DNA from: Escherichia coli
GTDB lineage: Bacteria > Pseudomonadota > Gammaproteobacteria > Enterobacterales > Enterobacteriaceae
DNA: 64,000 nucleotides
Reading direction: 5' to 3' (one strand)
Assembly: GCF_003991155.1 (NCBI RefSeq)
Contig: NZ_CP031293.1
The translations under genes and the position numbers were made by a program. The notes under the pieces are model-generated. The model did no database searches. It saw only the letters and a list, made by a program, of their open reading frames with translations, and was not told the origin of the DNA. Positions 1 through 64,000 of the stretch are shown here, one piece after another (within the stretch, counting starts at the first letter, position 1; every line of letters starts with the position of its first letter).

Positions 1-53
1 CCTGCCCCTATTGGTATATGTACCAGGATATTCTGCACACTAAAAAAATCCAT
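1..53 (-). CDS. pnuC: Nicotinamide riboside transporter PnuC; only the first 17 codons are present because the gene runs off the left edge
   Basis: The reverse complement reads ATG GAT TTT TTT AGT GTG CAG AAT ATC CTG GTA CAT ATA CCA ATA GGG GCA = MDFFSVQNILVHIPIGA, the PnuC N-terminus. It lies 37 nt downstream of the nadA stop, as in the nadA-pnuC operon. Confidence 0.8.
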   Translation of the reverse strand, partial: MDFFSVQNILVHIPIGA

Positions 54-90
54 CTTTCCCCCAAAGCGTAACGTTACGCCTTATTATTCG

Positions 91-1134
91 TTATCCACGT
101 AGTGTAGCCGCAAATTCCAGCATACGATTGAGCGGCACCAGCGCCCTCTCTCGCAGCCTTTCATCAACATGAACCTCGTGATTGCTTCCTTCCTGTTCTA
201 ATGCCTCTGCGATAGCCCGAAGGCCATTCATGGCCATCCACGGACAATGCGCGCAACTGCGGCAGGTTGCGCCCTCACCCGCGGTTGGTGCTTCCAGTAA
301 CTCTTTATCTGGCACCGCCTGCTGCATTTTGTAGAAAATGCCCCGATCGGTTGCCACGATAAGCCGCTGATGTGGCAATGTTTTCGCAGCAGCGATCAGT
401 TGACTGGTGGAACCGACCGCATCCGCCATATCGACAATAGCTTGTGGTGATTCTGGATGCACCAGTATGGCAGCATCCGGGTATTCTTCTTGCAAGCGGG
501 TTAACGCCTGAGTCTTAAATTCATCATGCACAATGCAGGCACCCTGCCAGCATAAAATGTCTGCGCCCGTCTGTTTTTGCACGTAACGCCCCAGATGTTT
601 GTCGGGTGCCCAGATGATTTTTTCACCCAAACTATCCAGATGATCAATAAGTTCGACGGCAATGCTTGAAGTTACCACCCAATCTGCCCGCGCTTTTACC
701 GCAGCAGAAGTGTTGGCGTAGACGACGACAGTATGATCGGGATGGGCATCGCAAAATGCGTTAAATTCTTCAACAGGGCAGCCGAGATCCAGTGAACATT
801 CAGCCTGAAGTGTCGGCATCAGAATTGTTTTTTCCGGACTGAGAATTTTGGCGGTTTCTCCCATAAATCTCACCCCCGCGACTAACAACGTAGAAGCGGG
901 ATGCTTTGCACCGAAGCGCGCCATTTCCAGAGAATCAGAAATACAGCCACCGGTTTCTTCTGCCAGTTGTTGAATTTCGGGATCGGTGTAGTAGTGGGCA
1001 ACCATCACCGCATTACGTTCTTTTAGCAGACGTTTTATCTTCTCACGGTAATACGCTTTTTCATCAATACTTAACGGCGTCGGCTTCGGGGGGAAAGGAT
1101 AAATCGCCGCTTCAGGATCAAACATCACGCTCAT
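91..1134 (-). CDS. nadA: Quinolinate synthase A
   Basis: 347-aa ORF with an essentially full-length match to remembered E. coli NadA (MSVMFDP...[17 protein letters not shown]...[13 protein letters not shown]). Confidence 0.97.
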
Positions 1135-1206
1135 CTTACCATCTCGTTTTACAGGCTTAACGTTAAAACCGACATGAGCGTAATATTCGCTGTTATCGGT
1201 GAAATT

Positions 1207-1224
1207 TGTTTTATATGCTAAACA
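1207..1224. promoter_or_regulatory. Candidate NadR operator (NAD box) upstream of nadA
   Basis: TGTTTT-ATATGC-TAAACA inverted repeat 73-90 nt upstream of the nadA ATG. It resembles the remembered NadR box TGTTTA-N6-TAAACA. Confidence 0.5.
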
Positions 1225-1351
1225 AGATAGTCGAATGGTGGGGAAAAGTCACTCGAATTACGCCTGATTCCACCGACGTAGAGTTGCTTGCACAGTAAGC
1301 TCTGACGATGTCATCAGGTTTACAAAGTGAAATTGAGGATACCTGAATAGC

Positions 1352-1378
1352 AAAAAAGCGCCTTTAGGGCGCTTTTTT
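1352..1378 (-). terminator. Rho-independent terminator of the lysT tRNA operon (bidirectional shape)
   Basis: aaaaaagcgcc-tttag-ggcgctttttt hairpin flanked by A and T runs, 5 nt beyond the 3' CCA of the last tRNA. Confidence 0.8.
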
Positions 1379-1382
1379 ACAT

Positions 1383-1458
1383 TGGTGGGTCGTGCAGGAT
1401 TCGAACCTGCGACCAATTGATTAAAAGTCAACTGCTCTACCAACTGAGCTAACGACCC
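1383..1458 (-). tRNA. lysQ: tRNA-Lys (anticodon UUU)
   Basis: The 76-nt reverse-strand sequence GGGTCGTTAGCTCAGTTGGTAGAGCAGTTGACTTTTAATCAATTGGTCGCAGGTTCGAATCCTGCACGACCCACCA is the E. coli tRNA-Lys. It is the seventh gene of the array. Confidence 0.97.
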
Positions 1459-1491
1459 CTTGCGGGATTATGCTGCTTTAATCATTCAGGA

Positions 1492-1567
1492 TGGTGGGTC
1501 GTGCAGGATTCGAACCTGCGACCAATTGATTAAAAGTCAACTGCTCTACCAACTGAGCTAACGACCC
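1492..1567 (-). tRNA. lysZ: tRNA-Lys (UUU)
   Basis: Identical 76-nt tRNA-Lys copy with encoded CCA. Confidence 0.97.
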
Positions 1568-1615
1568 ATACGGGTGTTACCTGAAAGATTTCTACTCGGA
1601 ACCAATCTTTAAAAT

Positions 1616-1691
1616 TGGTGGGTCGTGCAGGATTCGAACCTGCGACCAATTGATTAAAAGTCAACTGCTCTACCAACTGAGCTAACGACCC
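1616..1691 (-). tRNA. lysY: tRNA-Lys (UUU)
   Basis: Identical 76-nt tRNA-Lys copy. Confidence 0.97.
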
Positions 1692-1694
1692 GAG

Positions 1695-1770
1695 TGGTGG
1701 GTGATGACGGGATCGAACCGCCGACCCCCTCCTTGTAAGGGAGGTGCTCTCCCAGCTGAGCTAATCACCC
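1695..1770 (-). tRNA. valZ: tRNA-Val (anticodon UAC)
   Basis: The 76-nt reverse-strand sequence GGGTGATTAGCTCAGCTGGGAGAGCACCTCCCTTACAAGGAGGGGGTCGGCGGTTCGATCCCGTCATCACCCACCA is the E. coli tRNA-Val(UAC). Confidence 0.97.
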
Positions 1771-1821
1771 GATACTGCGCTGGATACTACAAACTACTTC
1801 CACCGAACCCACCGTCATTAG

Positions 1822-1897
1822 TGGTGGGTCGTGCAGGATTCGAACCTGCGACCAATTGATTAAAAGTCAACTGCTCTACCAACTGAGCTAACGACCC
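1822..1897 (-). tRNA. lysW: tRNA-Lys (UUU)
   Basis: Identical 76-nt tRNA-Lys copy. Confidence 0.97.
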
Positions 1898-1899
1898 GG

Positions 1900-1975
1900 T
1901 GGTGGGTGATGACGGGATCGAACCGCCGACCCCCTCCTTGTAAGGGAGGTGCTCTCCCAGCTGAGCTAATCACCC
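1900..1975 (-). tRNA. valT: tRNA-Val (UAC)
   Basis: Identical 76-nt tRNA-Val copy, 2 nt from the neighbouring tRNA-Lys. Confidence 0.97.
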
Positions 1976-2010
1976 GATACTACGCTGGATACTACAACTA
2001 ACTACGTTAG

Positions 2011-2086
2011 TGGTGGGTCGTGCAGGATTCGAACCTGCGACCAATTGATTAAAAGTCAACTGCTCTACCAACTGAGCTAACGACCC
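2011..2086 (-). tRNA. lysT: tRNA-Lys (UUU), first gene of the array
   Basis: Identical 76-nt tRNA-Lys copy. The order Lys-Val-Lys-Val-Lys-Lys-Lys matches lysT-valT-lysW-valZ-lysY-lysZ-lysQ. Confidence 0.97.
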
Positions 2087-2136
2087 ACTTTTTCGTTGCT
2101 TTCGGTTTGTTTGATATCCCGTGGCAACGGCGGCAT

Positions 2137-2164
2137 ATATTACTGATTTCAGACTTGAGCGCAA
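2137..2164 (-). promoter_or_regulatory. Candidate sigma70 promoter of the tRNA operon
   Basis: The minus strand reads TTGCGC-16 nt-TAATAT followed by a GC-rich discriminator (gccgccg), about 50 nt upstream of lysT. This is typical of stringently controlled stable-RNA promoters. Confidence 0.4.
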
Positions 2165-2250
2165 CAAAAATTTCGATGTAGATCACTCAACTGCTTATGA
2201 TTCGCACGACACGACCAGAAATAATGCGACTTCTGGTCGTGTGTTATGCA

Positions 2251-3042
2251 TTACATCGCGTTCAGACGTTTTTGCGCCTGTTTAGCGCCATCAGTACCAG
2301 GGTATTTACTGATAACCTGCTGGTATACGGCTTTCGCTTTTGCGGTGTCACCTTTGTCCTGCATGATGACGCCGACTTTAAACATCGCATCTGCAGCCTT
2401 CGGTGACTTCGGATAGTTTTTCACTACCGAAGCAAAATAATACGCCGCATCATCTTTTTTACCCTTGTTGTAGTTTAACTGACCCAGCCAATAATTGGCG
2501 TTTGGCAGGTAAGTTGAATCAGGGTAATTCTTGATGAAATTCTGAAATGCCACCATTGCGTCATCCTGGCGGGATTTATCCTGCACCAGCGCAATAGCTG
2601 CATTGTAATCCGTGTTTGCATCACCGCTTTTCACCGGCGCGCCAGCATTCGCAGTACCAGCATCAGCTGTCGGCGTCGTTGATGCCGCCGCACCGCTTTG
2701 ATCGCCGCTGGTTGATTGCGCCGTTGCACCACCGCTGCTGAGGCTATCGATCTGCAACAGGATCTGCTTTTGCCGCTCCACGACCTGATTCAGTTGATAC
2801 TGATTTTCCTGAATCTGACCACGCAGGGAATCAATATCGGATTGATTATCAGAGAGTTGTTGCTGGAGTTGGGTTAAAAGCTGGCTGTGAGCATTAGAAA
2901 TACGCTCAAGTTGAGTGACGCGGTCTTCGACCGAGCCTGAGCCGACACTACTGATTGGTGCCTGAGCAAAAGCGGCCCAGGGGGCCGCTATACCAACCAG
3001 TAACGACAGACTCAATAGTTGATGTCTGAAGTTACTGCTCAT
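2251..3042 (-). CDS. cpoB: Cell division coordinator CpoB (YbgF), a periplasmic TPR protein
   Basis: 263 aa with signal peptide MSSNFRHQLLSLSLLVGIAAPWAAFA, a Gln-rich coiled coil and a TPR C-terminus. It is the last gene of the tol-pal cluster. Confidence 0.95.
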   Translation of the reverse strand: MSSNFRHQLLSLSLLVGIAAPWAAFAQAPISSVGSGSVEDRVTQLERISNAHSQLLTQLQQQLSDNQSDIDSLRGQIQENQYQLNQVVERQKQILLQIDSLSSGGATAQSTSGDQSGAAASTTPTADAGTANAGAPVKSGDANTDYNAAIALVQDKSRQDDAMVAFQNFIKNYPDSTYLPNANYWLGQLNYNKGKKDDAAYYFASVVKNYPKSPKAADAMFKVGVIMQDKGDTAKAKAVYQQVISKYPGTDGAKQAQKRLNAM

Positions 3043-3051
3043 GCAATTCTC

Positions 3052-3597
<546 letters not shown>

Positions 3598-3607
3598 TTA
3601 ATTATTA

Positions 3608-4900
3608 TCACAGATACGGCGACCAGGCAGGGAATTTGACCTGTCCATCAGTTGCCGGAAGACGCGCTTTGAAACGCCCATCTGTAGAAACCAAATTCAG
3701 CACGGATCCCATCCCCTGAGAAGAGCTGTAGATTACCATAGTGCCGTTAGGTGCCAGACTTGGCGTTTCATCCAGGAACGTGGACGACAGAACTTGTACG
3801 CCTCCCGTTGCCAGATCTTGTTTGGCAATGTGCTGCTGTCCACCGTTGGAGCTAACCATTACCATAAATTTACCGTCGCTGCTGACATCCGCATCCTGGT
3901 TCTGCGAACCTTCCCAGGTAATACGTTGTGGCGCACCGCCGTTGATATTCACTTTATAAACCTGTGGACGACCGGCCTGGTCAGAAGTAAATGCCAGGTT
4001 CTGGCTATCCGGGAACCAGGTCGGTTCGGTATTGTTACTGCGACCATCAGTCACCTGGCGGATCTGACCAGAAGCCAAATCCATTACGTACAGGTTCAGA
4101 CTACCGGTTTTCGACAAGGCGAATGCCAGTTTGCTGCCGTCTGGCGAGAATGCAGGTGCACCGTTGTGACGCGGGAATGAAGCCACCTGACGTACAGCGC
4201 CATTTGCCAGCGTCTGAATAACCAGCGCGGAACGACCGCTTTCGAAGGTCACATAAGCCAGTTTAGAACCGTCTGGTGACCACGCCGGAGACATCAGCGG
4301 CTGCGGTGAACGGTGAACGACAAACTGGTTGTAACCGTCATAGTCAGATACGCGCAGTTCATACGGGAACTGACCGCCGTTGGTCTGAACAACGTAGGCA
4401 ATACGGGTACGGAACGCACCTTTAATGCCGGTCAGTTTTTCAAACACTTCATCACTGGCGGTATGACCAGCATAACGCAGCCACTGCTTGTTCACTTTGT
4501 ACGAGTTCTGAGCAAGTACAGTACCCGGTGCGCCGCCAGTGTCAACAAGTTGATAAGCAACATTGTAAGAACCATCCGGATTCGGAGTGACCTGACCGAC
4601 AACTACAGCGTCAATACCCAGCGCGGACCATGCAGCTGGTTGTACTTCCTGCGCACTACCCGGCTGCTGTGGCAGACGAGCGCGATCTAACGGATTAAAT
4701 TTACCGCTGTTACGCAAGTCGGCAGCAACGATGCCGCCAATATCTTCAGGTGCCGCACCAGGGCCCGCCCACTGGAAAGGAACAACTCCAATAGGACGAC
4801 CGGAATCTACACCGCTGTCGATCACAATGCGGACTTCAGCATGCAGAACTGATGCCCACAGTATGAGAAAACCAAATGCTACTCGTAATGCCTGCTTCAT
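3608..4900 (-). CDS. tolB: Tol-Pal system beta-propeller protein TolB
   Basis: Matches TolB ([21 protein letters not shown] signal peptide). The second of two tandem ATGs was chosen, giving 430 aa. Confidence 0.95.
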
Positions 4901-5032
4901 CATATCTCCCTTATCTGGACCGATGGCCCACGATAATTTAGCAGAATGTTAACAAACTAAAATACACAAAACTACCAGAACCCCGTGGCAACCGGTGCCT
5001 GATGTTGACCGTCGGAACAGTCAACATCGCGA

Positions 5033-6298
5033 TTACGGTTTGAAGTCCAATGGCGCGTTTTTGAACACTTCATATACTGCCTGGCTTGGTGGTTTCGGGA
5101 TCTTCGCAAGTTTAGCTGCTGCCAACGCAGCCTGACAAAGTGCGGGATCGCCACCTTCAGGTTTGATATCCAGTAACATACCATCGGGTGCCAGTTTTAT
5201 GCGCAGCGTACAGGTTTTGCCTGCATAGGACGATGCGTCATAGAACTTACTTTCGATAGCAGATTTAATCTGCCCGGCATAGTTATTGATATCGGCCCCT
5301 GATGCGCCATTGTTTTTAGTATTACCACTCCCGGCTGGCGAAGCATTGTTCCCTTTCGCCCCTCCCCCCGTTTTCGGTGCATTCTTACCAGAGCTTAGCT
5401 CACCGAAAATATCATCTGCCTCTGCGGCAGCTTTTGCTGCAGCGGCTTTTTCAGCTGCTGCTTTTGCCGCTGCCGCTTTTTTGTCTGCGGCGGCTTTTTC
5501 TGCCGCTGCTTTCTTATCAGCTGCTGCCTTTTCAGCAGCCGCTTTTTCTGCTGCTTTTTTGTCGGCTGCCGCTTTCTCTGCTGCCGCTTTCTTATCAGCT
5601 GCAGCCTTTTCAGCAGCCGCTTTCTTCTCAGCTTCTGCTTTGGCTTTTTCAGCAGCTTCAGTTGCCGCTTTCTTTCTTGCTTCAGCTGCAGCTGCTTCTG
5701 CCGCTTCCGCTTTCTTCTTCAGTGCCGCCGCGGCTGCCTCGGCTTTTTTCTGCGCTTCGGCTGCGGCTTTGGCGGCTTCTGCTTCTGCTTTTTTCTTCGC
5801 GTCTGCAGCCGCTTTCTTCGCTGCTTCTTCCGCAGCTTTTGCATCCGCTTCAGCCTTCGCTTTAGCATCTGCCGCCGCTTTCGCTGCCGCTTCTTCCGCT
5901 TGCTTCTGCTTTAACTCGGCCTGTTTTGCGGCTTCTTCAGCCTGCTTTTTCTGTTCCTGAGCCGCTAACCGCTCTTTCTCAAGTTGCTTCAGGCGTTCCT
6001 GTTCAGCCGCTTGTTTCTCACGCAGTTCTTCAGCAGCCTGCTGTTCCTTCATCTTGCGCTGCTCATCAGAACGCTTCGCGCTTGATTCCTGGCTTTGCAT
6101 GCGTTTGTACTGCTCAACTACCGCACCTGAATCAACCATGACAGCGTCGATGGACGAACCACCGCCGCCTCCGGCTGAAGCTTCTATATTCTCATCGAAC
6201 GAACTCCAGATCAGCGCCGCAAATAAGATGACATGCAGCACTGCTGAAATAATTATCGCCCGTTTGAGCTTGTCGTTTTGTTCGGTTGCCTTTGACAC
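5033..6298 (-). CDS. tolA: Tol-Pal system protein TolA
   Basis: 421 aa with an N-terminal TM anchor, a long Ala/Lys/Glu-rich helical domain II and a C-terminal domain III. Confidence 0.95.
   Translation of the reverse strand: MSKATEQNDKLKRAIIISAVLHVILFAALIWSSFDENIEASAGGGGGSSIDAVMVDSGAVVEQYKRMQSQESSAKRSDEQRKMKEQQAAEELREKQAAEQERLKQLEKERLAAQEQKKQAEEAAKQAELKQKQAEEAAAKAAADAKAKAEADAKAAEEAAKKAAADAKKKAEAEAAKAAAEAQKKAEAAAAALKKKAEAAEAAAAEARKKAATEAAEKAKAEAEKKAAAEKAAADKKAAAEKAAADKKAAEKAAAEKAAADKKAAAEKAAADKKAAAAKAAAEKAAAAKAAAEADDIFGELSSGKNAPKTGGGAKGNNASPAGSGNTKNNGASGADINNYAGQIKSAIESKFYDASSYAGKTCTLRIKLAPDGMLLDIKPEGGDPALCQAALAAAKLAKIPKPPSQAVYEVFKNAPLDFKP
5440..5660 (-). repeat. In-frame tandem repeats encoding the KKAAAEKAAAD-type periodicity of TolA domain II
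   Basis: ctttcttatcagctgc(t/a)gccttttcagcagccgct recurs at 5509 and 5587 (78-bp = 26-codon period) within highly reiterated gctgc/gcggc/ttt units. Confidence 0.8.
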
Positions 6299-6362
6299 TC
6301 TCGGTTTCCAAAAACTGTTCGCCTGTTACCCGCTCTCTTTCAAGCAAGGGAAACGCAGATGT

Positions 6363-6791
6363 TTAGATAGGCTGCGTCATTAAACCAACCGATTTCACAC
6401 CCGCACTATGTAACAAGTTCAGTGCTTTAATTATTTCATCGTAAGGCACATCTTTTGCGCCACCGATCAGAAAGACCGTTTTCGGGTTGGCCTTGAAACG
6501 GCTGGACACTTCCGCCACCACCTGCTCTGGTGGTAAACGCTCCAGGCGATCTTTCTCAACCACCACGGTGTACTGACCAATACCAGACACTTCAACAATC
6601 ACTGGCGGATTATCGTTACTGCTCACCGCCTGTGATTCAGTAGCGTCTGGCAGATCGACCTCCACGCTCTGGGTAATGATGGGCGCTGTCGCCATAAAGA
6701 TCAGCAACAGCACCAGCAGTACGTCCAGCAACGGTACAATGTTGATTTCGGACTTGAGATCGCGACGACCTCGTCCACGCGCTCTGGCCAT
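6363..6791 (-). CDS. tolR: Tol-Pal system protein TolR
   Basis: 142 aa, MARARGRGRRDLKSEINIVPLLDVLLVLLLIF; ExbD/TolR family. Confidence 0.96.
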   Translation of the reverse strand: MARARGRGRRDLKSEINIVPLLDVLLVLLLIFMATAPIITQSVEVDLPDATESQAVSSNDNPPVIVEVSGIGQYTVVVEKDRLERLPPEQVVAEVSSRFKANPKTVFLIGGAKDVPYDEIIKALNLLHSAGVKSVGLMTQPI

Positions 6792-6794
6792 GGC

Positions 6795-7888
<1,094 letters not shown>

Positions 7889-7992
7889 TTTACATCCCGG
7901 TAATGCAACAAAAGTTAGAGCTTTTAAACGCTGCTACTATACGCGCGCGATTGAGGTTTGGGAATGAGGGCAAGTTAAGGGAGCGTAAAAAT

Positions 7993-8022
7993 TTATGGGC
8001 CTGGAGCGGCCCATAATTTTTT
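7993..8022 (-). terminator. Rho-independent terminator after ybgE (end of the cydABX-ybgE transcript)
   Basis: ttatgggcc-tggagc-ggcccataa hairpin flanked by A/T runs, 12 nt downstream of the ybgE stop. Confidence 0.75.
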
Positions 8023-8037
8023 AAAGAGAATTCTGAT

Positions 8038-8331
8038 TTAAAAGAAGAAGAAAATCAGCCCGACAATGAGAACAATATCGGCAAGCAATGGGCAAAAAAT
8101 CCCTTGCCAAAGAACCTTCTGCGGACGAAAGCCCACGCCGTGAATAACACCAGCACAGACGGCCCACATCAGCAATAAACCATGCCAGATTTCCAGTTCA
8201 CTGGTCTTCGCGGCGAAACGTGACGGGTCCCAAAACATACATCCTGCTAACAGAAGCGCCATCACGAAGGAAAGCGCCCGCAGGGGGCGCTTGTCCATTA
8301 CCGCATACAAGGTTGCGATAATCTTACTCAT
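8038..8331 (-). CDS. ybgE: Cyd operon inner-membrane protein YbgE
   Basis: 97-aa hydrophobic protein downstream of cydX, matching YbgE. Confidence 0.9.
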   Translation of the reverse strand: MSKIIATLYAVMDKRPLRALSFVMALLLAGCMFWDPSRFAAKTSELEIWHGLLLMWAVCAGVIHGVGFRPQKVLWQGIFCPLLADIVLIVGLIFFFF

Positions 8332-8444
8332 CAGATGTCTTCTTGACCGGCTTTGCCTGATTCGACGTGCTCAAGCGCCAGCGCGGTGATTACCCCAAAC
8401 GAACAGGCAAGAAGCGTTCCCAGAATCCATGCGAAATACCACAT
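8331..8444 (-). CDS. cydX: Cytochrome bd-I small subunit CydX (37 aa)
   Basis: Not in the ORF track because it is below the cut-off. The minus strand reads MWYFAWILGTLLACSFGVITALALEHVESGKAGQEDI. The start is 14 nt after the cydB stop, and its TGA overlaps the ybgE ATG (ATGA). Confidence 0.9.
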   Translation of the reverse strand: MWYFAWILGTLLACSFGVITALALEHVESGKAGQEDI

Positions 8445-8458
8445 TTTTAGCTCCTTAC

Positions 8459-9598
8459 TTAGTACAGAGAGTGGGTGTTACGTTCAATATCTTCTTTGGT
8501 GATACGACCGAACATTTTCCAGTAACACCAGGCGGTGTAGAGCAGAATGATCGGTACCAGAACCACCGCAACCCAGGTCATGACGTTAAGTGTCAGCTGG
8601 CTGGAAGTTGCATCCCACATTGTCAGACTTGCGTTCATCATGGTGCTGGACGGCATCACAAACGGGAACATTGCGATACCGGCAGTCAGGATGATGCAGG
8701 CCAGCGTCAGGGAGGAGAACACAAACGCCCACGCGGCTTTATCCATACGTGCAGTCAGGATGGTCAGCAGCGGCAGAACCACACCCAGTGCCGGAATAGC
8801 CCACAGAATTGGCGTGTTGTTGAAGTTAACCAGCCATGCGCCAGCTTCACGAACCACTTCTTTATTCAGCGGGTTAGAGGCTGCGTAATGGTCCATTGTC
8901 GATTTCACGACATAACCATCGATACCGTACATCACCCATACGCCAGCCAGTGCGAAGCAGACCAGTGTCACCAGTGCCGCCACCTGAGCCGTTGCACGGG
9001 TACGCAGGTGCAGTTCGCCCACGGTACGCATTTGCAGATAGGTTGCGCCCTGAGTAATGATCATCCCTACGCTCACCACGCCTGCCAGCAGGCCGAACGG
9101 GTTAAGCAGCTGGAAAAAGTTACCGGTGTAGTACAGACGCAGATATTCATCAACGTTGAACGGTACGCCCTGCAACAGGTTACCGAACGCTACACCAATC
9201 ACCAGCGGCGGAACGAAGCTACCAATGAAGATGCCCCAGTCCCACATGTTACGCCAGCGGGTTTCTTCAATCTTGGAGCGGTAGTCAAAACCGACCGGAC
9301 GGAAGAACAAAGACGCCAGCACGAGGATCATCGCCACATAGAAGCCGGAGAACGCAGCGGCATAGACCATCGGCCAGGCAGCAAAGAGTGCGCCGCCCGC
9401 GGTGATCAGCCAAACCTGGTTACCGTCCCAGTGTGGTGCAATGGAGTTAATCATAATTCGACGCTCGGTGTCGTTACGACCGAGGAAACGGGTGAGCATG
9501 CCCACCCCCATGTCGAAACCGTCAGTGACTGCAAAACCAATCAGCAGAACGCCAACCAGCAGCCACCAGATAAAACGCAATACTTCATAATCGATCAT
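8459..9598 (-). CDS. cydB: Cytochrome bd-I ubiquinol oxidase subunit II
   Basis: 379 aa, matching CydB. Confidence 0.97.
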   Translation of the reverse strand: MIDYEVLRFIWWLLVGVLLIGFAVTDGFDMGVGMLTRFLGRNDTERRIMINSIAPHWDGNQVWLITAGGALFAAWPMVYAAAFSGFYVAMILVLASLFFRPVGFDYRSKIEETRWRNMWDWGIFIGSFVPPLVIGVAFGNLLQGVPFNVDEYLRLYYTGNFFQLLNPFGLLAGVVSVGMIITQGATYLQMRTVGELHLRTRATAQVAALVTLVCFALAGVWVMYGIDGYVVKSTMDHYAASNPLNKEVVREAGAWLVNFNNTPILWAIPALGVVLPLLTILTARMDKAAWAFVFSSLTLACIILTAGIAMFPFVMPSSTMMNASLTMWDATSSQLTLNVMTWVAVVLVPIILLYTAWCYWKMFGRITKEDIERNTHSLY

Positions 9599-9613
9599 TT
9601 GACGACTCCTGTC

Positions 9614-11182
9614 TTAGCGTGCCGGCTGAGTAGTCGTGGAAGACTGCTCAAAGTGATAGCGACCGGTTTTCAGGCTGCTTGGGCCGAGGCGTGCAAACTT
9701 GAACATTAAGAACAATTCTGCCACCAGGAACAGGGTATACAGGCCGCAAATCAGCACCATTGAGAAGATGAGATCGCCTGCGGTCAGTGACGAGTTCGCC
9801 ACAGCTGTCGGCAGCACTTCACCGATAGCCCACGGTTGGCGGCCATATTCAGCCACAAACCAGCCCGCTTCTACAGCAATCCACGGCAGCGGAATACCGT
9901 ACAGCGCGGCGCGCAGCAGCCATTTTTTCTCGCCAATGCGGTTGCGGATGACACTCCAGAAAGAGAGCGCGATGATTGCCAGCAGCAGGAAGCCACACGC
10001 CACCATGATACGGAACGCGAAGTACAGCGGCGCTACACGCGGAATGGAGTCTTTGGTTGCCTGTTGAATCTGCGCTTCAGTCGCATCAGCCACGTTTGGC
10101 GTATAGCGTTTCAGCAGCAGACCGTAACCGAGGTCTTTCTTCATGCTATTGAACTGGTCACGAACCGCCTGGTCGGTAGAACCAGAACGCAGTTGCTCGA
10201 GCAGAGAGTACGCCTTCATCCCGTTACGAATGCGTTCTTCATGCTGCACCATCAGTTCTTTCAGGCCGATAACTGGAGTATCCACGGAACGCGTTGCAAT
10301 GATGCCCAGCGCGTAAGGGATCTGGATCGCAAATTTGTTCGTCTCCTCTTCCTGATCAGGAATGCCGAACAGAGTAAAGGCAGCAGGCGCAGGTTGCGTT
10401 TCCCACTCGGCTTCAATAGCAGCCAGTTTGGTTTTCTGCACGTCGCCCATTTCGTAACCAGATTCATCACCCAGAACAATAACAGACAGAACGGCAGCCA
10501 TACCGAAGCTGGCAGCGATAGCAAAGGAGCGTTTAGCGAAGGCGAAGTCACGACCTTTCAGCATATACCATGCGCTGATACCGAGGATGAACATCGCGCC
10601 AGTCACATAACCAGACGCTACAGTGTGAACGAATTTCACCTGAGCAACCGGGTTAAGCACCAGCTCGGAGAAGCTCACCATCTCCATACGCATAGTTTCA
10701 AAGTTGAAATCGGACGCGATTGGGTTTTGCATCCAGCCGTTCGCAACCAGAATCCACAGTGCGGACAGGTTTGAACCGAGCGCCACCAGCCAGGTGACAC
10801 ACATATGCTGAACTTTACCCAGACGATCCCAACCGAAGAAGAACAGACCTACAAAGGTGGATTCGAGGAAGAAGGCCATTAGACCTTCGATTGCCAGCGG
10901 CGCACCGAAGATATCCCCTACATAGTGGGAATAGTAAGACCAGTTAGTCCCGAACTGGAACTCCATGGTCAGACCGGTAGCCACACCCAGAGCGAAGTTG
11001 ATACCAAACAACTTGCCCCAGAACTTGGTCATATCTTTATAAATCTGTTTGCCGGAAAGGACGTAGACCGTTTCCATAATGGCCAGCAGGAACGCCATAC
11101 CGAGCGTCAGTGGCACAAAAAGGAAGTGGTACATCGCGGTCAAGGCAAACTGTAAGCGCGACAGTTCGACTATATCTAACAT
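9614..11182 (-). CDS. cydA: Cytochrome bd-I ubiquinol oxidase subunit I
   Basis: Matches CydA. The second of two tandem ATGs was chosen (AAGGAG 5 nt upstream), giving 522 aa. Confidence 0.97.
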
Positions 11183-11519
11183 CATGACTCCTTGCTCATC
11201 GCATGAAGACTCCGAGAGTGAACCCCGTTAGAAAGGGTCACACGCATGCCCCAATACAAAATTATTTGCTCGCCTCTATCGTTGCCATTTCATCAAAAGA
11301 GGAAAAGACAATGATAAAAAAGTTACAAATATGTTAATGAATAAACCAAATTGATCCCGTAATTATATTACGCCGCAAAATCCTTACAATAAACAGGTTT
11401 TTATTGAGCAAATTTGCATTTTTCGACAGTGATCAATTTATAGCGAAATTGTCACGATCTCACCAATTTGATCTACGACAATTTATCGTGTTTTGCAGAT
11501 TTTTTTCAAGAATTAAAAA

Positions 11520-11533
11520 TTGATTTATATCAA
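11520..11533. promoter_or_regulatory. FNR-consensus site in the cydA upstream region
   Basis: TTGATTTATATCAA is a perfect TTGAT-N4-ATCAA palindrome, about 340 nt upstream of the cydA ATG. cydAB is known to be controlled by FNR and ArcA. Confidence 0.55.
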
Positions 11534-11987
11534 AACCAACCAAATATGTTAATTATGTATAAACCATAGATCATTGGTGATTTTATTGTTAATTTATTGT
11601 GAAATATTTATGCAACACAATTATTACAATGAAAAGGTATAGATAAAAAACCAGTGTTTTATTTAACAGAACCGCCTTATCCACTTTTTATAATACCAAT
11701 TGATTAGATTAGCCAATTTGTTGCTATTTTACATAACATATTTTTATCAAAGTTAATTGATTGTTGCCTTTATGAGCACCGGCCGTAAGCCCGTTATGTT
11801 ATTGTTTCATTAGTAATAATCACTTAAATGTATCGATGAAACAGGTATGACTTAGCGGGAGTGATTGTTTCTGAGTGAACAGAAACCACTTTCGCCTGAT
11901 AAATGAAAAATGAGCGATTTTTGCAAGTTAGTTTTTCTATAGCCGAGTACGCTCAGCGCCTCGCTTGATTACAATGAGGTTGCTGCT

Positions 11988-12932
11988 ATGAGTCCTGATA
12001 ATATCGGTTCGGCTGTCAATCGCTTCTCAGGTTGGCCATCTAATGATCCTCTAAAAACAGATAACGAATCAATGACATCACCCGTGACTGTGCAGGTAAT
12101 AAAGATGATTGCCGCCATCCTTGACCCATATCGGATAGTCGTTGGAATCGATACACTTTATACAACGCAGCGCGAAACATTTACCTCAGAGAGTCAACAG
12201 CTCATTGAATCAGCATTGCAAACACTTCATGTGATAAATTTAAATAACCTGGAAACAAATCTCGATGAGGACGGTCACTATCTGGCTTTTGGATATAACG
12301 TTGACACTCCTGACAGAATAACCGTTTCTGCTTATAATGAAAAAAAGCCTGGCTGCTATGGCCAATGTCTTTTAATACAGGATGACGAAACAGACTTATT
12401 TAACCTGATAAAAGTTAAAATTTTTGAAGCCAGGCATAATTATGTCGCTCAATTGATGAGCGATCCGGAATTTATGTTCAAATTTAGTTATAGCGCTCAA
12501 CAAAATAGATTAGAACCTCATCTTCTGGTTCCCACTTATTTCCCTCTAAAAACAAACGAACCGGTTACGCAAGAGGATGTACTGTTACTTTATCGTTTCT
12601 TTAAAATGGATGGTGATTTTAATATATTAACATCAGATGAATACATGAGTATCATGACACCTCTGATGAAGTGTGAGCGCAGCATCCACGACCACAACAG
12701 GTATGTGACGGGCAAAGATACCCTTCTTCTGGACTATCCTCCTTCTGGTAACCAGATATATTTCCATATTTTTCCTGACGAATCAGCAACACTAGTCCTT
12801 TATTTTTCAAACAATGACATTGAATGTTTCGTCTTTGAAAGAGATATTCCGAGCCAGTATCGCTTTTTCAAAATGTTTACCAATCTGGCACTGGTTATTG
12901 ATCAGTTAACCGATGCCAATCAAATACTTTAA
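11988..12932 (+). CDS. Hypothetical protein, 314 aa, no recognised domain (orphan A)
   Basis: ATG preceded by GAGG 8 nt upstream, in an AT-rich, uninterrupted frame. The N-terminus is polar and Ser/Asn/Pro-rich. The exact hexapeptide YRFFKM occurs twice (codons at 12591-12608 and 12858-12875). Confidence 0.7.
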   Translation: MSPDNIGSAVNRFSGWPSNDPLKTDNESMTSPVTVQVIKMIAAILDPYRIVVGIDTLYTTQRETFTSESQQLIESALQTLHVINLNNLETNLDEDGHYLAFGYNVDTPDRITVSAYNEKKPGCYGQCLLIQDDETDLFNLIKVKIFEARHNYVAQLMSDPEFMFKFSYSAQQNRLEPHLLVPTYFPLKTNEPVTQEDVLLLYRFFKMDGDFNILTSDEYMSIMTPLMKCERSIHDHNRYVTGKDTLLLDYPPSGNQIYFHIFPDESATLVLYFSNNDIECFVFERDIPSQYRFFKMFTNLALVIDQLTDANQIL

Positions 12933-13012
12933 TTTTTATATATTCCCTGTGGCAAATATTGCTAAACAATGCCCGGGGATTAATTTTTATTACTCACGGA
13001 AAGATTTAAATA

Positions 13013-13435
13013 ATGATCCCATCTCAAATCTCTTTCAACACCCTTCCTGTCAATGCAACATACGCTTCAGAGACAACAGTTGACACACAAAAATTCTCTG
13101 ACATCCTCTACTCAGCGGGGTGTTCCCTAAAGGATCTGGCTTATCTGAGCAGATGTCTGGCATCAATACATCCGACTATCGCCAAAAACATTTATGAAAC
13201 AGAAAATCTCAGCGATCAAAAATTACTACATATTGATTGCCGTAGTACAAATGAAATCAAGATAAATATCTTTTTTGGTCAACAACGAGAAGGATTAATT
13301 GAAATTAATTCTGACACTGTCATTTTTTCGATATTGTCTTCATTAATTGACTCCGCCATTTCTAAATTTCAACACCAAATCCCCGTTAACGGTTCAGTTA
13401 ATCGTGAACTATTGTATGAGGATTATACTGATTAA
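13013..13435 (+). CDS. Hypothetical small acidic protein, 140 aa, no recognised domain (orphan B)
   Basis: Same strand as orphan A and 80 nt downstream of it, AT-rich. About 17 Asp/Glu versus 10 Lys/Arg by my count. The RBS is weak (ggaaag). Confidence 0.6.
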   Translation: MIPSQISFNTLPVNATYASETTVDTQKFSDILYSAGCSLKDLAYLSRCLASIHPTIAKNIYETENLSDQKLLHIDCRSTNEIKINIFFGQQREGLIEINSDTVIFSILSSLIDSAISKFQHQIPVNGSVNRELLYEDYTD

Positions 13436-13981
13436 ATCCACCCAGTCGCGAAAATGGCCTGCGTTATTGCCAGAGGTAATAAAACCTTTGATTAACGTTA
13501 CTCATACTGGTAGCACCTTCATGTACCTCTCTTTTTTACGAAAAATCAAAAGAGCTAACTAAGGTCATAATTCGCATGAATCATTAACCATTTGTTATTT
13601 TCAACATTATTTTTACATTAAGCAGAGATGAATTGCAGTGAAATTCGACTTAAATTTTATGAAATGCATTTACTCATGGCTAAACCCATATCACTAAAAT
13701 GCAAATTAGAAGTAGATCACAAATACCTCAATACACCAAATCAAGTTAATTTTAAAAATTTAACATTCATGACATTAGTTGACATAACACACTGAATTAA
13801 CATGAGAATTTAACAACATACTTTAAACAATCATTTCCCGAAAGACATTTTGAAAATAGATCAATTGCAACATTACGGTCAGATAAAGACACTCCTGTGA
13901 TATTAAACCTGTGCCGTTATGAACGGCCATAAATACGACGTGTGTAACTTATTTTACTCTCTGTCTTACAAAGGATTACCC

Positions 13982-14431
13982 ATGAAGAAAGCAACACTTG
14001 TGATTGGCGTTATTGGCGCGGACTGCCATGCAGTAGGCAATAAAGTTCTGGACCGCGTTTTTAGCAACCATGGCTTCAGAGTCATTAATCTGGGCGTAAT
14101 GGTCAGCCAGGACGAATATATTGATGCGGCCATTGAAACTGGCGCTGACGCGATTGTCGTCTCCTCTATCTATGGGCATGGCGATATCGACTGTCTGGGC
14201 ATGCGCGAACGCTGCATCGAGCGTGGACTGGGGGACATCCTGCTCTATGTGGGCGGTAACCTGGTGGTCGGAAAACATGACTTCGCTGACGTGGAAACCA
14301 AATTCAAAGAGATGGGATTTGATCGCGTCTTTGCCCCAAGTCATGACTTAGAAGATGTTTGTCAGCTGATGGCACACGATATCAACCAACGTCATGACGT
14401 TGATACTCGTATTCTTGAAGAGGCAATCTGA
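13982..14431 (+). CDS. glmS: Glutamate mutase sigma (B12-binding) subunit
   Basis: ORF trimmed to ATG 13982 (AAGGA 7 nt upstream). [24 protein letters not shown] carries the DxHxxG cobalamin-binding motif. Size and position match clostridial MutS/GlmS. This is not the glucosamine-6-P synthase glmS. Confidence 0.9.
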
Positions 14432-15819
14432 TGCAAATCGTCTCTGTCGATATTGGATCGACGTGGACCAAAGCAGCCCTCTTCGCCCGGGAGGGGGATG
14501 CGTTAACGTTGGTTAACCACGTACTGACCCCAACCACCACCCATCATCTGGCGAAGGGGTTTTTCTCCAGCCTGAACCTGGTGTTAAACGTAGATAATGC
14601 CCTCCCCCTGTTTAACAACGGTGAGGTTGCATTGAAGTATTCCTCCTCTGCCAAAGGTGGGCTGGCGGTTGCCGCAATGGGATTGGTGCCTTCTATCACC
14701 CTGGAAACCGCGAAAGTAACCGCTCACTCTGCGGGGGCTAAAATTGCGCAATATTACGCCTACAAGCTGAACCGCCGTGATATCCAGGCACTGGAAGAAA
14801 CGCAGCCCGATATTCTCTTGTTCACCGGCGGCACCGACGGCGGAGAAGAAAGCTACGGCCTGAATAACGCCCGTGTGCTGGCAGAATCCAAACTCGACTG
14901 CGCCATTATTTATGCCGGAAACCGGGATATTCAGGACGAGGTGCAGGAGATCCTAGGGCATAAAGACCTGACCATCGTCGACAACGTTCTGCCCGATCTT
15001 GACCATCCGAACCCTTTAGCTGCACGCCAGGCTATCTGCGACATATTCCTTAAACGCATCGTTAAAGGGAAAGGGCTGGATGTCGTTGTTGATAAAACAG
15101 GCGAAGAACCAATGCCGACACCGTGGACAGTCTTTGAACTGGTTAAGGCAATCAGTAATGTCGATCACAGCTGGAAAGAGTTCATGCTGATCGACATGGG
15201 TGGCGCAACCACCGATGTCTATTCCGCCTGTGCCAACACGCTCTCGCCCGACACCGTTTTACACGGCGTACCGGAACCCTTCGTGAAACGGACGGTGGAA
15301 GGCGATCTGGGAATGCGCGTCTCGGCAATGGTGGTTGGTGAAAGTGCGAAAGAGTTAGTCAATGTGAATTTTGCTCAGCAACCCGCACAGCTGGACGCTT
15401 TTTATCATTACCTCCGTCATCTAGTCGCTCATCCCGACTACTTACCCGCGAATGCAGAAGAAAAATATTTCGATACCGTCCTGGCCGGACTGTGTGTGGG
15501 TTATGCCACCGAAAGACATGCGGGCACCAAAAAAGAGGTCTGCACCTGCGTCGGCAATGTCGATTTACAGATGGGACGTGACCTGACAACCGTGCGTAAA
15601 GTCGTCGGATCCGGCGGATGGCTCTCGCGTGCCAGTCAGTTCGATATGCATCACTGGTTGAAATACCGCGAGTTAAACGACGACGGTAAACGCATTCTCT
15701 TACCGACCGAATTTGAATATTACCGCGATTCCCGGGGGCTATTACCACTGCTGGCAAACGTCGCCAGAGTCGATCCGCTGGCCGCCGCGCGCACCAGTAT
15801 TCAATGCTTAACCCTATAA
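14431..15819 (+). CDS. glmL: Glutamate mutase-associated MutL/GlmL (putative reactivating chaperone, ASKHA-type ATPase)
   Basis: 462 aa, starting [18 protein letters not shown] (actin-like ATPase phosphate-1 motif). It sits between the S and E subunits exactly as in Clostridium, and its start is coupled to the preceding stop (TGATG). Confidence 0.85.
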   Translation: MQIVSVDIGSTWTKAALFAREGDALTLVNHVLTPTTTHHLAKGFFSSLNLVLNVDNALPLFNNGEVALKYSSSAKGGLAVAAMGLVPSITLETAKVTAHSAGAKIAQYYAYKLNRRDIQALEETQPDILLFTGGTDGGEESYGLNNARVLAESKLDCAIIYAGNRDIQDEVQEILGHKDLTIVDNVLPDLDHPNPLAARQAICDIFLKRIVKGKGLDVVVDKTGEEPMPTPWTVFELVKAISNVDHSWKEFMLIDMGGATTDVYSACANTLSPDTVLHGVPEPFVKRTVEGDLGMRVSAMVVGESAKELVNVNFAQQPAQLDAFYHYLRHLVAHPDYLPANAEEKYFDTVLAGLCVGYATERHAGTKKEVCTCVGNVDLQMGRDLTTVRKVVGSGGWLSRASQFDMHHWLKYRELNDDGKRILLPTEFEYYRDSRGLLPLLANVARVDPLAAARTSIQCLTL

Positions 15820-15837
15820 CAATTAAGGCTGCAATCA

Positions 15838-17283
15838 ATGGAACTTCGAAATAAGAAATTAACCCATGACGAATTCATGACCGAGCGGCAACAGGTACTG
15901 AAAACCTGGGAAACCGGCAAGGATGTTGAAAACTTTGAAGATGGCGTTAAATACCAACAAACCATTCCTGAGCATAAACGCTTCTCTCTTGCCCTGCTGA
16001 AAGCAGACAAGGAAGGTAAAACTCTTAGCCAACCGCGCGCAGGCGTGGCGCTGATGGACGAACACATCGAACTACTGAAAACACTACAAGAAGAGTGCGA
16101 TCTGCTGCCGAGCACCATCGATGCATATACCCGTCTGAATCGGTACGAAGAAGCGGCTGTAGGGATTAAAAAATCCATCGAAGCCGGAACCTCTAAACTG
16201 AACGGTTTACCGGTCGTTAACCACGGCGTCGCAGCTTGCCGTCGCCTCACCGAAACTCTGCAAAAACCGCTACAGATCCGCCACGGCACGCCAGATGCGC
16301 GTCTGCTGGCTGAAATCTCGATGGCCAGCGGCTTTACCAGTTATGAAGGCGGCGGCATTTCCTACAATATTCCGTATGCCAAGCGCGTAACGCTGGAAAA
16401 ATCGATCCGCGACTGGCAGTACTGCGACCGTTTAATGGGGATGTATGAAGAACACGGGATCCGCATCAACCGCGAACCGTTTGGCCCACTAACGGGTACC
16501 CTGATCCCGCCGTTTATCTCGCACTCTATCGCGATAATCGAAGGCTTGCTGGCGCTGGAACAGGGTGTGAAATCTATCACCGTTGGTTATGGACAGGTCG
16601 GCAGCCTGACGCAGGATGTTGCGGCGATCCAGTCTCTGCGTGAACTTGCACACGAATATTTTCAGAGCTATGGCTATACCGACTATGAATTAAGTACCGT
16701 GTTTCACCAGTGGATGGGCGGCTTTCCGGAAGACGAATCGAAAGCGTTCGCTATTATCTCCTGGGGCGCAGCCGTCGCGGGGATGTCTGGTGCCACCAAA
16801 GTCATCACCAAAAGTCCGCACGAAGCCTGGGGCATCCCGACTGCCGCTGCCAACATTCAGGGGCTGAAAGCCTCCCGCCAGATGCTCAACATGGTCAACG
16901 AGCAGAAATTCCCGCCGTGCCCTGCGGTTGAACTGGAAATTGAACTGATTAAGAGCGAGGTTCGCGCGGTACTGAATAAAGTGTTCGAACTGGGTAATGG
17001 TGATATTGCGCGCGGTACGGTGCTGGCATTTGAAGCGGGCGTACTGGATGTGCCGTTTGCGCCAGCCGCCTGCAACGCGGGCAAAATTCTTCCGGTCCGT
17101 GACAACACCGGCGCGATACGCGTACTGGAAGCCGGAGCCGTTCCATTGCCAAAAGATATTCTCGACCTCCACCACGATTACGTTGCGGAACGCGCACGCT
17201 TTGAAGGACGCCAACCGACATTCCAGATGGTTGTAGATGACATCAATGCTGTATCCCACAGTAAATTAATAGGAAGACCATAA
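15838..17283 (+). CDS. glmE: Glutamate mutase epsilon (catalytic) subunit
   Basis: 481 aa. It aligns along its length with remembered C. cochlearium GlmE (MEL+NKK...QPRAGVAL+DEHIELL...PSTIDAYTR.NRY...FHQWMGGFP.DESKAF...SFQMV+DDI). Confidence 0.93.
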   Translation: MELRNKKLTHDEFMTERQQVLKTWETGKDVENFEDGVKYQQTIPEHKRFSLALLKADKEGKTLSQPRAGVALMDEHIELLKTLQEECDLLPSTIDAYTRLNRYEEAAVGIKKSIEAGTSKLNGLPVVNHGVAACRRLTETLQKPLQIRHGTPDARLLAEISMASGFTSYEGGGISYNIPYAKRVTLEKSIRDWQYCDRLMGMYEEHGIRINREPFGPLTGTLIPPFISHSIAIIEGLLALEQGVKSITVGYGQVGSLTQDVAAIQSLRELAHEYFQSYGYTDYELSTVFHQWMGGFPEDESKAFAIISWGAAVAGMSGATKVITKSPHEAWGIPTAAANIQGLKASRQMLNMVNEQKFPPCPAVELEIELIKSEVRAVLNKVFELGNGDIARGTVLAFEAGVLDVPFAPAACNAGKILPVRDNTGAIRVLEAGAVPLPKDILDLHHDYVAERARFEGRQPTFQMVVDDINAVSHSKLIGRP

Positions 17284-18524
17284 TGAAAATAAAACAGGCT
17301 CTGTTCACCGCTGGCTACTCCTCATTCTATTTCGATGACCAGCAGGCGATAAAAAACGGAGCGGGTCATGACGGCTTTTTTTATACCGGGGAGCCGGTAA
17401 CACAGGGGTTTAACGCCGTTCGTCAGGCCGGGGAGTGCGTATCAGTACAGTTGATTCTGGAAAACGGCTCGGTCGCCGTAGGTGACTGTGCTGCCGTACA
17501 GTATTCCGGGGCAGGTGGTCGCGATCCACTGTTCCTCGCTGAGCACTTTATTCCGTTCCTCAACGACCATATCAAGCCATTACTGGTAGGCCGCGATGTG
17601 GATGCTTTCCTGCCGAATGCCCGTTTCTTCGACAAATTGCGTATTGACGGCAACTTGCTGCATACCGCCGTGCGCTACGGATTATCACAGGCGCTGCTTG
17701 ATGCTACCGCGCTGGCAACCGGCCGTCTGAAAACTGAAGTAGTTTGCGATGAATGGCAGTTGCCACGCGTGGCGGAATCCATTCCATTATTTGGTCAGAG
17801 CGGGGACGATCGATATATCGCCGTCGATAAGATGATCCTTAAGGGCATCGACGTGCTGCCCCATGCACTGATTAATAACGTCGAAGAGAAACTGGGCTTT
17901 AAAGGTGAAAAACTGCGCGAATATGTCCGCTGGCTGTCGGATCGTATTCTGAGCAAGCGCACCAGCGCACGCTACCACCCTACCCTGCACATCGATGTAT
18001 ACGGCACTATCGGTCTGATCTTCGATATGGATCCGCTTCGCTGTGCGCAATACATCGCCAGCCTGGAAAAAGAAGCGCAAGGCCTGCCGCTCTACATTGA
18101 AGGGCCGGTCGATGCCGGTAACAAGCCCGATCAAATTCGCCTGCTGACCGCGATTACCAAAGAGCTGACGCGCCTCGGTTCCGGCGTGAAAATTGTGGCC
18201 GATGAATGGTGTAACACCTACCAGGATATTGTTGATTTCACTGATGCCGCCAGTTGTCACATGGTGCAAATCAAAACCCCGGATCTGGGCAGTATTCACA
18301 ACATCGTCGATGCGGTTCTTTACTGCAACAGCCACAGCATGGAAGCGTACCAGGGCGGCACCTGCAATGAAACTGATGTCAGTGCCCGCACCTGTGTCCA
18401 CGTCGCCCTTGCCGCTCGCCCTATGCGTATGCTGGTAAAGCCAGGGATGGGCTTTGACGAAGGCCTCGATATCGTCTTCAACGAAATGAATCGTACTATC
18501 GCGCTGTTGCAGGCTAAGGATTAA
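17283..18524 (+). CDS. mal: 3-Methylaspartate ammonia-lyase (methylaspartase)
   Basis: 413 aa. MKIKQALFTAGYSSFYFDDQQAIKNGAGHDGF matches the clostridial MAL N-terminus; enolase-superfamily fold. TAATG start/stop coupling with glmE. Confidence 0.92.
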   Translation: MKIKQALFTAGYSSFYFDDQQAIKNGAGHDGFFYTGEPVTQGFNAVRQAGECVSVQLILENGSVAVGDCAAVQYSGAGGRDPLFLAEHFIPFLNDHIKPLLVGRDVDAFLPNARFFDKLRIDGNLLHTAVRYGLSQALLDATALATGRLKTEVVCDEWQLPRVAESIPLFGQSGDDRYIAVDKMILKGIDVLPHALINNVEEKLGFKGEKLREYVRWLSDRILSKRTSARYHPTLHIDVYGTIGLIFDMDPLRCAQYIASLEKEAQGLPLYIEGPVDAGNKPDQIRLLTAITKELTRLGSGVKIVADEWCNTYQDIVDFTDAASCHMVQIKTPDLGSIHNIVDAVLYCNSHSMEAYQGGTCNETDVSARTCVHVALAARPMRMLVKPGMGFDEGLDIVFNEMNRTIALLQAKD

Positions 18525-18527
18525 CAA

Positions 18528-19898
18528 ATGGCTCGTTCTTTTAAAGTCTTATCGCCAACGGCAATCCTCGGGTATGGATTCCCGGAAGAGAGCTTCCGCA
18601 AAGCGATGGCAGAATCGCCCGATCTGATCGCCGTTGATGCAGGCTCTTCCGATCCTGGCCCCCACTACCTCGGAGCGGGCAAACCGTTTACCGATCGCGC
18701 AGGGGTCAAGCGCGATCTGCGCTATATGATCACCGCAGGCGTGCAAAATAATATACCGGTGGTGATCGGAACAGCTGGCGGTTCTGGTGCCGCACCACAC
18801 CTGGAGTGGTGCCGAGAAATAATTCATGAGATTGCCCGGGAAGAGCGACTCGTGTTCTCGATGGCGCTGATCCCGGCAGACGTTGACAAAGCCATCGTCC
18901 ACCAGGCGCTGGATAACGGCAAAATCACGGCGCTGGATTTTGTCCCGCCGTTAACCCACGACGCGATTGACGAAAGTACGTATATCGTTGCGCAAATGGG
19001 CATCGAACCCTTCCAGCGGGCGCTGAAAGAAGGCGCGCAAGTGGTGCTGGGCGGGCGCGCTTACGACCCGGCCTGCTTTGCTGCGCTCCCGATCATGCAA
19101 GGCTTTGATGAAGGTCTGGCGCTGCATTGTGGGAAAATCCTTGAATGCGCGGCAATCGCCGCAACGCCCGGCTCAGGCTCTGACTGTGCGATGGGCATCA
19201 TTGATGACAACGGCTTTACGCTGAAGACATTTAATCCGAAGCGTAAATTTACCGAAACGTCAGCGGCTGCACACACACTGTATGAGAAATCCGATCCCTA
19301 CTTCCTGCCTGGACCTGGCGGCGTGTTGAACCTGAAAGGCTGCACATTTAAAGCGGTCAATGACGGCGAAGTGTACGTCAGCGGTTCTAAGCATGAAGAA
19401 ACGCCGTATGCCCTGAAACTGGAAGGTGCGCGACGGGTGGGCTTCCGCTGTCTGACCATCGCAGGAACGCGCGACCCGATCATGATCGCCGGGATCGATA
19501 AAATCATCGATGAAGTCAAAACCAGCGTTTCACGTAACCTGTCGCTCGACGATGACAGCATTCGCATCAATTTCCACCTGTACGGCAAAAACGGGGTGAT
19601 GGGCGACCATGAACCGATGCAAACTGCCGGGCATGAGCTGGGGATTGTCCTTGATGTAGTTGCACCGACCCAGGAAATTGCCAATAGCGTTTGCTCGCTG
19701 GTGCGCTCTACCATGCTGCACTACGGCTATGAAAACCGCATCGCTACCGCAGGCAATCTGGCGTTCCCGTTCTCCCCTTCTGATATCCAGGGCGGGCCGG
19801 TATACGAATTTTCCATATATCACCTGATTGAAGCCAACGACGCTCTGCGTTTTGATTTCCATATTGAACAGGTGACGCCAGAAGGAGTTCAGGCATGA
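18528..19898 (+). CDS. Conserved protein of unknown function, tentatively DUF1446/AtuA-like
   Basis: 456-aa ORF starting 3 nt after the mal stop. I recognise no catalytic motif. The family assignment is tentative and rests on pairing with the downstream DUF4387-like ORF. Confidence 0.8.
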   Translation: MARSFKVLSPTAILGYGFPEESFRKAMAESPDLIAVDAGSSDPGPHYLGAGKPFTDRAGVKRDLRYMITAGVQNNIPVVIGTAGGSGAAPHLEWCREIIHEIAREERLVFSMALIPADVDKAIVHQALDNGKITALDFVPPLTHDAIDESTYIVAQMGIEPFQRALKEGAQVVLGGRAYDPACFAALPIMQGFDEGLALHCGKILECAAIAATPGSGSDCAMGIIDDNGFTLKTFNPKRKFTETSAAAHTLYEKSDPYFLPGPGGVLNLKGCTFKAVNDGEVYVSGSKHEETPYALKLEGARRVGFRCLTIAGTRDPIMIAGIDKIIDEVKTSVSRNLSLDDDSIRINFHLYGKNGVMGDHEPMQTAGHELGIVLDVVAPTQEIANSVCSLVRSTMLHYGYENRIATAGNLAFPFSPSDIQGGPVYEFSIYHLIEANDALRFDFHIEQVTPEGVQA

Positions 19899-20212
19899 AA
19901 CAGTCAATTGTCTCACTGGCGCAAGTCATTCGTTCGAAAAATGCCGGACCTTACGAACTGGTTTTAGATATTTTATTTAAAACGAAAGAAAACTATGAGC
20001 GAGTTAAATCATCAGGGCAATTAACCCCAGAACTGATTGCGCGCTTATATCATGTTGAACCTGACTTTATTCACCGTATTGTCTGGTTTGATCCTTCTAA
20101 CGCAGTAAAAATCGTCATGCCACGAGATATTATCTCCGGGAATGTAGGTGACAATGATGTCTATGGTGCACAGCAACATGCACCTTTATTAAATATGAGT
20201 TTCGATTTGTAA
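19895..20212 (+). CDS. Conserved small protein, tentatively DUF4387 (AtuA C-terminal-like)
   Basis: 105 aa with an ATGA overlap onto the preceding ORF. The motifs IRSKNAGPYEL and DVYGAQQHAPLL resemble what I recall of DUF4387. Confidence 0.75.
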   Translation: MKQSIVSLAQVIRSKNAGPYELVLDILFKTKENYERVKSSGQLTPELIARLYHVEPDFIHRIVWFDPSNAVKIVMPRDIISGNVGDNDVYGAQQHAPLLNMSFDL

Positions 20213-20372
20213 AAATCCGAATACTTTTAGCCAACTGACATCCCGTCACTTATTGCAGTTCAACACTTCAGCTATTTGTAAGGTTGTAATAGCAGGTAGA
20301 TGCCTGAATCTCTATTCAGGCATCTACTTCTCCTGATTCTGATTTATCGCCGTGCACCTGATGGAGGAAAAA

Positions 20373-21653
20373 ATGAAGAAAATAAGTTTAACCACGATGA
20401 TTCTTTTGGCGCTGGTACTTGGAATGATTATCGGCGTAGTGCTCAATAACACTGCTTCACCGGAAACCGCAAAACTCTATGCGCAAGAAATATCGATATT
20501 CACGACGATTTTCTTACGACTGATAAAAATGATTATCGCTCCGTTAGTGGTCTCTACCCTGGTGGTAGGTATAGCTAAAATGGGAGATGCCAAAGCCCTT
20601 GGTCGTATTTTTTCTAAAACACTCTTTTTATTTATTTGCGCCTCATTGCTGTCAATTGCCTTAGGCTTGATAACGGTAAATTTCTTCATGCCAGGCACAG
20701 GAATTAATTTTGTTGCACACGGTGCCGAAACCACCGGAGTGGTCGCGTCAGAACCCTTTACACTAAAAGTATTTATTTCGCATGCTTTCCCCACCAGCAT
20801 TGTCGATGCCATGGCACACAATGAAATTTTGCAAATCGTGGTGTTCTCAATTTTCCTCGGCTGTAGCCTGACGGCGATTGGTGAGAAAGGCAGCGCCATC
20901 GTTCACGCCTTAGATTCGCTGGCACATGCCATGTTAAAGCTCACTGGCTACGTCATGCTCTTCGCTCCCCTGACCGTATTCGCCGCTATTTCAGCATTGA
21001 TTGCTGAACGAGGACTGGCAGTTATGGTGAGCGCCGGGATCTTTATGGGTGAATTTTATTTCACCATGTTGTTACTTTGGGTGCTGCTTATCGGTCTGGC
21101 CATCGTTTATGTCGGCCCCTGCATCAGACGCCTGACCCGTGCCCTTTCGGAACCCGCCCTGCTGGCATTTACCACATCCAGTTCTGAAGCGGCTTTTCCG
21201 GGAACGCTTGAAAAACTGGAGCAATTTGGCGTTTCCCCCAAAATTGCCAGCTTTGTCTTACCCATTGGCTACTCATTTAATCTCGTTGGATCAATGGCCT
21301 ACTGCTCCTTCGCCACAGTTTTCATCGCCCAGGCCTGCAATATCCATTTATCCATCGGTGAGCAAATCACCATGCTGTTGATCCTGATGTTGACCTCGAA
21401 AGGAATGGCTGGCGTACCACGCGCCTCAATGGTGGTTATCGCCGCCACGCTCAACCAGTTCAATATTCCGGAAGCGGGGCTGATCTTGCTGATGGGCGTT
21501 GATCCGTTCCTTGATATGGGGCGTTCCGCGACAAACGTCATGAGCAACGCAATGGGCGCTGCGATGGTGAGTCGGTGGGAAGGCGAACATTTCGGCGAGG
21601 GCTGTCGGGGTAAAGCATTAAAACCCAATGAATCGAACGTTGCTCTGCCCTGA
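20373..21653 (+). CDS. Dicarboxylate/amino acid:cation symporter (DAACS family, DctA/GltP-like)
   Basis: Start moved to ATG 20373 (GGAGG 5 nt upstream). 426 aa, polytopic, with TSSSEAAFP and GYSFNLVGS motifs typical of DctA/GltP carriers. Confidence 0.88.
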   Translation: MKKISLTTMILLALVLGMIIGVVLNNTASPETAKLYAQEISIFTTIFLRLIKMIIAPLVVSTLVVGIAKMGDAKALGRIFSKTLFLFICASLLSIALGLITVNFFMPGTGINFVAHGAETTGVVASEPFTLKVFISHAFPTSIVDAMAHNEILQIVVFSIFLGCSLTAIGEKGSAIVHALDSLAHAMLKLTGYVMLFAPLTVFAAISALIAERGLAVMVSAGIFMGEFYFTMLLLWVLLIGLAIVYVGPCIRRLTRALSEPALLAFTTSSSEAAFPGTLEKLEQFGVSPKIASFVLPIGYSFNLVGSMAYCSFATVFIAQACNIHLSIGEQITMLLILMLTSKGMAGVPRASMVVIAATLNQFNIPEAGLILLMGVDPFLDMGRSATNVMSNAMGAAMVSRWEGEHFGEGCRGKALKPNESNVALP

Positions 21654-21760
21654 GGGGGATCTTAAGCAATCAGAAGCCAATGACTACGCATTTTTATAAG
21701 CCGGATCATGAAGTTAGACGGCAATTAAGTAAAACTAACGTTTAAGGTGAAAAGTGAAAT

Positions 21761-23413
21761 ATGTCCAAACCATTTATCTGGCAAGAACCGTTTCTACAAA
21801 ATAAAGACGGTACAGAATATACATTAATTAGCGATCAACATATTACAGTAACGGAATTAGACGGCGAAGAAGTGATAAAAATCGCTCCTGAAGCATTAAC
21901 GCTGCTTGCCCGGCAGGCATTTTATGAAGCCTCTTTTTTCTTACGTTCCGCTCATTTGCAACAGGTCGCCAGCATTCTTAACGATCCGCACGCCAGTAGT
22001 AATGATAAATACGTTGCGTTGCAGTTATTACGTAATGCTGAAGTCTCAGCAAAAGGGGTATTACCCAACTGTCAGGATACCGGCACCGCAACTATTGTTG
22101 CCAGTAAAGGGCAACAGATATGGACCGGAGGTAACGACGCTGAAGCCTTAAGCAAAGGCATTTACACCACTTTTCAGGAAAATAATCTGCGCTTTTCACA
22201 AAATGCGCCACTGGATATGTATACCGAAGTCAATACGCAAACCAATCTACCGGCGCAGATTGATATCAGCGCCGTCGCTGGTGATGAGTACCATTTTCTC
22301 TGTATTAATAAAGGGGGCGGCTCTGCCAATAAAGCCGCGCTTTATCAGGAAACCAAATCCCTATTGCAACCAGAAAAACTGACCGCATTTTTAATCGAAA
22401 AAATGAAATCGCTGGGCACCGCTGCCTGCCCGCCTTACCACATCGCCTTTGTCGTCGGAGGGCTTTCAGCCGATCAAACCTTAAAAGTTGCCAAGCTGGC
22501 CTCAACGAAATATTACGACAATTTGCCCACCAGCGGAAACGAGCAAGGACAAGCATTCCGTGATATTGAGCTGGAAAAAGTATTGCTCGAGGCCAGTCAG
22601 CAATTTGGTATTGGTGCGCAATTTGGGGGTAAATATTTCGCTCATGATATTCGCGTCATTCGTCTGCCGCGTCACGGTGGCTCTTGCCCGATAGCTATGG
22701 CGCTCTCCTGTTCTGCGGATCGCAATATCAAAGCAAAAATTAACAAGCACGGTATCTGGCTGGAAAAACTCGAACACAATCCGGGGCAATATATTCCAGC
22801 CTCACTGCGGGAAGAAAATCACGCGCAACATGTACAGCTGGATCTAAACCGTCCGTTGCGTGACGTGATGCAGGATCTCGCCAGATTACCGGTAGGCACC
22901 CGCGTGTCGTTAAGTGGTCCCATCGTAGTGGCGCGCGATATCGCCCACGCCAAAATAAAAGCGCGGCTGGATAGCGGCGAACCGATGCCGGATTACCTGA
23001 AGCATCATATTGTCTATTACGCTGGCCCGGCGAAAACACCGGAGAACATGGCCTGCGGTTCACTGGGTCCAACCACGGGCGGTCGAATGGACGGTTATGT
23101 CGATACCTTCCAGGCGGCTGGCGGCAGTCTGGTGATGTTATCGAAAGGTAACCGCAGCCAGCAGGTCACCGATGCCTGTCACAAACATGGCGGCTTCAAT
23201 CTGGGGAGTATTGGCGGTGCAGCTGCGTTACTGGCGCAAGAATATGTCAAAAGTCTGCGTTGCCTGGAATACCCGGAGCTGGGTATGGAAGCGGTGTGGA
23301 TGATGGAAGTGGAAAATTTACCCGCATTCATCCTGGTAGATGATAAAGGCAATAATTTCTTTAGTCAGTTTGAGCAGCAACACCGCTGCGCCAGTTGCCC
23401 TGCGGGACATTAA
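21761..23413 (+). CDS. fumD: Class I (Fe-S) fumarate hydratase paralogue, probable mesaconase
   Basis: 550 aa, FumA/FumB-like ([19 protein letters not shown]). Its position in a methylaspartate operon matches the FumD mesaconase/fumarase described for E. coli O157:H7. Confidence 0.88.
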
Positions 23414-23422
23414 GGAAAATGA

Positions 23423-24025
23423 ATGGAAGCGCGAATTTCAACTGAACGGCATGTGCAGCGCCAGCAGAAATTGAAGGAACAGGTCGATACGCGCGTCGCG
23501 GCGGCGATAGAGAAAAAAGGGATTTTGATTGTTTTCACCGGCAACGGCAAAGGGAAATCCACTGCCGCGTTTGGTACTGTGACGCGCGCGGTGGGTCATG
23601 GCAAAACGGTGGGGGTTGCGCAGTACATCAAGGGGCAATGGGACAACGGCGAATACAACCTTCTCCAACCGCTGGGGGTTGAGTTTCATATTATGGGAAC
23701 CGGTTTTACCTGGGAGACACAGAACCGGCAAGCGGATATCGACGCGGCGAAAGAGGTCTGGTCGGAAAGCAAACGGATGCTGGCTGACAAGCGTTACGAC
23801 TTAGTGGTGCTTGATGAGCTGACCTATATGCTGGCTTACCATTATCTGGACACCGAAGAAGTGATCGCTTCTCTGCAAAACCGCCCGGCACAACAAAGTG
23901 TCATTGTCACCGGACGCGGTTGCCACAGTCAGATATTAAAAATGGCGGATACGGTCAGCGAAATCCGCCCCGTCAAACATGCTTTTGATAACGGCATTCA
24001 GGCGCAGCCGGGTATCGACTGGTAA
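23423..24025 (+). CDS. ATP:cob(I)alamin adenosyltransferase, CobA/BtuR type
   Basis: 200 aa with P-loop GNGKGKSTAAFG and DELTY, the same size as BtuR. It would supply adenosylcobalamin for glutamate mutase. Confidence 0.88.
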   Translation: MEARISTERHVQRQQKLKEQVDTRVAAAIEKKGILIVFTGNGKGKSTAAFGTVTRAVGHGKTVGVAQYIKGQWDNGEYNLLQPLGVEFHIMGTGFTWETQNRQADIDAAKEVWSESKRMLADKRYDLVVLDELTYMLAYHYLDTEEVIASLQNRPAQQSVIVTGRGCHSQILKMADTVSEIRPVKHAFDNGIQAQPGIDW

Positions 24026-24028
24026 TAA

Positions 24029-24060
24029 CTGCGCCTGGCATCCCGCCAGGCGCAGGTTTT
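24029..24060. terminator. Hairpin terminator between the convergent adenosyltransferase and LysR genes
   Basis: ctgcgcctggc-atccc-gccaggcgcag followed by gtttt, immediately after the 24025 stop. Confidence 0.7.
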
Positions 24061-24964
24061 ACATCTCCTGCGGTACGACCGATTTCGCCAGCAACCATTC
24101 ACGAAATTGCTGCAAGTGCGGTGAGTCAGACTTCTCTTCCTGCCACGTCATAATAAAACGATTACCGGTACGAATAGGCACATCACAGGGAATCACCATA
24201 TCGCCACTATCCAAATCATGTTGAATAGCGAACCGTGGTAACAGCGCCACGCCGAGATTAGAGCGCACGGCGGCAATCAGCATTGAAAGCAAATCGAAAC
24301 GTGGTCCGTTATTGACCAGCGGACTGCTAACGCCAGATAAAGCAAACCACTCTTCCCAGCCAGTAATACGGGTGCTTTGATGCAGAAGTGGTAACTCAGT
24401 AAGCAGTTCTGCCACTGACAGTTTTTGATCGGACATTGCAAGCAAACTGCCGCTGCATACCGGCAAAATCTCCTCATCAAAGAGATATTCTACTTCCGCC
24501 CAGGGCGCGCAAAAATTTTCGCGCATAATGACAGCATCGTACTCCCGATTAAGAAAATCGCCGTTATTAGCTAAAGAATGAATATTAACAATAATATCGG
24601 GATGTAACTTTGTGAATTCATGTAAATTTGGGATTAACCAGTGGGTACTAAAAGTAGGATTAACGGCAAGTTCAATAACCTGAACCGTAGGCTGCCAGGT
24701 CATAATGGTATTGGTATCGCGTTCCAGCTTATTTAATGTTTCTTTTACTATCCCCAGGTAATACTTCCCTGCATCATTAAGAAAAATGCGTTTTTTAGAG
24801 TGTGAAAATAACGGAGTACGTAAAAATTCCTCCAGCGCACTTACTTGTCTGAATACTGCACTTTGGGTTAACGCTAACTCCTCTGCCGCTCTGGTATAAC
24901 TTTCATGACGTGCGACGACCTCAAAAGTCACCAGCAGTTCCGTTTTAGGTATTTTTCCTCGCAT
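24059..24964 (-). CDS. LysR-family transcriptional regulator
   Basis: 301 aa with an N-terminal wHTH (ESYTRAAEELALTQSAVFRQVSALEEFL) and a LysR substrate-binding domain. Confidence 0.9.
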   Translation of the reverse strand: MRGKIPKTELLVTFEVVARHESYTRAAEELALTQSAVFRQVSALEEFLRTPLFSHSKKRIFLNDAGKYYLGIVKETLNKLERDTNTIMTWQPTVQVIELAVNPTFSTHWLIPNLHEFTKLHPDIIVNIHSLANNGDFLNREYDAVIMRENFCAPWAEVEYLFDEEILPVCSGSLLAMSDQKLSVAELLTELPLLHQSTRITGWEEWFALSGVSSPLVNNGPRFDLLSMLIAAVRSNLGVALLPRFAIQHDLDSGDMVIPCDVPIRTGNRFIMTWQEEKSDSPHLQQFREWLLAKSVVPQEM

Positions 24965-24981
24965 AATGCCTTCCCTTAAAA

Positions 24982-24995
24982 ATAGTTGAAACTAT
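24982..24995. promoter_or_regulatory. Palindromic candidate LTTR box
   Basis: ATAGTT-GA-AACTAT perfect inverted repeat 18 nt upstream of the LysR ATG. It fits the general T-N11-A architecture. Confidence 0.35.
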
Positions 24996-25026
24996 CAAAA
25001 AACCATTACTTATTGCTAAGTAATGG
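24996..25026 (-). terminator. Rho-independent terminator at the end of the hut-like operon
   Basis: The minus strand reads ccattactta-gcaa-taagtaatgg (10-bp perfect stem) followed by TTTTTTG. It lies about 210 nt downstream of the 25235 stop. Confidence 0.7.
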
Positions 25027-25234
25027 CAACCAAAGCAGCAATCAATATTTTATAAAAATCATGTTCGATATTTATAACCTGGTAAGCCTGGCGTGACAAT
25101 TGTCTCAATCAGACAATAATAATCCGAAAAGCAAAACGCCCTTCGGATTATTATGATTCAAGTTAAGTGAAGATTATTAAATTGATAGCAATTATCATAT
25201 CTATGGATATTATGACAAACAATCAACAAAAATT

Positions 25235-26905
25235 TTATTTTTGATTTATAGCATATCCTTCTAAGAATTTTTGCGAAGCTGCAATATCTGGGGTAAAGAC
25301 CCGATCCTGGTCGACAAACGGCACGACTTTTCTGTATTCGGTAAACATTGCTTTGGTGGATTTCCCTAATGCCAGTTGTGGATCGGCCTGCAACCGTAAA
25401 TCGAGAGCCTGTGCGGAATGCATCAGTTCAATGCCATAAATCACGTTCAGATTATCGACAACCTGTTTCAATCTTCTGGCCGCGTGGTCATTATTGGCAC
25501 CGGTATCTTCTATACCTCCGGCAACCGGTTGAATATCGAAAGAAACCGGGTTAGCGAGATCGACATTTTCCGCATGCAGCGCAACAAACGGGATATGTAA
25601 TGAACCGAAGCCATGACCTTTATTACCTGCTGCCGACAGGAAGCGTGACAAACCGGTAAAGTGATCATCTTCAAGATGCAGCGAGCGGCGCATACTGTTA
25701 TGTGAAACATGCACTAACGCCACGGTCAGACGCTGGGTGGCAAGCGCAACCGGTAACGATTCGAAATTCGCCGTCGGGAAGATCCCACCGCTGATTGCCC
25801 CATCTTTAACAAAATATTGCGCGACCTGACTGGAGTCCTGATACGCTTTGTCTGCATTCAGCACGGTTGCCGGGTTGTCATCGGAACTGTTGATCTGCAC
25901 GGTAATGGTATCTTCAGCATCGCGCAACGCGCGCATTGCCTCAGAAATGGTATACACCGTCGTTCTGAACGATAACGGATCCTGCAATGCACGTTTGTCA
26001 TGCTTATGCCATAAATAAGAACCACTTAACGCATCGCGAATCTCTTTAGCGGAATCAGCCAACTGCGGGAAAGGACGCACGGCGATCGACTGCGGCAGTA
26101 CCGGCGCGACATTGCCATTCAACGCTTCCAGACTCATAGCGAAAACCACCGGGCTGACATTCAGCAACTGACGTGCCGAACGAACAGCTTCGATAGCGTA
26201 GGCTGTCCCGACGCTGTTGTTCGATAAAATCGCCAGCATATCTTTACCCTGCGGTACCAGTGGCTTAAGTCCCACTTTCGCCAGCGCGTCACCACCGCTC
26301 ATTTGCACGCCATTTACTCGGGCTTTCCATTCCCCCATCATCACCAGACCAACGTGCGAAGCGAGCATAATATCCGCTGCGCCGATACTTCCCCGCACCG
26401 GAATTAACGGTGTAACGCCGCGATTAATAAATTCGGCATACAACTCGGCAATATAAGGCTGTGCGCCGGTTTGCCCATGCAGCATGGTATTTAAACGTAA
26501 TACCATTGAAAGGCGTGCCAGATAATCCGGTAACATCGGACCAACGCCCGCAGAATGGGCGCGCAGCGCGGCAGCATTAAATTTTTTCGACGCGTCAATC
26601 ACCTCAGGCGTTAAATTTCCTTTGGCATCAAATATGGGCTGATCTTTATTTAGCCCCACGCCCACGGTTAAGCCATAAACAGGCGTACCTGAATGCGCGG
26701 CAGTCATCACCAGATCATAACTTTTTTCCATGCGCTCCATGGCGTTCGACGCGATTTTGACGCCGTTATCACCTAATGCAATTGACCAGGCCTGGTCAAT
26801 GGAAAGATGTTCGCCATCCAGCGTAATGGTTGATTTCGCCATCGCAATGGAGCAAACGCTCCAGAGCACAACGGTGACAGTGACTCTTCGTATCAATCCT
26901 TTCAT
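25235..26905 (-). CDS. Secreted (periplasmic) histidine/phenylalanine ammonia-lyase-fold protein lacking the MIO Ala-Ser-Gly triad
   Basis: 556 aa with AAGGA 6 nt upstream. Sec signal MKGLIRRVTVTVVLWSVCSIAMA|KS. It aligns to HutH (YGLTVGVG, LRAHSAGVG, QDPLSFR, DDNP), but GSVGASGDLAPLAH is replaced by GSIGAADIMLASH. Confidence 0.85.
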   Translation of the reverse strand: MKGLIRRVTVTVVLWSVCSIAMAKSTITLDGEHLSIDQAWSIALGDNGVKIASNAMERMEKSYDLVMTAAHSGTPVYGLTVGVGLNKDQPIFDAKGNLTPEVIDASKKFNAAALRAHSAGVGPMLPDYLARLSMVLRLNTMLHGQTGAQPYIAELYAEFINRGVTPLIPVRGSIGAADIMLASHVGLVMMGEWKARVNGVQMSGGDALAKVGLKPLVPQGKDMLAILSNNSVGTAYAIEAVRSARQLLNVSPVVFAMSLEALNGNVAPVLPQSIAVRPFPQLADSAKEIRDALSGSYLWHKHDKRALQDPLSFRTTVYTISEAMRALRDAEDTITVQINSSDDNPATVLNADKAYQDSSQVAQYFVKDGAISGGIFPTANFESLPVALATQRLTVALVHVSHNSMRRSLHLEDDHFTGLSRFLSAAGNKGHGFGSLHIPFVALHAENVDLANPVSFDIQPVAGGIEDTGANNDHAARRLKQVVDNLNVIYGIELMHSAQALDLRLQADPQLALGKSTKAMFTEYRKVVPFVDQDRVFTPDIAASQKFLEGYAINQK

Positions 26906-26955
26906 TGTGTTTCCTTATCATGATGAGTTTAACAACGGGTTACTGCGACAACGTT

Positions 26956-27906
26956 TTAATTTGTTCTATCTGTTTTCCCCCGCCGGACAATACTGGTCAC
27001 CAGGCGAGCGGCAACTTTCGCAGTTAAATTATCGCGGTCCAGGTCCGGGTTAAGTTCGGCAATATCCGCAGCAATCAACTTCTCGCTACCGGCGATTAAA
27101 TTCACAATGGCTTCAGTAATATTTAACGGCACGCCTAACGGTGATGGAGCAGAAACACCGGGCGCCTGATAACCTGGTAAAACATCGAGACAAATCGTTA
27201 AATAAATGGCGTCACAAGCCTGAATATCTGCCGAGAGCGCATTAGCGATCTCATGCAAACCACGTTCAAATTGCAGAGATTCGTCCAGCCAATAACGCAC
27301 ACCGAGACAATCAGCGCGATCAAATAACGCCTGAGTATTGGCAAAACGACTTATTCCCAGCACGCGATAATGAAACGGTTTGCCATGCTGCGCGTTCCAC
27401 TCTTGCATCTGACGAAACGGCGTACCTGAATTGGCTTGTTCCGCCATCCGTAAATCAAAATGCGCGTCAAGGTTCACAATCAGTAACCGCTGAATATCCG
27501 GACGCGACTGCATAATCCCCTGAAATGTTCCCCACGCCACTTCATGACCGCCCCCCAGAACCACCGGTAAACTGCCGCGCGCAATGGCTGTAGATACGTT
27601 AGCCGCCAGACGATTTTGTGCGGATTCCAGCGCGTGGTCCTCGCTTTGTACATCGCCCATATCGAAAATAGCGCCTTCACAGAGCACTGGCATATTTCCC
27701 AACATGCTGCGCAACGCGCCCGGTCCGCCTGCTGCACCCGCTCGCCCATCATTACGTTGCACTCCGTCATCAACGGCAAAACCAATCAGCGTACAACCGC
27801 CGTGGCTTTGTTCACTAAACGGTTGCACATGCTGATGCCAGCGAGTGCTGATGCCGGTTTCCTGCGAGTCAACACGCCCACTCCACGGCAAAAATGTTTG
27901 CTTCAT
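26956..27906 (-). CDS. hutG: Formimidoylglutamase (arginase fold)
   Basis: Start trimmed to ATG 27906 (AAGGAG upstream; TAATG overlap with the hutI stop). 316 aa with Mn-site motifs GGGHEVAWG, DAHFD and CLDVL. Confidence 0.88.
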   Translation of the reverse strand: MKQTFLPWSGRVDSQETGISTRWHQHVQPFSEQSHGGCTLIGFAVDDGVQRNDGRAGAAGGPGALRSMLGNMPVLCEGAIFDMGDVQSEDHALESAQNRLAANVSTAIARGSLPVVLGGGHEVAWGTFQGIMQSRPDIQRLLIVNLDAHFDLRMAEQANSGTPFRQMQEWNAQHGKPFHYRVLGISRFANTQALFDRADCLGVRYWLDESLQFERGLHEIANALSADIQACDAIYLTICLDVLPGYQAPGVSAPSPLGVPLNITEAIVNLIAGSEKLIAADIAELNPDLDRDNLTAKVAARLVTSIVRRGKTDRTN

Positions 27907-29117
27907 TACCAACTCCTTTTTCCGCCGACAATAAGCCCCTGGCAAGGCTGATGCCCAAACCAGTAAGCCAGTTCACGTGGATGATTAAGATCCCAGACCG
28001 CCATATCCGCCCGTAATCCCGGTGCAAGTTCACCCCGGTCAATAAGTCCAAGTGCCTTTGCCGCATTACGCGTAACGCCCTGAACGGCTTCCAGCGGCGT
28101 CATGCGAAACAGCGTACAGGCCATATTGATCATCAATGGCAATGACATATTGGGAGACGTTCCGGGATTATGGTCCGTGGAGATAGCAATCGGCACACCT
28201 GCGGCCCGCAGAGCGACAATCGGCGGCAGATGGGTTTCGCGCAGGAAGTAATAAGCACCGGGAAGCAAAACCGCCACTGTTCCAGCCGCTTTCATGGCGG
28301 CGATCCCCGACTCGCTCAGGTACTCCAGATGATCGCAGGAGAGTGCAGAAAACGCCGCTGCCAGCGCCGCGCCTTGCTGGTCAGAAAGCTGTTCGGCATG
28401 CAGTTTTACAGGTAATCCATAGCTTTGCGCTTTACTGAAAACGCGCCGTACCTGCTCTGGAGTAAAGGCGATGTTTTCACAAAAAGCATCAACTGCATCA
28501 ATCAGCCCCTGTTCATGCAACACGCACATCCAGTCGCAAAGCGCCGTAATGTAATCATCACTGCGCCCGGCAAACTCTGGCGGCAGGCTGTGCGCCCCGA
28601 GAAACGTAGACTGAATATGTAACCCGGTAGATTGCTGCAAGCGGCGGATCACGCGTAAACAACGTGCTTCATCTTCCAGCGTTAAGCCATAACCCGATTT
28701 GATTTCAAGCGTACTGACGCCTTCACGTTGCCAGTTTCGCAGTCGCTGCGCCGCCAGTTCAAACAACTGTGTTTCGCTGGCTGCCCGCGTGGCATTAACC
28801 GTAGATAAGATCCCGCCGCCCGCTCTGGCGATATCTTCATAAGCCACGCCTTGCAACCGCATCTCAAACTCGTTCGCCCTCTGGCCGCCATACACCAGAT
28901 GTGTATGACAATCCACCAGACCGGGTGTCAGCAACTTACCCTGTAGATCGTGTTCCTCTGTAATATCAGCCGTCAGTTCACGGGGGATCTGCGTGGCCTT
29001 CCCAAGCCAGACAATCGAGTCACCACGGCTGATTAATGCCCCCTTTTCAATCACTCCCCAATCGTTAGCGGAAAGCGTCGCCAGCGTGGTATTTCGCCAG
29101 AGCGTTAATGCACTCAT
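27906..29117 (-). CDS. hutI: Imidazolonepropionase
   Basis: Start trimmed to ATG 29117 (ATGA overlap with the hutD stop). 403 aa; VDCHTHLVYGG metal site; amidohydrolase fold. Confidence 0.9.
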   Translation of the reverse strand: MSALTLWRNTTLATLSANDWGVIEKGALISRGDSIVWLGKATQIPRELTADITEEHDLQGKLLTPGLVDCHTHLVYGGQRANEFEMRLQGVAYEDIARAGGGILSTVNATRAASETQLFELAAQRLRNWQREGVSTLEIKSGYGLTLEDEARCLRVIRRLQQSTGLHIQSTFLGAHSLPPEFAGRSDDYITALCDWMCVLHEQGLIDAVDAFCENIAFTPEQVRRVFSKAQSYGLPVKLHAEQLSDQQGAALAAAFSALSCDHLEYLSESGIAAMKAAGTVAVLLPGAYYFLRETHLPPIVALRAAGVPIAISTDHNPGTSPNMSLPLMINMACTLFRMTPLEAVQGVTRNAAKALGLIDRGELAPGLRADMAVWDLNHPRELAYWFGHQPCQGLIVGGKRSW

Positions 29118-29704
29118 AAGGATTTTTCCCCTCGTAGATAATAAAGCCACCAGCCCGCCAGCTCACCGACGGAGACTTTCTTCCGTGGTACGAAACGCCA
29201 GGGCCTGCCATCAGGTGCAACCAGCCATAACAACATATTTGCCGCGACAAACACCCTTTTCTTGCCGCTTATCCACTCCCCTTCACACAGCGTGAACAGG
29301 CCCGCTTGCGCAAGTGACGGAGGACGCCAGTCAACGGCACTTTGCACCCGCAACATCCCCGCATCGCCTTCCCGCGCCATAACATTCAGATCGCGAACCC
29401 CGCCGCCCAGCAGCTGGCAATCAGGCATAGCTTCTCCAGGGAAAATTAAGGCGGGATCGTGACGTTGCAGGTTGATGATCGAATCGGCAAACGTTAGCTT
29501 CACCCCTTCCCCGTCGAGAATCGCGAGGCCACGAACCACGCCAGGCCACGCTGAAAAAGAGCCATCCTGACTGACATTCGCCATACTGATGCGCAACAAC
29601 CAGTTTTCATCATCGGGCCAGGCAAGCAGCTGTCGGGTAAACCCCCCGCCGTTGCGCCACGGTTGCAGCGGCTTATCCATTGCAGAAATCAGCATCGGTT
29701 CCAT
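29114..29704 (-). CDS. hutD: HutD-family protein
   Basis: 196 aa. The WRNGGGFTRQL motif and bicupin size are typical of HutD. It starts 1 nt after the permease stop. Confidence 0.8.
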   Translation of the reverse strand: MEPMLISAMDKPLQPWRNGGGFTRQLLAWPDDENWLLRISMANVSQDGSFSAWPGVVRGLAILDGEGVKLTFADSIINLQRHDPALIFPGEAMPDCQLLGGGVRDLNVMAREGDAGMLRVQSAVDWRPPSLAQAGLFTLCEGEWISGKKRVFVAANMLLWLVAPDGRPWRFVPRKKVSVGELAGWWLYYLRGEKSL

Positions 29705-29705
29705 A

Positions 29706-31115
29706 TTAAGACTCGGGATAAATCGTATAAGCAGGAACGCAGGTGGTGCGTTTGGCCCACGGGTAATAGATAACGGCGGTAATTAACAAGCCGACAATCC
29801 AGGAGATATCCGCCCCATCCATCAGGACAGAAATGGGTCCCTGATACAGTTTTTGATTCAGGAAGGGGATCTGCACCAACACGCCTACGCCATAGCACGT
29901 CAAAGCGGTTTTGTTATACGCGCCATAACGCCCTTCCGGGGTATAAAGTGCCGGAATATCGGTTTTACCTTGTGAGATGAAGTAGTAGTCGATGAGATTA
30001 ATGGCGCTCCACGGCACAAATACCGTCAACAGCAGCAGAACGAAGTTTTTGAAATTATTCAAAAAATCTGCGCTTGCCGCCAGCGCGACGACCATCGACA
30101 ACAGCACGAACCCTACAACGTAGGCAGCACGAACACGCTGTGAAACCTGACTGCGATTATTAAAGGCGCTGACGGTCGCCAGAATCGACATAAAGCCACC
30201 GTAGGCATTCAAACAGTTCACCGTCAGTTTGCCGCAAACAATCACCGTATAAATCAGAATGGCGAAGGTGGGTCCGGCTAACTCACCCATAAAACCAACC
30301 TGATCCTTCAGGAAGTTAGCACCACAGGCCGCAACAAGCACGCCAAACGTCATGGCACATTGCGCGCCAAGCGTGGTTCCCAGAAAGGTGGCAAAGAAGA
30401 TTGATTTTGCTGGCGTATCAGAGGGTAAATAGCGGGAATAATCAGAGGCGTAAGGGGCAAACGTTAATTGCCATCCGGCAGAGAGAGCAATCGTTAATAA
30501 AAAGACCGACAGACTAAATGGCTTTTGACCAAATGCCGCAGCCACATCGTAGTGACCGCTAAGTTGAGTGGCCAGGTAAATAAACCCCAGAATACTTAAT
30601 ATCCCTGCAACACGGCCAACGACGTGAATAAGTTTATAACCGACCAATGCGATCATCGCGGTCAGCATGCCGAAAATAATAATTCCGGTCGATGCCGATT
30701 CGAAACCAAATATCCGGTTAATCGCCTGACCGGATAATACTGTACCCGTCGCGGCAAATCCAAGGTACATAATAATCACCATCAGTAACGGTAGCGCCGC
30801 TCCTTTAACGCCAAAGCGGATACGACTGGAGATCATCTGGGGTAATCCCAGCTTTGCCCCCTGCGACGAGTGCAATGCCATTACTGCACCACCAATAATA
30901 TTACCGATTAATAAACCAATTATTGCTGACATGGCTTCGGAGCCAAAAATAATCGCTAACGCGCCGTCCACCACAGCGGTAATTTGTAAGTTAGCACTTA
31001 GCCATAAAGTAAACTGACTGGATGGCGAGCCGTGGCGAGCAGACTCAGGAACGGCGTTAATCGTATTTGATTCTAATACTGGCTTTTTACTGCGGATAGG
31101 GCTGCTTGATTCCAT
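29706..31115 (-). CDS. NCS1/purine-cytosine permease family transporter, candidate urocanate importer
   Basis: Start trimmed to ATG 31115 (AGGAG 8 nt upstream). 469 aa, about 12 TM segments. Pseudomonas hut clusters carry an NCS1 permease next to hutU that has been linked to urocanate uptake. Confidence 0.8.
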   Translation of the reverse strand: MESSSPIRSKKPVLESNTINAVPESARHGSPSSQFTLWLSANLQITAVVDGALAIIFGSEAMSAIIGLLIGNIIGGAVMALHSSQGAKLGLPQMISSRIRFGVKGAALPLLMVIIMYLGFAATGTVLSGQAINRIFGFESASTGIIIFGMLTAMIALVGYKLIHVVGRVAGILSILGFIYLATQLSGHYDVAAAFGQKPFSLSVFLLTIALSAGWQLTFAPYASDYSRYLPSDTPAKSIFFATFLGTTLGAQCAMTFGVLVAACGANFLKDQVGFMGELAGPTFAILIYTVIVCGKLTVNCLNAYGGFMSILATVSAFNNRSQVSQRVRAAYVVGFVLLSMVVALAASADFLNNFKNFVLLLLTVFVPWSAINLIDYYFISQGKTDIPALYTPEGRYGAYNKTALTCYGVGVLVQIPFLNQKLYQGPISVLMDGADISWIVGLLITAVIYYPWAKRTTCVPAYTIYPES

Positions 31116-31278
31116 GAAAAAGTCTCCTGCAAAATGAGAGGTCATTTTTTGAAACAGCAATAGAGGGTCGGGAGATATTTCTCTCGACGATGTAAAAATA
31201 TTTTTTGATAATTATTGTTATACAGGCGAATTATTCTCCGCCTGTATTAGCGCAAATATTAAATGACGGCGTTAATAT

Positions 31279-32976
31279 TTAGCGAATCATCGGTAATTTC
31301 AGACCATAGTTTTTGGCACATTCAATTGCCGCTTCATAACCCGCATCCGCATGACGCATAACCCCGGACGCACAGTCATTCACCAGCACACGCGCCAGAC
31401 GTTTTTCGGCTTCTTCGCTACCATCGGCAACAATAACCATCCCGGCGTGTTGTGAATACCCCATCCCGACGCCGCCGCCATGATGCAGGGATACCCACGT
31501 TGCTCCCCCTGCAGTGTTGAGCAAACCGTTGAGCAACGGCCAGTCAGAAACCGCATCACTGCCATCAAGCATGCTTTCGGTTTCGCGGTTCGGGCTGGCG
31601 ACAGAACCGGTATCAAGATGATCGCGCCCAATCACAATCGGTGCTTTTAGTTCACCGTTGCGCACCATTTCGTTGAATGCCAGCCCCGCCAGGTGACGCT
31701 CACCAAGCCCCAGCCAGCAAATACGTGAAGGAAGTCCCTGGAAGGCAATGCGCTCGCGCGCCATATCCAGCCAGCGATGCGTCAGTACGTTATTGGGGAA
31801 CAACTCTTTAATTTTGGCATCAGTTTTATAGATATCTTCCGGGTCGCCAGACAGCGCCACCCAACGGAATGGACCTTTGCCTTCACAAAACATTGGACGA
31901 ATATAAGCCGGAACAAAGCCCGGGAAATCAAAGGCATTTTGCAGACCTTCGTTGAAGGCCACCTGGCGGATGTTGTTGCCATAATCGACAACCGGGATCC
32001 CCATCGCCTGGAAGTCCAGCATCCCCTGAACATGTGCGACGCAGCTCTGTGCCGCTTCTTTTTGCAATCTGGCGTGTTGCTGTGGATCCTGCTGTGCAGC
32101 GCGCCATTGTTCTACGCTCCAGCCCATCGGTAGGTAGCCATAAACCAGATCGTGAGCGGAAGTCTGGTCGGTCACCAGATCCGGCTTGATCGCCCCCTGA
32201 CGTGCACGTTTCACCAGTTCAGGAACAATTTCCGCCGCATTGCCCAACAGCGCGATTGAAACAGCGTCTTTGCGCTCAGTATGGTATTTAATCAGCGCCA
32301 GTGCATCATCGAGATCTTTCGCTTGTTTATCGACATAACGGGTACGCAGACGGAAGTCGATGCTACTTTGCTGGCACTCGATATTTAATGAACACGCCCC
32401 CGCCAGAGTCGCCGCCAGCGGTTGTGCACCGCCCATACCACCTAGCCCTGCGGTCAGGATCCATTTTCCACTCAGCGAATTGTTGTAGTGCTGACGACCC
32501 GCTTCAACAAAGGTTTCGAACGTTCCCTGCACAATGCCCTGACTACCGATGTAGATCCACGAGCCAGCGGTCATCTGGCCGTACATGAACAGACCTTTAC
32601 GATCCAGTTCATTGAAATGATCCCAGTTGGCCCATTGCGGTACCAGGTTAGAGTTGGCAATCAATACGCGCGGCGCATCGGTATGCGTTTTAAACACGCC
32701 TACGGGTTTACCGGACTGAACCAGCAGTGACTCATCAGCTTCCAGATTTTTCAGTGATTCAAGGATTTTGTCAAAACACTCCCAGTTACGTGCCGCACGA
32801 CCAATACCACCATACACCACCAGATGCTGTGGATTTTCGGCAACGTCGGGATCAAGGTTGTTCTGCAACATCCGATAGGCAGCTTCGATCTGCCAGTTTT
32901 TGCAGTGCAGCTGCGTACCGTGTGGCGCATGGATTACACGGCTGGTATCAATACGCGGGTCTGAAGGCTTACTCAT
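31279..32976 (-). CDS. hutU: Urocanate hydratase
   Basis: Start trimmed to ATG 32976 (AGGAGA upstream). 565 aa with the [18 protein letters not shown] site. Urocanase family throughout. Confidence 0.93.
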
Positions 32977-33733
32977 GAATCTTCTCCTGTTACTTGATAA
33001 AATTAAACGCTGTAATCGGTCAGAAAAAACGAACGAATGAATATAGAAACGGTTTCTATAATTCCCGTTTATCATTTTGTATTATTAATTCATTTAGTGA
33101 ATATTGTTTGTCGTGGTATATTCACTATGAATATAAATTCAAAACCACCAACGCGTTGTATGCGAATTCAATATGCTTAATTTAACTTGTCGAAAAAGTG
33201 ATATTGTTGGCAAAATATTTTCTAATTTGAACATATGAATATGATGAGATTGCAAGATGTCAGTAATTTAATTATATGAGAAATGCGTTAATAACGACCA
33301 GATATTAGCGTAACAACAGGTGTTCCGACACCACACAGTGCGCATAACACAATGATATTTAAAATAAGATCTTCATTATTCGTCATAAAGACATGTTTTA
33401 TTATCATTAATAATCCATTTGTTTTCATCCCACTTTTGATAATTAAAAAACGGCAACAATGGATAGTTACCCGACGTAAAAACAGGCGTAAAAATAAATC
33501 TTAAAATATATCCACTGGAAATTATCATTTTTCATATTTTACAATCTGGCGTCGATAACTGACCCCTTTTATAACACCCCCGTTTGTTAATAGTCTTTTT
33601 TATCTTGTATTGATCGTCATTGCTGCATACACTACGCGCGTTTTCTTTCCCTTTTGCTGGCTGCTGACCGGAAAGACAAAATTACCCTCGCAATAAAGGG
33701 GGTTGTTTAACGTCTATATTTCAGGACAGCGTT

Positions 33734-35131
33734 ATGCATCATCTTTCAAGGCTTGATAAAGCCTTTCTGCGCAAAGGGATCCAACTTTCCCGCGCCAACA
33801 ATATTGTTTCATTATGTCGTCCATCAGGAGCCAGTGCCCACGTACTGCTGCCGGACGAACTGCCGCTGGAAGAAAAAGCAGTGACACAACTGCTTGATTT
33901 TGCAGAAGTGAAGATACCAGACCATCCAGGTTACGTACGCCAGACCTGTGCGACGCCAGATTTTCATCCCGGCAATGGCGTCCCCGTTGGCGCGGTAGTC
34001 GCCTCTACGCCGGATTTAGTCATTCCTGCGGCCATCGGCACCGATATTTCTTGTGGCATGCGGCTGCTGACGACCGGATTAACACTTGAGCAAGCCGAAG
34101 CGAATAAAGAAATAATCACTCAGCGGTTAACACAAGTGTTACTGCAAAATGAGCGCGATGTTCCGTTATCCGCACGAGCGTTCACCGCGCTTTTTGATGG
34201 CGGACCGGCAGATTGCATGTCGGCCTTGCCATCAGCAGGTCTCTGGACACGTACAAATATCCCCCGAATGACGCAAGAGATTGACCGCTGCATTGGGCTT
34301 AACGAGCATAACAGTCATTCGCGTTATGCCCCACCCGCCCTACTGGTAACGGACCGCCCATTACTCCGCGATCCTTGTCTTGGTACGCCGGGTTCAGGTA
34401 ATCATTTTATTGAACTTCAGGTGGTTGATAGCGTGGTTGATCGCCATGTTGCCTGGCAACAAGGGCTGAAAACGGGCGATATTGTGGTGATGATCCACAG
34501 TGGATCGCGAGATGTTGGCTTTTACGTCGGAAGACGCTGGATGGATCGCGCCCGTGCTGAATGGCCCACCGGACATAAACATCCACAAAGCGGGTTATAT
34601 GGCCTGGCAGGCGGACTGGCGGAGGAATATCTACAAGCGATGGGAATGGCGGCGCGTTACGCGTGGTTAAATCGCGTCACAATTGCCGAAATGGTGCGCG
34701 TATGTCTTGCCAATCTCTTTCATCAGGACAATTCGCATCTGGTGGTGGATGTGCCGCATAACATCATCCTTCGCGAGCATGAAATGAATATTCATCGCAA
34801 AGGTGCAACACCGGCACGCGCGGGCAATCTGGCGTTAATCCCCGGTTCAATGGGCGATTATTCGTGGCTTGCAGTCGGTTGCGGCAACCCGGAGTGGCTG
34901 TGGTCTTGCAGTCACGGAGCAGGACGCAGCCAGCGTCGGCAGGCCATGCACTCACGCGCGACTGAAGAGTCAACGTTGCCGTGGCAATGCGTCACATTGC
35001 GCGAAGAACGGCGTATTGAAGAAGCGCCAGCTGCTTATAAAGATATTGGTCCGGTTATCGAAGCCCAACAAGAGGCCGGATTAATTCATCCAGCGGTTAG
35101 ATTCCGACCGTGGTTAACGTTTAAGGCATAA
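33734..35131 (+). CDS. RtcB-family RNA 3'-phosphate ligase paralogue (stand-alone)
   Basis: 465 aa. RtcB signature blocks are conserved: PDFHPG, GTDISCGMR, GSGNHFIELQ, IHSGSRDVG, PHNII, HRKGATPA, IPGSMG, SHGAGR. Confidence 0.88.
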   Translation: MHHLSRLDKAFLRKGIQLSRANNIVSLCRPSGASAHVLLPDELPLEEKAVTQLLDFAEVKIPDHPGYVRQTCATPDFHPGNGVPVGAVVASTPDLVIPAAIGTDISCGMRLLTTGLTLEQAEANKEIITQRLTQVLLQNERDVPLSARAFTALFDGGPADCMSALPSAGLWTRTNIPRMTQEIDRCIGLNEHNSHSRYAPPALLVTDRPLLRDPCLGTPGSGNHFIELQVVDSVVDRHVAWQQGLKTGDIVVMIHSGSRDVGFYVGRRWMDRARAEWPTGHKHPQSGLYGLAGGLAEEYLQAMGMAARYAWLNRVTIAEMVRVCLANLFHQDNSHLVVDVPHNIILREHEMNIHRKGATPARAGNLALIPGSMGDYSWLAVGCGNPEWLWSCSHGAGRSQRRQAMHSRATEESTLPWQCVTLREERRIEEAPAAYKDIGPVIEAQQEAGLIHPAVRFRPWLTFKA

Positions 35132-35229
35132 AAAAAGGCCATCATATGATGGCCAACCATGTCGAAACCGACAGCCCTTCGCCATTCCTGTAGAGGGAAG
35201 CGGCGAGGGCTATTTCTTATTACAGATAT
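35131..35229 (-). ncRNA. sdhX: sucD 3'-UTR-derived sRNA SdhX (RybD) with its intrinsic terminator
   Basis: The 99 nt between the sucD stop and GGCCATCATATGATGGCC-TTTTTTT (hairpin 35137-35154) match the position and about 100-nt length I recall for SdhX. Sequence identity was not verified. Confidence 0.55.
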
Positions 35230-36099
35230 TTATTTCAGAACAGTTTTCAGTGCTTCACCGATATCCGCCAGGCTGCGAACGGTTTTCACGCCTGCGGCTT
35301 CCAGAGCAGCGAATTTCTCATCCGCAGTCCCTTTCCCACCGGCAATGATCGCACCTGCGTGACCCATACGTTTGCCTTTCGGCGCAGTCACACCAGCGAT
35401 GTAACCTACAACTGGCTTGGTAACGTGCTCTTTGATGTATGCAGCCGCTTCTTCTTCAGCGCTACCACCGATCTCACCGATCATCACGATCGCTTCGGTC
35501 TGCGGATCTTTTTCGAACATTTCGAGGATGTCGATAAAGTTAGAGCCAGGGATCGGGTCGCCGCCGATACCAACACAGGTCGACTGACCGAAACCGTAAT
35601 CCGTGGTCTGTTTAACCGCTTCATAGGTCAGTGTACCGGAACGGGAAACGATACCCACTTTACCCGGTTTGTGAATGTGACCAGGCTGGATACCGATTTT
35701 GCATTCACCCGGAGTGATAACGCCCGGGCAGTTCGGGCCGATCATGCGAACGCCCGCTTCATCCAGTTTCACCTTCACGGTCAGCATATCCAGCGTCGGG
35801 ATGCCTTCAGTGATGGTGATAATCAGTTTGATGCCTGCATCAATAGCTTCCAGAATGGAGTCTTTGCAGAACGGTGCTGGTACGTAGATAACAGAAGCGG
35901 TAGCGCCAGTAGCAGCAACAGCTTCACGCACGGTGTTGAACACCGGCAGGCCGAGGTGGGTGGTGCCGCCTTTACCTGGGGTTACGCCGCCAACCATTTT
36001 AGTGCCGTATGCAATAGCCTGTTCTGAGTGGAAAGTCCCCTGGCTACCGGTAAAGCCCTGGCAGATAACCTTGGTGTTTTTATCAATTAAAATGGACAT
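35230..36099 (-). CDS. sucD: Succinyl-CoA synthetase alpha subunit
   Basis: 289 aa, matching SucD. Confidence 0.97.
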
Positions 36100-37265
36100 T
36101 ATTTCCCCTCCACTGCGGCAACAACCTGCTGAGCTGCATCCGTCAGACCTTTTGCTGCAATAATATTCAGGCCGCTGTCAGCCAGTTTCTTCGCGCCGAG
36201 TTCGGCGTTGTTACCTTCCAGACGTACCACGACCGGTACGTTAACACCCACTTCCGCTACCGCGCCGATGATACCGTCAGCGATCAGGTCGCAACGAACG
36301 ATACCGCCGAAGATGTTAACCAGAACGGCTTTCACTTTGTCGTCAGAGAGGATGATTTTGAACGCTTCGGTTACGCGCTCTTTGGTTGCGCCGCCGCCAA
36401 CGTCCAGGAAGTTAGCTGGTTCGCCGCCGTGCAGTTTAACGATGTCCATGGTGCCCATCGCCAGGCCTGCGCCGTTAACCATACAACCGATGTTACCGTC
36501 CAGCGCAACGTAGTTCAGTTCCCACTGTGCAGCCTGTGCTTCACGCGGATCTTCCTGCGACTGGTCACGCATTTCGCGCAGATCAGGCTGGCGGAACAGT
36601 GCGTTGCCATCAGCGCCCAGTTTGCCGTCGAGGCAAATCAGATCGCCCTGTTTGGTGATGACCAGCGGGTTGATTTCGATCAGCGCCAGGTCGCGCTCCA
36701 GGAAAATGGTCGCCAGGCCCATGAAGATTTTGGTGAACTGCTGAACCAGTTTACCTTCCAGACCCAGTTTGAACGCCAGCTCGCGTCCCTGATACGGCAT
36801 CGGGCCAGTCAGCGGATCAAGCGCAACTTTGTGGATCAGGTGCGGAGTTTCTTCCGCCACTTTTTCGATTTCCACGCCGCCTTCGGTGGAGGCCATAAAG
36901 ACCACGCGACGTGAACTACGGTCTACAACGGCACCGAGATACAGCTCTTTAGCGATATCGGTCGCTGCTTCAACCAGAATCTGGTTAACCGGTTGGCCAT
37001 TGGCATCTGTTTGATACGTTACCAGACGCTTGCCCAGCCAGTTTTCTGCAAAAGCACGGATGTCTTCTTTGCTGTTTACCACTTTCACACCGCCCGCTTT
37101 ACCGCGGCCACCAGCGTGAACCTGACATTTCACTACCCACGGACCGGCACCGATTTTTGAAGCGGCTTCTTCTGCTTCGCGCGGAGTAGTACAGGCATAA
37201 CCCACCGGTGCTGGTAAGCCATAGCGGGCAAAAAGTTGTTTTGCCTGATATTCATGTAAGTTCAT
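36099..37265 (-). CDS. sucC: Succinyl-CoA synthetase beta subunit
   Basis: 388 aa, matching SucC ([20 protein letters not shown]). Confidence 0.97.
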
Positions 37266-37358
37266 GTGTTCTGTCCATCCTTCAGTAATCGTTATCTTTT
37301 AAACCGTAGACCGACACCCTATCCACGTCGGTCTACAGTGCAGGTGAAACTTAAACTA

Positions 37359-38576
37359 CTACACGTCCAGCAGCAGACGCGTCGGATCTTCCAGCAACTC
37401 TTTGATCGTTACCAGGAAGCCCACGGATTCGCGACCATCGATCAGACGGTGATCGTAGGACAGCGCCAGGTACATCATCGGCAGGATCTCAACCTGACCA
37501 TTCACCGCCATCGGACGATCTTTGATAGCGTGCATACCCAGAATTGCGCTCTGCGGCGGGTTGATGATCGGCGTAGACATCAGGGAACCGAACACACCAC
37601 CGTTGGTGATGGTGAAGTTACCACCGGTCAGATCTTCAACCGTCAGCTTGCCGTCACGGCCTTTAACTGCCAGCTCTTTAATTTTCTTCTCAATGTCTGC
37701 CATACCGAGGGTATCGACATCACGCAGTACCGGCGTCACCAGGCCGCGCGGCGTAGAAACCGCCATGCTGACGTCGAAATAGTTGTGGTAAACCACGTCA
37801 TCGCCGTCGATAGAAGCATTCACTTCCGGGTAACGTTTCAGGGCTTCAACCACCGCTTTCACGTAGAAGGACATAAAGCCCAGACGGATGCCGTGGCGTT
37901 TTTCAAACGCTTCACCGTACTGCTTACGCAGATCCATAATCGGCTTCATGTTGACTTCGTTGAACGTGGTCAGCATGGCGGTGGAGTTTTTCGCTTCCAG
38001 CAGACGCTCTGCCACACGCTTACGCAGGCGAGTCATCGGCACACGTTTTTCGCTACGTGCAGCCAGGGCCGGTTGCGCCGCCGGAGCAGCCGCTGCCGGA
38101 GCAGACTCTTTCGCCGGGGCTTTCGCCAGATGTTTTTCCACATCTTCACGGGTCAGACGACCACCTACACCGGTGCCTTTAATGGCGCTGGCATCAAGAT
38201 TGTGTTCAGCCAGCAGGCGACGGATCGCCGGGCTTAAAGCATCGTTGTTTTGCTCTTCCAGAGACGCCTGCTGGCGTTGCGCCGGAGTGGACGCTTTCTC
38301 TTCAGATTTGGCGCTGGTTTCTTTACCGGCGCTGTTGCCTTCACGCAGGCGACCAAGGATCTGACGAGACGTTACCGTTGTACCTTCATCTTCCAGAACC
38401 GCATCCAGAATGCCGTCTGCTGATGCCGGTACTTCCAGTACCACTTTGTCAGTTTCGATTTCTACCAGCACTTCATCACGTACGACTGCGTCGCCGGGTT
38501 TTTTATGCCAGGTTGCGACGGTGGCATCGGCTACGGATTCAGGCAGGTCAGGGACCAGAATATCTACGCTACTCAT
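37359..38576 (-). CDS. sucB: 2-Oxoglutarate dehydrogenase E2, dihydrolipoyl succinyltransferase
   Basis: 405 aa with lipoyl domain, linker and catalytic domain, matching SucB. Confidence 0.97.
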
Positions 38577-38590
38577 TGTGTATCCTTTAT

Positions 38591-41392
38591 TTATTCGACG
38601 TTCAGCGCGTCATTAACCAGATCTTGTTGCTGTTTCTGGTGAACGGACATATACCCTACCGCCGGAGAGGCGGAGGCCGGGCGGCCTGCATAACGCAGAG
38701 AAGCCCCAAACGGAATCACTTCACGGAAATGATGCTGGCTGCAGTACCATGCGCCCTGATTGAGCGGCTCTTCCTGGCACCAGACAAAATCCTTGACGTG
38801 AGCAAACTGCTGCAACACTTCCTGCATCGCTTTATGCGGGAACGGGTAGAGTTGCTCGATACGCACAATGGCGACATCGTGTTGATTGTTCTTACGACGC
38901 TGTTCCAGCAGGTCGTAATAAACCTTACCAGAACACATCACTACGCGCTTCACGCCCTTCGGATCAAGCTCGTCGATTTCACCGATGGCTGGCAGGAAGG
39001 TGCCGTTCGCCAGTTCTTCGAGGCTGGAAACCGCCAGCGGATGACGCAGCAGGGATTTCGGCGACATCACGACCAGCGGACGACGCATCCCGCGCAGCGC
39101 CTGACGACGCAGCATGTGGTAAACCTGTGCCGGGGTAGACGGTACGCACACCTGCATGTTTTGCTCAGCGCAAAGTTGCAGATAACGTTCCAGACGCGCG
39201 GAGGAGTGCTCCGGCCCCTGCCCTTCGTAACCGTGCGGCAGCAACATCACCAGACCACACATCCGGCCCCATTTCTGCTCGCCAGAGGAGATGAACTGGT
39301 CGATAACCACCTGAGCACCGTTGGCGAAGTCACCGAATTGCGCTTCCCAGATAGTCAGAGTGCGTGGTTCTGCGGTGGCATAACCGTATTCAAACGCCAG
39401 TACGGCTTCTTCAGACAGTACGGAGTCCCAGACACGGAACGCGCCCTGGCCGTTATGGATGTGTTGCAGCGGCGTGTAAGTGGAACCGTTAGACTGGTTG
39501 TGGATCACCGCGTGGCGGTGGAAGAAGGTACCGCGACCGGAGTCTTCACCCGACAGGCGAACCGGAATGCCTTCGTCAACCAGCGTGGCGTAAGCGAGGT
39601 TTTCCGCGCCGCCCCAGTCGAACAGTTTCTCACCAGCAGCCATCGCCTGGCGATCGCCATAAATCTTGGCAACGCGAGACTGCATTTCAACTGCTTCCGG
39701 CACCGTGCTGATGCGTTTAGCCAGTTCCTGCAGGCGCTTCATCTCAACTTTGTTCGGGTACTCTTCGTCCCATTCGTGGTTGAGGTACGGCGACCAGGTG
39801 AAAGAGTGCATGTTCATCGGACGCCACTCTGCTACAACGCAATCGCCAGCATCCAGCGCATCGCGGTACAGGTTAACCATCTCGGTGGCATCTTCCAGCG
39901 TCGCGACTTTTTCCTGCTCCAGCTTGTCAGCATAGATTTTGCGCGGCGTCGGATGTTTTTTGATTTTCTGATACATCAGCGGCTGGGTTGCGCTCGGCTC
40001 GTCGGCTTCGTTGTGGCCGTGACGGCGGTAGCACACCAGGTCGATGAAGACATCACGTTTAAAGGTGTTACGGAAATCGAGCGCCAGACGGGTCACAAAG
40101 GCAACGGCTTCCGGATCATCCGCGTTTACGTGGAAAATCGGTGCCTGAACCATCTTACCGATATCAGTACAGTACGGTGTAGAACGAGCATCCAGCGGAT
40201 TAGAGGTGGTGAAGCCAACCTGGTTGTTGATAACGATACGTACCGTACCGCCAACTTCATAACCACGCGCTTTCGACATGTTCAGGGTTTCCTGAACCAC
40301 GCCCTGCCCGGTCACTGCGGCGTCACCGTGGATGGTGATTGGCAGCACTTTGTTGCTGCTCGGCTCATCGAGTCTGTCCAGACGGGCACGAACAGAACCG
40401 ATAACTACCGGGCTGACAATCTCAAGGTGAGACGGGTTAAACGCCAGCGCCAGGTGCACCAGGCCGCCATCGGTCTGGAAGTCAGACGAGAAGCCCATGT
40501 GGTATTTCACGTCGCCCGTGCCGAGGTGTTCTTTATGTTTACCGGCAAACTCGTCGAACAAGTCTTGCGGTTTTTTACCCAGCACGTTCACCAGCACGTT
40601 CAGACGACCACGGTGCGCCATCCCGAGAACCACTTCGCGGGTGCCGCTGTTGCCAGCGTGGCGGATCATCTCTTTAAGCATCGGGATTAACGCGTCACCG
40701 CCTTCCAGCGAGAAGCGTTTTGCGCCAGGGAATTTTGCGCCGAGGTAACGTTCAAGGCCTTCAGCGGCGGTCAGTTCGCTTAAGAAGCGTTTTTTCTCTT
40801 CGCTATTGAAAGTCGCGCGACCAGACTCGATACGCTGTTGGATCCAGCGTTTTTCTTCGGTGCTGGTGATGTGCATATACTCGGCACCAATCGGGCCGCA
40901 GTAGGTTTGCTTGAGGGCTTCCAGCAGCTCGCCGAGTTTCATGGTTTCTTTGCCGCTGGCAAATGAACCGACGTTGAAGGTCTCCTGGAAGTCTGCTTCG
41001 GTCAGATCGTGGAAAGACGGATCCAGATCGGCCACTTTATCTTGCTGCCACAGTCCCAGCGGATCGAGATTCGCATGCTGGTGACCACGGAAGCGGTATG
41101 CGTTAATGAGCTGCAGGACTTTAACCTGCTTCACATTGGTGTCAGGGTCGGAGATCGTTGAAGAGTAACGTGAAGCGTCTTTCGCCAGGCGGCGGAAATA
41201 TTCACGCGTTTGAGAGTGGAATTGATCCGGTTTGACTCCCGTACCAGGTAACTGCTGGAACGTCGAACGCCAGTTAGCGTCAACCGAGTCAGGATCGGTT
41301 AAGAAGTCTTCATAGAGCTGTTCTATCCAGCTCTGGTTTGCGCCAGAGAGGTAAGAAGAGTCCAACCAGGCTTTCAAAGCGCTGTTCTGCAT
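38591..41392 (-). CDS. sucA: 2-Oxoglutarate dehydrogenase E1
   Basis: 933 aa, matching SucA ([31 protein letters not shown]). Confidence 0.97.
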
Positions 41393-41592
41393 CGTGATCC
41401 CTTAAGCATCTTTTTTATGCTTACTTCGCCGTGGATACTACCACGCACAGTGATGTGCGTGCCGGGGTTCACTTGCGAGCTCTTGTCTACGTAGTGGCTC
41501 GCGAAGGAACCTTTAAAAACTGTCTTAGTGTCAGGGGCAGTTTTTAAAGATTTCCTGAATAGCCGGGGGATTTCCCCGGCATCAACATTTAA

Positions 41593-42309
41593 TTACGCAT
41601 TACGTTGCAACAACATCGACTTGATATGGCCGATGGCGCGCGTCGGGTTCAGCCCCTTCGGACATACACTGACGCAGTTCATGATGCTGTGACAGCGGAA
41701 TACACTGAATGCATCGCTCAAACCGTCGAGGCGGCTGTCAGTCTCGGTATCACGGCTATCGATCAGGAAACGATATGCCGCTAACAAGCCTGCCGGGCCG
41801 ATAAACTTATCGGGATTCCACCAGAAAGACGGACAAGAGGTTGAACAACATGCGCAGAGAATACATTCATACAACCCGTCGAGTTTTTCGCGCTGCTCTG
41901 GCATCTGTAAATGCTCGCGAGCTGGCGGATTTTGTCCATTATTCAACAGGTAAGGCTTAATTTTCTCATATTGCGCATAGAATTGTCCCATGTCTACCAC
42001 CAAATCGCGGATCACCGGTAAACCTGGCAGCGGGCGAATCACAATCTTCTTGCCCGGCTGGTTGAGTGCCGAAATCGGGGTAATACAGGCCAGACCATTC
42101 TTGCCGTTCATGTTCAGACCGTCGGAACCGCACACACCTTCGCGGCAGGAGCGGCGGAACGACAGGCTGGGATCTTTCTCTTTCAGCTGGATAAGCGCAT
42201 CCAGCAGCATCATGTCGCGACCTTCTTCCGCTTCCAGGGTGTAATCCTGCATACGCGGAGCATCATCAACATCCGGGTTATAGCGATAAATTGAAAACTC
42301 GAGTCTCAT
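41593..42309 (-). CDS. sdhB: Succinate dehydrogenase iron-sulfur subunit
   Basis: 238 aa, matching SdhB. Confidence 0.97.
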   Translation of the reverse strand: MRLEFSIYRYNPDVDDAPRMQDYTLEAEEGRDMMLLDALIQLKEKDPSLSFRRSCREGVCGSDGLNMNGKNGLACITPISALNQPGKKIVIRPLPGLPVIRDLVVDMGQFYAQYEKIKPYLLNNGQNPPAREHLQMPEQREKLDGLYECILCACCSTSCPSFWWNPDKFIGPAGLLAAYRFLIDSRDTETDSRLDGLSDAFSVFRCHSIMNCVSVCPKGLNPTRAIGHIKSMLLQRNA

Positions 42310-42324
42310 TTTCCTGTCTCCGCA

Positions 42325-44091
42325 TTAGTAAGTACGAATCTTCGGCGGGAATGCCGGGCGCAGTTTCGGTTCCATGTTGACGCTTCGGCGCGTCATGGAT
42401 TCCGACTCTGGCAGATACAGGGAGTGGCACAGCCAGTTTTCATCATCGCGATCCGGGAAGTCGAAGCGGCTATGCGCGCCACGGCTTTCGGTACGGAAGT
42501 TGGCAGAAACAGCCGTTGCATACGCCGTTTCCATCAGGTTATCCAGTTCCAGGCACTCAACGCGCTGGGTGTTGAACTCGCTGGAAGTGTCATCCAGACG
42601 GGCATTTTTCAGACGCTCGCGGATAACTTTCAACTGCTCAAGCCCTTTCGCCATCGCATCACCTTCACGGAAGACCGAGAAGTTATGCTGCATACATTCT
42701 TGCAGTGCTTTACGGATCGCCACCGGATCTTCACCGTTACGGTTGTTGTTCCAGCGATTCAGACGATCCAGAGACGCTTCTACATCAGACTCGCTGGCAT
42801 CGCGCAGTGCGCCCTGCTCGGCAATAGACTCTTGCAGATGCAGACCCGCTGCGCGACCAAAGACCACCAGGTCCAGCAGCGAGTTGCCGCCCAGACGGTT
42901 AGCGCCGTGTACCGATACACAAGCGATTTCACCAACGGCAAACAGCCCCGGAACAACCACATCTTCGCCTTTCTCGTTCACAGTCAGCGCCTGACCGGTC
43001 ACTTTGGTCGGAATACCGCCCATCATGTAGTGACAGGTTGGGATAACCGGAATCGGCTCTTTCACCGGATCAACGTGAGCGAAGGTACGGGAGAGTTCCA
43101 GAATACCCGGCAGACGGGATTCGAGAACTTCTTTACCCAGGTGATCGAGTTTCAGTTTCGCGTGTGGCCCCCACGGACCATCACAGCCGCGACCTTCACG
43201 GATTTCGATCATGATGGAACGCGCCACCACATCACGGCCCGCCAGGTCTTTGGCGTTCGGCGCATAACGCTCCATAAAGCGTTCGCCATGTTTGTTCAGC
43301 AGATAACCGCCTTCACCACGGCAACCTTCGGTGACCAGTACGCCCGCACCGGCAATACCGGTCGGGTGGAACTGCCACATTTCCATATCCTGTACCGGTA
43401 CGCCTGCACGGATAGCCATGCCGACACCGTCGCCAGTGTTAATGTGGGCGTTGGTGGTGGACTGATAAATACGCCCTGCCCCGCCAGTCGCCAGCACTGT
43501 CGCGCGAGCTTTAAAGTAAACCACTTCACCAGTTTCGATGCACAGTGCGGTACAACCGACCACTGCGCCATCCTGGTTTTTCACCAGATCCAGCGCATAC
43601 CACTCGGAGAAAATGGTGGTGTGGTTTTTCAGGTTCTGCTGATAAAGCGTGTGCAACAGTGCGTGACCGGTACGGTCAGCTGCCGCCGCAGTACGTGCCG
43701 CCTGCTCGCCGCCGAAGTTTTTCGACTGACCGCCAAACGGACGTTGATAGATACGACCATCATCAAGACGCGAGAACGGCAGGCCCATATGTTCCAGTTC
43801 CAGAATCGCTTCCGGCCCGGTTTTACACATATATTCAATCGCGTCCTGGTCACCGATATAGTCCGACCCTTTTACGGTGTCGTACATATGCCATTCCCAG
43901 TTATCTTCATGGGTATTACCCAGCGCAACGGTAATGCCGCCTTGCGCAGAAACGGTATGGGAACGGGTCGGGAAGACTTTAGAGAGCAGCGCACAGGTCT
44001 GACCGCTCTGGGAAATTTGCAGCGCCGCGCGCATACCTGCGCCACCGGCACCAATCACAACTGCATCAAATTCTCTGACTGGCAATTTCAT
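42325..44091 (-). CDS. sdhA: Succinate dehydrogenase flavoprotein subunit
   Basis: Start trimmed to ATG 44091 ([19 protein letters not shown]; TGATG overlap with the sdhD stop). 588 aa. Confidence 0.97.
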
Positions 44092-44438
44092 CACACACCC
44101 CACACCACAACGAATCCATAAATCACGTAAACCACCAGAGCAACGACAATCACCAGTTGCAGCATCAGGCGCAAGGCCAGCGGTTTAACGTAGTCGGTCA
44201 ACACCTGCCACATGCCGATCCAGGCATGGATCAAGATAGAAAACAGCGCCAGCAGGGTGAACACTTTGGTGAACGCAGAGGCGAAGAAACCAATCCAGAC
44301 TTCATATGTCAGCTCGCCACTGGTAGCGAAAAAACCGACCATATAAATGATGTAGAGCGTCAGGACGATAGCGGTAGCGCGAACGAGGATGAAATCATGT
44401 ACGCCATTGCGTCCTAATGCGGAGGCGTTGCTTACCAT
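44091..44438 (-). CDS. sdhD: Succinate dehydrogenase membrane anchor subunit
   Basis: 115 aa, matching SdhD. Confidence 0.96.
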
Positions 44439-44821
44439 ACGAGGACTCCTGCGAGAAGTGAAAGCACGACAGTAATAACAAAGGAGATTTTGGCGGAGCG
44501 TTTACCCGCTTCGAATGTTTCTTCCAGATAGCCAAAATCCATCATCATGTGGCGAATACCTACGACGACGTGATATGCCAGAGCGGTAAGGATGCCCCAC
44601 ATGATAAATTTGACGAAGAAGCTGCCCATAATCGCAGAAGCTTGCTCGAAACCTTCAGGGGAAGAGAGGCTGGTACCCAGAAGCCACAGCAGGATGCCCA
44701 CTGCAACAAAGGTGATCACACCGGAAACGCGATGGAGAATGGACGCTATCGCCGTGACGGGGAACCGAATGGTCTGTAGGTCCAGATTAACAGGTCTTTG
44801 TTTTTTCACATTTCTTATCAT
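44432..44821 (-). CDS. sdhC: Succinate dehydrogenase cytochrome b556 subunit
   Basis: Start trimmed to ATG 44821 ([20 protein letters not shown]). 129 aa. Confidence 0.96.
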
Positions 44822-45529
44822 GAATAACGCCCACATGCTGTTCTTATTATTCCCTGGGGACTACGGGCACAGAGGTTAACTTTCTGTTACCTGGAGACGT
44901 CGGGATTTCCTTCCTCCGGTCTGCTTGCGGGTCAGACAGCGTCCTTTCTATAACTGCGCGTCATGCAAAACACTGCTTCCAGATGCGAAAACGACACGTT
45001 ACAACGCTGGGTGGCTCGGGATTGCAGGGTGTTCCGGAGACCTGGCGGCAGTATAGGCCGTTCACAAAATCATTACAATTAACCTACATATAGTTTGTCG
45101 GGTTTTATCCTGAACAGTGATCCAGGTCACGATAACAACATTTATTTAATTTTTAATCATCTAATTTGACAATCATTCAACAAAGTTGTTACAAACATTA
45201 CCAGGAAAAGCATATAATGCGTAAAAGTTATGAAGTCGGTATTTCACCTAAGATTAACTTATGTAACAGTGTGGAAGTATTGACCAATTCATTCGGGACA
45301 GTTATTAGTGGTAGACAAGTTTAATAATTCGGATTGCTAAGTACTTGATTCGCCATTTATTCGTCATCAATGGATCCTTTACCTGCAAGCGCCCAGAGCT
45401 CTGTACCCAGGTTTTCCCCTCTTTCACAGAGCGGCGAGCCAAATAACAAACGGGTAAAGCCAGGTTGATGTGCGAAGGCAAATTTAAGTTCCGGCAGTCT
45501 TACGCAATAAGGCGCTAAGGAGACCTTAA
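44822..45529. promoter_or_regulatory. Divergent sdhC-gltA control region
   Basis: 708-bp non-coding spacer between divergently transcribed sdhC and gltA. It has an AT-rich core (45060-45350). This region is known to hold both promoters and ArcA/CRP/Fur-type inputs; individual sites were not resolved. Confidence 0.6.
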
Positions 45530-46813
45530 ATGGCTGATACAAAAGCAAAACTCACCCTCAACGGGGACACAGCTGTTGAACTGGATGTGCTGAAAGGCAC
45601 GCTGGGTCAAGATGTTATTGATATCCGTACTCTCGGTTCAAAAGGTGTGTTCACCTTTGACCCAGGCTTCACTTCAACCGCATCCTGCGAATCTAAAATT
45701 ACTTTTATTGATGGTGATGAAGGTATTTTGCTGCACCGCGGTTTCCCGATCGATCAGCTGGCGACCGATTCTAACTACCTGGAAGTTTGTTACATCCTGC
45801 TGAATGGTGAAAAACCAACTCAGGAACAGTATGACGAATTTAAAACTACGGTGACCCGTCATACCATGATCCACGAGCAGATTACCCGTCTGTTCCATGC
45901 TTTCCGTCGCGACTCGCATCCAATGGCAGTCATGTGTGGTATTACCGGCGCGCTGGCGGCGTTCTATCACGACTCGCTGGATGTTAACAATCCTCGTCAT
46001 CGTGAAATTGCCGCGTTCCGCCTGCTGTCGAAAATGCCGACCATGGCCGCGATGTGTTACAAGTATTCCATTGGTCAGCCATTCGTTTACCCGCGCAACG
46101 ATCTCTCCTATGCCGGTAACTTCCTGAATATGATGTTCTCCACGCCGTGCGAACCGTATGAAGTTAATCCGATTCTGGAACGTGCTATGGACCGTATTCT
46201 GATCCTGCACGCTGACCATGAACAGAACGCCTCTACCTCCACCGTGCGTACCGCTGGCTCTTCGGGGGCGAACCCGTTTGCCTGTATCGCAGCAGGTATT
46301 GCTTCACTGTGGGGACCTGCGCACGGTGGTGCTAACGAAGCGGCGCTGAAAATGCTGGAAGAAATCAGTTCCGTTAAACACATTCCGGAATTTGTTCGTC
46401 GTGCGAAAGACAAAAATGACTCTTTCCGCCTGATGGGCTTCGGCCACCGCGTGTACAAAAATTACGACCCGCGCGCCACCGTAATGCGTGAAACCTGCCA
46501 TGAAGTTCTGAAAGAGCTGGGCACCAAAGATGACCTGCTGGAAGTGGCTATGGAGCTGGAAAACATCGCGCTGAACGACCCGTACTTTATCGAGAAAAAA
46601 CTGTACCCGAACGTCGATTTCTACTCTGGTATCATCCTGAAAGCGATGGGTATTCCGTCTTCTATGTTCACCGTGATCTTCGCGATGGCGCGTACCGTTG
46701 GCTGGATCGCCCACTGGAGCGAAATGCACAGTGACGGTATGAAGATTGCCCGTCCGCGTCAGCTTTACACCGGCTACGCGCAGCGTGATTTTAAGTCGGA
46801 TATTAAGAAGTAA
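45530..46813 (+). CDS. gltA: Citrate synthase
   Basis: 427 aa, matching GltA ([23 protein letters not shown]). Confidence 0.97.
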
Positions 46814-46826
46814 AAATGACACCGAC

Positions 46827-46856
46827 AAAACCCTGCGTGTTCACGCAGGGTTTTTA
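46827..46856. terminator. Bidirectional terminator between gltA and the TRAP dctM gene
   Basis: aaaaccctgcgtg-ttc-acgcagggttttt hairpin, 14 nt after the gltA stop and 4 nt before the dctM stop. Confidence 0.8.
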
Positions 46857-46859
46857 GTT

Positions 46860-48170
46860 CTACACCAACAGCAAAGATATTGCCGGGATATAGGTAATAA
46901 CCAACAGCAGTAAAATAAGACTAACCAGTAGTGGCACCGCTTCTCGCATAAATTGCCCGACAGAAACCTGCACGGTATTACATACCAGCAGCATCACCGT
47001 TCCGACAGGCGGTGATAACGTTCCTAACGATAAGTTGAGGATCATGATGATGCCAAAATGCACCGGATCAATGCCAAAATGAGCCACCACAGGTTTAAGT
47101 AATGGAACTAATATCAGCAGGATGGCACTACCTTCAAGAAACATGCCAAGCACCAGCAGCAATAGATTGATAATCAATAAAAAGACGTATTTATTATCAG
47201 TCAGAGATGTCACAAACTCCGCAACCGTGATACCTGCCCGCTCAAGGGAAAATATCCAGCCCAGCGCGGCACTCGCCATAATGATTAACATGACCGATGC
47301 CGTCGAACGCGCCGTCTCTGAGAGTGCTGTAAATACATGGCTGATTTTCAGTTCGCGATAAATTACAAAACCAATAAACATCACCAATAATACTGCTACG
47401 GCTCCAGCTTCCGTTGGCGTAAAGATATTTGCCCGAATACCACCGATAACCGCAACAATTAAGAACAGTGCTGGCCAGGCCTGCACCAGCGCCACTGACA
47501 CTTCTTTCGGTTTTGGCCAGTGTTCGCTGGAAGGTTTTAAACCGCGCCGAATAGCTACCAGCCATACAGTGACAATCAACATGGCGGAACACAGCAGACC
47601 GGGCAGGATCCCGGCCATAAACATGGAGCCGATGGAGACATCCGCCACCAGTCCGTAAAGGATCAGTGCAATACCCGGTGGAATAATTGGTGTAATCAGC
47701 GAACCACTTGCCGTTATCGCCGCCGCAAAGCCACGGGAATAACCTTTCTGTTCCATTTCCGGCACCATCATGCGCGATAACATCGCAGCATCCGCCAGGT
47801 TTGAGGCGCTAACGCCGCCCATCATGGTACTGACCAGAATATTAGCCCCACCCAGACCACCGCGCATTCTGCCAATCAACACGTTGGCAATTTGCAAAAT
47901 ACGCGCGGCAATACCGGTATAGCTCATTAACGTGCCTAATAAGATAAAAAATGGAATAGCTAACAGCGAAGGGGTTTGCGTCGTGGCAATCAAACGCTGA
48001 ATTGCTACCATTAACGGCACATTTGAATAGCAAAGGAAGTAGGTCAGAATGCCGCAAAACATCGCCAGCCATACCGGCATATTGATAAATAAACAGATGA
48101 ACATAAGCGGAATGATCATTAGCCAGTTATCCAGCCAGCTTCCCGCCAGTAATTCACTCAATGCTGTCAT
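46860..48170 (-). CDS. TRAP transporter large permease (DctM family)
   Basis: 436-aa polytopic protein. TAATG overlap with the upstream DctQ gene. Confidence 0.9.
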   Translation of the reverse strand: MTALSELLAGSWLDNWLMIIPLMFICLFINMPVWLAMFCGILTYFLCYSNVPLMVAIQRLIATTQTPSLLAIPFFILLGTLMSYTGIAARILQIANVLIGRMRGGLGGANILVSTMMGGVSASNLADAAMLSRMMVPEMEQKGYSRGFAAAITASGSLITPIIPPGIALILYGLVADVSIGSMFMAGILPGLLCSAMLIVTVWLVAIRRGLKPSSEHWPKPKEVSVALVQAWPALFLIVAVIGGIRANIFTPTEAGAVAVLLVMFIGFVIYRELKISHVFTALSETARSTASVMLIIMASAALGWIFSLERAGITVAEFVTSLTDNKYVFLLIINLLLLVLGMFLEGSAILLILVPLLKPVVAHFGIDPVHFGIIMILNLSLGTLSPPVGTVMLLVCNTVQVSVGQFMREAVPLLVSLILLLLVITYIPAISLLLV

Positions 48171-48631
48171 TATTCACCTTCCTTGCGTGGCGTTTTCTTG
48201 ATCAGGTGTAAGGCAGTAAAACAGGCGATACCGATTGCACCAACCGTGACCGCAATATCGATCCAAAACCAGGATATTTTTAATATTTGCGTGGTTTTAA
48301 ATGCTGTTCCGGCAGCTAATTTCCATGCTGACCAAGCCATCACACTCAGTAAAACAATAGATATCAGAGAGACAAATAACGTTAAAACACGTTGCACGCG
48401 TGGTGTCAGTGCATCAGCTAAAAATGGAATCGACAAATGGGTATTATCCCGCTCGGCAACGACCGCACCAAACATGACTACCCAAATCATTAATAAACCG
48501 GAAACCTCTTCTGTCCACTGTAATGGCATATGAAAACAGTAACGCATTATTACCGCAGCAATGGTCATGATTACCAATATAAAGAGCGTTAATACCGCAG
48601 CAACTTCAATCATTTTCCCTAAAAGACGCAT
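48170..48631 (-). CDS. TRAP transporter small permease (DctQ family)
   Basis: Start trimmed to ATG 48631 (GAGG upstream). 153 aa, 4 TM segments. Confidence 0.85.
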   Translation of the reverse strand: MRLLGKMIEVAAVLTLFILVIMTIAAVIMRYCFHMPLQWTEEVSGLLMIWVVMFGAVVAERDNTHLSIPFLADALTPRVQRVLTLFVSLISIVLLSVMAWSAWKLAAGTAFKTTQILKISWFWIDIAVTVGAIGIACFTALHLIKKTPRKEGE

Positions 48632-48690
48632 AAACACCTCTGCTCTTAACGGTCGGTGCCGAAACACCGACCAGTCCTTATGCCATGAAG

Positions 48691-49659
48691 TTATTTCAGC
48701 TGTTGCTGAATAGTGTCATACAAACCAGGGGTCCATTCCGGGAATTGTTGATAGACTTTTAAGGCTTTTTCTTTGAAAGGGGCGACGTCAGGATAGATAA
48801 TTTCCACGCCCTGCTCCTGCATGGTTTTCAACATTGTCGCATCCTGCTCAGTGGTAATTTTCTGGCTATATAAACCAGCTTCATACGCTGTCTGGTGAAT
48901 AATATCTAACTGCGCAGGTGTCAGGGTACTGAAAAACGCTTCACCACCCAACCATAATGATGTATTGGTCAGATAGTTCACCATTGACAGATATTTCGCC
49001 TGCTCATGCAGTTTTTGCCCATACAGAACAGAAACCGGGTTTTCCACACCATCGATCATCCCCTGCGTCAGCGCCGGATAAACGTCTCCCAGCGGCATTG
49101 GCGTTGGGGTTGCGCCCATTGCTTCAATGGCTTTAATCTGCATAACGTTATTCGGCACGCGGATCTTCATCCCTTTCAGGTCTTCAGGTGTACGAATCGG
49201 TTTTTTAGCAATGATCTGCCTGGTACCGTACAGATAGTTGCTCATGACAATATGCACACCTTTTTCCCGTAGTTTCTGTTCTTTTTGTTTAAACCAGTCA
49301 CTGGCATAAATCGCAAACAGTTTCTGCGGATCTTCGGTTAAATAAGGCCCAAACAATATTCCCAGGTCTGCATCGTAGTCAGTTAAAAATCCCACATCAC
49401 TGATGGTGATAATATTCATCCCCATCAACGCTTGTTCAGTAATATCTTGTTTAGAACCTAACTGTGAACTTGGGTAAAGTTCGAAAACAATATCTCCATT
49501 GCTTTTTTTCTTCACAAGTTCTGCCCAGTGCTTCACTACTGTATCCGCTGGCTCGCCGGGGTTACTTTCATAGGCGATTTTGATAGTTACCGGTGCGGCA
49601 TTCAGCATCGGACTAAATAAAGCGAAAAGAAATAAAAGTGGTGTCAGTAATTTTTTCAT
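48691..49659 (-). CDS. TRAP transporter periplasmic solute-binding protein (DctP family)
   Basis: 322 aa with signal peptide MKKLLTPLLFLFALFSPMLNA|AP and DctP-like architecture. Confidence 0.9.
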   Translation of the reverse strand: MKKLLTPLLFLFALFSPMLNAAPVTIKIAYESNPGEPADTVVKHWAELVKKKSNGDIVFELYPSSQLGSKQDITEQALMGMNIITISDVGFLTDYDADLGILFGPYLTEDPQKLFAIYASDWFKQKEQKLREKGVHIVMSNYLYGTRQIIAKKPIRTPEDLKGMKIRVPNNVMQIKAIEAMGATPTPMPLGDVYPALTQGMIDGVENPVSVLYGQKLHEQAKYLSMVNYLTNTSLWLGGEAFFSTLTPAQLDIIHQTAYEAGLYSQKITTEQDATMLKTMQEQGVEIIYPDVAPFKEKALKVYQQFPEWTPGLYDTIQQQLK

Positions 49660-49686
49660 TATTATTACCTGTAAGAGCTTTATCGA

Positions 49687-50883
49687 TTAACGGGGATCTG
49701 CCCGACAGACTGCACTTTTGCTGTAATCAAATGCTTTATACGTTAAAACAAACTCCTGATGTTCCAGTCGTTCTGCGGCACAATATTGACCGTTGGCGAC
49801 ATGTTCAATCACCTGCATAATATCGTCTGCAATATCGTCGAGCGTTGCGCCTTCGCTAATTACACGACCGGCATTAACGTCCATATCGTCAGATAAATGC
49901 TCCCACGTCTGCGGGTTATTACACACTTTAATAATAGGAGCGATCACTGAACCAATAACTGAACCGCGACCTGTGGTAAATAACACCATATGACAGCCAG
50001 AGGCGATAAGTTCCAGTGCTTCTGAGGAATCGTTAATATTCGGATACCCAAAACGAGGTTCACCATCAGGCACCACGTCCATCAACCAAAGCCCAGGAAA
50101 GGGCGTTTGTTGCGTCGGCAAAATAACGCCAGCAATCAGCGCATCGCCCGACTTGGTATAAGCCCCAAGGGATTTTTCTTCCTGAGTGGTTAAGCCGCCT
50201 TCAGCATTACCATTAGAAAAACTCCCCAGCCCCATCAAACTGTAATAACGTTCGGCTTTTGCCATTGCCACTTCGATGGCATCACGTGCCTGCGAACTAG
50301 CCGCGCGCGACATCATATGCTGCTCACAACCAAGCAACTCACCGCTTTCTTCAAAAATACAGGTAGCCCCTTTCTCCAGCAGTTGGTCAAAGGCACGTCC
50401 TACTGCCGGGTTACCCGTGATACCACTGGTGCCATCGGAGCCACCGCAGATAGTACCAACCACCAGGTCGCTCCAGTTCAGGATACAACGCGGTGTATCC
50501 GCAAGCTGTTCCAGCATTTCAGCGACCAACTGCTTACCCAGAGTAATGGTGTTGGTCGTGCCTTTATTTTCCTGAATGACCAGCGTATGGCACGGTCGCC
50601 CACTTTCTCGTACTTCTTGCTCCAGCCGACGGCGATCAAAATTCTCGCACCCCAGCGAAATAATCAGTACACCACCTACGTTGCTATGAATCGCCAGATT
50701 TTTTACCAGACGATAGCCATAATCGCTGGGATAACAACCTGAAAAACCAAAATACTGCACGTCGTGACAAGGAAATCCTTCGGCAATCTTTTTAGCGACA
50801 TGGCTGGCACACTCCACCATAAAGATTACCTGCACAGTATTACGAATACCCGGTCGACCATTTTGCCGTACATAACCTTCCAT
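49687..50883 (-). CDS. UxaA-family sugar-acid dehydratase, large subunit (UxaA C-terminal domain)
   Basis: 398 aa. MEGYVRQNGRPGIRNTVQVIFMVEC is the characteristic GY.R..G..GIRN start of the altronate/galactarate dehydratase catalytic domain. Confidence 0.85.
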   Translation of the reverse strand: MEGYVRQNGRPGIRNTVQVIFMVECASHVAKKIAEGFPCHDVQYFGFSGCYPSDYGYRLVKNLAIHSNVGGVLIISLGCENFDRRRLEQEVRESGRPCHTLVIQENKGTTNTITLGKQLVAEMLEQLADTPRCILNWSDLVVGTICGGSDGTSGITGNPAVGRAFDQLLEKGATCIFEESGELLGCEQHMMSRAASSQARDAIEVAMAKAERYYSLMGLGSFSNGNAEGGLTTQEEKSLGAYTKSGDALIAGVILPTQQTPFPGLWLMDVVPDGEPRFGYPNINDSSEALELIASGCHMVLFTTGRGSVIGSVIAPIIKVCNNPQTWEHLSDDMDVNAGRVISEGATLDDIADDIMQVIEHVANGQYCAAERLEHQEFVLTYKAFDYSKSAVCRADPR

Positions 50884-51194
50884 TATGCTTTTTCCTCTGG
50901 CTGATAGCCGGCATCATCATGATGAAAAATGGCGATGGCATTGCTGGCAAGATTATGGGAATGCACATGTTCACCCATGGCAATATCGCGAGTGGCGTGT
51001 CCGATAATGGCGCCGTATTTCAGAATCGAATCACCATTGTTCAGCGCTTCGCAGGCCAGTTTGTGACCCAGGGTAACGGAACTACAGGCCACCATTTCCC
51101 CCTCATCCCACCAGACAATATCGCCACTGGCGATGTCATTCAGCGCGACTACACAGTTATCTTTGGCATGTAGCTTTAACGCACGTTTGCGCAT
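50883..51194 (-). CDS. UxaA-family dehydratase small subunit (SAF domain)
   Basis: Start trimmed to ATG 51194 (GGAGG 4 nt upstream). 103 aa; MRKRALKLHAKDNCVVALNDIASGD is like the UxaA N-terminal SAF domain. TAATG overlap with the large subunit. Confidence 0.8.
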   Translation of the reverse strand: MRKRALKLHAKDNCVVALNDIASGDIVWWDEGEMVACSSVTLGHKLACEALNNGDSILKYGAIIGHATRDIAMGEHVHSHNLASNAIAIFHHDDAGYQPEEKA

Positions 51195-51208
51195 AATTCC
51201 TCCGTACA

Positions 51209-51964
51209 TCAGAAGCCGATCAATGCGCCGCCATCCACCACCAGCACCTGACCACTGACAAATGCCGCTGCGTCTGAAGCCAGATAAACCGCAGCCCAAC
51301 CGATATCTTCCGGCTTGCCGAATTTTTTCATCGGTGTCCGCCCCAGGATTTTGTTACGGCGTTCGTCATCACCTTCAATGGCCTTACGCAACATTGGTGT
51401 ATCGATCCAGCCTGGCGCAATACCGTTGACGCGAATCCCATGAACGGCAAGCTCCGTGGTCATACCGCGAATCATGCCGAGATAGGCTGACTTCGCTGCG
51501 CTGTAGCCAGTAACCAGAGGCTGCCCAAGAAATGAGGTCATCGATGCAGTAAAAAGCACACAGCCTTGACCGCGTTGTTTCATATGCGGCACCAGCGCTT
51601 TGGTTAACGCAAATGCGCCGACTACGTGAACGTCGAGTACTGACTCAAAATCACTGACGCTCATCTCTTCAATCGGTTTTTTGCAGTGATTGCCTGCGTT
51701 ATTGACCAGGATATCGATAGCCCCGTGTTCGCTAATAAGCGCATCAACTTTTTCCTGCGCGGCTGCGGTATCCCCGACATCCATTTGTATCCAACTGGCC
51801 TGCGACCCCAATGTTCCGGCGGTCGCTTGCGCCAGCTCGCCGTTCAGGTCAGCAATAATGACCTTCGCCCCGCTGACTATCATGCATTTCGCCATTGCCA
51901 GCCCCAGCCCACTGGCTGCACCGGTGATCAACGCGGTTTTGTTATGTAAAGAAAAAGCATTCAT
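51209..51964 (-). CDS. Short-chain dehydrogenase/reductase
   Basis: 251 aa with TGAASGLG cofactor motif and YSAAKSA (YxxxK) catalytic motif. Confidence 0.9.
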   Translation of the reverse strand: MNAFSLHNKTALITGAASGLGLAMAKCMIVSGAKVIIADLNGELAQATAGTLGSQASWIQMDVGDTAAAQEKVDALISEHGAIDILVNNAGNHCKKPIEEMSVSDFESVLDVHVVGAFALTKALVPHMKQRGQGCVLFTASMTSFLGQPLVTGYSAAKSAYLGMIRGMTTELAVHGIRVNGIAPGWIDTPMLRKAIEGDDERRNKILGRTPMKKFGKPEDIGWAAVYLASDAAAFVSGQVLVVDGGALIGF

Positions 51965-51975
51965 GGTGTCGCTCC

Positions 51976-52989
51976 TTAAAGGTCAATGAGGATTTTGGTA
52001 TACGCGCCGGGATCACTTGCCCAGTCGCTAAAAGCATGATCAGCCTGTTCCAGCGGGTAGTGAGCACTCACCAGATTGCTGACCGGATAACGCCCGGACT
52101 CCATCAATGCCAGCACGGCACGAAAATCCGCCACGGTGGCATTGCGCGAACCACGGATATCCAGTTCTTTCATCAGGAACTGCGCACTCTGATAACTCAC
52201 TGGCTGTTTGGCGTAACCGACATAAACCACACGACCGCTAAACGCCACCAACCCTGTAGCCTGTTCAATGGTTTGTTGATTACCCACCGCTTCAATCACC
52301 ACTTCCGGGCCGCGACCGTCATTTAACAGCACCAGTTCTGCCGCCACGTCACATTGCTGCGAATTAAGAAAACGTTGCGCACCGCATTCCAGGGCAATGT
52401 TCTGCTTGCGATCATCAATATCGATAGCAATTACGCGCGCCCCCATGGCGGATGCCGCGGCGATAGCGCCAAGGCCAATTACCCCACAACCGATAACTGC
52501 GACCCATTCACCCACATTAATTTGCGCACGTCTGGCCGCATGTAGTCCCACGGCCAGCGGTTCTACCAGCGCTAACTCATCAACACTTAAGGCATTACAG
52601 ACAATGACTTTATGTGCAGGCATCGTCAGTTGTTGCGCCATCCCCCCCTGACGTTGCACACCAAGAGTTTGGTTGTTTTTACAGGCGTTAGGACGACCGC
52701 TCAGACAGGAGCTGCACACGCCACACTCAGTGCAAGGCAGAACGACCACCCGGTCACCTGGCTTGATCGCCCCTGCCATATCGCCAGTTGCCAGCACCGT
52801 GCCGCCAATTTCATGCCCCGGAATACAGGGATAATTAACCAGCGGATTCAGTCCCCGCCATGTATTGAGGTCAGAACCACACAGTCCGACACGCTCAACA
52901 TTGATTAGCACTTCTCCTTTACCGCAGACAGGTTCGGGGATATCAACAAATCGCGCCTGACTTCCCTGCTCAATGGTTAATGCCTTCAT
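51976..52989 (-). CDS. Zinc-dependent medium-chain alcohol/polyol (aldonate) dehydrogenase
   Basis: 337 aa with the GHEIGG catalytic zinc motif, the CTECGVCSSCLSGRPNAC structural zinc site and a GCGVIG Rossmann motif. Confidence 0.9.
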   Translation of the reverse strand: MKALTIEQGSQARFVDIPEPVCGKGEVLINVERVGLCGSDLNTWRGLNPLVNYPCIPGHEIGGTVLATGDMAGAIKPGDRVVVLPCTECGVCSSCLSGRPNACKNNQTLGVQRQGGMAQQLTMPAHKVIVCNALSVDELALVEPLAVGLHAARRAQINVGEWVAVIGCGVIGLGAIAAASAMGARVIAIDIDDRKQNIALECGAQRFLNSQQCDVAAELVLLNDGRGPEVVIEAVGNQQTIEQATGLVAFSGRVVYVGYAKQPVSYQSAQFLMKELDIRGSRNATVADFRAVLALMESGRYPVSNLVSAHYPLEQADHAFSDWASDPGAYTKILIDL

Positions 52990-53001
52990 TCATTGCTCTC
53001 C

Positions 53002-53688
53002 TTACATTACGCCGAAGGTTTCAAAGGCCTGTACCGTGCTCATGCCATCACTGATGGCTTTGCGCACTTCACTTTCAGTTGCCACTTTTTCCAGGGCCTG
53101 GGTAATAACTTCTTTCTCAACAACCTGGGGAATAATCAGTAATCCATCACGATCACCAAACACGATATCGCCCGGATTCACCCGCACGCCGTGAAATTCA
53201 ATAGGTACGCCGAAGTCGATGACCTTGCCGCGCGGACCTTGATCTTGTGCGTAAGTGCCATGACAAAAGGTGGGAAATTTCAATTCAAGAATTTCAGCAG
53301 AGTCACGGGCGTAACCATCGAGTACCGCACCTGCTGCTTTCAGATGCATGGCACGGGTAGACATCAACCCGCCCCACAAGGCATAGCGCAGAGAGCTGCC
53401 CGTAGTGATGTAAACATCGTTCTCTTTGAGGGCATCCAGCGCTTCAAACATGATGCCAAACGGTTTTTCGCCAATCGCCGTCTTACCCGACGTCGATTTG
53501 GTTTCGTAAACGTCCGACTCCAGCACCGGCATTGCCCGGCCTGCCACCACCGTATTCACATCCAGCGGCTTGATTGCCGGAGAAACAAACTGGTGCATAT
53601 AGCCCAGCGTGTCGAGAATATCGCCAACCACGGCGGTAAATAGCCGGGTTTTCATCAAAGCAAAAAGTTCGTTATCACTCTTCCACAT
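53002..53688 (-). CDS. RraA-family protein of the long class (HMG/CHA-type pyruvate aldolase / oxaloacetate decarboxylase-like)
   Basis: Start trimmed to ATG 53688. 228 aa with a GGLMSTRAMHLKAAGAVLDGYARD core typical of the RraA/aldolase fold. First gene of the operon. Confidence 0.78.
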   Translation of the reverse strand: MWKSDNELFALMKTRLFTAVVGDILDTLGYMHQFVSPAIKPLDVNTVVAGRAMPVLESDVYETKSTSGKTAIGEKPFGIMFEALDALKENDVYITTGSSLRYALWGGLMSTRAMHLKAAGAVLDGYARDSAEILELKFPTFCHGTYAQDQGPRGKVIDFGVPIEFHGVRVNPGDIVFGDRDGLLIIPQVVEKEVITQALEKVATESEVRKAISDGMSTVQAFETFGVM

Positions 53689-53695
53689 TATTTTC

Positions 53696-53728
53696 ACCCT
53701 GTAAGCCTGTTTAACAGGTTTACAGGGT
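53696..53728. promoter_or_regulatory. 33-bp near-perfect palindrome, candidate GntR-family operator or leader hairpin
   Basis: ACCCTGTAAGCCTGTT-T-AACAGGTTTACAGGGT matches in 15 of 16 arm positions. The core TGTTTAACA fits the GntR GT-N-AC type. It ends 8 nt before the operon ATG and overlaps its SD. Confidence 0.5.
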
Positions 53729-53951
53729 AAGGAGAAAAAGCGCACAATACTGCGAAGGGCGTCACGAAAAAGTTGTGTATTTACTATTTCTTCGCCACTC
53801 TTTCACACAATATGTCTTTGATTCGCACTGCATGGCGGGCGCACAGGCGCAGTAGTCTATTGATAATCAAGGGTTCTGGAGGAAAATATGAAGGATACAG
53901 TCCCGGTATTCTGGATTTTACCGACCAGGAAAAAGTACAACAGGAGTAAAA

Positions 53952-54665
53952 ATGAGTGAGAGTGCGTTATTGACCAGCGTAACGTTATCGTCACAGGTCA
54001 AAAATCATATTCTTAATCTGATCGCCGAACAAAAATTGACACCGGGGATGCCAGTTCCCAGTGAAATTCAGTTGATTCAGAAATTGGGCGTCAGTCGGGG
54101 TATTGTGCGTGAGGCCTATCGTTCACTTGCCGCCCTGGGGATTCTGGAAACGCACAGCGGTAAAGTGCCACGGATCAAAAAATTTGATGATGAAGTGCTG
54201 CGCGTGGTGTTTGGATTTGCCCTGGCGACCGAACAAGTAACAACAGAGCAAATTCTTCAAGTACGTCGCTGGCTAGAGTTGGGCGTTGTGGAAGCTGCTG
54301 CCCGTAATGGCGGAGAAGAAGATTTTGCTAACCTACGGGCTGAAATGGCAAAAATCCGCGAACAGTTCGATGATGTCGAAAGCTTTATCACCCATGACAT
54401 CCGCTTCCATCAGTTACTCGCCGTTGCCTCAAAAAATCCGCTTTTTATGATGTTATTGCAGGCATTACATCAGCAATTGCGGCAATCCATCCAGGAGGGA
54501 TTAAACGCCCAAAGCGATCAGAAAGAGTATGGCAATCACATCATCACACTACACCAGAAAATCTGCGACGCTGTGTGTGCCAGAGATGTCGAAACGGCGA
54601 CTCAAGCCATGAAATCACACTTCGACAGCCCGGTCAGTGCACTGATCAATAATTCCTCGCCATAA
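53952..54665 (+). CDS. GntR/FadR-family transcriptional regulator
   Basis: 237 aa with AGGAG SD, an N-terminal wHTH (PSEIQLIQKLGVSRGIVREAYRSL) and an all-helical FCD-type C-terminal domain. Divergent from the TRAP operon. Confidence 0.9.
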   Translation: MSESALLTSVTLSSQVKNHILNLIAEQKLTPGMPVPSEIQLIQKLGVSRGIVREAYRSLAALGILETHSGKVPRIKKFDDEVLRVVFGFALATEQVTTEQILQVRRWLELGVVEAAARNGGEEDFANLRAEMAKIREQFDDVESFITHDIRFHQLLAVASKNPLFMMLLQALHQQLRQSIQEGLNAQSDQKEYGNHIITLHQKICDAVCARDVETATQAMKSHFDSPVSALINNSSP

Positions 54666-54844
54666 GACTTATTTCAGTTCAATCGTTTACTCTTCCCTCT
54701 TTTACAAATGAGAGGGAGACAACGGTACTTAATACGCCCTTTAGCCAAAATCTGTCTTTTTCTTGATTACCGCTATTTTTTCGTTGAGGCGCATTCTTTA
54801 TGCTGTATCGATACACCAAAGGTAAGTTAAACAGGGAGTGACGG

Positions 54845-55891
54845 ATGCCAGTTTTGCAGTGGGGAATGTTATGTGTTCTGTCACTTCTCCTTTCTATTGG
54901 CTTCCTCGCTTTACATCTCCCGGCGGCACTCCTGCTTGGCCCGATGCTCGCCGGGATCATCTTCAGTATGCGCGGGGTTACCCTGCAACTCCCCCGCTCC
55001 GCTTTTCTCGCCGCGCAGGCCATTCTTGGCTGCATGATTGCGCAAAACCTGACCGGTTCGATCCTGACCACGCTAGCGGTGAACTGGCCGATAGTGTTAG
55101 CCATTTTACTGGTGACGCTGCTTTCCAGCGCCATCGTGGATTGGTTATTGGTGCGCTATAGCTCACTGCCTGGAAATACCGGTGCCTGGGGTTCTTCTCC
55201 TGGCGGCGCGGCGGCAATGGTCGCTATGGCGCAAGATTACGGCGCAGATATTCGCCTGGTGGCGTTTATGCAATATCTGCGAGTGCTGTTCGTCGCGGGG
55301 GCCGCTGTTCTGGTCACCCGCATGATGCTGGGCGATAACGCTGAAGCGGTTAACCAGCAGATCGTCTGGTTCCCGCCAGTGAGCATTAATCTCCTGCTTA
55401 CGATTTTGCTCGCGGTCGTTGCCGGTACGGCGGGATGCTTGCTACGTCTTCCTTCCGGCACGATGCTCATCCCGATGCTGGGGGGCGCAGTGCTCCAGTC
55501 TGGTCAGCTCATCACGATTGAACTCCCGGAATGGCTGCTGGCGATGGCATATATGGCAATTGGCTGGCGGATTGGTCTTGGTTTCGATAAGCAAATATTA
55601 CTGCGGGCATTGCGCCCACTGCCACAAATCCTGCTGTCGATTTTTGCTCTGCTGGCTATTTGTGCGGGTATGGCGTGGGGACTGACCCGGTTTATGCATA
55701 TTGATTTTATGACTGCCTACCTCGCCACCAGTCCCGGCGGGCTTGATACCGTGGCGGTCATCGCCGCAGGGAGCAATGCCGATATGGCGCTCATTATGGC
55801 GATGCAAACCCTGCGCCTGTTCAGTATTTTGCTGACGGGACCTGCCATTGCGCGGTTTATTTCAACCTATGCGCCGAAACGTACGGCCTAG
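54845..55891 (+). CDS. abrB: AbrB (putative membrane regulator/transporter, AbrB family)
   Basis: 348-aa polytopic protein, matching E. coli AbrB ([22 protein letters not shown]). Confidence 0.92.
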
Positions 55892-56679
55892 TGCTGACAG
55901 CCAGGGCACCAGTAAAACGGGCGAGATGACAGCGTGGTTTTCTCAATGATGCCGCCACAGCGTTCGCACGGTTCGCCATCACGATGAAAAACCTTAAAGC
56001 GAAACAGCGCCCCATGATATTTGTTTTCATCCACCTGCCCCCGCGTAGCGTAAGAAAGTCGCGGAATATCCAGTAACGCGTGTGCGAGTGCGTCCAGTTG
56101 CGCCGCATTGAGATCTTTCGCTTTATGATTTCCGGTCAACCCAACCTGCCAGAGGATCTCCACCCGCAAATAATTGCCAAGTCCTGCCAGAAACGCCTGA
56201 TCGAGTAGTAATCCAGCAAACTGACGGTTACGAAAGCGCGGTGACAATAATCGTTCCTTTACCACCTCTGGCGTCAGATTCGGATCCAGCACATCGGGAC
56301 CAACGCGTTGTAAAAACGGATGCGTGGTCAGTTGTTCCGGGGTCAACATCTCAATATCCGAGGCGCTATAAAGCAGAATGGTTTTGTCAACCGTTTGCAG
56401 TTTTACCCGCAATACTCGCGTGGTCTGCGGCTCTTCGCCGGTATCAACCACGCGCCAGACGCCGTAAAGCTGATTATGGCTGTAGAGCGTTAATTCGTTG
56501 GAAAAATGAGTTAACAACGCCTTACCACGCGTTTCCACATGGGTAACGTGTTGACCGATAAGTTGTGATTGATAAGATTTTAACTGCGGGAAGGCAAACC
56601 AGACATCAGTTAGTGGTTTGCCTTTGATCGCCGCCTCCAGGTTATCCGCTGCACGGCGGATCTCCGGGCCTTCAGGCAT
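55888..56679 (-). CDS. nei: Endonuclease VIII
   Basis: 263 aa. [13 protein letters not shown]-terminus and a C-terminal CxxC...CxxC zinc finger. Its stop overlaps the abrB stop by 4 nt (convergent genes). Confidence 0.96.
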
Positions 56680-56714
56680 GGTGATATCCTTTTTTCATTC
56701 TTTATTAAGCGGGG

Positions 56715-57449
56715 TTATGCTGCGACAACAATCCCCTTTTCGGCAAATGTAGAGCGTAGTCGGCGGGCGAACGCCAGTGCGTGCTCGCCATCGCCATGCA
56801 GGCAGACCGTTTGCGCCGTGACCGTTGCCCATTCGCCGGTGATACTTTTGACTCTGCCGTGTTGCACCATCTCCAGCGTTTGCGCCAGCGCCTGTTCTTC
56901 GTTTTCAATCAACGCGCCTGGCTGGCTTCGCGGCACCAGCGAACCGTCTGCCTGATAACCGCGATCGGCAAACACTTCCTCGCGCGTTGTCAGGCCATAT
57001 TGCTTGCCTGCACGAATCAGCTCGCTTCCCGCCAGCCCGACGAGAATCAATGCCGGATCGCAAGCGTATACCGCTCTGGCGATGGCGTCTGCCAGTTGTG
57101 CCTCTTTCGCCGCCTGGTTGTATAACATGCCGTGCGGTTTGACATGACGCATTACACCGCCTTGCGCACGGGCAATCGCTGCCAGCGCGCCAATTTGATA
57201 CAGCGTCTGGGCGAAAGCGGTTTCTGGCGGCAGCTGCATGGCGCTGCGACCAAAATTTTCCCTGTCGGGAAAACTCGGGTGAGCGCCAATCGCGACACCA
57301 TTTTTTATTGCTTCACGCACGCAAGCCTGCATGGTTTGCGCATCGCCTGCATGAAATCCACAGGCAATATTGGCAGAGGAAACCAGCGTTAATAGCTCTG
57401 CGTCGCTGGCATAGCCTTCGCCCAGATCAGCGTTCAGGTCAATTTTCAT
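56715..57449 (-). CDS. pxpA: 5-Oxoprolinase subunit A
   Basis: 244 aa, LamB/YcsF family, matching YbgL/PxpA. Confidence 0.94.
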
Positions 57450-58371
57450 TGTGCAGCCGCCACGCTAATTGTTCGAAATAACGTTGCTGATCTTGCCGTG
57501 CTTTAAGTGCCTCTTCCAGTGAACACTGGACAAAATGAATCGGCTGACCGAGCGGAATTTGCGCCAGATGGTACATATCAGCCTCGATGATACAGGCAAT
57601 ACGCGGATAACCACCGGTGGTCTGTGCGTCGTTCATCAACACAATGGGCTGCCCGTTATGCGGCACCTGCACCACGCCCGGTAACAAACCGTGAGATAAC
57701 AGTTCGCGATCGGTGGTACGTTTTAAAATTTGCCCCTGTAAGCGATAGCCCATTCGGTTACTTTGCGGGCTAAGCTGCCAGGGCGAACGCCAGAATGCAT
57801 CCTGCGAGGCGCGATCGAACTCATGATATTCCGGCCCCGGCAAGGCGCGAATGCGGTTGCCCCACAGCAGCTGTTTAACGCCCTGCGCTTCCATAAAATC
57901 ACGCTTCGATTTGCCAATCGGGAGTCGGTCACCATCCTTCAGTAAACGGCCTTCCAGCCCGCCAATCCCCACTTTGAGATCGGTGCTGCATGACCCCATT
58001 ACCGGCGGAACGTCAATACCACCCGCGACCGCCAGATAACTGCGCATCCCGTGCTGCGGGCGTTTAAGCGTTAAACGCTGGCCTGCTTTCATCGGCAATC
58101 GCCAGCCGGTCCAGACGGCGTTATCATCCAGCCGCGCTTCGCAACCGGCCCCCGTCAGAGCAAACCACCCATCAGTTTCGAACTCAACCGTTAACTGACC
58201 GAGCGTGATCTCCAGCGCGGGGGCATTGGCGTCATTACCCACCAGTAGGTTAGCAATGCGTAACGCGGGCATATCCAGTGCGCCGCAGTGGCTGATACCC
58301 GACTGGCGAAAACCGTGACGACCGCCATCCTGCACAGTGGTATACATGCCCGCACGAATAATCTTCAGCAT
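57439..58371 (-). CDS. pxpC: 5-Oxoprolinase subunit C
   Basis: 310 aa, matching YbgK/PxpC. Confidence 0.94.
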
Positions 58372-59021
58372 ACTCCCTCCTTTTGCGGTACAAAGCGCAC
58401 GCTGTCTCCCGGACGTAATAAGATGGGTTCGCCACGCGCCGGATCAAACAGGCTGAGTGAGGTATGACCAATCAACTGCCAGCCACCCGGCGTTGCCAGC
58501 GGATAAACACCAGTCTGCGGCCCGCCGATCCCGACAGAACCTGCCGGAACGAGCAAGCGCGGTTCAGCGCGCCGTGGCGTGTGTAGTTGTTCCGGCAAAC
58601 TCCCGAGATACGGGAAGCCCGGTTGAAAACCTAAAAACCAGACCACGTATTCCACGGAGGAGTGCAATTCAACAACCTGTTTTTCGCTCAACCCGCAATG
58701 CGCCGCGACCACCGCCAAATCCGGTCCGCCTGCACCACCGTAAACCACCGGAATTTCAATAAAGCGAGACTCCGGCTCCAGCGCCTCACTCTCCTCCCAC
58801 CAGCGTTGCAAACGCTCTATGGCATCCAGCGCCAGCGACTCAGGATTACGTAAAATCACCGTGATATTGTTCATCCCCGGTATCGCTTCAACCACATTTG
58901 GCATATCCACCAGACGCTGCGCCAGTCGCCAGATCCGTTTCTGGCTAGCCAGCGTCACCGGCGGTTCCAGCTCCAGCACTACCGCCGTTTCACCTATCAG
59001 ATAACAACGCGCTCGTTGCAC
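58365..59021 (-). CDS. pxpB: 5-Oxoprolinase subunit B
   Basis: 218 aa, matching YbgJ/PxpB. Confidence 0.94.
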
Positions 59022-59043
59022 TTTCGATCCCTCTGATTATTCG

Positions 59044-59787
59044 TTATGCAGGATTAGGAATATCAATAAAGGTCACATCAAGATCGGTATTTTCATTCAG
59101 CCACTCGCTCAACGCGCGAATACCACCGCGTTCAGTGGCATGGTGACCCGCAGCATAAAAATGCAATCCCTGCTCGCGGGCTGAATGAATGGTCTGTTCA
59201 GAAACTTCGCCAGTAATAAAAGCATCCACGCCAAAACGCGCGGCGCTATCGATAAAACTTTGCCCGCCCCCCGTGCACCAGGCGACGCGCTGGACCACCT
59301 CAGGTCCGGTATCGCCACACCATAACGGCTTACGTCCCAGACGCGCTTCAATCCAGGAGGCCAGTTCCAGTCCCGGCACAGGCATGGTCAGTTCGCCCCA
59401 CGGCACCAACGGCTCAATATCGCCCATGACCGTGATCCCCAGTAACGCCGCCAGCTGTGCGTTATTGCCCAGCTCAGGATGTGCGTCAAGCGGCAAATGC
59501 CAGCCATACAGGTTGATATCATTTGCCAGCAACGTTTTTAAACGGTTACGCTTCATGCCGCGAATGACCGGGGATTCACCTTTCCAGAAGTAGCCATGAT
59601 GCACAATGACCGCATCCGCGCCCAGACGCACCGCTTCATCGAGCAAAGCCTGGCTGGCGGTGACACCGGTAACAATTTTTTGCACCGTCTCTTTGCCTTC
59701 CACCTGCAAACCATTCGGCGCGTAATCACTAATCGCCGCGCTGTTCAGTTTTTCGTTAATCAGTTGTTCCAGTTCGGTGTTTTTCAT
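59044..59787 (-). CDS. ybgI: NIF3-family metal-binding protein YbgI
   Basis: 247 aa, matching YbgI. Confidence 0.94.
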   Translation of the reverse strand: MKNTELEQLINEKLNSAAISDYAPNGLQVEGKETVQKIVTGVTASQALLDEAVRLGADAVIVHHGYFWKGESPVIRGMKRNRLKTLLANDINLYGWHLPLDAHPELGNNAQLAALLGITVMGDIEPLVPWGELTMPVPGLELASWIEARLGRKPLWCGDTGPEVVQRVAWCTGGGQSFIDSAARFGVDAFITGEVSEQTIHSAREQGLHFYAAGHHATERGGIRALSEWLNENTDLDVTFIDIPNPA

Positions 59788-59874
59788 CTTCGCGCCTTCC
59801 GTATTCTGATAGCTACACCGTTAACATAGCGTTACCTCGCCTGTTCGTCGATAGCCAATCTTTTGACATATTAA

Positions 59875-61539
<1,665 letters not shown>

Positions 61540-61554
61540 CAGGCCAGCACCGAT

Positions 61555-61587
61555 GCCTGATAAGACGCTCGCTGCGTTTTATCAGGC
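61555..61587. repeat. REP-like palindromic element between the convergent dtpD and phr genes
   Basis: GCCTGATAAGACGC-tcgct-GCGTTTTATCAGGC, the typical REP stem sequence. It overlaps the last codons of phr. Confidence 0.7.
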
Positions 61588-63000
61588 TCCTTTCCTCGCT
61601 TCTTCGTACGCTGCCAGCGTTCGCAGCCTTGCCTCTTTGTGATCAACTATCGGTTGCGGATAATCCAGCGTCACACCTGCTTTCTGCGCCCACTTCCACG
61701 GCTCATGCACCACTTTCCCTGGCACATCGCGCAGCTCCGGGAGCCACTGGCGGATAAATTCGCCTTCGCGGTCAAATTTCTCACCCTGAGTTGTCGGGTT
61801 GAAAATACGAAAATACGGCGCTGCATCGGTTCCGGTTGAAGCGGCCCACTGCCAGCCACCGTTATTGGCTGCCAAATCACCATCAATCAGCTGCGACATG
61901 AAATATCGCTCACCTTCGCGCCAGTCGATCAATAAATCTTTCACCAAAAAACTGGCTGTAATCATCCGTAGCCGGTTATGCATCCAGCCAGTGCTGTTAA
62001 GCTGACGCATGGCAGCATCAACAATCGGGTATCCCGTTTTGCCTTCCTGCCAGGCCTTTAAATGCGCGGAATTGCTCTGCCACTGCACGCGGTCGGTCCA
62101 GACAATAAACGGACGATGTTTACACAGCGAGGGGTAATACGTTATCAGATGACGGTAAAACTCGCGCCAGATCAGCTCATTAAGCCAGATACTACCGGCC
62201 CCACCGTCCAGCGCCTGCGGCTGTTCCGCCAACAGGCGATGCAAACACTGGCGAGGCGATAACCCGCCCGTTGCCAGGCTGGCGGACAAACGGCTGGTGC
62301 CTTCTACCGCAGGGAAATCTCGCTGTTGCTCATACTCTCCGGCACCGTTCTGGCAAAACTGGCGTAATTGCGCAATCGCCGCTTTCTCTTCCACCGGGAA
62401 ATGCGCAGTATCGAAAGGCTGACGAGGATAATTCAGCGTAATGGATGGCGCGGGCTTTATCGATCCGCTACTACGAACTTTTGGTGCAGCGACGCACTCC
62501 GGCATCCCTTCCCGCAGCCGTTTCAGCCAGGCATTTTGAAAAGGCGTAAAGACTTTGTACATCTCATGATTGCCAGTCATCACCGCCCCCGGCGGCAGGA
62601 TCACGCTGTCGTCAAATCCTTCACACACCACGTTACGCAGCGTTCTCTCAACCTGCACATCCCGCGCCCGCTCATTCACCTCATACTGATAGTTATAAAA
62701 CAGATGGGTAACACGATTTTCCGCGCACACCTGTTTAACTATTTCGACGCTGGCGGCAAAGTCATCCACTTCATGAAACAGTAAAGGAATGCCTTTTTCC
62801 GCCAGCGCAATTTGTAGCCCATTCAGTTGAGCATTGATAAGTTCAGCCTGACGCGGCGACATGTTATGCGCCGCCCACTGGCGTGGTGTAGCGATATACA
62901 ACGCCAGCACGCGCGCAGACGAATTGCGGCAGGCGGCAGCCAGCGCGAGATTATCATGCTGACGTAAATCCTGGCGAAACCAGACCAGATGGGTAGTCAT
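61582..63000 (-). CDS. phr: Deoxyribodipyrimidine photolyase
   Basis: 472 aa, matching PhrB (MTTHLVWFRQDLRLHDN-like N-terminus, FAD-binding C-terminus). Confidence 0.96.
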   Translation of the reverse strand: MTTHLVWFRQDLRQHDNLALAAACRNSSARVLALYIATPRQWAAHNMSPRQAELINAQLNGLQIALAEKGIPLLFHEVDDFAASVEIVKQVCAENRVTHLFYNYQYEVNERARDVQVERTLRNVVCEGFDDSVILPPGAVMTGNHEMYKVFTPFQNAWLKRLREGMPECVAAPKVRSSGSIKPAPSITLNYPRQPFDTAHFPVEEKAAIAQLRQFCQNGAGEYEQQRDFPAVEGTSRLSASLATGGLSPRQCLHRLLAEQPQALDGGAGSIWLNELIWREFYRHLITYYPSLCKHRPFIVWTDRVQWQSNSAHLKAWQEGKTGYPIVDAAMRQLNSTGWMHNRLRMITASFLVKDLLIDWREGERYFMSQLIDGDLAANNGGWQWAASTGTDAAPYFRIFNPTTQGEKFDREGEFIRQWLPELRDVPGKVVHEPWKWAQKAGVTLDYPQPIVDHKEARLRTLAAYEEARKGA

Positions 63001-63506
63001 AAAACTCCTGAATGGCGCAAGTTAATCACACGCGGCCAAAGTTCGAAATAACGCTGCCCTGAAAGCCAGGCGTCAGGATAAAGCGCCATATAGTGTTTGA
63101 TACGCATCAGCGGCGCAAGAAGCGGTTGCTCGCCACCGCGATAACTGTCGATAAGCGCCGCCAGCTGCTGGCGTTCTGTGGAATCAATATGAGGGCGAAA
63201 ATAACCCTGAACGTGCATCAAAACATTGGTGTGGTCACGTCGGTTGGCGGGGTGAGAAAGCAAAACAACTACGCGTTGGCGGTACTGGTTGTAATAGTCA
63301 TCCAGATTTTGCCACTGGTGAATATCAGCCACGAACGGGCCAAGTTTGCGGTACTCGGGCTGGGAATGGGCCAGAAAGACGAGTTTATAGCGGCTGTGAT
63401 AATCGTTGAGTGCCCCGCGCGTTAGTCCTCGATCTTTGAGATTGTGTAACTCATGCAAAGCAAAAATGCGGATAAGGGTGCTGTCATCAAAAAGTTGTTG
63501 ATTCAT
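62997..63506 (-). CDS. ybgA: DUF1722 protein YbgA
   Basis: 169 aa, matching YbgA. Its stop overlaps the phr start. Confidence 0.92.
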   Translation of the reverse strand: MNQQLFDDSTLIRIFALHELHNLKDRGLTRGALNDYHSRYKLVFLAHSQPEYRKLGPFVADIHQWQNLDDYYNQYRQRVVVLLSHPANRRDHTNVLMHVQGYFRPHIDSTERQQLAALIDSYRGGEQPLLAPLMRIKHYMALYPDAWLSGQRYFELWPRVINLRHSGVL

Positions 63507-63553
63507 TACTGCTCCTGAACGGTTTACAGGAGTAAGTGTAGACGCCGAAAAAA

Positions 63554-63590
63554 GAAAACCGCCAGCGTTTCCACCGGCGGTTTTCTTTAA
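63554..63590. terminator. Bidirectional hairpin terminator downstream of ybfA
   Basis: gaaaaccgcc-agcgtttccacc-ggcggttttc flanked by aaaaaa and ttt runs. Confidence 0.7.
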
Positions 63591-63606
63591 ACGTCATGTT
63601 TGGCAA

Positions 63607-63813
63607 TCAGTAAAAATCACCGGTTGCCTTTTCGGCCTGATCCATCCACACCGGTTTATCGCTGGTTTTCGACCAGACGCGGTGCAGGTAGCTGTAAAAG
63701 CGGGCGCGGTCTTTCCAGAAAAGCATGAAAGGCAGCGCCAGAACGCCCGCTGCAACCGCATAAGTACGGCGTAAAAAGATAAGCCATGCAGGATATTCTC
63801 TGTAGAGTTCCAT
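63607..63813 (-). CDS. ybfA: Small membrane protein YbfA (DUF2517)
   Basis: 68 aa, [51 protein letters not shown], matching YbfA. Confidence 0.9.
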
Positions 63814-64000
63814 ACTTTTCTCCCCCTTTTGTATCTACCCGGTGAATGGCACCGGAAAAATGAATTTGTTTATCTGATGAAAATAGTACCGCCTTTTGTG
63901 TAATTTTACTACTCATCCGACCACTTATTTTTGTTTATTGATGGTTTATTTACATTCACTGTGTAATTAAGTTACACAAAAGTTAAATTAATACTAAACA

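Follow-up and report, generated by a model that had tools for sequence, protein, structure and literature searches.

The closest described counterparts of the two genes analyzed here are the ORFans of AT-rich, H-NS-silenced E. coli islets (Neuhaus et al., 2016, PMC4765031; PMC12315717). Like these, ORF A and ORF B, which lie together in the 64,000-nucleotide stretch of E. coli DNA that we analyzed (the window), are limited to Escherichia, have a low GC content, lack homologs, are barely expressed, evolve under relaxed selection, and occur patchily among strains. Unlike the islet ORFans, ORF A is large (314 aa) and, judging from its synteny in E. albertii, older than the species, and the pair adjoins the control region of a core operon rather than a prophage or classic island; H-NS silencing is in this case a prediction. 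Other systems share some features with the locus. These are the effector/class I chaperone pairs, such as Tir/CesT and the non-LEE Nle proteins; type II toxin-antitoxin and toxin-immunity modules; and the methylaspartate cluster glmS-glmL-glmE-mal-...-fumD of E. coli O157:H7, which is also reported in Klebsiella, Citrobacter, Enterobacter, Salmonella, Yersinia, and Morganella (Kronen and Berg, 2015, PMC4682846). With a probability of roughly 60%, we interpret ORFs A and B as an accessory orphan pair that is old, under weak constraint, probably silenced, and restricted to Escherichia, in the slot between sucD and cydA.

The initial annotation had described two same-strand ORFs at the edge of a variable segment, in the most AT-rich part of the window. 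An open reading frame check reproduced their coordinates and sizes exactly (Table 1), and RefSeq contains both CDSs, labeled as hypothetical (e.g., WP_001310136.1 and WP_000613119.1 in O157:H7). The description of the surroundings was also accurate. The pair sits at the cydA-proximal end of the sucD-cydA segment, in 2.8 kb at 35% GC compared to 51% (0.352 for the region and 0.512 for the rest of the window). The GC contents of the 1-kb bins across 11001-14000 (0.356, 0.382, and 0.340) are the lowest in the window, except for bin 33001-34000 (0.377). The neighbors of the pair are core metabolic genes, and the locus is a fixed core-genome slot outside any prophage or exchangeable effector locus, where we found no integrase, transposase, or other mobile features. 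Comparison with RefSeq places the start of glmS at 13982, and the spacer between ORF B and glmS presumably serves to control the methylaspartate operon. An Rfam search of 11000-14200 matched no family.

Table 1. Features of the ORF A-ORF B locus (positions in the window)
Feature	Position	Strand	GC	Remarks
Divergent spacer, cydA (- strand) to ORF A (+ strand)	11186-11987		0.330	Mostly cydAB control region
Spacer sub-block	11186-11556			Highly conserved, 90-98% identity to E. albertii
FNR consensus TTGATTTATATCAA	11520-11533			Perfect match, in the divergent spacer
Spacer sub-block	11557-11700			Variable, 60-78% identity to E. albertii
Spacer sub-block	11707-11781			Conserved, 92% identity to E. 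albertii
Spacer sub-block	11782-11905			Hypervariable, 58-68% identity to E. albertii
Conserved leader/promoter-proximal block of ORF A	11905-11987	+		82-92% identity to E. albertii
Shine-Dalgarno GAGG	11976-11979	+		8 nt ahead of the ORF A ATG (read from sequence)
ORF A, acidic (pI 4.6) soluble orphan, 314 aa	11988-12932	+	0.385	ORF and RefSeq CDS
First YRFFKM hexapeptide, aa 202-207	12591-12608	+		In predicted helix
Second YRFFKM hexapeptide, aa 291-296	12858-12875	+		Start of predicted C-terminal helix
A-B intergenic gap, 80 nt	12933-13012	+	0.300	Hairpin at about 12944-12979, then U-rich tract
ORF B, acidic (pI 4.8) orphan, 140 aa	13013-13435	+	0.364	ORF and RefSeq CDS
Right AT-rich spacer upstream of glmS, 546 nt	13436-13981		0.326	

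Both ORFs are coding genes under relaxed purifying selection. In 3,000 composition-matched simulations, no ORF reached 314 codons (the longest had 194), while one of at least 140 codons arose by chance with P = 0.016, so that the length of ORF B is by itself marginal. The dN/dS ratio of ORF A is 0.3-0.6 among E. coli copies and 0.43 in comparison with the albertii-type copy (below 1, Fisher p = 5.5e-7), and that of ORF B is 0.06-0.43 (below 1, Fisher p = 3e-6 to 5e-4). ORF A remains open across 314 codons at 38% GC despite 23% nucleotide divergence. Among 60 evenly sampled E. coli genomes with matches at 93-100% nucleotide identity, two CDSs were annotated under the match in all 60, and both ORFs were intact in 58; in one of the others ORF B is shortened by IS1, and in the second the match covers 72% of the query. 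Frame disruption in close relatives had been named beforehand as a sign that these are not genes, but the frames are preserved across the E. coli alleles, and that of ORF A is also kept across species. A lack of transcription had been named as well, and published RNA-seq of strain EDL933 was near-silent here. Near-zero transcription and the marginal length of ORF B are what one would expect of chance open frames; the simulations for ORF A, the dN/dS ratios of both ORFs, the preserved frames, and a Shine-Dalgarno sequence and start codon of ORF A that are conserved across the alleles compared are not. We consider it scarcely credible that the ORFs are spurious, and for ORF A this reading is effectively refuted.

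Neither protein had been assigned to a recognizable family, and profile and sequence searches agree. Pfam, NCBIfam, PADLOC, and PHROGs returned nothing over threshold for either protein (best E value 0.036), PADLOC-DB protein models matched no family for either protein at E values up to 10, and a profile search of PDB sequences gave nothing under an E value of 0.9. An exhaustive HMMER profile scan of 1.84 billion representatives with ORF A recovered just 14 fragments of ORF A itself, and a word-indexed search of 5.8e9 clusters found homologs of ORF B in Escherichia and Shigella only. A scan of GTDB species found only E. albertii; Shigella dysenteriae has just a fragment. ORF A is thus confined to E. 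coli and E. albertii, and ORF B to E. coli and Shigella. As judged from these searches, ORF A and ORF B are without a detectable relative beyond Escherichia/Shigella. Some candidate matches were rejected. Apparent distant homologs of ORF B (P0046, P0047, and locus L004) are frameshift artifacts of a noisy assembly. Searches turned up no copies in phages, viruses, or genuine plasmids, and a plasmid origin was dismissed: three matches labeled "plasmid" are in records 0.73-4.9 Mb long, well above the usual plasmid size, and are probably chromosomal sequence. When the locus tags and accessions were sought in the literature, none appeared in main texts, and among the supplements checked, only Table S4 of Landstorfer (2014) was informative.

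The AT-rich composition had been taken to indicate recent acquisition, which the E. albertii loci contradict. In two of these (L003 and L008), the order is cydA, its control region, ORF A, and what is left of ORF B, after which come unrelated DNA and sucD. The cydA control region, the leader, ORF A, and the first ORF B codons are collinear with those of E. coli, and dS is higher for ORF A (0.52) than for cydA (0.28). Since ORF A occupies the same position in both species at this divergence, and since the unit is continuous with a cydAB control-region haplotype common to both, the pair predates the E. coli/E. albertii split.

The pair has since been lost in various ways. It is absent from approximately 79% of complete E. 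coli genomes, and in K-12-type genomes the slot holds mngRAB. In strain A26, a 72-nt glmS remnant is still present, and in E. coli strain 2016C-3878, IS1 breaks the 3' end of ORF B. In E. albertii, all that remains of ORF B is its first 26 nt plus a patch of 44 nt, with no ORF of at least 50 aa, and a homolog search found no ORF B protein there. ORF A is 314 aa long in 12 of the 14 E. albertii cluster members listed (representative P0004 left out); the type strain has a frameshift in it, and some E. albertii strains carry frameshifted or truncated versions. All O157:H7 genomes contain the pair, as do O145 and E. albertii, and it is also intact in strains named ST69, ST38, and O102:H6.

These losses, together with the relaxed dN/dS of ORF A and RPKM values of at most 12 in 11 conditions, could mean that the ORFs are functionless relics of an ancient acquisition that decay slowly without a role in fitness. 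A decaying relic would not be expected to retain an open frame of this length at such divergence with dN/dS of 0.43, to be intact in nearly all sampled E. coli genomes, or to have a leader and Shine-Dalgarno sequence conserved above the gene body. We therefore regard relics as unlikely. As the dN/dS of ORF A is high, expression is near zero, and loss has been repeated, the absence of a current function is nonetheless also compatible with these data.

The distribution also bears on the neighboring metabolic genes. The pair is the immediate upstream neighbor of glmS on the same strand, and its total among E. coli genomes (1,135) nearly equals that of the methylaspartate island (1,131), which would fit an accessory or regulator of the methylaspartate (glutamate mutase) pathway, such as a sensor or an assembly or B12-handling factor. 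However, near-equal counts are expected from adjacency, because one deletion or replacement takes both. The loci in E. albertii contain ORF A without the island, and no homolog of either ORF was found beyond Escherichia/Shigella, although the cluster occurs in other genera (PMC4682846); thus, the pair does not accompany the glm/mal cluster wherever the cluster occurs. The pair and the cluster also differ in composition (GC of 0.36-0.39 and 0.48-0.55, respectively) and are separated by the AT-rich spacer upstream of glmS. Judging from these comparisons, the unit is separable from the adjoining island, and a role in the pathway is improbable.

The decay of ORF B in E. albertii likewise argues against a conflict module. 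The initial annotation had listed toxin/immunity and phage-defense modules among its readings, with the small protein as the possible antidote. The pair does share with type II toxin-antitoxin and toxin-immunity modules its adjacent, same-strand genes of unequal size and its AT-rich position bordering a variable region. Its genes, however, are separated by 80 nt instead of showing the typical overlap or tight coupling, and both proteins are acidic. Neither matches a known toxin, antitoxin, or immunity family, and PADLOC, Pfam, NCBIfam, and PHROGs were all without a match. The surroundings are core metabolic genes rather than a defense island, and the fixed locus has neither mobile features nor genuine plasmid or phage copies. 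Most E. albertii strains have kept full-length ORF A after the decay of ORF B; a toxin gene would not be retained without its antidote gene. ORF B is evidently dispensable in nature, since ORF A persists without it, and an essential antidote function for ORF B is therefore unlikely. The pair is probably not a toxin-antidote module, and we consider a toxin-antitoxin, toxin-immunity, or anti-phage pair very improbable.

We also examined the DNA upstream of ORF A. The spacer between cydA and ORF A, described at first as a non-coding AT-rich stretch, is AT-rich, but most of it is the upstream control region of cydAB, and it contains a perfect FNR consensus. Conservation with E. albertii alternates along the spacer (Table 1); the hypervariable patch (11782-11905) is only 70-82% identical even within E. 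coli. The leader next to ORF A is better conserved between the species than the body of the gene (64-88% identity). A promoter scan found no sigma-70-like promoter on the + strand upstream of ORF A. Regulatory RNA structures were considered and rejected. A predicted hairpin in the leader that would sequester the Shine-Dalgarno sequence has no compensatory pairs (z = -1.2). The hairpin in the A-B gap folds at -15 kcal/mol and is not significant (z = -1.36), and a terminator scan made no call there, so an intrinsic terminator between the ORFs was discarded.

Expression from this region is low. In published RNA-seq of EDL933 under 11 conditions, all four ORFs annotated between glmS and cydA have RPKM values of 0-12, while cydA itself ranges from 2 to 212 (Landstorfer, 2014, Table S4). 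For the pair, RPKM is 5 or less, or 12 or less counting any of the four candidate tags. In being both AT-rich and transcriptionally silent, the region resembles silenced xenogeneic DNA. The proposal that it is silenced by H-NS fits the near-silence, but H-NS motif density does not clearly exceed what AT composition predicts. Motifs occur at 4.3 per kb in the region compared to 1.3 per kb elsewhere in the window, and the 12 observed stand against 7.9 +/- 2.9 expected from composition. Since the enrichment cannot be distinguished from an effect of AT content, we discarded it as evidence.

Some protein features noted at the outset were borne out. The YRFFKM hexapeptide is repeated exactly within ORF A, with synonymous codons that differ between the copies, and an exact 6-mer repeat was seen in 0.17% of 20,000 shuffles. 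The E. albertii counterparts read FHFLQM for the first copy and YRYFAM for the second, and allele P0002 has YRHFKM as its second copy; the variants share the degenerate pattern [FY][RH][FY][FL]xM. The duplicated subdomain that the repeat had seemed to hint at found no support in hhalign and Smith-Waterman shuffle tests. The idea that ORF B is a paralog of the C-terminal half of ORF A arose because both have the motif L-x-[KR]-C-x-x-S-I-H and resemble each other in their predicted beta-beta-beta-alpha layout. Both this paralogy and an internal duplication of ORF A were rejected, as hhalign gave probabilities under 2% and the p values of the Smith-Waterman shuffle tests were 0.22-0.89. ORF B is small and acidic, as claimed, but ORF A is acidic as well. 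The polar N terminus described for ORF A was confirmed, and that of ORF B is also polar: the fractions of Ser, Thr, Asn, Pro, Gln, and Gly in the first 30 residues (0.53 for ORF A and 0.50 for ORF B) are the two highest in the window, where 49 long ORFs average 0.30 +/- 0.08. Both N termini are conserved (MSPDNI.. and MIPSQIS..), and neither protein has a predicted signal peptide or transmembrane segment. AlphaFold2 models built from shallow alignments have pLDDT values of 42.7 (ORF A) and 41.3 (ORF B), and a Foldseek search of the PDB with the ORF A model gave nothing at an E value of 1e-3 or below. Because the models are at pLDDT 41-43 and their matches fall among unrelated helical hairpins, we gave fold matches no weight.

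These features invite comparison with type III secretion substrates. ORF A could be a new LEE or ETT2 effector, with ORF B, small and acidic, either serving as its chaperone or being secreted as well. As in Tir/CesT and the non-LEE Nle systems, a larger gene in AT-rich DNA lies beside that of an acidic protein of about 15 kDa; ORF B has the size, charge, and position of a class I chaperone (140 aa, pI 4.8, and 80 nt past ORF A). The N termini, the richest in Ser, Thr, Asn, and Pro in the window, lack Sec signals and are conserved, and we presume that they resemble those of Nle-type effectors, which provides a lead. Both hosts, E. coli and E. albertii, carry type III secretion systems, and effector genes are typically silent in vitro. 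However, the pair has no sequence or credible structural likeness to Tir/CesT or the Nle proteins. No effector or chaperone family matched at E values up to 10, the EspG and CesT-type Pfam models included, and the HMMER scan with ORF A detected no homolog in other attaching-effacing or type III secretion-bearing enterobacteria. ST69, ST38, and O102:H6, which we take to be LEE-negative ExPEC lineages, have kept the pair intact under purifying selection. The pair also occupies a fixed core-genome slot and not a prophage or exchangeable effector locus, and E. albertii has kept ORF A while losing the putative chaperone. On balance, an effector with its chaperone seems rather unlikely. Similarly doubtful is a bolder proposal in which ORF A, with ORF B optional, would found a new Escherichia-specific family with a novel fold. 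ORF A would then be a conditionally expressed host or niche factor, most plausibly a type III secretion substrate, that has been kept since before the species split and is silent in the laboratory.

If ORFs A and B are, as we favor, an accessory orphan pair, they would form one transcription unit, divergent from cydAB and initiated at the conserved leader. We assume that A and B are co-transcribed, although a weak hairpin and U-tract lie between them. H-NS-type silencing of the AT-rich DNA would normally keep the unit off, such that an inducing signal would be needed. As a soluble and acidic protein of alpha/beta, cytoplasmic type with a conserved polar N terminus, ORF A may form the functional core, and ORF B would be its dispensable partner. 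Piecemeal loss of the pair across the genus could have occurred by mngRAB replacement, deletion, frameshift, and IS insertion. ORF A would then be a well-bounded, old ORFan under selection, with 314 aa and no relative among some 15 billion proteins. Its age, bracketed by synteny in E. albertii, would make it useful in the debate over ORFan origins, and it would be suited to experimental structure determination. The present results remove the toxin/immunity, defense, and pathway-accessory interpretations for genes that every O157:H7 genome carries.

The cydAB control region is 95% identical to that of E. albertii, but the K-12 type, as represented by one sampled mngRAB-type strain, is only 78% identical to the version in O157:H7 and E. 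albertii. For physiologists, this divergence from the K-12 type may matter more than the orphan pair.

The best-supported reading of the A/B pair, two adjacent open reading frames (ORFs) between cydA and glmS, is that these are ancient accessory genes, confined to Escherichia, under weak constraint and normally silent; ORF A would be the core and ORF B would be dispensable. The coordinates, ORF lengths, composition and YRFFKM repeat in ORF A reported in the initial annotation were all as described; GC content is 35.2% in the A/B region vs 51.2% in the remainder of the window.

Features of the cydA-glmS interval (window coordinates)
Feature	Coordinates	Length	Strand	Remark
cydA	9614-11185		-	
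AT-rich spacer, cydA to ORF A		802 nt		
ORF A	11988-12932	314 aa	+	
A-B gap		80 nt		
ORF B	13013-13435	140 aa	+	
AT-rich spacer, ORF B to glmS		546 nt		
glmS	13982-14431			First gene of the methylaspartate (glutamate mutase) fermentation cluster

ORF A and ORF B are real genes. None of 3,000 simulations matched for composition reached the length of ORF A (longest ORF, 194 codons), and that of ORF B was only marginal vs chance (P = 0.016). Within E. coli, Nei-Gojobori dN/dS of ORF A was 0.3-0.6; for ORF B it was 0.06-0.43, compared to ≤0.02 for cydA, 0.08-0.19 for glmL, and 0.03-0.20 for most glmS pairs. The departure from neutrality was significant for both (Fisher p 5.5e-7 for ORF A; 3e-6 to 5e-4 for ORF B). 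When compared with the E. albertii-type copy, ORF A gave a dN/dS of 0.43 and a dS of 0.52 (145 nonsynonymous and 73 synonymous changes). Since its N-terminal peptide is conserved in E. albertii and internal Met29 and Met40 are not, the annotated ATG is the true start of ORF A. The sequence GAGG lies 8 nt 5′ of this ATG, and the 83 nt leading up to the ATG are 82-92% identical between species vs 64-88% for the gene body.

The pair was present in 1,135 of 5,426 complete E. coli genomes, a sample heavy in O157:H7. In all 60 genomes drawn evenly over 93-100% identity, RefSeq carries two hypothetical-protein CDSs beneath the match; in one, only 72% of the query matched, at two places. Another of the 60, strain 2016C-3878 (locus L012, 2526-3629), has IS1A inside the 3′ end of ORF B, which is shortened to 131 aa, and is otherwise 100% identical to the window over the A/B region. 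When the more divergent alleles within E. coli were compared, dS was 0.10-0.19 for ORF A and ORF B, ~2-3 times that of glmS and glmL (mostly 0.03-0.09); cydA dS in the same strain pairs was likewise below that of the pair (0.003-0.09). The raised dS could stem from weak codon bias in genes that are silent, or from allelic lineages that are older and kept by recombination.

By sequence, both proteins are orphans. As first proposed, neither belongs to a recognizable family: searches of Pfam, NCBIfam, PADLOC and PHROGs yielded only noise. In a word-indexed search of 5.8 billion clusters, matches were limited to Escherichia and Shigella proteins; exhaustive profile HMMER with ORF A against 1.84 billion representatives returned 14 matches, each a fragment of the ORF A protein; and, with each GTDB species represented by one genome, E. 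albertii was the sole match. No copies were found in phage, viral or plasmid collections, and neither protein matched the PDB in a sequence-profile search. Three "plasmid" matches were to records of 0.73-4.9 Mb that are probably chromosomal, and two seemingly distant relatives of ORF B were frameshifted copies of its gene in a noisy assembly. The pair is a better-characterized example of bacterial ORFans.

AlphaFold2 models were poor (pLDDT 42.7 for ORF A and 41.3 for ORF B), so fold searches carry no weight. As a curiosity, the low-confidence ORF A model weakly matched EspG and VirA, and the ORF B list was topped by the T3SS gatekeepers SepL, BopN and CopN, amid many unrelated helical hairpins. 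The two YRFFKM copies are exact at the peptide level and differ in synonymous codons; an exact repeat of this length arose in 0.17% of shuffles, and E. albertii retains it only as a degenerate [FY][RH][FY][FL]xM. The duplicated subdomain that the repeat had suggested did not hold up, as hhalign and Smith-Waterman shuffle tests revealed no likeness between the halves of ORF A; the same tests detected no similarity between ORF A and ORF B. Both proteins contain an invariant L-x-[KR]-C-x-x-S-I-H (LMKCERSIH, ORF A aa 226-234, 12663-12689; LSRCLASIH, ORF B aa 45-53, 13145-13171) ~25 residues before a predicted three-strand meander and helix, a statistically unsupported likeness (p = 0.5) that may be due to chance.

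The left "non-coding stretch" of the initial annotation is the cydAB control region, with a perfect FNR box at 11520-11533. In K-12, the cydAB promoters are reportedly controlled by FNR, ArcA and H-NS (Cotter, Gunsalus and colleagues; Govantes et al. 2000). The 370 nt directly upstream of cydA (11186-11556) are 99-100% identical among E. coli of the island type, which carry the methylaspartate cluster, and of the A26 type; identity to E. albertii is 95% (locus L003, 9076-9445). Against the K-12/mngRAB type (locus L013, 6998-7370), identity is only 78%, and sequence past the 370 nt cannot be aligned. Across the E. coli loci compared, the coding sequence of cydA is >98.5% identical. On these alignments, E. 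coli has two strongly distinct forms of the cydAB control region. Megablast placed 3,195 genomes at 80-90% identity, 1,110 at 90-95%, and 1,120 at ≥95%; sampled rows suggest that these bands correspond to the K-12-like, A26-like and island types, respectively. Because control-region identities group it with E. albertii, the A/B haplotype is the version in common with the sister species, and a replacement with its breakpoint at the cydA start would appear to have produced the common arrangement of K-12.

Two further segments lie upstream of ORF A. In the distal spacer, a 75-nt block (11707-11781) is 92% identical to E. albertii, with far less conserved flanks; it may serve cyd as a distal promoter or operator, or be a regulatory site for ORF A. 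Just 5′ of the conserved ORF A leader, 11782-11905 is hypervariable, with 58-68% identity to E. albertii and only 70-82% between E. coli alleles (flanks, 94-100%). The window has a 7-bp perfect inverted repeat here, GTTTCTG-N6-CAGAAAC, which other alleles do not have.

In E. albertii, ORF A (64-68% protein identity) keeps its position and orientation beside cydA without the methylaspartate island. The protein is 314 aa long in the cluster representative and in 12 of 14 other listed members; in the type strain, ORF A is frameshifted. Across cydA, the control region and ORF A, nucleotide homology is unbroken and takes in the first 26 nt of ORF B; beyond these come one 44-nt patch and then unrelated DNA as far as sucD. 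No ORF of at least 50 aa was found at the ORF B position, and the leftover match is out of frame. This collinearity indicates that both genes are older than the E. coli/E. albertii split, and recent exchange is disfavored because dS is higher for ORF A (0.52) than for cydA (0.28). A26, which lacks the island and has a TPR gene in the variable sucD-cydA slot, retains a 72-nt glmS remnant (locus L002, 6876-6944; window 14215-14286; 76% identity); therefore, the island and the pair were deleted in its lineage rather than never acquired. Right of the ORF B remnant, the E. albertii slot (L003, 11786-12562; L008, 11862-12206) encodes a 258-aa protein with a signal peptide that by eye resembles an outer-membrane beta-barrel; the type strain has a truncated version of 114 aa.

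The composition of the pair had been described as typical of recently acquired, H-NS-silenced DNA. E. albertii synteny, dS and the A26 remnant overturn recent acquisition, since the AT-rich pair is old and undergoing loss; that it is AT-rich and probably silenced stands. In published RNA-seq of EDL933 (11 conditions; Landstorfer 2014, Table S4), all four ORFs that are annotated from glmS to cydA had 0-12 RPKM, vs 2-212 RPKM for cydA. The low expression of the pair fits silencing of AT-rich DNA, with a predicted role for H-NS. H-NS motif density in the A/B region is 3-5 times that of the remainder of the window, near the compositional expectation, and no sigma-70 consensus promoter was found upstream of ORF A. 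In the A-B gap, a terminator-like hairpin followed by AUUAAUUUUUAUUA (12944-12979; z = -1.36, not significant) was not among the calls of a terminator scan, and its conservation in E. albertii is poor.

Several functions had been proposed. A toxin/antitoxin or toxin/immunity module is rejected, as full-length ORF A persists after decay of ORF B, no family matches, and signs of mobility are lacking; a toxin-antidote pair with ORF B as antidote is likewise unlikely, since ORF A outlives ORF B in E. albertii. Phage defense found no support, as PADLOC matches neither gene and the neighbors are core metabolism. The sole specific mechanistic lead is a predicted effector/chaperone pair with T3SS-dependent secretion, which we consider quite improbable. 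The N-termini of both proteins, noted as polar for ORF A, are conserved and the most polar among the window's long ORFs; ORF B is small and acidic as described (pI 4.8), yet ORF A is likewise acidic (pI 4.6). AT-rich DNA, in vitro silence and hosts that bear a T3SS also agree with secretion. However, neither protein is homologous to effector or chaperone families, the locus is fixed rather than prophage-borne, the supposed chaperone ORF B was lost from E. albertii, and the pair is conserved in ST69 and ST38, lineages that we take to be LEE-negative.

Nor does the pair belong to the metabolic island. A role as an accessory to the methylaspartate pathway, whose O157:H7 cluster was characterized by Kronen and Berg (2015; PMC4682846), is unlikely. 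Within E. coli, the pair and the island occur in near-equal numbers of genomes (1,135 vs 1,131), but such counts are expected of adjoining DNA, the pair is missing from every other genus with the cluster (genera per PMC4682846), and E. albertii has ORF A without it. The cluster runs glmS, glmL, glmE, methylaspartate ammonia-lyase, AtuA-like, DUF4387, symporter, fumD, cobO and LysR regulator, and no Rfam element was found in the spacer upstream of glmS. K-12-type genomes have mngR-mngA-mngB in the variable sucD-cydA slot, and others have a TPR protein gene. Between the LysR gene and sucD, the window contains ~10 kb (25235-35131) absent from O157:H7, a histidine-utilization cluster plus a ligase gene, with genes for HutH (aromatic amino-acid lyase), HutG (arginase-family), HutI (amidohydrolase), HutD, HutU (urocanase), a cytosine/purine-type permease and an RtcB-like ligase. 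Histidine breakdown yields glutamate, the input of the methylaspartate pathway next door, so the slot here forms a catabolic super-island.

Follow-up and report, generated by a model that had tools for sequence, protein, structure and literature searches.

The chromosomal gap between cydA and sucD was analysed in a window of 64,000 nucleotides of Escherichia coli DNA (contig NZ_CP031293.1). The gap occupies positions 11559-35130 (23,572 bp) and contains 19 coding sequences, all intact, which agrees with the 23-kb block of 19 open reading frames noticed in an earlier sequence-only reading, whose interval of 11988-35131 is bounded by the first start codon (ATG) and the final stop codon. The breakpoints, for which that reading had proposed an alignment to K-12 MG1655, were fixed by BLAST: similarity to K-12 stops at 11558 on the cydA side and restarts at 35131 on the sucD side. 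In MG1655 the same gap measures 5,936 bp and consists of mngR-mngA-mngB, as that reading had stated, and no mng gene is present in the window. The claim that backbone synteny is intact up to the cydA regulatory region needs a correction: this region is not backbone shared with K-12, positions 11200-11558 being only 77-80% identical and no similarity being left past 11558. The right limit had been set at a terminator in the sucD 3' UTR; similarity does resume there, and the K-12 annotation assigns this terminator (35131-35158) to SdhX, the sRNA of the sucD 3' UTR. Strain 2016C-3878 is 100% identical to the window over 7200-40000. The features are the following.

9614..11185, minus strand: cydA, left core flank (annotated in the identical strain; 97-100% identity to K-12 per 100 bp)
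11186..11987, no strand: cydA upstream (regulatory) region and left junction (GC 0.33; dimorphic in E. coli)
11988..12932, plus strand: hyp1, orphan ORF of 314 aa (GC 0.385)
13013..13435, plus strand: hyp2, orphan ORF of 140 aa (GC 0.364)
13982..14431, plus strand: glmS, B12-binding subunit S of glutamate (methylaspartate) mutase (PF02310; PGAP name)
14431..15819, plus strand: glmL (mutL), mutase reactivating chaperone (PF13941, E 5e-139)
15838..17283, plus strand: glmE, mutase subunit E (TIGR01503, 865 bits, cut-off 390)
17283..18524, plus strand: mal, methylaspartate ammonia-lyase (TIGR01502, 544 bits, cut-off 286)
18528..20212, plus strand: AtuA-like (DUF1446) and DUF4387 pair with no assigned function (PF07287, PF14330)
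20373..21653, plus strand: dicarboxylate/amino acid:cation symporter, GltP-like (PF00375, E 2e-102)
21761..23413, plus strand: fumD, class I fumarase/mesaconase (NF011921, 1286 bits, cut-off 1060)
23423..24025, plus strand: cobO, cob(I)alamin adenosyltransferase (PF02572)
24059..24964, minus strand: LysR-family regulator between the two operons (PF00126, PF03466; GcvA-like, below cut-off)
25235..26905, minus strand: MIO-less HAL-family lyase with signal peptide, predicted periplasmic trimethylammonia-lyase (annotated HAL/PAL/TAL ammonia-lyase)
26956..27906, minus strand: hutG, formimidoylglutamase (TIGR01227, 292.7 bits, cut-off 229)
27906..29117, minus strand: hutI, imidazolonepropionase (TIGR01224, 451 bits, cut-off 298)
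29114..29695, minus strand: hutD-family protein (PF05962)
29706..31115, minus strand: NCS1-family permease, putatively for urocanate uptake (PF02133; below all NCBIfam equivalog cut-offs)
31279..32976, minus strand: hutU, canonical urocanate hydratase (TIGR01228, 934 bits, cut-off 375)
32977..33733, no strand: AT-rich divergent spacer between hutU and rtcB (GC 0.325)
33734..35131, plus strand: orphan rtcB-family RNA ligase gene, 465 aa (PF01139)
35121..35131, no strand: probable deletion junction between the rtcB end and the former mngR 3' end (TAAG microhomology)
35131..35229, minus strand: SdhX sRNA (sucD 3' UTR) with bidirectional terminator hairpin 35137-35154 (98-100% identity to K-12 sdhX, b4764)
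35230..36099, minus strand: sucD, right core flank

The two orphan ORFs at the left end have no family match in Pfam, NCBIfam or PHROGs. The only homologues of hyp1 are proteins of 64-98% identity, in part labelled E. coli, and a sequence in Escherichia sp. MOD1-EC7003 that tblastn matches at 49%; its AF2 model (pLDDT 42.7) is unusable. The extra IS1A of strain 2016C-3878, at 13395-13404 and absent from the window, lies directly after hyp2. At the right end, the nearest relatives of rtcB share 83-94% identity (one of them in E. coli), followed by matches of at most 67% in Betaproteobacteria and Pseudomonas. The composition is mosaic, as the reading had stated: the enzyme genes have a GC content of 0.49-0.57, while low values are found in hyp1 (0.385), hyp2 (0.364), DUF4387 (0.387), lysR (0.445) and four intergenic spacers (0.30-0.33). 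The right end is, however, not AT-rich as had been described, rtcB having a GC of 0.53; the AT-rich stretch on that side is the hutU-rtcB spacer, 32977-33733.

Searches with Pfam, NCBIfam and PHROGs detected no integrase, transposase or excisionase in the region, which has no phage match either. The only tRNAs of the window lie at 1383-2086, 9.5 kb away, and no flanking repeats bracket the region beyond chance-sized matches. The reported lack of mobility genes, IS, tRNA target and flanking repeats is in this way confirmed by family profiles, tRNA positions and repeat search alike, and no att site was seen. In E. coli genomes the region is single-copy (median 1, maximum 2 places per genome). 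There is no sign of site-specific integration, and the region is not a mobile element.

The first enzyme of the hut-like operon is annotated as a histidine ammonia-lyase, an identity that its sequence does not support: it carries GSIGAA-DIML where HAL has GSVGASGDLA, so that the Ala-Ser-Gly of the MIO motif is absent, its hutH equivalog score of 281 bits is under the cut-off of 539, and in the PDB it matches ergothionase 6s7j best (E 5.5e-85, compared with 6.7e-50 for HAL). Residues Y77, H117, Q308, R314, N339 and E466 are retained and invariant in its clade. An AGGA Shine-Dalgarno sequence precedes its ATG, and the N-terminus, MKGLIRRVTVTVVLWSVCSIAMA followed by K, is a signal peptide. Rules that tie such lyase residues to substrate have been described (bioRxiv 10.1101/2025.08.13.670108, 10.64898/2026.04.22.720169). 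The position of ergothionase Lys384 is occupied here by Ile438; the two characterised lyases of sulfur-free substrates have Asn and Gln. The closest relatives without this Lys, in Enterococcus, stand in a different gene context. Curated cut-offs are passed by HutU, HutI, HutG, Mal, GlmE and FumD, and HutU scores 670 bits against the thiourocanate hydratase model, under its cut-off of 930.

Judging from these sequence features, the lyase together with canonical HutU, HutI and HutG would most likely turn hercynine into glutamate and trimethylamine, upstream of the methylaspartate operon. The periplasmic MIO-less lyase would act on a histidine betaine free of sulfur, most likely hercynine, releasing trimethylamine and leaving urocanate, which the NCS1 permease may import and HutU, HutI and HutG would convert to L-glutamate and formamide. 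Glutamate could then be taken through mesaconate to (S)-citramalate by glutamate mutase (GlmS/E/L), methylaspartase and FumD, with CobO furnishing the coenzyme B12 of the mutase. The mesaconase activity of FumD has been measured for the O157:H7 orthologue, and the methylaspartate genes were not inducible in the hands of Kronen and Berg (PMC4682846). The candidate regulator is LysR; its gene lies between the two operons and is transcribed divergently from neither of them.

The presence or absence of each sub-block, which the sequence-only reading had suggested surveying, was counted by module over 5,426 complete E. coli genomes: mngRAB is found in 3,887, the methylaspartate block in 1,138, a TPR gene in 1,114, rtcB in 296 and the hut-like block in 144 (2.6%). 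The alleles of the hut-like block form at least two classes, with 41 carriers at ≥99% identity and the other 103 at 95-99%. Of 80 Enterobacterales loci, about 50 have cydA and sucD no more than ~1.2 kb apart, with no cargo gene detected; elsewhere in the order the gap is filled, depending on the genus, by mngRAB, the methylaspartate cluster or the TPR gene, and one Enterobacter MAG has the methylaspartate cluster and mng in opposite order. Combinations occur within E. coli as well. Strain 405 carries mes, rtcB and mng together and is hut-less, its similarity to the window restarting at 33626 within the hutU-rtcB spacer; strain AH20J067 has mng and TPR; and E2348/69 shows hyp-glmS-ISEc13-mngA'-mngR, i.e. 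an mng remnant beside island genes.

That the arrangement of the window is ancestral and K-12 the derived state, a possibility which the sequence-only reading had named against its own view, is indicated by Escherichia relatives, by scars and by the coexistence with mngRAB. An E. albertii-type genome has the order sucD-(other gene)-hutU...lyase-LysR-fumD, hence the methylaspartate-LysR-hut arrangement beside sucD, with island genes 80-90% and suc genes 94-96% identical. A more distant relative adds rtcB and is collinear over LysR-lyase-hutG-I-D-NCS1-hutU-rtcB-TPR-SdhX terminator at 72-86% nucleotide identity, and the 90%-identity clusters of HAL and HutU take in E. marmotae, E. albertii and further Escherichia clades. 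Scars of loss were found in O145/O157-type loci, which keep fragments of the lyase gene (matching window 25301-25372 and 25715-25776) and of rtcB (34858-34914 and 35090-35130), and in a near-empty E. coli GTDB representative, where the sequence upstream of rtcB and the final 20 nt of the gene remain. It is well supported that the island is old in Escherichia. Vertical inheritance appears to account for this, and transfer through the conserved flanks would also give the same locus across species. Escherichia sp. MOD1-EC7003 matches the window at 97-99% in the flanks but at only 77-95% in the methylaspartate genes, which implies that island alleles moved between lineages or predate the species.

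At the right junction, the final rtcB codons (AAG GCA TAA) are fused to the mngR 3' end of other strains. The window reads TTTAAGGCATAAAAAAAGG, where strain 405 has TTTAAGGGGTAA on the rtcB side and GATAAGCATAAAAAAGG on the mngR side; TAAG is common to both sides of strain 405, and the mngR scar in the window is only ~4-5 nt. All genera with mng have mngR at 93-122 bp from sucD, abutting its terminator; the rtcB-terminator junction is therefore derived, and from the sequence it is best read as an mngBAR deletion at the TAAG microhomology.

The cydA upstream region points to exchange of whole haplotypes. Its K-12 allele is present at ≥99% identity in 3,178 genomes and at 80-90% in 2,234, a bimodal distribution without intermediates, and the TPR-type strain N68 remains similar to the window until about 11823. 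The locus thus has two deep haplotype families in E. coli; mng alleles are 91-95% identical among each other. Between two full-island carriers, the window and CLSC36, mismatches per 500 bp of the hut block number 0-2 in part of the stretches and 20-40 in the rest. This SNP mosaic and the two haplotype families establish that homologous recombination acts on the locus. Right up to the junctions the flanks match K-12 at an ordinary 97-100%, the cydA upstream region excepted. No island scars were found in K-12, so the K-12 state is not derivable from the island by simple deletion; whole-locus replacement suits the K-12 haplotype better than the island, and this haplotype, with its own mngRAB allele and cydA upstream region, probably replaced the island type by recombination.

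We consider it probable that the region is an old composite cargo, reduced by differential loss and haplotype exchange, in which a route from hercynine to glutamate is proposed. It would be the fullest surviving version of this cargo, located in the sole permissive spot between two strongly conserved core units, the sdh-suc operon with the SdhX terminator at its end and the regulatory region of cydA. Modules of differing origin (two AT-rich orphan ORFs, the B12-dependent methylaspartate operon with LysR, the hut-like operon, rtcB, the TPR gene in some lineages, and mngRAB) would have gathered there within the Escherichia lineage. E. coli strains may then have shed different parts by illegitimate, short-repeat-mediated or IS-mediated deletions and swapped whole haplotypes through the flanking core genes. 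The lineage of the window would have retained the orphans, methylaspartate, LysR, hut and rtcB, and lost mngBAR by the deletion fusing the rtcB end to the SdhX terminator.

The sequence-only reading had favoured replacement by homologous recombination in the flanks. The general process stands, as recombination acts here and no site-specific sign was seen, but a one-step exchange of mngRAB does not, since both cargoes coexist in strain 405. That a 23-kb island came ready-made from another lineage and took the place of mngRAB by a single double-crossover in cydA and sucD is very unlikely in our judgement, even though mobility genes and att sites are absent, the flanks are long, near-identical core operons, the K-12/window difference is a sharply bounded block and recombining hotspots free of mobile genetic elements (MGE) are documented (PMC5635113). 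Against it stand, besides strain 405, the mng remnant in E2348/69, the junction at 35121-35131, which resembles a microhomology deletion within a composite locus, the K-12-like flanks right to the junctions (cydA upstream excepted) and the age of the island in the genus. A lineage that lost the island and recently regained all of it through homologous recombination with another lineage, of E. coli or of Escherichia, would reconcile an island old in the genus with one young in this strain. The 5-8% patches separating the hut block from CLSC36 amid near-identical stretches, the diverged alleles of MOD1-EC7003 and the rarity and allele classes of the island fit such an event; we nevertheless hold it to be unlikely, because four strains follow mostly one tree pattern over the methylaspartate block and left flank (55 sites vs 12 incompatible), outside the patches the window is about as close to CLSC36 in the island as in the flanks, and no raised divergence is seen in the flanks.

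Entry of the modules by a site-specific or transpositional mechanism since decayed, with the SdhX terminator hairpin as target, would explain why every locus type and cargo examined switches sequence within a few bases of the terminator T-run, and why strains 405 and AH20J067 have mngRAB between two hairpins with the same stem, GGCCATC...GATGGCC; a 16/18 inverted match (12030-12047 vs 35141-35158) also exists. Yet this match falls within the hyp1 coding sequence, the second hairpin is absent in K-12, the motif occurs once in the window and otherwise at chance level, neither a recombinase gene nor a remnant of one was seen in about 10 locus versions, the IS elements present are all secondary insertions, and selection to keep the SdhX terminator also explains the common boundary. 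We regard it as the least probable of the readings and retain the old composite cargo.

Among known systems, the K-12 mngR-mngA-mngB locus occupies the same gap and abuts the same SdhX terminator, but has no gene in common with the window. The glutamate-fermentation cluster of E. coli O157:H7 and other Enterobacteriaceae (Kronen and Berg 2015, PMC4682846) has the same order, glmS-glmL-glmE-mal-DUF1446-(DUF4387)-gltP-like-fumD-cobA/O-LTTR, and the O145 copy, which occupies this chromosomal site too, has 98.3% nucleotide identity. That copy has frameshifts in glmL and mal, while the cluster of the window is fully intact and joined to the hut-like operon and rtcB, of which O157-type loci retain only scars; the hut linkage goes unmentioned in that study. 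Canonical Hut operons (Klebsiella, Salmonella, Pseudomonas) share the HutU, HutI and HutG equivalogs and a HutD-family protein, but the operon of the window has neither a MIO-containing HutH nor the HutC repressor, and its first enzyme is predicted to be periplasmic. This enzyme is 53-56% identical to Shewanella homologues; with the periplasmic trimethylammonia-lyases of that genus (HBTL Swoo_3913, ergothionase SO_3057, SO_3299) and T. denticola ergothionase 6s7j it has in common the HAL fold without Ala-Ser-Gly, the catalytic Tyr, the carboxylate- and imidazole-binding residues and the signal peptide. It differs from them in having Ile rather than Lys, Asn or Gln at the Lys384 position, and in its partners, a permease and HutU/I/G for a putative assimilatory route to glutamate instead of a flavocytochrome/urocanate reductase for respiration. 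Finally, the MGE-free gene-turnover hotspots (Oliveira et al. 2017, PMC5635113), whose diversity comes from recombination at the adjacent core genes, are likewise sites between two core genes with many alternative contents in one species, signs of recombination and no integrase or transposase; unlike them, the cydA-sucD gap is in use across many genera, and much of its diversity would reflect the differing losses of a composite ancestor, marked by identifiable scars of deletion, and not repeated gain.

Alignment with K-12 MG1655 fixed the limits of the island: similarity ends at 11558 on the cydA side and restarts at 35131 on the sucD side, leaving a gap of 23,572 bp in the window versus 5,936 bp in K-12, where it holds mngR, mngA and mngB. 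The sequence-only reading had placed the island between cydA and sucD, in the position of the K-12 mngRAB genes, and the alignment confirmed this, as well as the absence of all three genes, since no mng sequence was found in the window. Its left boundary, however, lay 430 bp too far right, and the cydA upstream region itself falls below backbone identity to K-12. The 19 CDS are all intact, according to the PGAP annotation of an identical strain and to family scans, and are arranged as follows.

11559-35130, island in the cydA-sucD gap
cydA side, orphan AT-rich ORFs hyp1 and hyp2
methylaspartate block, glmS, glmL, glmE, mal, an AtuA-like gene, a DUF4387 gene, a GltP-like symporter gene, the class I fumarase gene fumD and cobO
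24059-24964, LysR regulator gene
hut-like block, HAL-family lyase gene (25235-26905, minus strand), hutG, hutI, hutD, NCS1 permease gene and hutU
sucD side, orphan rtcB
35131-35158, terminator of SdhX, the sRNA of the sucD 3'-UTR

Window positions 7200-40000 are 100% identical to strain 2016C-3878 (NZ_CP029747.1), save one IS1A in that strain. This IS1A lies at window 13395-13404, at the hyp2 3' end, with a 10-bp overlap consistent with target duplication; the window is without it and so stems from a close relative rather than from that assembly. The whole island (at least 80% coverage) is present in 142 of 5,426 complete E. coli genomes, and the region is single-copy in E. coli genomes. The GC content varies across the island from 0.30 to 0.57, with values of 0.30-0.45 for the orphan ORFs, the DUF4387 gene, lysR and four spacers and of 0.49-0.57 for the enzyme genes. 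The mosaic composition reported earlier therefore stands, but the right end, occupied by rtcB, is not AT-rich. The sub-blocks proved polymorphic, with module counts from 144 to 3,887 genomes. Hence both atypical composition and presence/absence polymorphism, as in a classical genomic island, are found at this locus.

The other marks of a classical island are missing. Among the 19 CDS, Pfam, NCBIfam and PHROGs gave no integrase, recombinase, transposase or phage function, leaving aside the RtcB family itself; the AT-rich spacers hold only short, unremarkable ORFs; the closest tRNAs are 9.5 kb off, so that no tRNA/tmRNA insertion site was found; and no flanking direct repeats (att) bracket the island. 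The earlier statement that integrase, transposase, tRNA target and flanking repeat are all lacking was thus borne out, and with it the view that site-specific insertion is not indicated. The locus does not fit a classical integrase-borne site-specific genomic island: neither an integrase nor a tRNA/att site was found. A search for the SdhX terminator hairpin motif gave one site, with no second copy in the window. A 16/18 inverted match between window 12030-12047 (hyp1 codons 15-20) and 35141-35158 (the sucD-proximal half of the SdhX terminator) stands near both island ends; with a rough chance estimate for the boundary zones of ~4e-3, it is probably due to chance, though unusually placed. No phage matched the island. 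Three E. coli "plasmid" records did, two of 4.9 Mb, which are evidently mislabelled chromosomes, and one of 730 kb. Rfam gave nothing at gathering thresholds over window 10500-36500, SdhX region included, and so no B12 riboswitch was found. For hyp1, only a handful of close matches were obtained, those with a species name being E. coli, and the AlphaFold2 model from a 4-sequence alignment had a pLDDT of 42.7, too poor for a fold search.

We then considered the enzymes of the hut-like block. HutU scored 934 bits against the urocanase cut-off of 375, hutI 451 against 298 and hutG 292.7 against 229, so the HutU/HutI/HutG part of the Hut pathway is present; with the thiourocanate hydratase model HutU scored 670 bits, under the cut-off of 930. 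An MIO-dependent HutH is not present. The lyase scored 281 bits with the hutH equivalog, under the cut-off of 539, and in the alignment GSIGAA-DIML replaces GSVGASGDLA of HAL, Ala-Ser-Gly becoming Ala-Ala with a one-residue gap, which makes formation of the MIO cofactor impossible. Ala-Ser-Gly is missing from 21/21 aligned lyase homologues. The best solved relative is the T. denticola ergothionase (E 5.5e-85, versus 6.7e-50 for HAL). As in trimethylammonia-lyases, the protein keeps the PF00221 fold, the catalytic Tyr and the substrate-binding residues; Y77, H117, Q308, R314, N339 and E466 are invariant in its clade and match the residues listed for Swoo_3913. MIO-less members of the family strip trimethylamine from histidine betaines, and in the Treponema enzyme Lys384 marks ergothioneine specificity, enzymes for sulfur-free substrates having Asn or Gln there (bioRxiv 10.1101/2025.08.13.670108; 10.64898/2026.04.22.720169). 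This position is Ile438 in the window lyase, with a local SLHI motif where most homologues have AIQK, and is thus not the ergothionase Lys. The Enterococcus gene context of the closest non-Lys relatives did not reveal the substrate. The N-terminus reads MKGLIRRVTVTVVLWSVCSIAMA followed by K, and an AGGA Shine-Dalgarno precedes its ATG and none the internal Met; this points to a Sec signal peptide like those of the Shewanella enzymes. The gene at 25235-26905 (minus strand), annotated as HAL/PAL/TAL or histidine ammonia-lyase, therefore probably encodes a periplasmic histidine-betaine trimethylammonia-lyase, as judged from these sequence features.

In the methylaspartate block, glmS, glmE, glmL and mal are co-located with the class I fumarase gene, as expected of a methylaspartate/FumD cluster; glmE, mal and fumD pass curated HMM cut-offs, and glmS and glmL are covered by Pfam matches. 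In O157:H7, FumD is a mesaconase/fumarase, the activity of this orthologue alone having been measured; 26.5% of E. coli strains had the cluster, attempts at induction failed and the fate of (S)-citramalate was left unexplained (Kronen and Berg, PMC4682846). In gut anaerobes, the Hut and methylaspartate pathways together are reported to ferment histidine by an oxidative route (2026 preprint).

The best reading of the island, in which every catalytic step is predicted, is a route from hercynine through urocanate and glutamate to the methylaspartate pathway. A histidine betaine, most likely hercynine, would be split in the periplasm to urocanate and trimethylamine; the NCS1 permease would take up urocanate; HutU, HutI and HutG would convert it to glutamate and formamide; and the B12-dependent methylaspartate route would carry glutamate to mesaconate and citramalate. 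Our tentative proposal, which we consider somewhat more apt to be wrong than right, is that an unrecognised three-stage betaine-lyase/Hut/methylaspartate-fermentation pathway exists in a minority of E. coli (~2.7% of complete genomes) and in other Escherichia species, its substrate being dietary or fungal hercynine or a close analogue. If so, the physiological input of the enigmatic enterobacterial methylaspartate cluster would be explained, the cluster of O157 type would be what is left of the pathway as it decays, and a gene family for trimethylammonia-lyase activity would exist in Escherichia. From the predicted role of the lyase follow an inducer and a substrate that can be tested for this cluster, the role of which has been an open question ever since its description, and the gene becomes a candidate Escherichia source of gut trimethylamine. 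A homologue of ergothionase or trimethylammonia-lyase was not recognised in E. coli annotations (2026 review); the lyase may also bear on the ergothionase-type activity that an old report described in E. coli and that has stayed unexplained (Wolff 1962, as cited in PMC13405746). The literature searched contained no description of a betaine-fed Hut and methylaspartate coupling in Escherichia; a search for hut genes by E. coli phylogroup turned up nothing relevant, and one for DUF4387/AtuA only noise.

How the island came to its place was examined from the module counts and from at least seven configurations of the gap seen in E. coli.

Module counts in 5,426 complete E. coli genomes
mngRAB, 3,887 genomes
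methylaspartate block, 1,138 genomes
TPR gene, 1,114 genomes
rtcB, 296 genomes
hut-like block, 144 genomes

Configurations of the gap in E. coli (mes, methylaspartate block)
K-12: sucD-mngRAB-cydA
strain 405: cydA-hyp1-hyp2-mes-LysR-rtcB-mngB-mngA-mngR-sucD
O145/O157 type: cydA-hyp-mes-LysR-sucD
N68, type strain and Nissle type: cydA-TPR-sucD
AH20J067: sucD-mngRAB-TPR-cydA
E2348/69: cydA-hyp1-hyp2-glmS-ISEc13-mngA'-mngR-sucD
E. coli GTDB representative: gap almost empty
window and CLSC36: full island

The short forms bear scars of the long ones. In the O145 locus, the 118-bp junction with its adjoining sequence matches the lyase gene (window 25301-25372 and 25715-25776) and rtcB (34858-34914 and 35090-35130), with E-values of 1e-9 to 1e-43 for the fragments, and the near-empty locus of the GTDB representative retains the rtcB upstream region (33626-33716) and the final 20 nt of rtcB beside the terminator. 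For the O145 copy (L005, O145:NM FWSEC0002, 5814-11323), the annotation gives frameshifts in hyp2, glmL and mal, which is consistent with decay of the pathway after loss of the hut module. The window itself carries such a junction: rtcB ends ...TTTAAG GCA TAA AAAAAGG, whereas in strain 405 rtcB is followed by TTTAAGGGGTAA and the mngR end reads GATAAGCATAAAAAAGG. The window junction is therefore read as a 5.6-kb mngBAR deletion at a TAAG microhomology. It is also found in CLSC36, another carrier of the full island, and in the O145 scar. Insertion of mngRAB is the less parsimonious alternative, as every genus with mng has mngR directly at the sucD terminator. The earlier claim that the island replaced mngRAB was not upheld: the window holds a near-complete old composite locus minus mngBAR, and K-12 has the derived or replaced state.

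Two hairpins of the same stem, GGCCATC...GATGGCC, stand on either side of mngRAB in strain 405 (L007 26590-26607 and 32119-32136) and likewise in AH20J067 (L093 14516-14533 and 8975-8992). One is the mngB terminator and the other that of SdhX, K-12 having only the latter, and the N68-type TPR-only locus looks like a hairpin-to-hairpin deletion between the two. LysR and rtcB are separated in strain 405 by 463 bp (L007 24536-24998) without any match to the hut block, which may be a pre-insertion state or a replacement; of these, the 28 bp on the rtcB side are common to the near-empty GTDB representative.

Deletion of the island does not, however, account for K-12. Over 380 bp upstream of cydA, the window and K-12 are 77% identical, as distant as other genera (62-81%). 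Compared with the window allele, that of Escherichia sp. MOD1-EC7003 is 98% identical and those of other E. coli types are 96-97% identical. Across the 5,426 genomes this region (window 11186-11560) is bimodal: identity to K-12 is at least 99% in 3,178 and 80-90% in 2,234, with 2 genomes at 95-99% and 0 at 90-95%. In mngRAB, the K-12 allele shares 95% identity with strain 405 and 91% with AH20J067, and the 470 bp that separate mngB from the cydA upstream region in K-12 match no version of the island. For these reasons K-12 is not a deletion product of the island, a derivation that the 470-bp stretch speaks against in particular; it has a separate low-diversity haplotype, for which whole-interval replacement through recombination would account most simply. 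The laboratory reference is thus the bearer of the odd haplotype, with a cydAB regulatory region ~20% unlike that of ~41% of E. coli genomes, and cydAB regulation studied in K-12 may not transfer to those ~41% of strains.

Homologous recombination in the flanks, as proposed from the sequence, was also examined. The coding flanks have ordinary identity; the elevated divergence that a recent import tract would leave there was looked for and not seen, and the 92% "flank identity" of the whole-island search is an average that takes in the diverged cydA upstream piece. Recombination at or near the flanking core genes may be reflected in a SNP mosaic inside the island and in the dimorphic cydA upstream region. 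Between the window and CLSC36, parts of lyase, hutI, hutU and rtcB show 20-40 mismatches per 500 bp, and 0-2 between these parts; MOD1-EC7003 is 97-99% identical to the window in the cyd-tol flank versus 77-95% in the methylaspartate genes. Both patterns are signs of exchange. The four-strain test of the methylaspartate block and left flank was mostly tree-like (55 sites versus 12 incompatible).

Comparison with relatives shows the island to be old. A distant relative (L094, a Logan contig) has cobO-LysR-lyase-hutG-hutI-hutD-NCS1-hutU-rtcB-TPR and then the SdhX terminator, collinear with window 23717-35129 at a nucleotide identity of 79-81% overall and 72-86% per gene. In an E. albertii-type genome, contigs (L095 and L096) encoding a HutU whose sources name E. 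albertii read sdhAB-sucABCD-(258-aa exported protein)-hutU-NCS1-(hutD)-hutI-hutG-lyase-LysR-fumD-symporter, with island genes 80-90% and suc genes 94-96% identical to the window. The 258-aa exported protein (L096 8318-9094), without Pfam match, fills the slot of rtcB beside the SdhX terminator, and cobO is lacking between fumD and LysR. These loci indicate that the methylaspartate-LysR-hut-rtcB linkage beside sucD predates E. coli. Vertical descent is what we infer, as recombination via the conserved flanks can also place a block at the same site. When clustered at 90% identity, the lyase and HutU fall together with proteins of E. marmotae, E. albertii and several further Escherichia clades; relatives of the lyase stand at 96-100% in E. 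coli and E. marmotae, next at 85% and 68%, named non-Escherichia ones from ~62% down, and those of RtcB beyond an 83-94% group at 67% or less. The gene contexts of the 85% and 68% lyase homologues (L090, L091), searched for a donor, were unrelated.

The gap was further compared in 80 Enterobacterales loci around cydA, scored with window, K-12 and N68 proteins.

Contents of the gap in 80 Enterobacterales loci
sucD within ~1.2 kb of cydA, cargo gene not detected: about 50 of 80 loci, including most Pantoea, Erwinia, Serratia, Yersinia, Pectobacterium, Brenneria, Xenorhabdus and Tatumella and many Enterobacteriaceae
mngRAB in K-12 orientation, mngR 93-122 bp from sucD: Enterobacter mori and RIT637, Superficieibacter, Atlantibacter, Franconibacter, Pseudescherichia vulneris
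mngRAB beside cydA, sucD outside the fetched stretch: Pluralibacter, Scandinavium
methylaspartate cluster, glmS nearest cydA as in the window: Citrobacter youngae, Klebsiella oxytoca, K. grimontii, Pseudescherichia, Escherichia sp. MOD1-EC7003
TPR gene in the gap: Pectobacterium brasiliense
methylaspartate cluster and mngRAB, order reversed: one Enterobacter MAG

This range of contents shows repeated use of the stretch that separates the sucD terminator from the cydA regulatory region. A methylaspartate/FumD cluster of 79% nucleotide identity is also carried by the 416-kb plasmid of Salmonella Macclesfield (NZ_CP022118.1 230959-242113), and this megaplasmid is one possible vehicle for moving the module between genera.

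Other variable sites were seen in the window. At 46807-54756, the K-12 ybgD-ybgQ-ybgP-ybgO fimbrial operon by gltA is replaced by ~8 kb matching CLSC36, whose record, in the part fetched, lists TRAP transporter, UxaA-family, SDR, alcohol dehydrogenase and RraA-family genes. The tRNA-Lys/tRNA-Val array at 1383-2086 has 7 genes versus 9 in N68, with different spacing, and its similarity to K-12 is interrupted between 1400 and 2011.

Altogether, the origin of an "island without mobility genes" can be followed cleanly and in good resolution at this locus: modules would accumulate in the sole permissive gap between two constrained core units, and strains would later diverge mainly by differential deletion, with datable scars, plus haplotype exchange. 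Many alternative contents between persistent core genes are found both in E. coli and across genera, as in the MGE-free recombination hotspots of Oliveira et al. 2017 (PMC5635113), and as an island the locus is probably an ordinary member of this known class. Its methylaspartate part is the cluster of Kronen and Berg (PMC4682846); the new element is the mis-annotated lyase, along with the direct linkage of the methylaspartate operon to a Hut route that a betaine is predicted to feed.

Follow-up and report, generated by a model that had tools for sequence, protein, structure and literature searches.

The window analysed here, a stretch of 64,000 nucleotides of Escherichia coli contig NZ_CP031293.1, carries an island flanked by cydA and sucD in the RefSeq annotation, in which a plus-strand glutamate (glm) operon and a minus-strand hut operon are convergently arranged. 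We are inclined, with some reserve, to view these as two separable catabolic modules which meet at L-glutamate, the hut module being fed by a betaine through an exported, MIO-less lyase. The two modules do not constitute an obligate unit. A preliminary description of the window had read both operons as a single fermentation module leading from urocanate or histidine through glutamate and methylaspartate to citramalate. The genes on which that reading was built are real, its observations are confirmed in part and its interpretation is partly supported. The limits it assigned are exact, as RefSeq places the start of glmS at 13982 and that of hutU at 32976.

Gene content of the glm and hut operons

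The features of the island are as follows:

13982-14431 (+): glmS, methylaspartate (glutamate) mutase subunit S, B12-binding (NF002612; 253 bits, cut-off 110)
14431-15819 (+): glmL, mutase accessory/reactivating protein (NF040745; 508.5 bits, cut-off 475)
15838-17283 (+): glmE, methylaspartate mutase subunit E (TIGR01503; 865 bits, cut-off 390)
17283-18524 (+): methylaspartate ammonia-lyase (TIGR01502; 544 bits, cut-off 286)
18528-19898 (+): cmlA, AtuA-family citramalate lyase subunit (PF07287; PDB 9ERQ/9EVF chain A)
19895-20212 (+): cmlB, DUF4387 citramalate lyase subunit (PF14330; PDB 9ERQ chain B)
20373-21653 (+): SDF-family dicarboxylate/amino acid:cation symporter (below the DctA and GltP cut-offs)
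21761-23413 (+): fumD, class I fumarase/mesaconase (NF011921; 1286 bits, cut-off 1060)
23423-24025 (+): cobO, cob(I)alamin adenosyltransferase (TIGR00708; 246.6 bits, cut-off 168)
24029-24055 (unstranded): GC-rich hairpin separating the 3′ ends of cobO and the LysR gene, 11-bp stem with 9 G-C pairs
24059-24964 (-): LysR-family (GcvA-like) regulator, accompanying the glm block in several genera
25235-26905 (-): HAL-fold lyase, MIO-less and predicted to be exported, of the trimethylammonia-lyase family, at the 3′ end of the hut operon (PF00221; 413 bits)
26956-27906 (-): hutG, formimidoylglutamase, yielding glutamate and formamide (TIGR01227; 292.5 bits, cut-off 229)
27906-29117 (-): hutI, imidazolonepropionase (TIGR01224; 451 bits, cut-off 298)
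29114-29695 (-): hutD/Ves-family protein (PF05962; 107 bits)
29706-31115 (-): NCS1 permease, HutTu-like (PF02133; orthologs in canonical hut clusters)
31279-32976 (-): hutU, canonical urocanate hydratase (TIGR01228; 934 bits)
32977-33733 (unstranded): AT-rich region upstream of hutU (38% GC), without a regulator gene

All genes named in the preliminary description are present and intact, and the chemistry it gave to them is right. The core enzymes, encoded by glmS, glmL, glmE, the methylaspartate ammonia-lyase gene, the class I fumarase gene, cobO, hutU, hutI and hutG, score above their NCBIfam equivalog cut-offs, while HutD, the NCS1 permease, the SDF carrier and the LysR regulator are recognized through Pfam or sub-cut-off NCBIfam matches. 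Three genes were, however, overlooked, at 18528-19898, 19895-20212 and 25235-26905 (-). The first two are located between the methylaspartase and carrier genes, and their products match the PDB entries 'Citramalate lyase, subunit A (cmlA)' (9ERQ/9EVF chain A; 972 bits, residues 1-456) and 'Citramalate lyase, subunit B (cmlB)' (9ERQ chain B; 193.5 bits), an activity which is as named by the PDB depositors and is assigned here by sequence match. Cml has been used elsewhere as an enzyme cleaving citramalate into pyruvate and acetate. As the operon encodes CmlAB, the pathway continues beyond citramalate, where it had been proposed to end; the plus-strand operon comprises the complete known methylaspartate pathway (mutase S and E with GlmL, methylaspartase, the FumD mesaconase and a citramalate cleavage enzyme), ending in pyruvate and acetate. 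GlmS and GlmE, with GlmL as reactivating factor and CobO as the source of coenzyme, would convert glutamate into methylaspartate, from which methylaspartase would release ammonia to give mesaconate, to be converted by FumD into (S)-citramalate and by CmlAB into pyruvate and acetate.

The glm gene set, including the LysR gene, recurs in Salmonella, Citrobacter and Yersinia. The SDF carrier, which scores below the cut-offs for both DctA (314 versus 513 bits) and GltP (304 versus 638 bits), is retained in the clusters of all three genera, while the Citrobacter block additionally carries its own glutaminase. The possession of its own carrier and, in Citrobacter, of a glutaminase characterizes the glm block as a self-contained module. 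FumD of the window shares 98.7% identity with the O157:H7 copy. Both FumD and the enterobacterial glutamate cluster were characterized by Kronen & Berg 2015 (PMC4682846), who found no inducing condition for the cluster and obtained no anaerobic growth on glutamate. The glm half of the present finding is thus already known, and better characterized than the preliminary description assumed.

The hut operon, described as having five genes, has six when the lyase gene is included, and its gene junctions consist of 1-4 nt overlaps or 10-50 nt gaps. It encodes the three enzymes of the formamide branch of the Hut pathway, namely urocanase, imidazolonepropionase and formimidoylglutamase, which would together convert urocanate into glutamate and formamide; as originally noted, glutamate is also the compound from which the glm pathway starts. 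HutU is a canonical urocanase (948 bits against 1UWL of P. putida), scoring 670 bits against thiourocanate hydratase models, below the cut-off of 930. In canonical hut clusters, orthologs of the NCS1 permease (65-72% identity) are flanked by hutU and hutH, and HutTu (PA5099) has been named a urocanate transporter (PMC12977541). By analogy, the permease probably imports urocanate. The block was further described as hutH-less and hutC-less. No HutC (GntR/UTRA) repressor gene is found in the cydA-sucD interval, bearing out the latter point. The former stands insofar as no MIO-dependent HutH is found in the block, the sole HAL-family gene scoring 281 bits against TIGR01225 (cut-off 539), but this same gene, at 25235-26905 (-), is a candidate entry enzyme. 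Neither a flavocytochrome nor a UrdA gene is present in the block, where the neighbours of the lyase gene are hutG, hutI, hutD, the NCS1 permease gene and hutU.

The HAL-fold lyase of the hut operon

The lyase gene follows hutG in the same orientation after a gap of 50 nt and codes for a 556 amino acid protein. Among PDB entries, this protein matches ergothionase 6S7J best (290 bits, compared with 174 bits for HAL), which is also the top Foldseek match of the modelled structure (TM 0.91; 34-35% identity; model pLDDT 88.8). Residues 172-180 read GSIGAADIM in place of the GSVGASGDL of HutH in canonical clusters, and the Ala-Ser-Gly (MIO) triad is absent from all 90 aligned homologs. By contrast, the catalytic tyrosine and the carboxylate- and imidazole-binding residues are retained (Tyr77, His117, Gln308, Arg314, Asn339 and Glu466), all being invariant among the 90 homologs except His117, which is at least 90% conserved. 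In the absence of both a MIO histidase from the block and, in the lyase, the Ala-Ser-Gly triad, histidine cannot enter the pathway, contrary to its proposed role as an input.

The first ATG of the lyase gene has a Shine-Dalgarno sequence (AGGA) 9 nt upstream. The N-terminus of the protein, MKGLIRRVTVTVVLWSVCSIAMA/KS, shows an n-h-c signal peptide organization which the Gram-negative homologs share and the Enterococcus homologs lack. Some database entries begin the protein at Met22, which would render it cytoplasmic. The predicted signal peptide points to Sec export and a periplasmic location, as described for Swoo_3913 and SO_3057.

Lyases of the MIO-less type need a trimethylammonium leaving group, and a lysine is essential for activity on ergothioneine (bioRxiv 10.1101/2025.08.13.670108 among sources). 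This thiolate-binding residue, Lys384 in ergothionase, is present in 76 of the 90 homologs and is replaced by Ile438 in the E. coli lyase, directly preceded by His437. The sole characterized histidine-betaine lyase has an asparagine at this position (bioRxiv 10.1101/2025.08.13.670108), while SO_3299, with a glutamine, does not accept histidine betaine. As such, the loss of the lysine does not by itself define the substrate of the isoleucine-bearing E. coli enzyme. Since HutU is canonical, the substrate is most likely histidine betaine, with hercynine as the simplest candidate. The lyase is probably the entry enzyme of the hut block, a periplasmic trimethylammonia-lyase. In the pathway we propose, it would take the place of the cytoplasmic MIO histidase in the first step, releasing trimethylamine from periplasmic histidine betaine to leave urocanate; the NCS1 permease would then import the urocanate for conversion by HutU, HutI and HutG.

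Two other roles for this protein deserve consideration. It could be the long-sought ergothionase reportedly obtained from E. coli by Wolff in 1962, converting ergothioneine into trimethylamine and thiourocanate while the hut genes handle urocanate from elsewhere. An ergothionase is its closest solved relative, most of its homologs carry the lysine, His437 might serve as an alternative thiolate ligand and the historical activity has no assigned gene. The residue reported as essential is nevertheless an isoleucine here, and no thiourocanate hydratase or desulfhydrase is encoded near the lyase, HutU falling well short of the hydratase cut-off. The lysine-bearing lyases of Pseudomonas lundensis and Serratia adjoin a thiourocanate hydratase (1000 and 989 bits, respectively; cut-off 930), while the lysine-less E. 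coli enzyme accompanies a canonical urocanase, and we therefore consider this role very improbable. Alternatively, the hut block may be a plain urocanate-scavenging operon, with the lyase acting on an unrelated betaine, or decaying as a passenger, and not feeding the pathway. This would be in keeping with a closely related locus (L024; NCS1 81% identical), arranged hutU?-NCS1-hutI-IclR-hutG-hutD, which has no lyase, and with locus L011, where an NCS1-lyase pair (both 85% identical) is found beside only a hutU remnant. Furthermore, relatives in the 'LH[IV]' subclade of the lyase are not located beside hut genes in other taxa, those of Enterococcus neighbouring CoA-transferase, MFS transporter and NMO-type enzyme genes, and the lyase gene of metagenome locus L012 is found inside a hydroxyproline-type cluster. 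Against this, the reading frame is intact in the window and annotated as full-length in every hut-positive genome listed, the catalytic and imidazole-binding residues are all in place, the gene closely follows hutG and the L011 lyase fills the slot taken by hutH in canonical clusters. Such a scavenging role is improbable in our estimation, and the betaine-fed pathway is retained as the preferred reading.

Distribution and regulation of the two blocks

Among 5,426 complete E. coli genomes, the glm block is present in 1,138, of which 143 (~2.6% of the complete genomes) also contain the hut block. The physical link thus extends beyond a single strain. The hut blocks of these 143 genomes, which belong to different lineages, are 97-100% identical to that of the window. 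The hut block is absent from 981 of the 1,138 glm-positive genomes, 836 of which contain deletion scars and 145 a different filler sequence. Scars are also found in E. whittamii, indicating that the block was once present in many more genomes, and it has been lost at least twice while the glm block was kept. The adjacency of the two blocks arose in an Escherichia ancestor.

It had been proposed that only a single LysR gene lies between the two blocks and serves as their common regulator. The hutG-proximal HAL/PAL-family gene shares this interval with the LysR gene. Moreover, in Salmonella, Citrobacter and Yersinia, LysR orthologs (63-86% identity) adjoin cobO/fumD without any hut genes alongside; the regulator goes with the glm block there and is thus not a shared hinge. 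The strong hairpin that separates the 3′ ends of cobO and the LysR gene is likely a bidirectional terminator.

These observations bear on the proposal of one co-selected and co-regulated module, a urocanate/histidine to glutamate to methylaspartate route under common LysR control. In its favour, the hut block ends in the compound with which the glm block begins, the blocks are adjacent and highly conserved in the 143 genomes across lineages, and no hut block without a glm block is found in the 5,426 genomes (143/143 hut-positive genomes are also glm-positive). In addition, no regulator gene belongs to the hut block itself, while the LysR gene is located 271 nt downstream of the hut operon on the same strand. 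The invariable co-occurrence fits dependence, but is accounted for just as well by linkage and common descent. A single module is difficult to reconcile with the lack of an entry enzyme for histidine, the three genera in which LysR and glm occur without hut, the hut-free majority of glm-positive E. coli and the carrier and glutaminase that belong to the glm block itself. Hairpins furthermore separate the end of the lyase gene from the beginning of the LysR gene, and k-mer comparison of the regions upstream of glmS and hutU revealed no shared operator-like sequence beyond chance. One co-regulated module accordingly appears unlikely. The coupling that is seen is one of adjacency, and a dedicated functional coupling is a hypothetical possibility.

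Implications and relation to known systems

To our knowledge, E. coli is usually regarded as unable to use histidine. Literature searches found no paper on a urocanate-to-glutamate operon in this species, and the betaine-fed variant of the hut pathway appears to be undescribed. The MIO-less lyase family was described only in 2019-2026 and has been tied to (thio)urocanate respiration or the ergothioneine pathway; its combination with an importer and HutU, HutI and HutG would represent an assimilatory use of these enzymes. If this holds, some E. coli would make trimethylamine from mushroom- and ergothioneine-derived hercynine, which bears on the TMAO literature, and hut-positive strains may be able to break down a dietary betaine anaerobically, yielding acetate, pyruvate, ammonia, formamide and trimethylamine, with the hut-derived glutamate passing into the glm module. 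A stronger version, in which hut-positive strains such as IAI39 encode within 19 kb every step needed to take hercynine anaerobically to acetate and pyruvate, with the operons co-induced and the lyase also accounting for the 1962 'E. coli ergothionase' by a promiscuous side reaction, is one we consider unlikely. According to a 2026 paper, no ergothionase homolog exists in E. coli genomes; by sequence, hut-positive genomes do contain one, and the 1962 report is thus directly testable with a named gene.

The glm module resembles the system of Clostridium tetanomorphum in its chemistry, in which glutamate is converted into pyruvate and acetate via glutamate mutase and methylaspartase, but its mesaconase is a single-chain class I fumarase (FumD) and its citramalate lyase is of the AtuA/DUF4387 type rather than a CitDEF-like complex. 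The clostridial clusters in PMC4682846 have no linked hut genes. The O157:H7 cluster (PMC4682846) shares the genes and their order, 98.5-100% protein identity and the site next to sucD, but retains only scars of the hut block.

For the hut module, close parallels are found in the canonical hutU-hutT(NCS1)-hutH-hutD-hutI operons of Comamonas testosteroni (L020), metagenome loci L022 and L027 and the Pseudomonas HutTu system, with identities of 81% for HutU, 65-69% for NCS1, 56-58% for HutI and 33-36% for HutD, and an identical order except for hutH. The canonical clusters encode a cytoplasmic MIO histidase (GSVGASGDL) sharing 27-30% identity with the E. coli lyase, and L020, L021 and L027 encode the HutC (GntR/UTRA) repressor which is absent from the E. 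coli block; in the latter, hutG and the putatively exported lyase are added at the 3′ end. The Treponema denticola ergothionase (6S7J) and SO_3057 likewise lack MIO and have the same catalytic tyrosine and carboxylate and imidazole binders, but the E. coli lyase is without Lys384 and the neighbouring hydratase is a urocanase rather than a thiourocanate hydratase. Swoo_3913 of Shewanella woodyi (bioRxiv 10.1101/2025.08.13.670108) is similarly a MIO-less HAL-fold protein, periplasmic where the E. coli lyase is predicted to be exported, with Tyr77, His117, Gln308, Arg314 and Asn339 retained under identical numbering, a neutral residue in place of the ergothionase lysine and neighbouring genes that use urocanate. 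The neutral residue differs, being Asn439 according to the preprint and Ile438, after His437, in E. coli. While urocanate serves Shewanella as a respiratory electron acceptor, being reduced in the periplasm, the NCS1 importer and HutU, HutI and HutG of E. coli suggest its assimilation to glutamate.

Gene content of the island between cydA and sucD

An island flanked by cydA and sucD carries a plus-strand methylaspartate-pathway operon (glm block, 13982-24025) and a minus-strand hut block (25235-32976). Its gene map, given below, is the same in the ORF listing, the NCBIfam and Pfam scans and the RefSeq record of an identical E. coli chromosome:

13982-14431, plus strand: glmS
downstream of glmS, plus strand, in order: glmL, glmE and the methylaspartate ammonia-lyase gene
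18528-19898, plus strand: AtuA-family gene (cmlA)
19895-20212, plus strand: DUF4387 gene (cmlB)
thereafter to 24025, plus strand: SDF-family carrier gene, class I fumarase gene fumD and cobO
24059-24964, minus strand: LysR-family gene
32976-31279, minus strand: hutU, the first hut gene in the direction of transcription
downstream of hutU, minus strand, in transcription order: NCS1 permease gene, hutD, hutI and hutG
26905-25235, minus strand: HAL/PAL-family gene (556 amino acids), the last in the hut order

All genes named in the preliminary description are present, and the coordinates it gave coincide exactly with gene boundaries. Its inventory, however, overlooked three genes, namely cmlA, cmlB and the gene of the HAL family. 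Junctions within the blocks are operon-like in the RefSeq annotation, with overlaps of 1-4 nt or short gaps. The convergent stop codons of cobO and the LysR gene flank a GC-rich hairpin, and further hairpins are found between the lyase stop and the LysR start.

Additional genes can be observed within the flanks. Two plus-strand ORFs of low GC content (34-38%) are located between cydA and glmS (11988-12932, 314 amino acids; 13013-13435, 140 amino acids). Neither has a Pfam, NCBIfam or PADLOC match; both are retained alongside the island in O157:H7 (93% and 99% identity, respectively) and are also annotated 5′ of glmS in ETEC1738. Between hutU and sucD, a gene (33734-35131, plus strand) codes for a 465 amino acid RtcB-family protein, which matches the NCBIfam model 'release_rtcB' below its cut-off and over residues 214-464 only. 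It has no PADLOC match, no prfH-like partner was seen, and O157:H7 retains just a fragment of it. Strain 2016C-3878, whose genome is otherwise 100% identical, carries an IS1A element upstream of glmS (locus L001, 4420-5117) that does not occur in the window. Seven consecutive tRNA genes and a CpoB/ybgF thermometer element (1386-3151, minus strand) are usual for this E. coli region, and a strong AT skew at 5001-6000 overlaps a 421 amino acid ORF (5033-6298, minus strand), which from its position is presumably tolA.

The methylaspartate pathway and the fate of citramalate

Kronen and Berg described the glm cluster for O157:H7, reported it for 26.5% of E. coli strains and characterised FumD as a mesaconase; the fate of citramalate was left open, as neither citramalate lyase activity nor an inducing condition was found (PMC4682846). 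The AtuA-family and DUF4387 proteins match, over their full lengths, subunits A (cmlA; 972 bits) and B (cmlB; 193.5 bits), respectively, of the citramalate lyase in PDB entries 9ERQ/9EVF. A 2026 preprint used Cml from Raoultella planticola, a two-subunit enzyme provided by the Berg laboratory, to cleave citramalate directly into pyruvate and acetate. As the gene pair matches CmlA/CmlB, citramalate does not stand as the end point proposed in the preliminary description; judged from its encoded proteins, the operon spans the route from glutamate to pyruvate and acetate, which settles the question left open earlier. The CmlA family is large: a HMMER search (E ≤ 1e-30) yielded 443 sequences, each representing one cluster at 50% identity. 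The glutamate half of the island is thus already known and complete.

Variants of the glm operon occur in other genera. A glutaminase gene lies between the carrier gene and fumD in Citrobacter sp. Cb080 (locus L017, 13309-14310), suggesting glutamine as an input in this strain. In Salmonella LR134141 (locus L015, 19246-20637), glmL is broken into three ORFs, probably representing a pseudogene or a sequencing frameshift, and is whole in a second fetched locus (L016).

A predicted exported lyase without the MIO cofactor in the hut block

The HAL/PAL-family protein scores 281 bits against the HutH model, under the cut-off of 539. Its best match among solved structures is 6S7J (290 bits), a Treponema denticola ergothionase, followed by the histidase of Pseudomonas putida (174 bits). 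Foldseek comparison of its AlphaFold model (pLDDT 88.8) likewise places 6S7J at the top (TM 0.91; 34-35% identity), with histidases behind at 28%. The motif GSIGAADIM stands at the position of the histidase motif GSVGASGDL, so that no MIO cofactor, which is formed by the Ala-Ser-Gly triad, is possible in the lyase, while the triad is present in the HutH proteins of the canonical clusters fetched for comparison. Histidine, proposed previously as the input, is consequently not borne out for the hut block.

The lyase retains Tyr77 for catalysis, Gln308, Arg314 and Asn339 for carboxylate binding, and His117 and Glu466 for imidazole binding. According to two preprints, MIO-less members of the HAL fold require a trimethylammonium leaving group, and Lys384 of the Treponema enzyme, which binds the thiolate of ergothioneine, is essential. 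At this position Swoo_3913, a specific histidine betaine lyase, has Asn (bioRxiv 10.1101/2025.08.13.670108), and SO_3299, which acts on N(pi)-methyl histidine betaine, has Gln. The aligned residue in the E. coli lyase is Ile438, directly preceded by His437. While 76 of the 90 aligned homologs show [ILV]QK, the pattern [LI]H[IV] is restricted to 13/90, from E. coli, E. marmotae (whose lyase is 96% identical), two metagenomic proteins and an Enterococcus group.

The N-terminus (MKGLIRRVTVTVVLWSVCSIAMA/KS) is organised like a Sec signal peptide, with n-, h- and c-regions and AXA at the cleavage site. The sequence AGGA is located 9 nt 5′ of the first ATG, and nothing similar precedes Met22. A leader of the same type occurs in all Gram-negative homologs, the Enterococcus homologs begin at the mature domain, and the preprints describe the Shewanella enzymes as periplasmic. 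Twin-arginine export, considered on account of Arg6-Arg7, was ruled out since a homolog with 85% identity lacks the RR pair.

The HutU protein is canonical, scoring 934 bits against TIGR01228 and 670 bits against the thiourocanate hydratase model (cut-off 930), with 948 bits to the P. putida urocanase structures and 81% identity to HutU of ordinary hut clusters. As a control, the lyases of Pseudomonas lundensis and Serratia, which carry both the Lys and a signal peptide, adjoin hydratases that score 1000 and 989 bits on the thiourocanate hydratase model and so exceed its cut-off. The type of lyase therefore pairs with that of the neighbouring hydratase in the loci examined. Orthologs of the NCS1 permease (65-72% identity) are found within canonical clusters of the order hutU-NCS1-hutH-hutD-hutI, and HutTu (PA5099), its counterpart in Pseudomonas, has been cited as a urocanate-specific transporter (PMC12977541). 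In a metagenomic locus (L011), an 85%-identical lyase gene immediately follows the NCS1 gene, in the slot of hutH. Given the canonical HutU and the position of the NCS1 orthologs, the E. coli operon looks like a canonical-type cluster minus the cytoplasmic histidase and plus an exported trimethylammonia-lyase.

The most likely substrate is a histidine betaine, for which the neighbouring genes provide the best clue. The exported lyase would split it in the periplasm into urocanate and trimethylamine, the urocanate would be imported, and HutU, HutI and HutG would convert it to glutamate and formamide. The characterised histidine betaine lyase Swoo_3913 has Asn at the lysine position, however, while the E. 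coli enzyme has Ile, and loss of the lysine does not guarantee this activity, as SO_3299 also lacks it and differs in substrate. Lyase relatives of the same subclade adjoin non-hut genes, and a close relative of the hut block (L024) contains no lyase of any kind, so that the hut backbone can also be a plain urocanate operon.

Several of these loci have features of their own. In P. lundensis (L006, 6843-11626) and Serratia (L007, L008), the thiourocanate hydratase gene (above the NF058530 cut-off) lies ~1.4 kb upstream of that for the MIO-less lyase, an arrangement suggestive of an ergothioneine cluster whose first step is periplasmic. The Enterococcus loci (L013 and L014, 5518-12554) encode a leaderless 'SLHVP'-type lyase (61% identity to the E. 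coli lyase), whose putative operon also codes for a sigma-54 activator, a fused CoA-transferase, an MFS transporter and an NMO/IMPDH-like flavoenzyme. A 'SLHVP' lyase with a signal peptide (68% identity) is located within a hydroxyproline-catabolism-like cluster (L012, 5567-18345), comprising an amino-acid permease, DHDPS-like protein, aldehyde dehydrogenase, proline racemase family protein and D-amino-acid dehydrogenase subunits. In L024 (1-5660), the order is hutU (a fragment at the contig end)-NCS1-hutI-IclR-hutG-hutD, with the NCS1 permease 81% identical to that of the window; it is apparently an operon for urocanate alone, with a regulator of the IclR type.

Distribution and relationship of the two blocks

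Among 5,426 complete E. coli genomes, the glm block is present in 1,138 and the hut block in 144, being intact and adjoining the glm block in 143; it never occurs without the glm block (0 genomes). Intact hut blocks share 97.2-100% identity with that of the window, and the adjacency of the blocks thus extends well beyond a single strain. An O157:H7-type scar is found in 836 glm-positive genomes, with a junction that keeps the last 46 lyase codons, another piece of the lyase gene and part of the rtcB-like gene. The scar of E. whittamii differs, with lyase codons 453-556 joined to a hutU fragment. Judged from these scars, the island with both blocks is old within Escherichia, and its hut part has been deleted at least twice with retention of the glm block. 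A further 145 glm-positive genomes keep the rtcB-like gene and carry an unrelated, AT-rich filler of 463 bp in place of the hut block (ETEC1738 type; L023, 13485-13947), without a match anywhere in the window. A 128-nt part of it also has a match between sdhB and sucA in Salmonella, and the filler may hence be repetitive DNA, possibly an ERIC-like repeat. This arrangement may represent either the pre-insertion state or a replacement.

LysR orthologs (63-86% identity) adjoin cobO and fumD in Salmonella, Citrobacter and Yersinia, with glm, mal, cmlAB and carrier genes close by, and the Salmonella cluster adjoins sucD. No hut genes are present at the glm clusters examined in these genera, and the species-representative genomes scanned with the lyase yielded no hits besides distant relatives and the scar of E. 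whittamii, with no other genus harboring the hut-plus-glm composite. As it co-occurs with glm in the absence of hut, the LysR gene is part of the glm block, which is self-contained. Neither exact shared 10-12-mers nor T-N11-A palindromes exceeded shuffled controls in the upstream regions of glmS, hutU and the LysR gene. The lack of shared promoter sequence, together with the hairpins preceding the LysR start, also argues against the LysR protein as a common regulator. The complete containment of hut-positive genomes in the glm-positive set is equally compatible with dependence and with linkage and common descent. Of the fermentation module read previously across the two blocks, the chemistry and adjacency hold; the histidine input, the citramalate end, a shared regulator and obligate coupling are not upheld.

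No description of the hut half was found in the literature searched, and PGAP annotates it as a "HAL/PAL/TAL family ammonia-lyase" plus hut genes. A 2026 paper considers E. coli genomes to lack an ergothionase homolog, and doubts Wolff's 1962 enzyme on that ground. Escherichia is not included among the genera with lyase-flavocytochrome clusters in the two preprints. In those clusters the lyase is coupled to a periplasmic reductase, whereas in the E. coli hut block an ergothionase-family lyase is tied to an importer and the catabolic Hut pathway, a new arrangement of known parts.

Follow-up and report, generated by a model that had tools for sequence, protein, structure and literature searches.

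The two overlapping genes at positions 18528 to 20212 of the window, which is the whole stretch of 64,000 nucleotides of Escherichia coli DNA that was analysed, are identified by sequence comparison, with a probability of roughly 0.88, as cmlA and cmlB of E. coli, and are predicted to encode a two-subunit citramalate lyase. The large subunit of 456 amino acids (cmlA, AtuA/DUF1446 family, 18528..19898, plus strand) and the small subunit of 105 amino acids (cmlB, DUF4387, 19895..20212, plus strand) both have ATG starts in the list of open reading frames, and they share a start/stop overlap of the sequence ATGA (19895..19898, plus strand) that indicates translational coupling. Thus the overlapping pair described in the earlier note is present as claimed, and it lies, again as claimed, between methylaspartase (mal) upstream and the genes for a carrier and a mesaconase (fumD) downstream. 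The start codon of cmlA follows the stop codon of mal by 3 nt and has its own Shine-Dalgarno sequence (AAGGA, 18516-18520), while cmlB is preceded by a Shine-Dalgarno sequence (AAGGAG, 19882..19887, plus strand) located within the 3' end of cmlA, with a spacer of 7 nt to the ATG. Together, the ATGA overlap and the internal Shine-Dalgarno sequence would favour balanced output of CmlA and CmlB. Neither gene is a chance open reading frame, as their homologues number in the thousands. The two best-conserved blocks of CmlB are RSKNAGPYEL (residues 13-22 of 105) and DVYGAQQHAPLL (residues 88-99).

The assignment of the pair to the AtuA (formerly DUF1446) and DUF4387 families, made tentatively beforehand, is right, both Pfam scores being above the gathering threshold. 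CmlA matches AtuA (PF07287) with 70.6 bits (cut-off 22.8, E=1.5e-19) over residues 63-394 only and is a distant member, and CmlB matches DUF4387 (PF14330) with 134.3 bits (cut-off 27, E=2.6e-39) over profile positions 2-97 of 98. No NCBIfam model covers CmlA or CmlB, and RefSeq annotates the E. coli genes as 'AtuA family protein' and 'DUF4387 domain-containing protein'. Neither protein has a Pfam or NCBIfam match of the CitD, CitE or CitF type, and the MAAL_N and MAAL_C domains of the enolase superfamily are confined to the upstream gene (17283-18524).

A search of PDB sequences produced one strong match per protein, both from the entries 9ERQ and 9EVF, which were released in October 2025. Chain A (456 aa, 'Citramalate lyase, subunit A (cmlA)') matches the CmlA of the window over its full length with E=2.8e-292 and approximately 92% identity, and chain B (105 aa, 'Citramalate lyase, subunit B (cmlB)') matches its CmlB with E=5.2e-57 and approximately 85% identity (88 of 104 aligned residues, counted by hand). 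An AlphaFold2 model of the window's CmlA superposes on 9evf_A with a TM score of 0.93. The title of 9ERQ describes a complex with AMPPNP and citramalate, and that of 9EVF a complex with ADP and pyruvate; nucleotide binding is known from these titles and for the orthologue only. For the near-identical orthologues it is thus shown that the heteromer exists and that its ligands include citramalate, bound along with an ATP analogue, and pyruvate, bound along with ADP. A preprint of January 2026 used the cmlAB genes of Raoultella planticola, a gift of I. Berg's laboratory, in E. coli, where they convert mesaconate or citramalate in vivo to pyruvate plus acetate: an evolved acetyl-CoA auxotroph grew on mesaconate only with cmlAB, and label from mesaconate was recovered in leucine derived from acetyl-CoA (bioRxiv 10.64898/2026.01.16.699985). 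This preprint is all that the searchable literature yielded, with no primary paper on CmlAB kinetics or stoichiometry found there, and the name of the enzyme therefore rests on the naming by the PDB depositors, the bound ligands and the in vivo use in the preprint. The depositors of 9ERQ and 9EVF are to be credited with the discovery of CmlAB, and the finding in the window is a correct rediscovery of something already known. Accordingly, the proposal that the pair supplies the missing cleavage of citramalate is upheld by the PDB orthologues and the preprint, whereas the accompanying proposal that a function was still to be assigned is overtaken by the naming of 2025.

The nine genes of the operon, in the order glmS-glmL-glmE-mal-cmlA-cmlB-carrier-fumD-cobO, are each intact in the window and are tightly coupled to one another. 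The genes upstream of the pair, all on the plus strand, encode methylaspartate (glutamate) mutase subunit S (glmS, 13982..14431, NCBIfam equivalog NF002612, 253 bits), the accessory or reactivating protein of the mutase (glmL, 14431..15819, NCBIfam TIGR01319 and NF040745), methylaspartate mutase subunit E (glmE, 15838..17283, NCBIfam TIGR01503, 865 bits) and methylaspartate ammonia-lyase (mal, 17283..18524, NCBIfam TIGR01502, 544 bits). The start of glmS at 13982 is that of the RefSeq coding sequence in an identical genome; the mechanical open reading frame starts at 13919, and the NF002612 match begins at its residue 22. Downstream on the same strand are a GltP/DctA-like dicarboxylate or amino-acid:cation symporter (20352..21653, Pfam SDF with 343 bits and RefSeq annotation; the RefSeq start is 20373, and NCBIfam matches are below the equivalog cut-offs), the class I fumarase/mesaconase that makes (S)-citramalate (fumD, 21761..23413, NCBIfam NF011921, 1286 bits), which was characterized biochemically as a mesaconase by Kronen and Berg in 2015 (PMC4682846), and cob(I)alamin adenosyltransferase as the last gene (cobO, 23423..24025, RefSeq annotation of an identical genome). 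The flanking genes named in the earlier note were therefore correctly recognized. CobO supplies the coenzyme of the mutase.

A terminator-like hairpin of 11 pairs, 9 of them GC, was found by a consensus scan only and closes the operon (24029..24055, plus strand). It is followed by a convergent gene for a LysR-type regulator (24059..24964, minus strand, RefSeq annotation), which is a candidate regulator of the operon; its homologue at locus L010 has the Pfam domains LysR_substrate and HTH_1. No cobalamin riboswitch or other RNA element was detected in the operon at Rfam gathering thresholds. An intact hut cluster adjoins the operon and would feed glutamate into its pathway. Two orphan open reading frames lie before the operon in a stretch of 34-38% GC, where a sister strain carries IS1. 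No CoA ligase or CoA transferase was found in the operon with Pfam, NCBIfam or RefSeq, and no gene of the CitC, CitD, CitE, CitF, CitX or CitG type is present in the window; the citrate lyase operon of the strain is more than 100 kb distant from cmlAB. In the proposed pathway, glutamate would be converted to methylaspartate by GlmS and GlmE with GlmL, methylaspartate to mesaconate by Mal, mesaconate to (S)-citramalate by FumD, and (S)-citramalate to pyruvate and acetate by CmlAB, which would catalyze the last step as a lyase independent of CoA and of an acyl carrier.

Exactly this enterobacterial cluster was described by Kronen and Berg in 2015, who explicitly left open what becomes of (S)-citramalate in enterobacteria with methylaspartate genes, and who detected zero citramalate lyase activity in E. 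coli O157:H7 induced for citrate lyase, isocitrate lyase and the methylcitrate pathway (PMC4682846). Since the fate of citramalate was open and citrate lyase was inactive towards it (PMC4682846), the gap in the pathway seen in the sequence was real, and the possibility that citrate lyase alone suffices fails for E. coli O157:H7, in which citrate lyase is present without citramalate cleavage (PMC4682846). The same study bears on whether the genes, granted that they are cmlAB, belong to an island that is cryptic or silenced in E. coli under ordinary conditions, which is a question of their role in the host and not of their molecular identity. With E. coli ATCC 700728, no condition was found under which the cluster was expressed, no growth benefit from glutamate was observed, and citramalate lyase activity was not found in extracts, which came from non-inducing conditions (PMC4682846). 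The low-GC stretch with its two orphan open reading frames and the IS1 of the sister strain also suit a cryptic island, as does the fact that just 1125 of the 5426 complete E. coli genomes, about a fifth, contain the locus. Approximately 90% of O157:H7 strains have glutamate mutase and methylaspartase genes (PMC4682846). Against silencing, the nine genes have remained intact and tightly coupled, the neighbouring hut cluster would provide glutamate, and the locus is 95-100% conserved in the 1121 E. coli genome records that have it nearly full length, which argues for selection on the locus. The window is part of the E. coli chromosome, and its positions 18000-20700 are 100% identical to several complete genomes. 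On balance, an island that is ordinarily silent in this species is a real but minority possibility.

The gene neighbourhoods of homologues served as an independent test. A scan of one genome per species in GTDB, using patterns derived by aligning 11 orthologues, found at least 582 loci, of which the 80 best were taken. They come from Enterobacterales, Aeromonas, Rhodocyclales, Riflebacteria, spirochaetes and many Bacillota, and they also include Lentisphaerota, Holophaga, Aminicenantes-like metagenome-assembled genomes and others. Among these best 80, cmlA is succeeded by a homologue of cmlB on the same strand at all 77 loci with a continuing contig, the other three contigs stopping just after cmlA; the two genes overlap by 4 nt at 44 of the 77 loci and by any length at 50. 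Of the 75 loci whose upstream sequence is long enough to judge, 65 have mal directly before cmlA on the same strand, and the order glmS-glmL-glmE-mal-cmlA-cmlB is kept across the surveyed loci that have these genes. The neighbourhood survey suggested at the outset thus finds homologues tightly linked to mal and glm genes across phyla. Neither the window nor any of 81 loci (the 80 surveyed plus the reference L001) contains a homologue of CitC, CitD, CitE, CitF, CitX or CitG in tblastn searches with E. coli queries, and the linkage of mal with cmlAB where these genes are missing is consistent with the clostridial CitDEF-type citramalate lyase having been replaced by a non-orthologous enzyme.

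At L081 and L061, cmlAB occurs without mal or glm. The arrangement at L081, with a TRAP transporter, cmlAB, a sigma-54 activator and a two-subunit class I fumarase, resembles an independent module for mesaconate or citramalate. A few homologues with 56-58% identity have neighbours that are unrelated or Atu-like, an example being L056, which adjoins an acyl-CoA carboxyltransferase, and this level of identity is roughly the edge of the cmlA orthologous group. These contexts, the Pfam family of CmlA (AtuA) and a fusion protein (P0275) with a family III CoA-transferase domain would suit a generic AtuA-type enzyme acting on another substrate, for example a branched 3-hydroxy acid in the form of its CoA ester, which is the kind of substrate suggested for AtuA of Pseudomonas, with a position in the operon that is incidental to citramalate. 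That reading is very improbable given the 92% and 85% identity to an enzyme crystallized with citramalate and with pyruvate, the order mal-cmlA-cmlB that is kept across phyla, and an operon devoid of CoA ligase and CoA transferase.

In public records, the homologues P0002, P0060 and P0072 are named '3-methylaspartate ammonia-lyase', an annotation of the large subunit that Kronen and Berg noted as made 'for unknown reason' (PMC4682846). These names are what speaks for the pair being a second form of, or an accessory to, methylaspartate ammonia-lyase or glutamate mutase, a reading that can practically be discounted in view of the lack of any sequence or fold likeness to Mal (enolase superfamily) or to the mutase components, the presence of cmlAB without mal or glm at L081 and L061, and the PDB ligands, which are citramalate and pyruvate.

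That CmlA and CmlB act as one enzyme is supported by their joint crystal entries and by natural fusions. The AtuA/DUF4387 family comprises 2383 clusters at 50% identity, 443 of them with E no greater than 1e-30 in a search at the level of representatives, and several members of approximately 610-735 aa are fusions in which AtuA is followed by DUF4387; the fusion P0275 has the CoA-transferase domain as an extra. A model of the fusion P0268 (pLDDT 91, pTM 0.89) is disordered in the linker only, and compares with 9evf_A and 9evf_B at target-normalized TM scores of 0.91 and 0.90, respectively. The residues conserved throughout the sampled family are, in CmlA, D37, G39, S40, D42, G44, P45, G84, G85, G87, R177, D180, K203, E206, C207, H249, Y252, E253, K297, E299, G409, N410 and H432, and in CmlB, R13, S14, K15, N16, G18, K72, R77, D88 and Q93; they cluster in glycine-rich loops and at charged positions. 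The glycine-rich loops of CmlA, which are candidates for the adenine-nucleotide binding site, are invariant in the 11 orthologues (37-52; T82 and G84-A88; P214-G217; A408-A412 and P414-D419), and in the wider AtuA family the conservation of their core residues is at least 95%. Several CmlA loops are low-confidence parts of the model of the subunit alone, as expected if they become ordered by ligand or partner. Beyond 9ERQ and 9EVF, no solved relatives of the CmlA and CmlB folds were found in the PDB, and similarity to carboxylate-phosphorylating folds was at noise level only.

Cleavage of citramalate to pyruvate and free acetate needs a carbanion to be stabilized beside a carboxylate, a problem from which citrate lyase escapes by using a thioester. 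Because the crystals combine the substrate with an ATP analogue and the product with ADP, a transient acyl phosphate is proposed for CmlAB as the most economical scheme. ATP would phosphorylate the C4 carboxylate of citramalate, and the resulting acyl phosphate would make the carbanion or enolate on the acetate side accessible, as the thioester does in citrate lyase. Retro-aldol cleavage would then give pyruvate and acetyl phosphate, and the phosphate would go back to ADP, either on the enzyme, so that the net product is acetate and ATP serves as a cofactor, or via acetate kinase. The odds are roughly even between a nucleotide that takes a chemical part in the cleavage and one with a purely structural or allosteric role.

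In bacteria other than Enterobacterales, a gene for a soluble, conserved protein with a Walker A motif and a length of approximately 315 aa usually comes after cmlAB, an example being positions 11692-12639 of L042. In the set of 80 best loci, drawn from at least 582, this P-loop gene occurs in 41 of the 58 that are not enterobacterial, directly after cmlB in 28, and it accompanies cmlAB at L061, where glm and mal are absent. The protein has no Pfam or NCBIfam family and no solved relative. It may be a third component of the nucleotide-dependent citramalate lyase system, such as an activating or nucleotide-recycling ATPase that was lost or replaced in enterobacteria, a tentative and rather doubtful assignment; the gene is nevertheless the most promising new lead. 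The orphan open reading frame of 314 aa upstream of the operon in the window (11988-12932) was considered as a counterpart and rejected, there being no similarity between the two proteins.

CmlAB would close the methylaspartate pathway and, with the adjacent hut cluster, complete a route from histidine or glutamate to pyruvate, acetate and ammonia. As a nucleotide-binding C-C lyase that is independent of carrier and CoA, with a unique fold in the PDB, it would be biochemically unusual, and it offers a way into the function of the large AtuA/DUF4387 family, fused forms included. The identification also has value for annotation, in that Pfam, NCBIfam and RefSeq label the genes as unknown and other records call their homologues methylaspartase.

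Among known systems, the crystallized CmlAB has the same two-subunit build of 456 and 105 aa and the same fold as the pair in the window, and loci of Citrobacter, Klebsiella and Salmonella, with CmlA approximately 91% identical to that of the window, have the same context of mal-cmlA-cmlB-transporter-fumD. CitDEF carries an acetyl thioester on its acyl-carrier subunit and requires the accessory genes CitC, CitX and CitG. The reaction type of CmlAB, conversion of a tertiary hydroxy acid to a 2-oxo acid plus acetate, is the same, but CmlAB is unrelated to CitDEF in sequence, has no carrier protein and no Cit genes nearby, and its orthologue binds adenine nucleotides. In ATP-citrate lyase and other enzymes that form acyl phosphates, ATP activates a carboxylate before the C-C bond is cleaved; the resemblance of CmlAB, in which AMPPNP is bound together with the substrate and ADP together with the product, is a mechanistic analogy only. 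A CitDEF-type citramalate lyase (EC 4.1.3.22) ends the methylaspartate pathway of Clostridium tetanomorphum, and another route for citramalate consists of succinyl-CoA:citramalate CoA-transferase and citramalyl-CoA lyase, yielding pyruvate and a C2 unit (PMC4682846). The CoA-transferase and the CitE/HpcH-like lyase that the latter route needs are both absent from the operon in the window, and citramalyl-CoA lyase is missing from most enterobacteria (PMC4682846).

The AtuA proteins of acyclic terpene utilization in Pseudomonas and Thauera, which are in the same Pfam family as CmlA, have been tentatively assigned as the lyase that releases acetate from 3-hydroxy-3-isohexenylglutaryl-CoA, the Thauera protein having 615 aa (PMC4847356), and the family is therefore not wholly without a proposed function. 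AtuA in these organisms is typically a fusion of AtuA and DUF4387 of approximately 600 aa, whereas CmlAB consists of two polypeptides. To our knowledge, the activity of AtuA has never been demonstrated with purified protein. The tentative reaction of AtuA, like that of CmlAB, frees acetate from a 3-hydroxy-3-alkyl acid, the substrate being a CoA ester for AtuA and a free dicarboxylate for CmlAB, and by this analogy CmlAB would make the old proposal of an acetate-releasing lyase more credible.

In the window, a cluster of genes for histidine utilisation (encoding a HAL-family lyase and a permease, with hutG, hutI, hutD and hutU; minus strand, approximately 25235-35000) adjoins the methylaspartate operon and is followed by rtcB and then by sucDCBA-sdh-gltA. 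Glutamate is a product of histidine breakdown, and with the hut cluster beside the methylaspartate operon, the island could therefore encode a route from histidine through glutamate to pyruvate and acetate. Directly upstream of glmS lies an AT-rich stretch (11000-13918; 32-38% GC) that contains two orphan ORFs of 314 aa (11988-12932) and 140 aa (13013-13435), for neither of which a family was found in Pfam or NCBIfam. In strain 2016C-3878, which is otherwise identical, an IS1 element is located at the end of the equivalent of the second ORF. The AT-rich stretch may be a silenced leader of the island, acquired horizontally. Elsewhere in the window, an array of seven tRNA genes (1386-2086, minus strand) and a CpoB/ybgF thermometer element (3013-3151, minus strand) beside tol-pal are usual for this region of E. 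coli.

Base composition changes abruptly at the junction of the translationally coupled citramalate lyase genes, from 55.3% GC (GC3 61%) in cmlA (18528-19898) to 38.7% GC (GC3 33%) in cmlB (19895-20212). The same fall is present in all of the Enterobacterales and Aeromonas loci (L001-L023), and was not seen in other phyla.

In the survey, which comprised the best 80 of at least 582 homologous loci, a gene for a conserved soluble protein of approximately 315 aa, which carries the Walker A motif GAEGSGKSTLI, was found in 41 of the 58 non-enterobacterial cmlAB loci, and directly 3' of cmlB in 28 of the 58. Examples are L042:11692-12639 (plus strand), L026:11694-12647 and L061:4048-5001, with 38 further loci; at L061, the unit of cmlA, cmlB and the P-loop gene is flanked by rph/rdgB, and mal and glm are missing. 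The P-loop protein has no Pfam family, no NCBIfam match above noise and no relative among solved structures, and the window from E. coli lacks its gene. The cmlAB genes also occur on a Terrisporobacter MAG contig that is missing mal and glm (L074), immediately downstream of a TnpB/Cas12f1-like gene (TNB domain; 762-2159), and in a Peptococcaceae MAG (L081:7302-16132), in the order TRAP DctM, cmlA, cmlB, sigma-54 activator and two-subunit class I fumarase. The latter module has neither glutamate mutase nor methylaspartase, and looks like a stand-alone module for utilisation of mesaconate/citramalate.

The CmlA homologues P0002, P0060 and P0072 still bear the public name "3-methylaspartate ammonia-lyase", a misannotation already pointed out in 2015 (Kronen & Berg, PMC4682846); citramalate lyase is absent as a source name among the CmlA homologue names listed. 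One natural fusion protein (P0275, 1096 aa) combines AtuA, DUF4387 and family III CoA-transferase domains, which hints that some members of the AtuA/DUF4387 family work jointly with CoA transfer. At L056:8025-11353, a CmlA-like gene with 56% identity marks the approximate limit of the citramalate lyase orthologous group: mal is not adjacent, and the divergently adjacent gene encodes an acyl-CoA carboxyltransferase, a context like that of the Atu/Liu systems.
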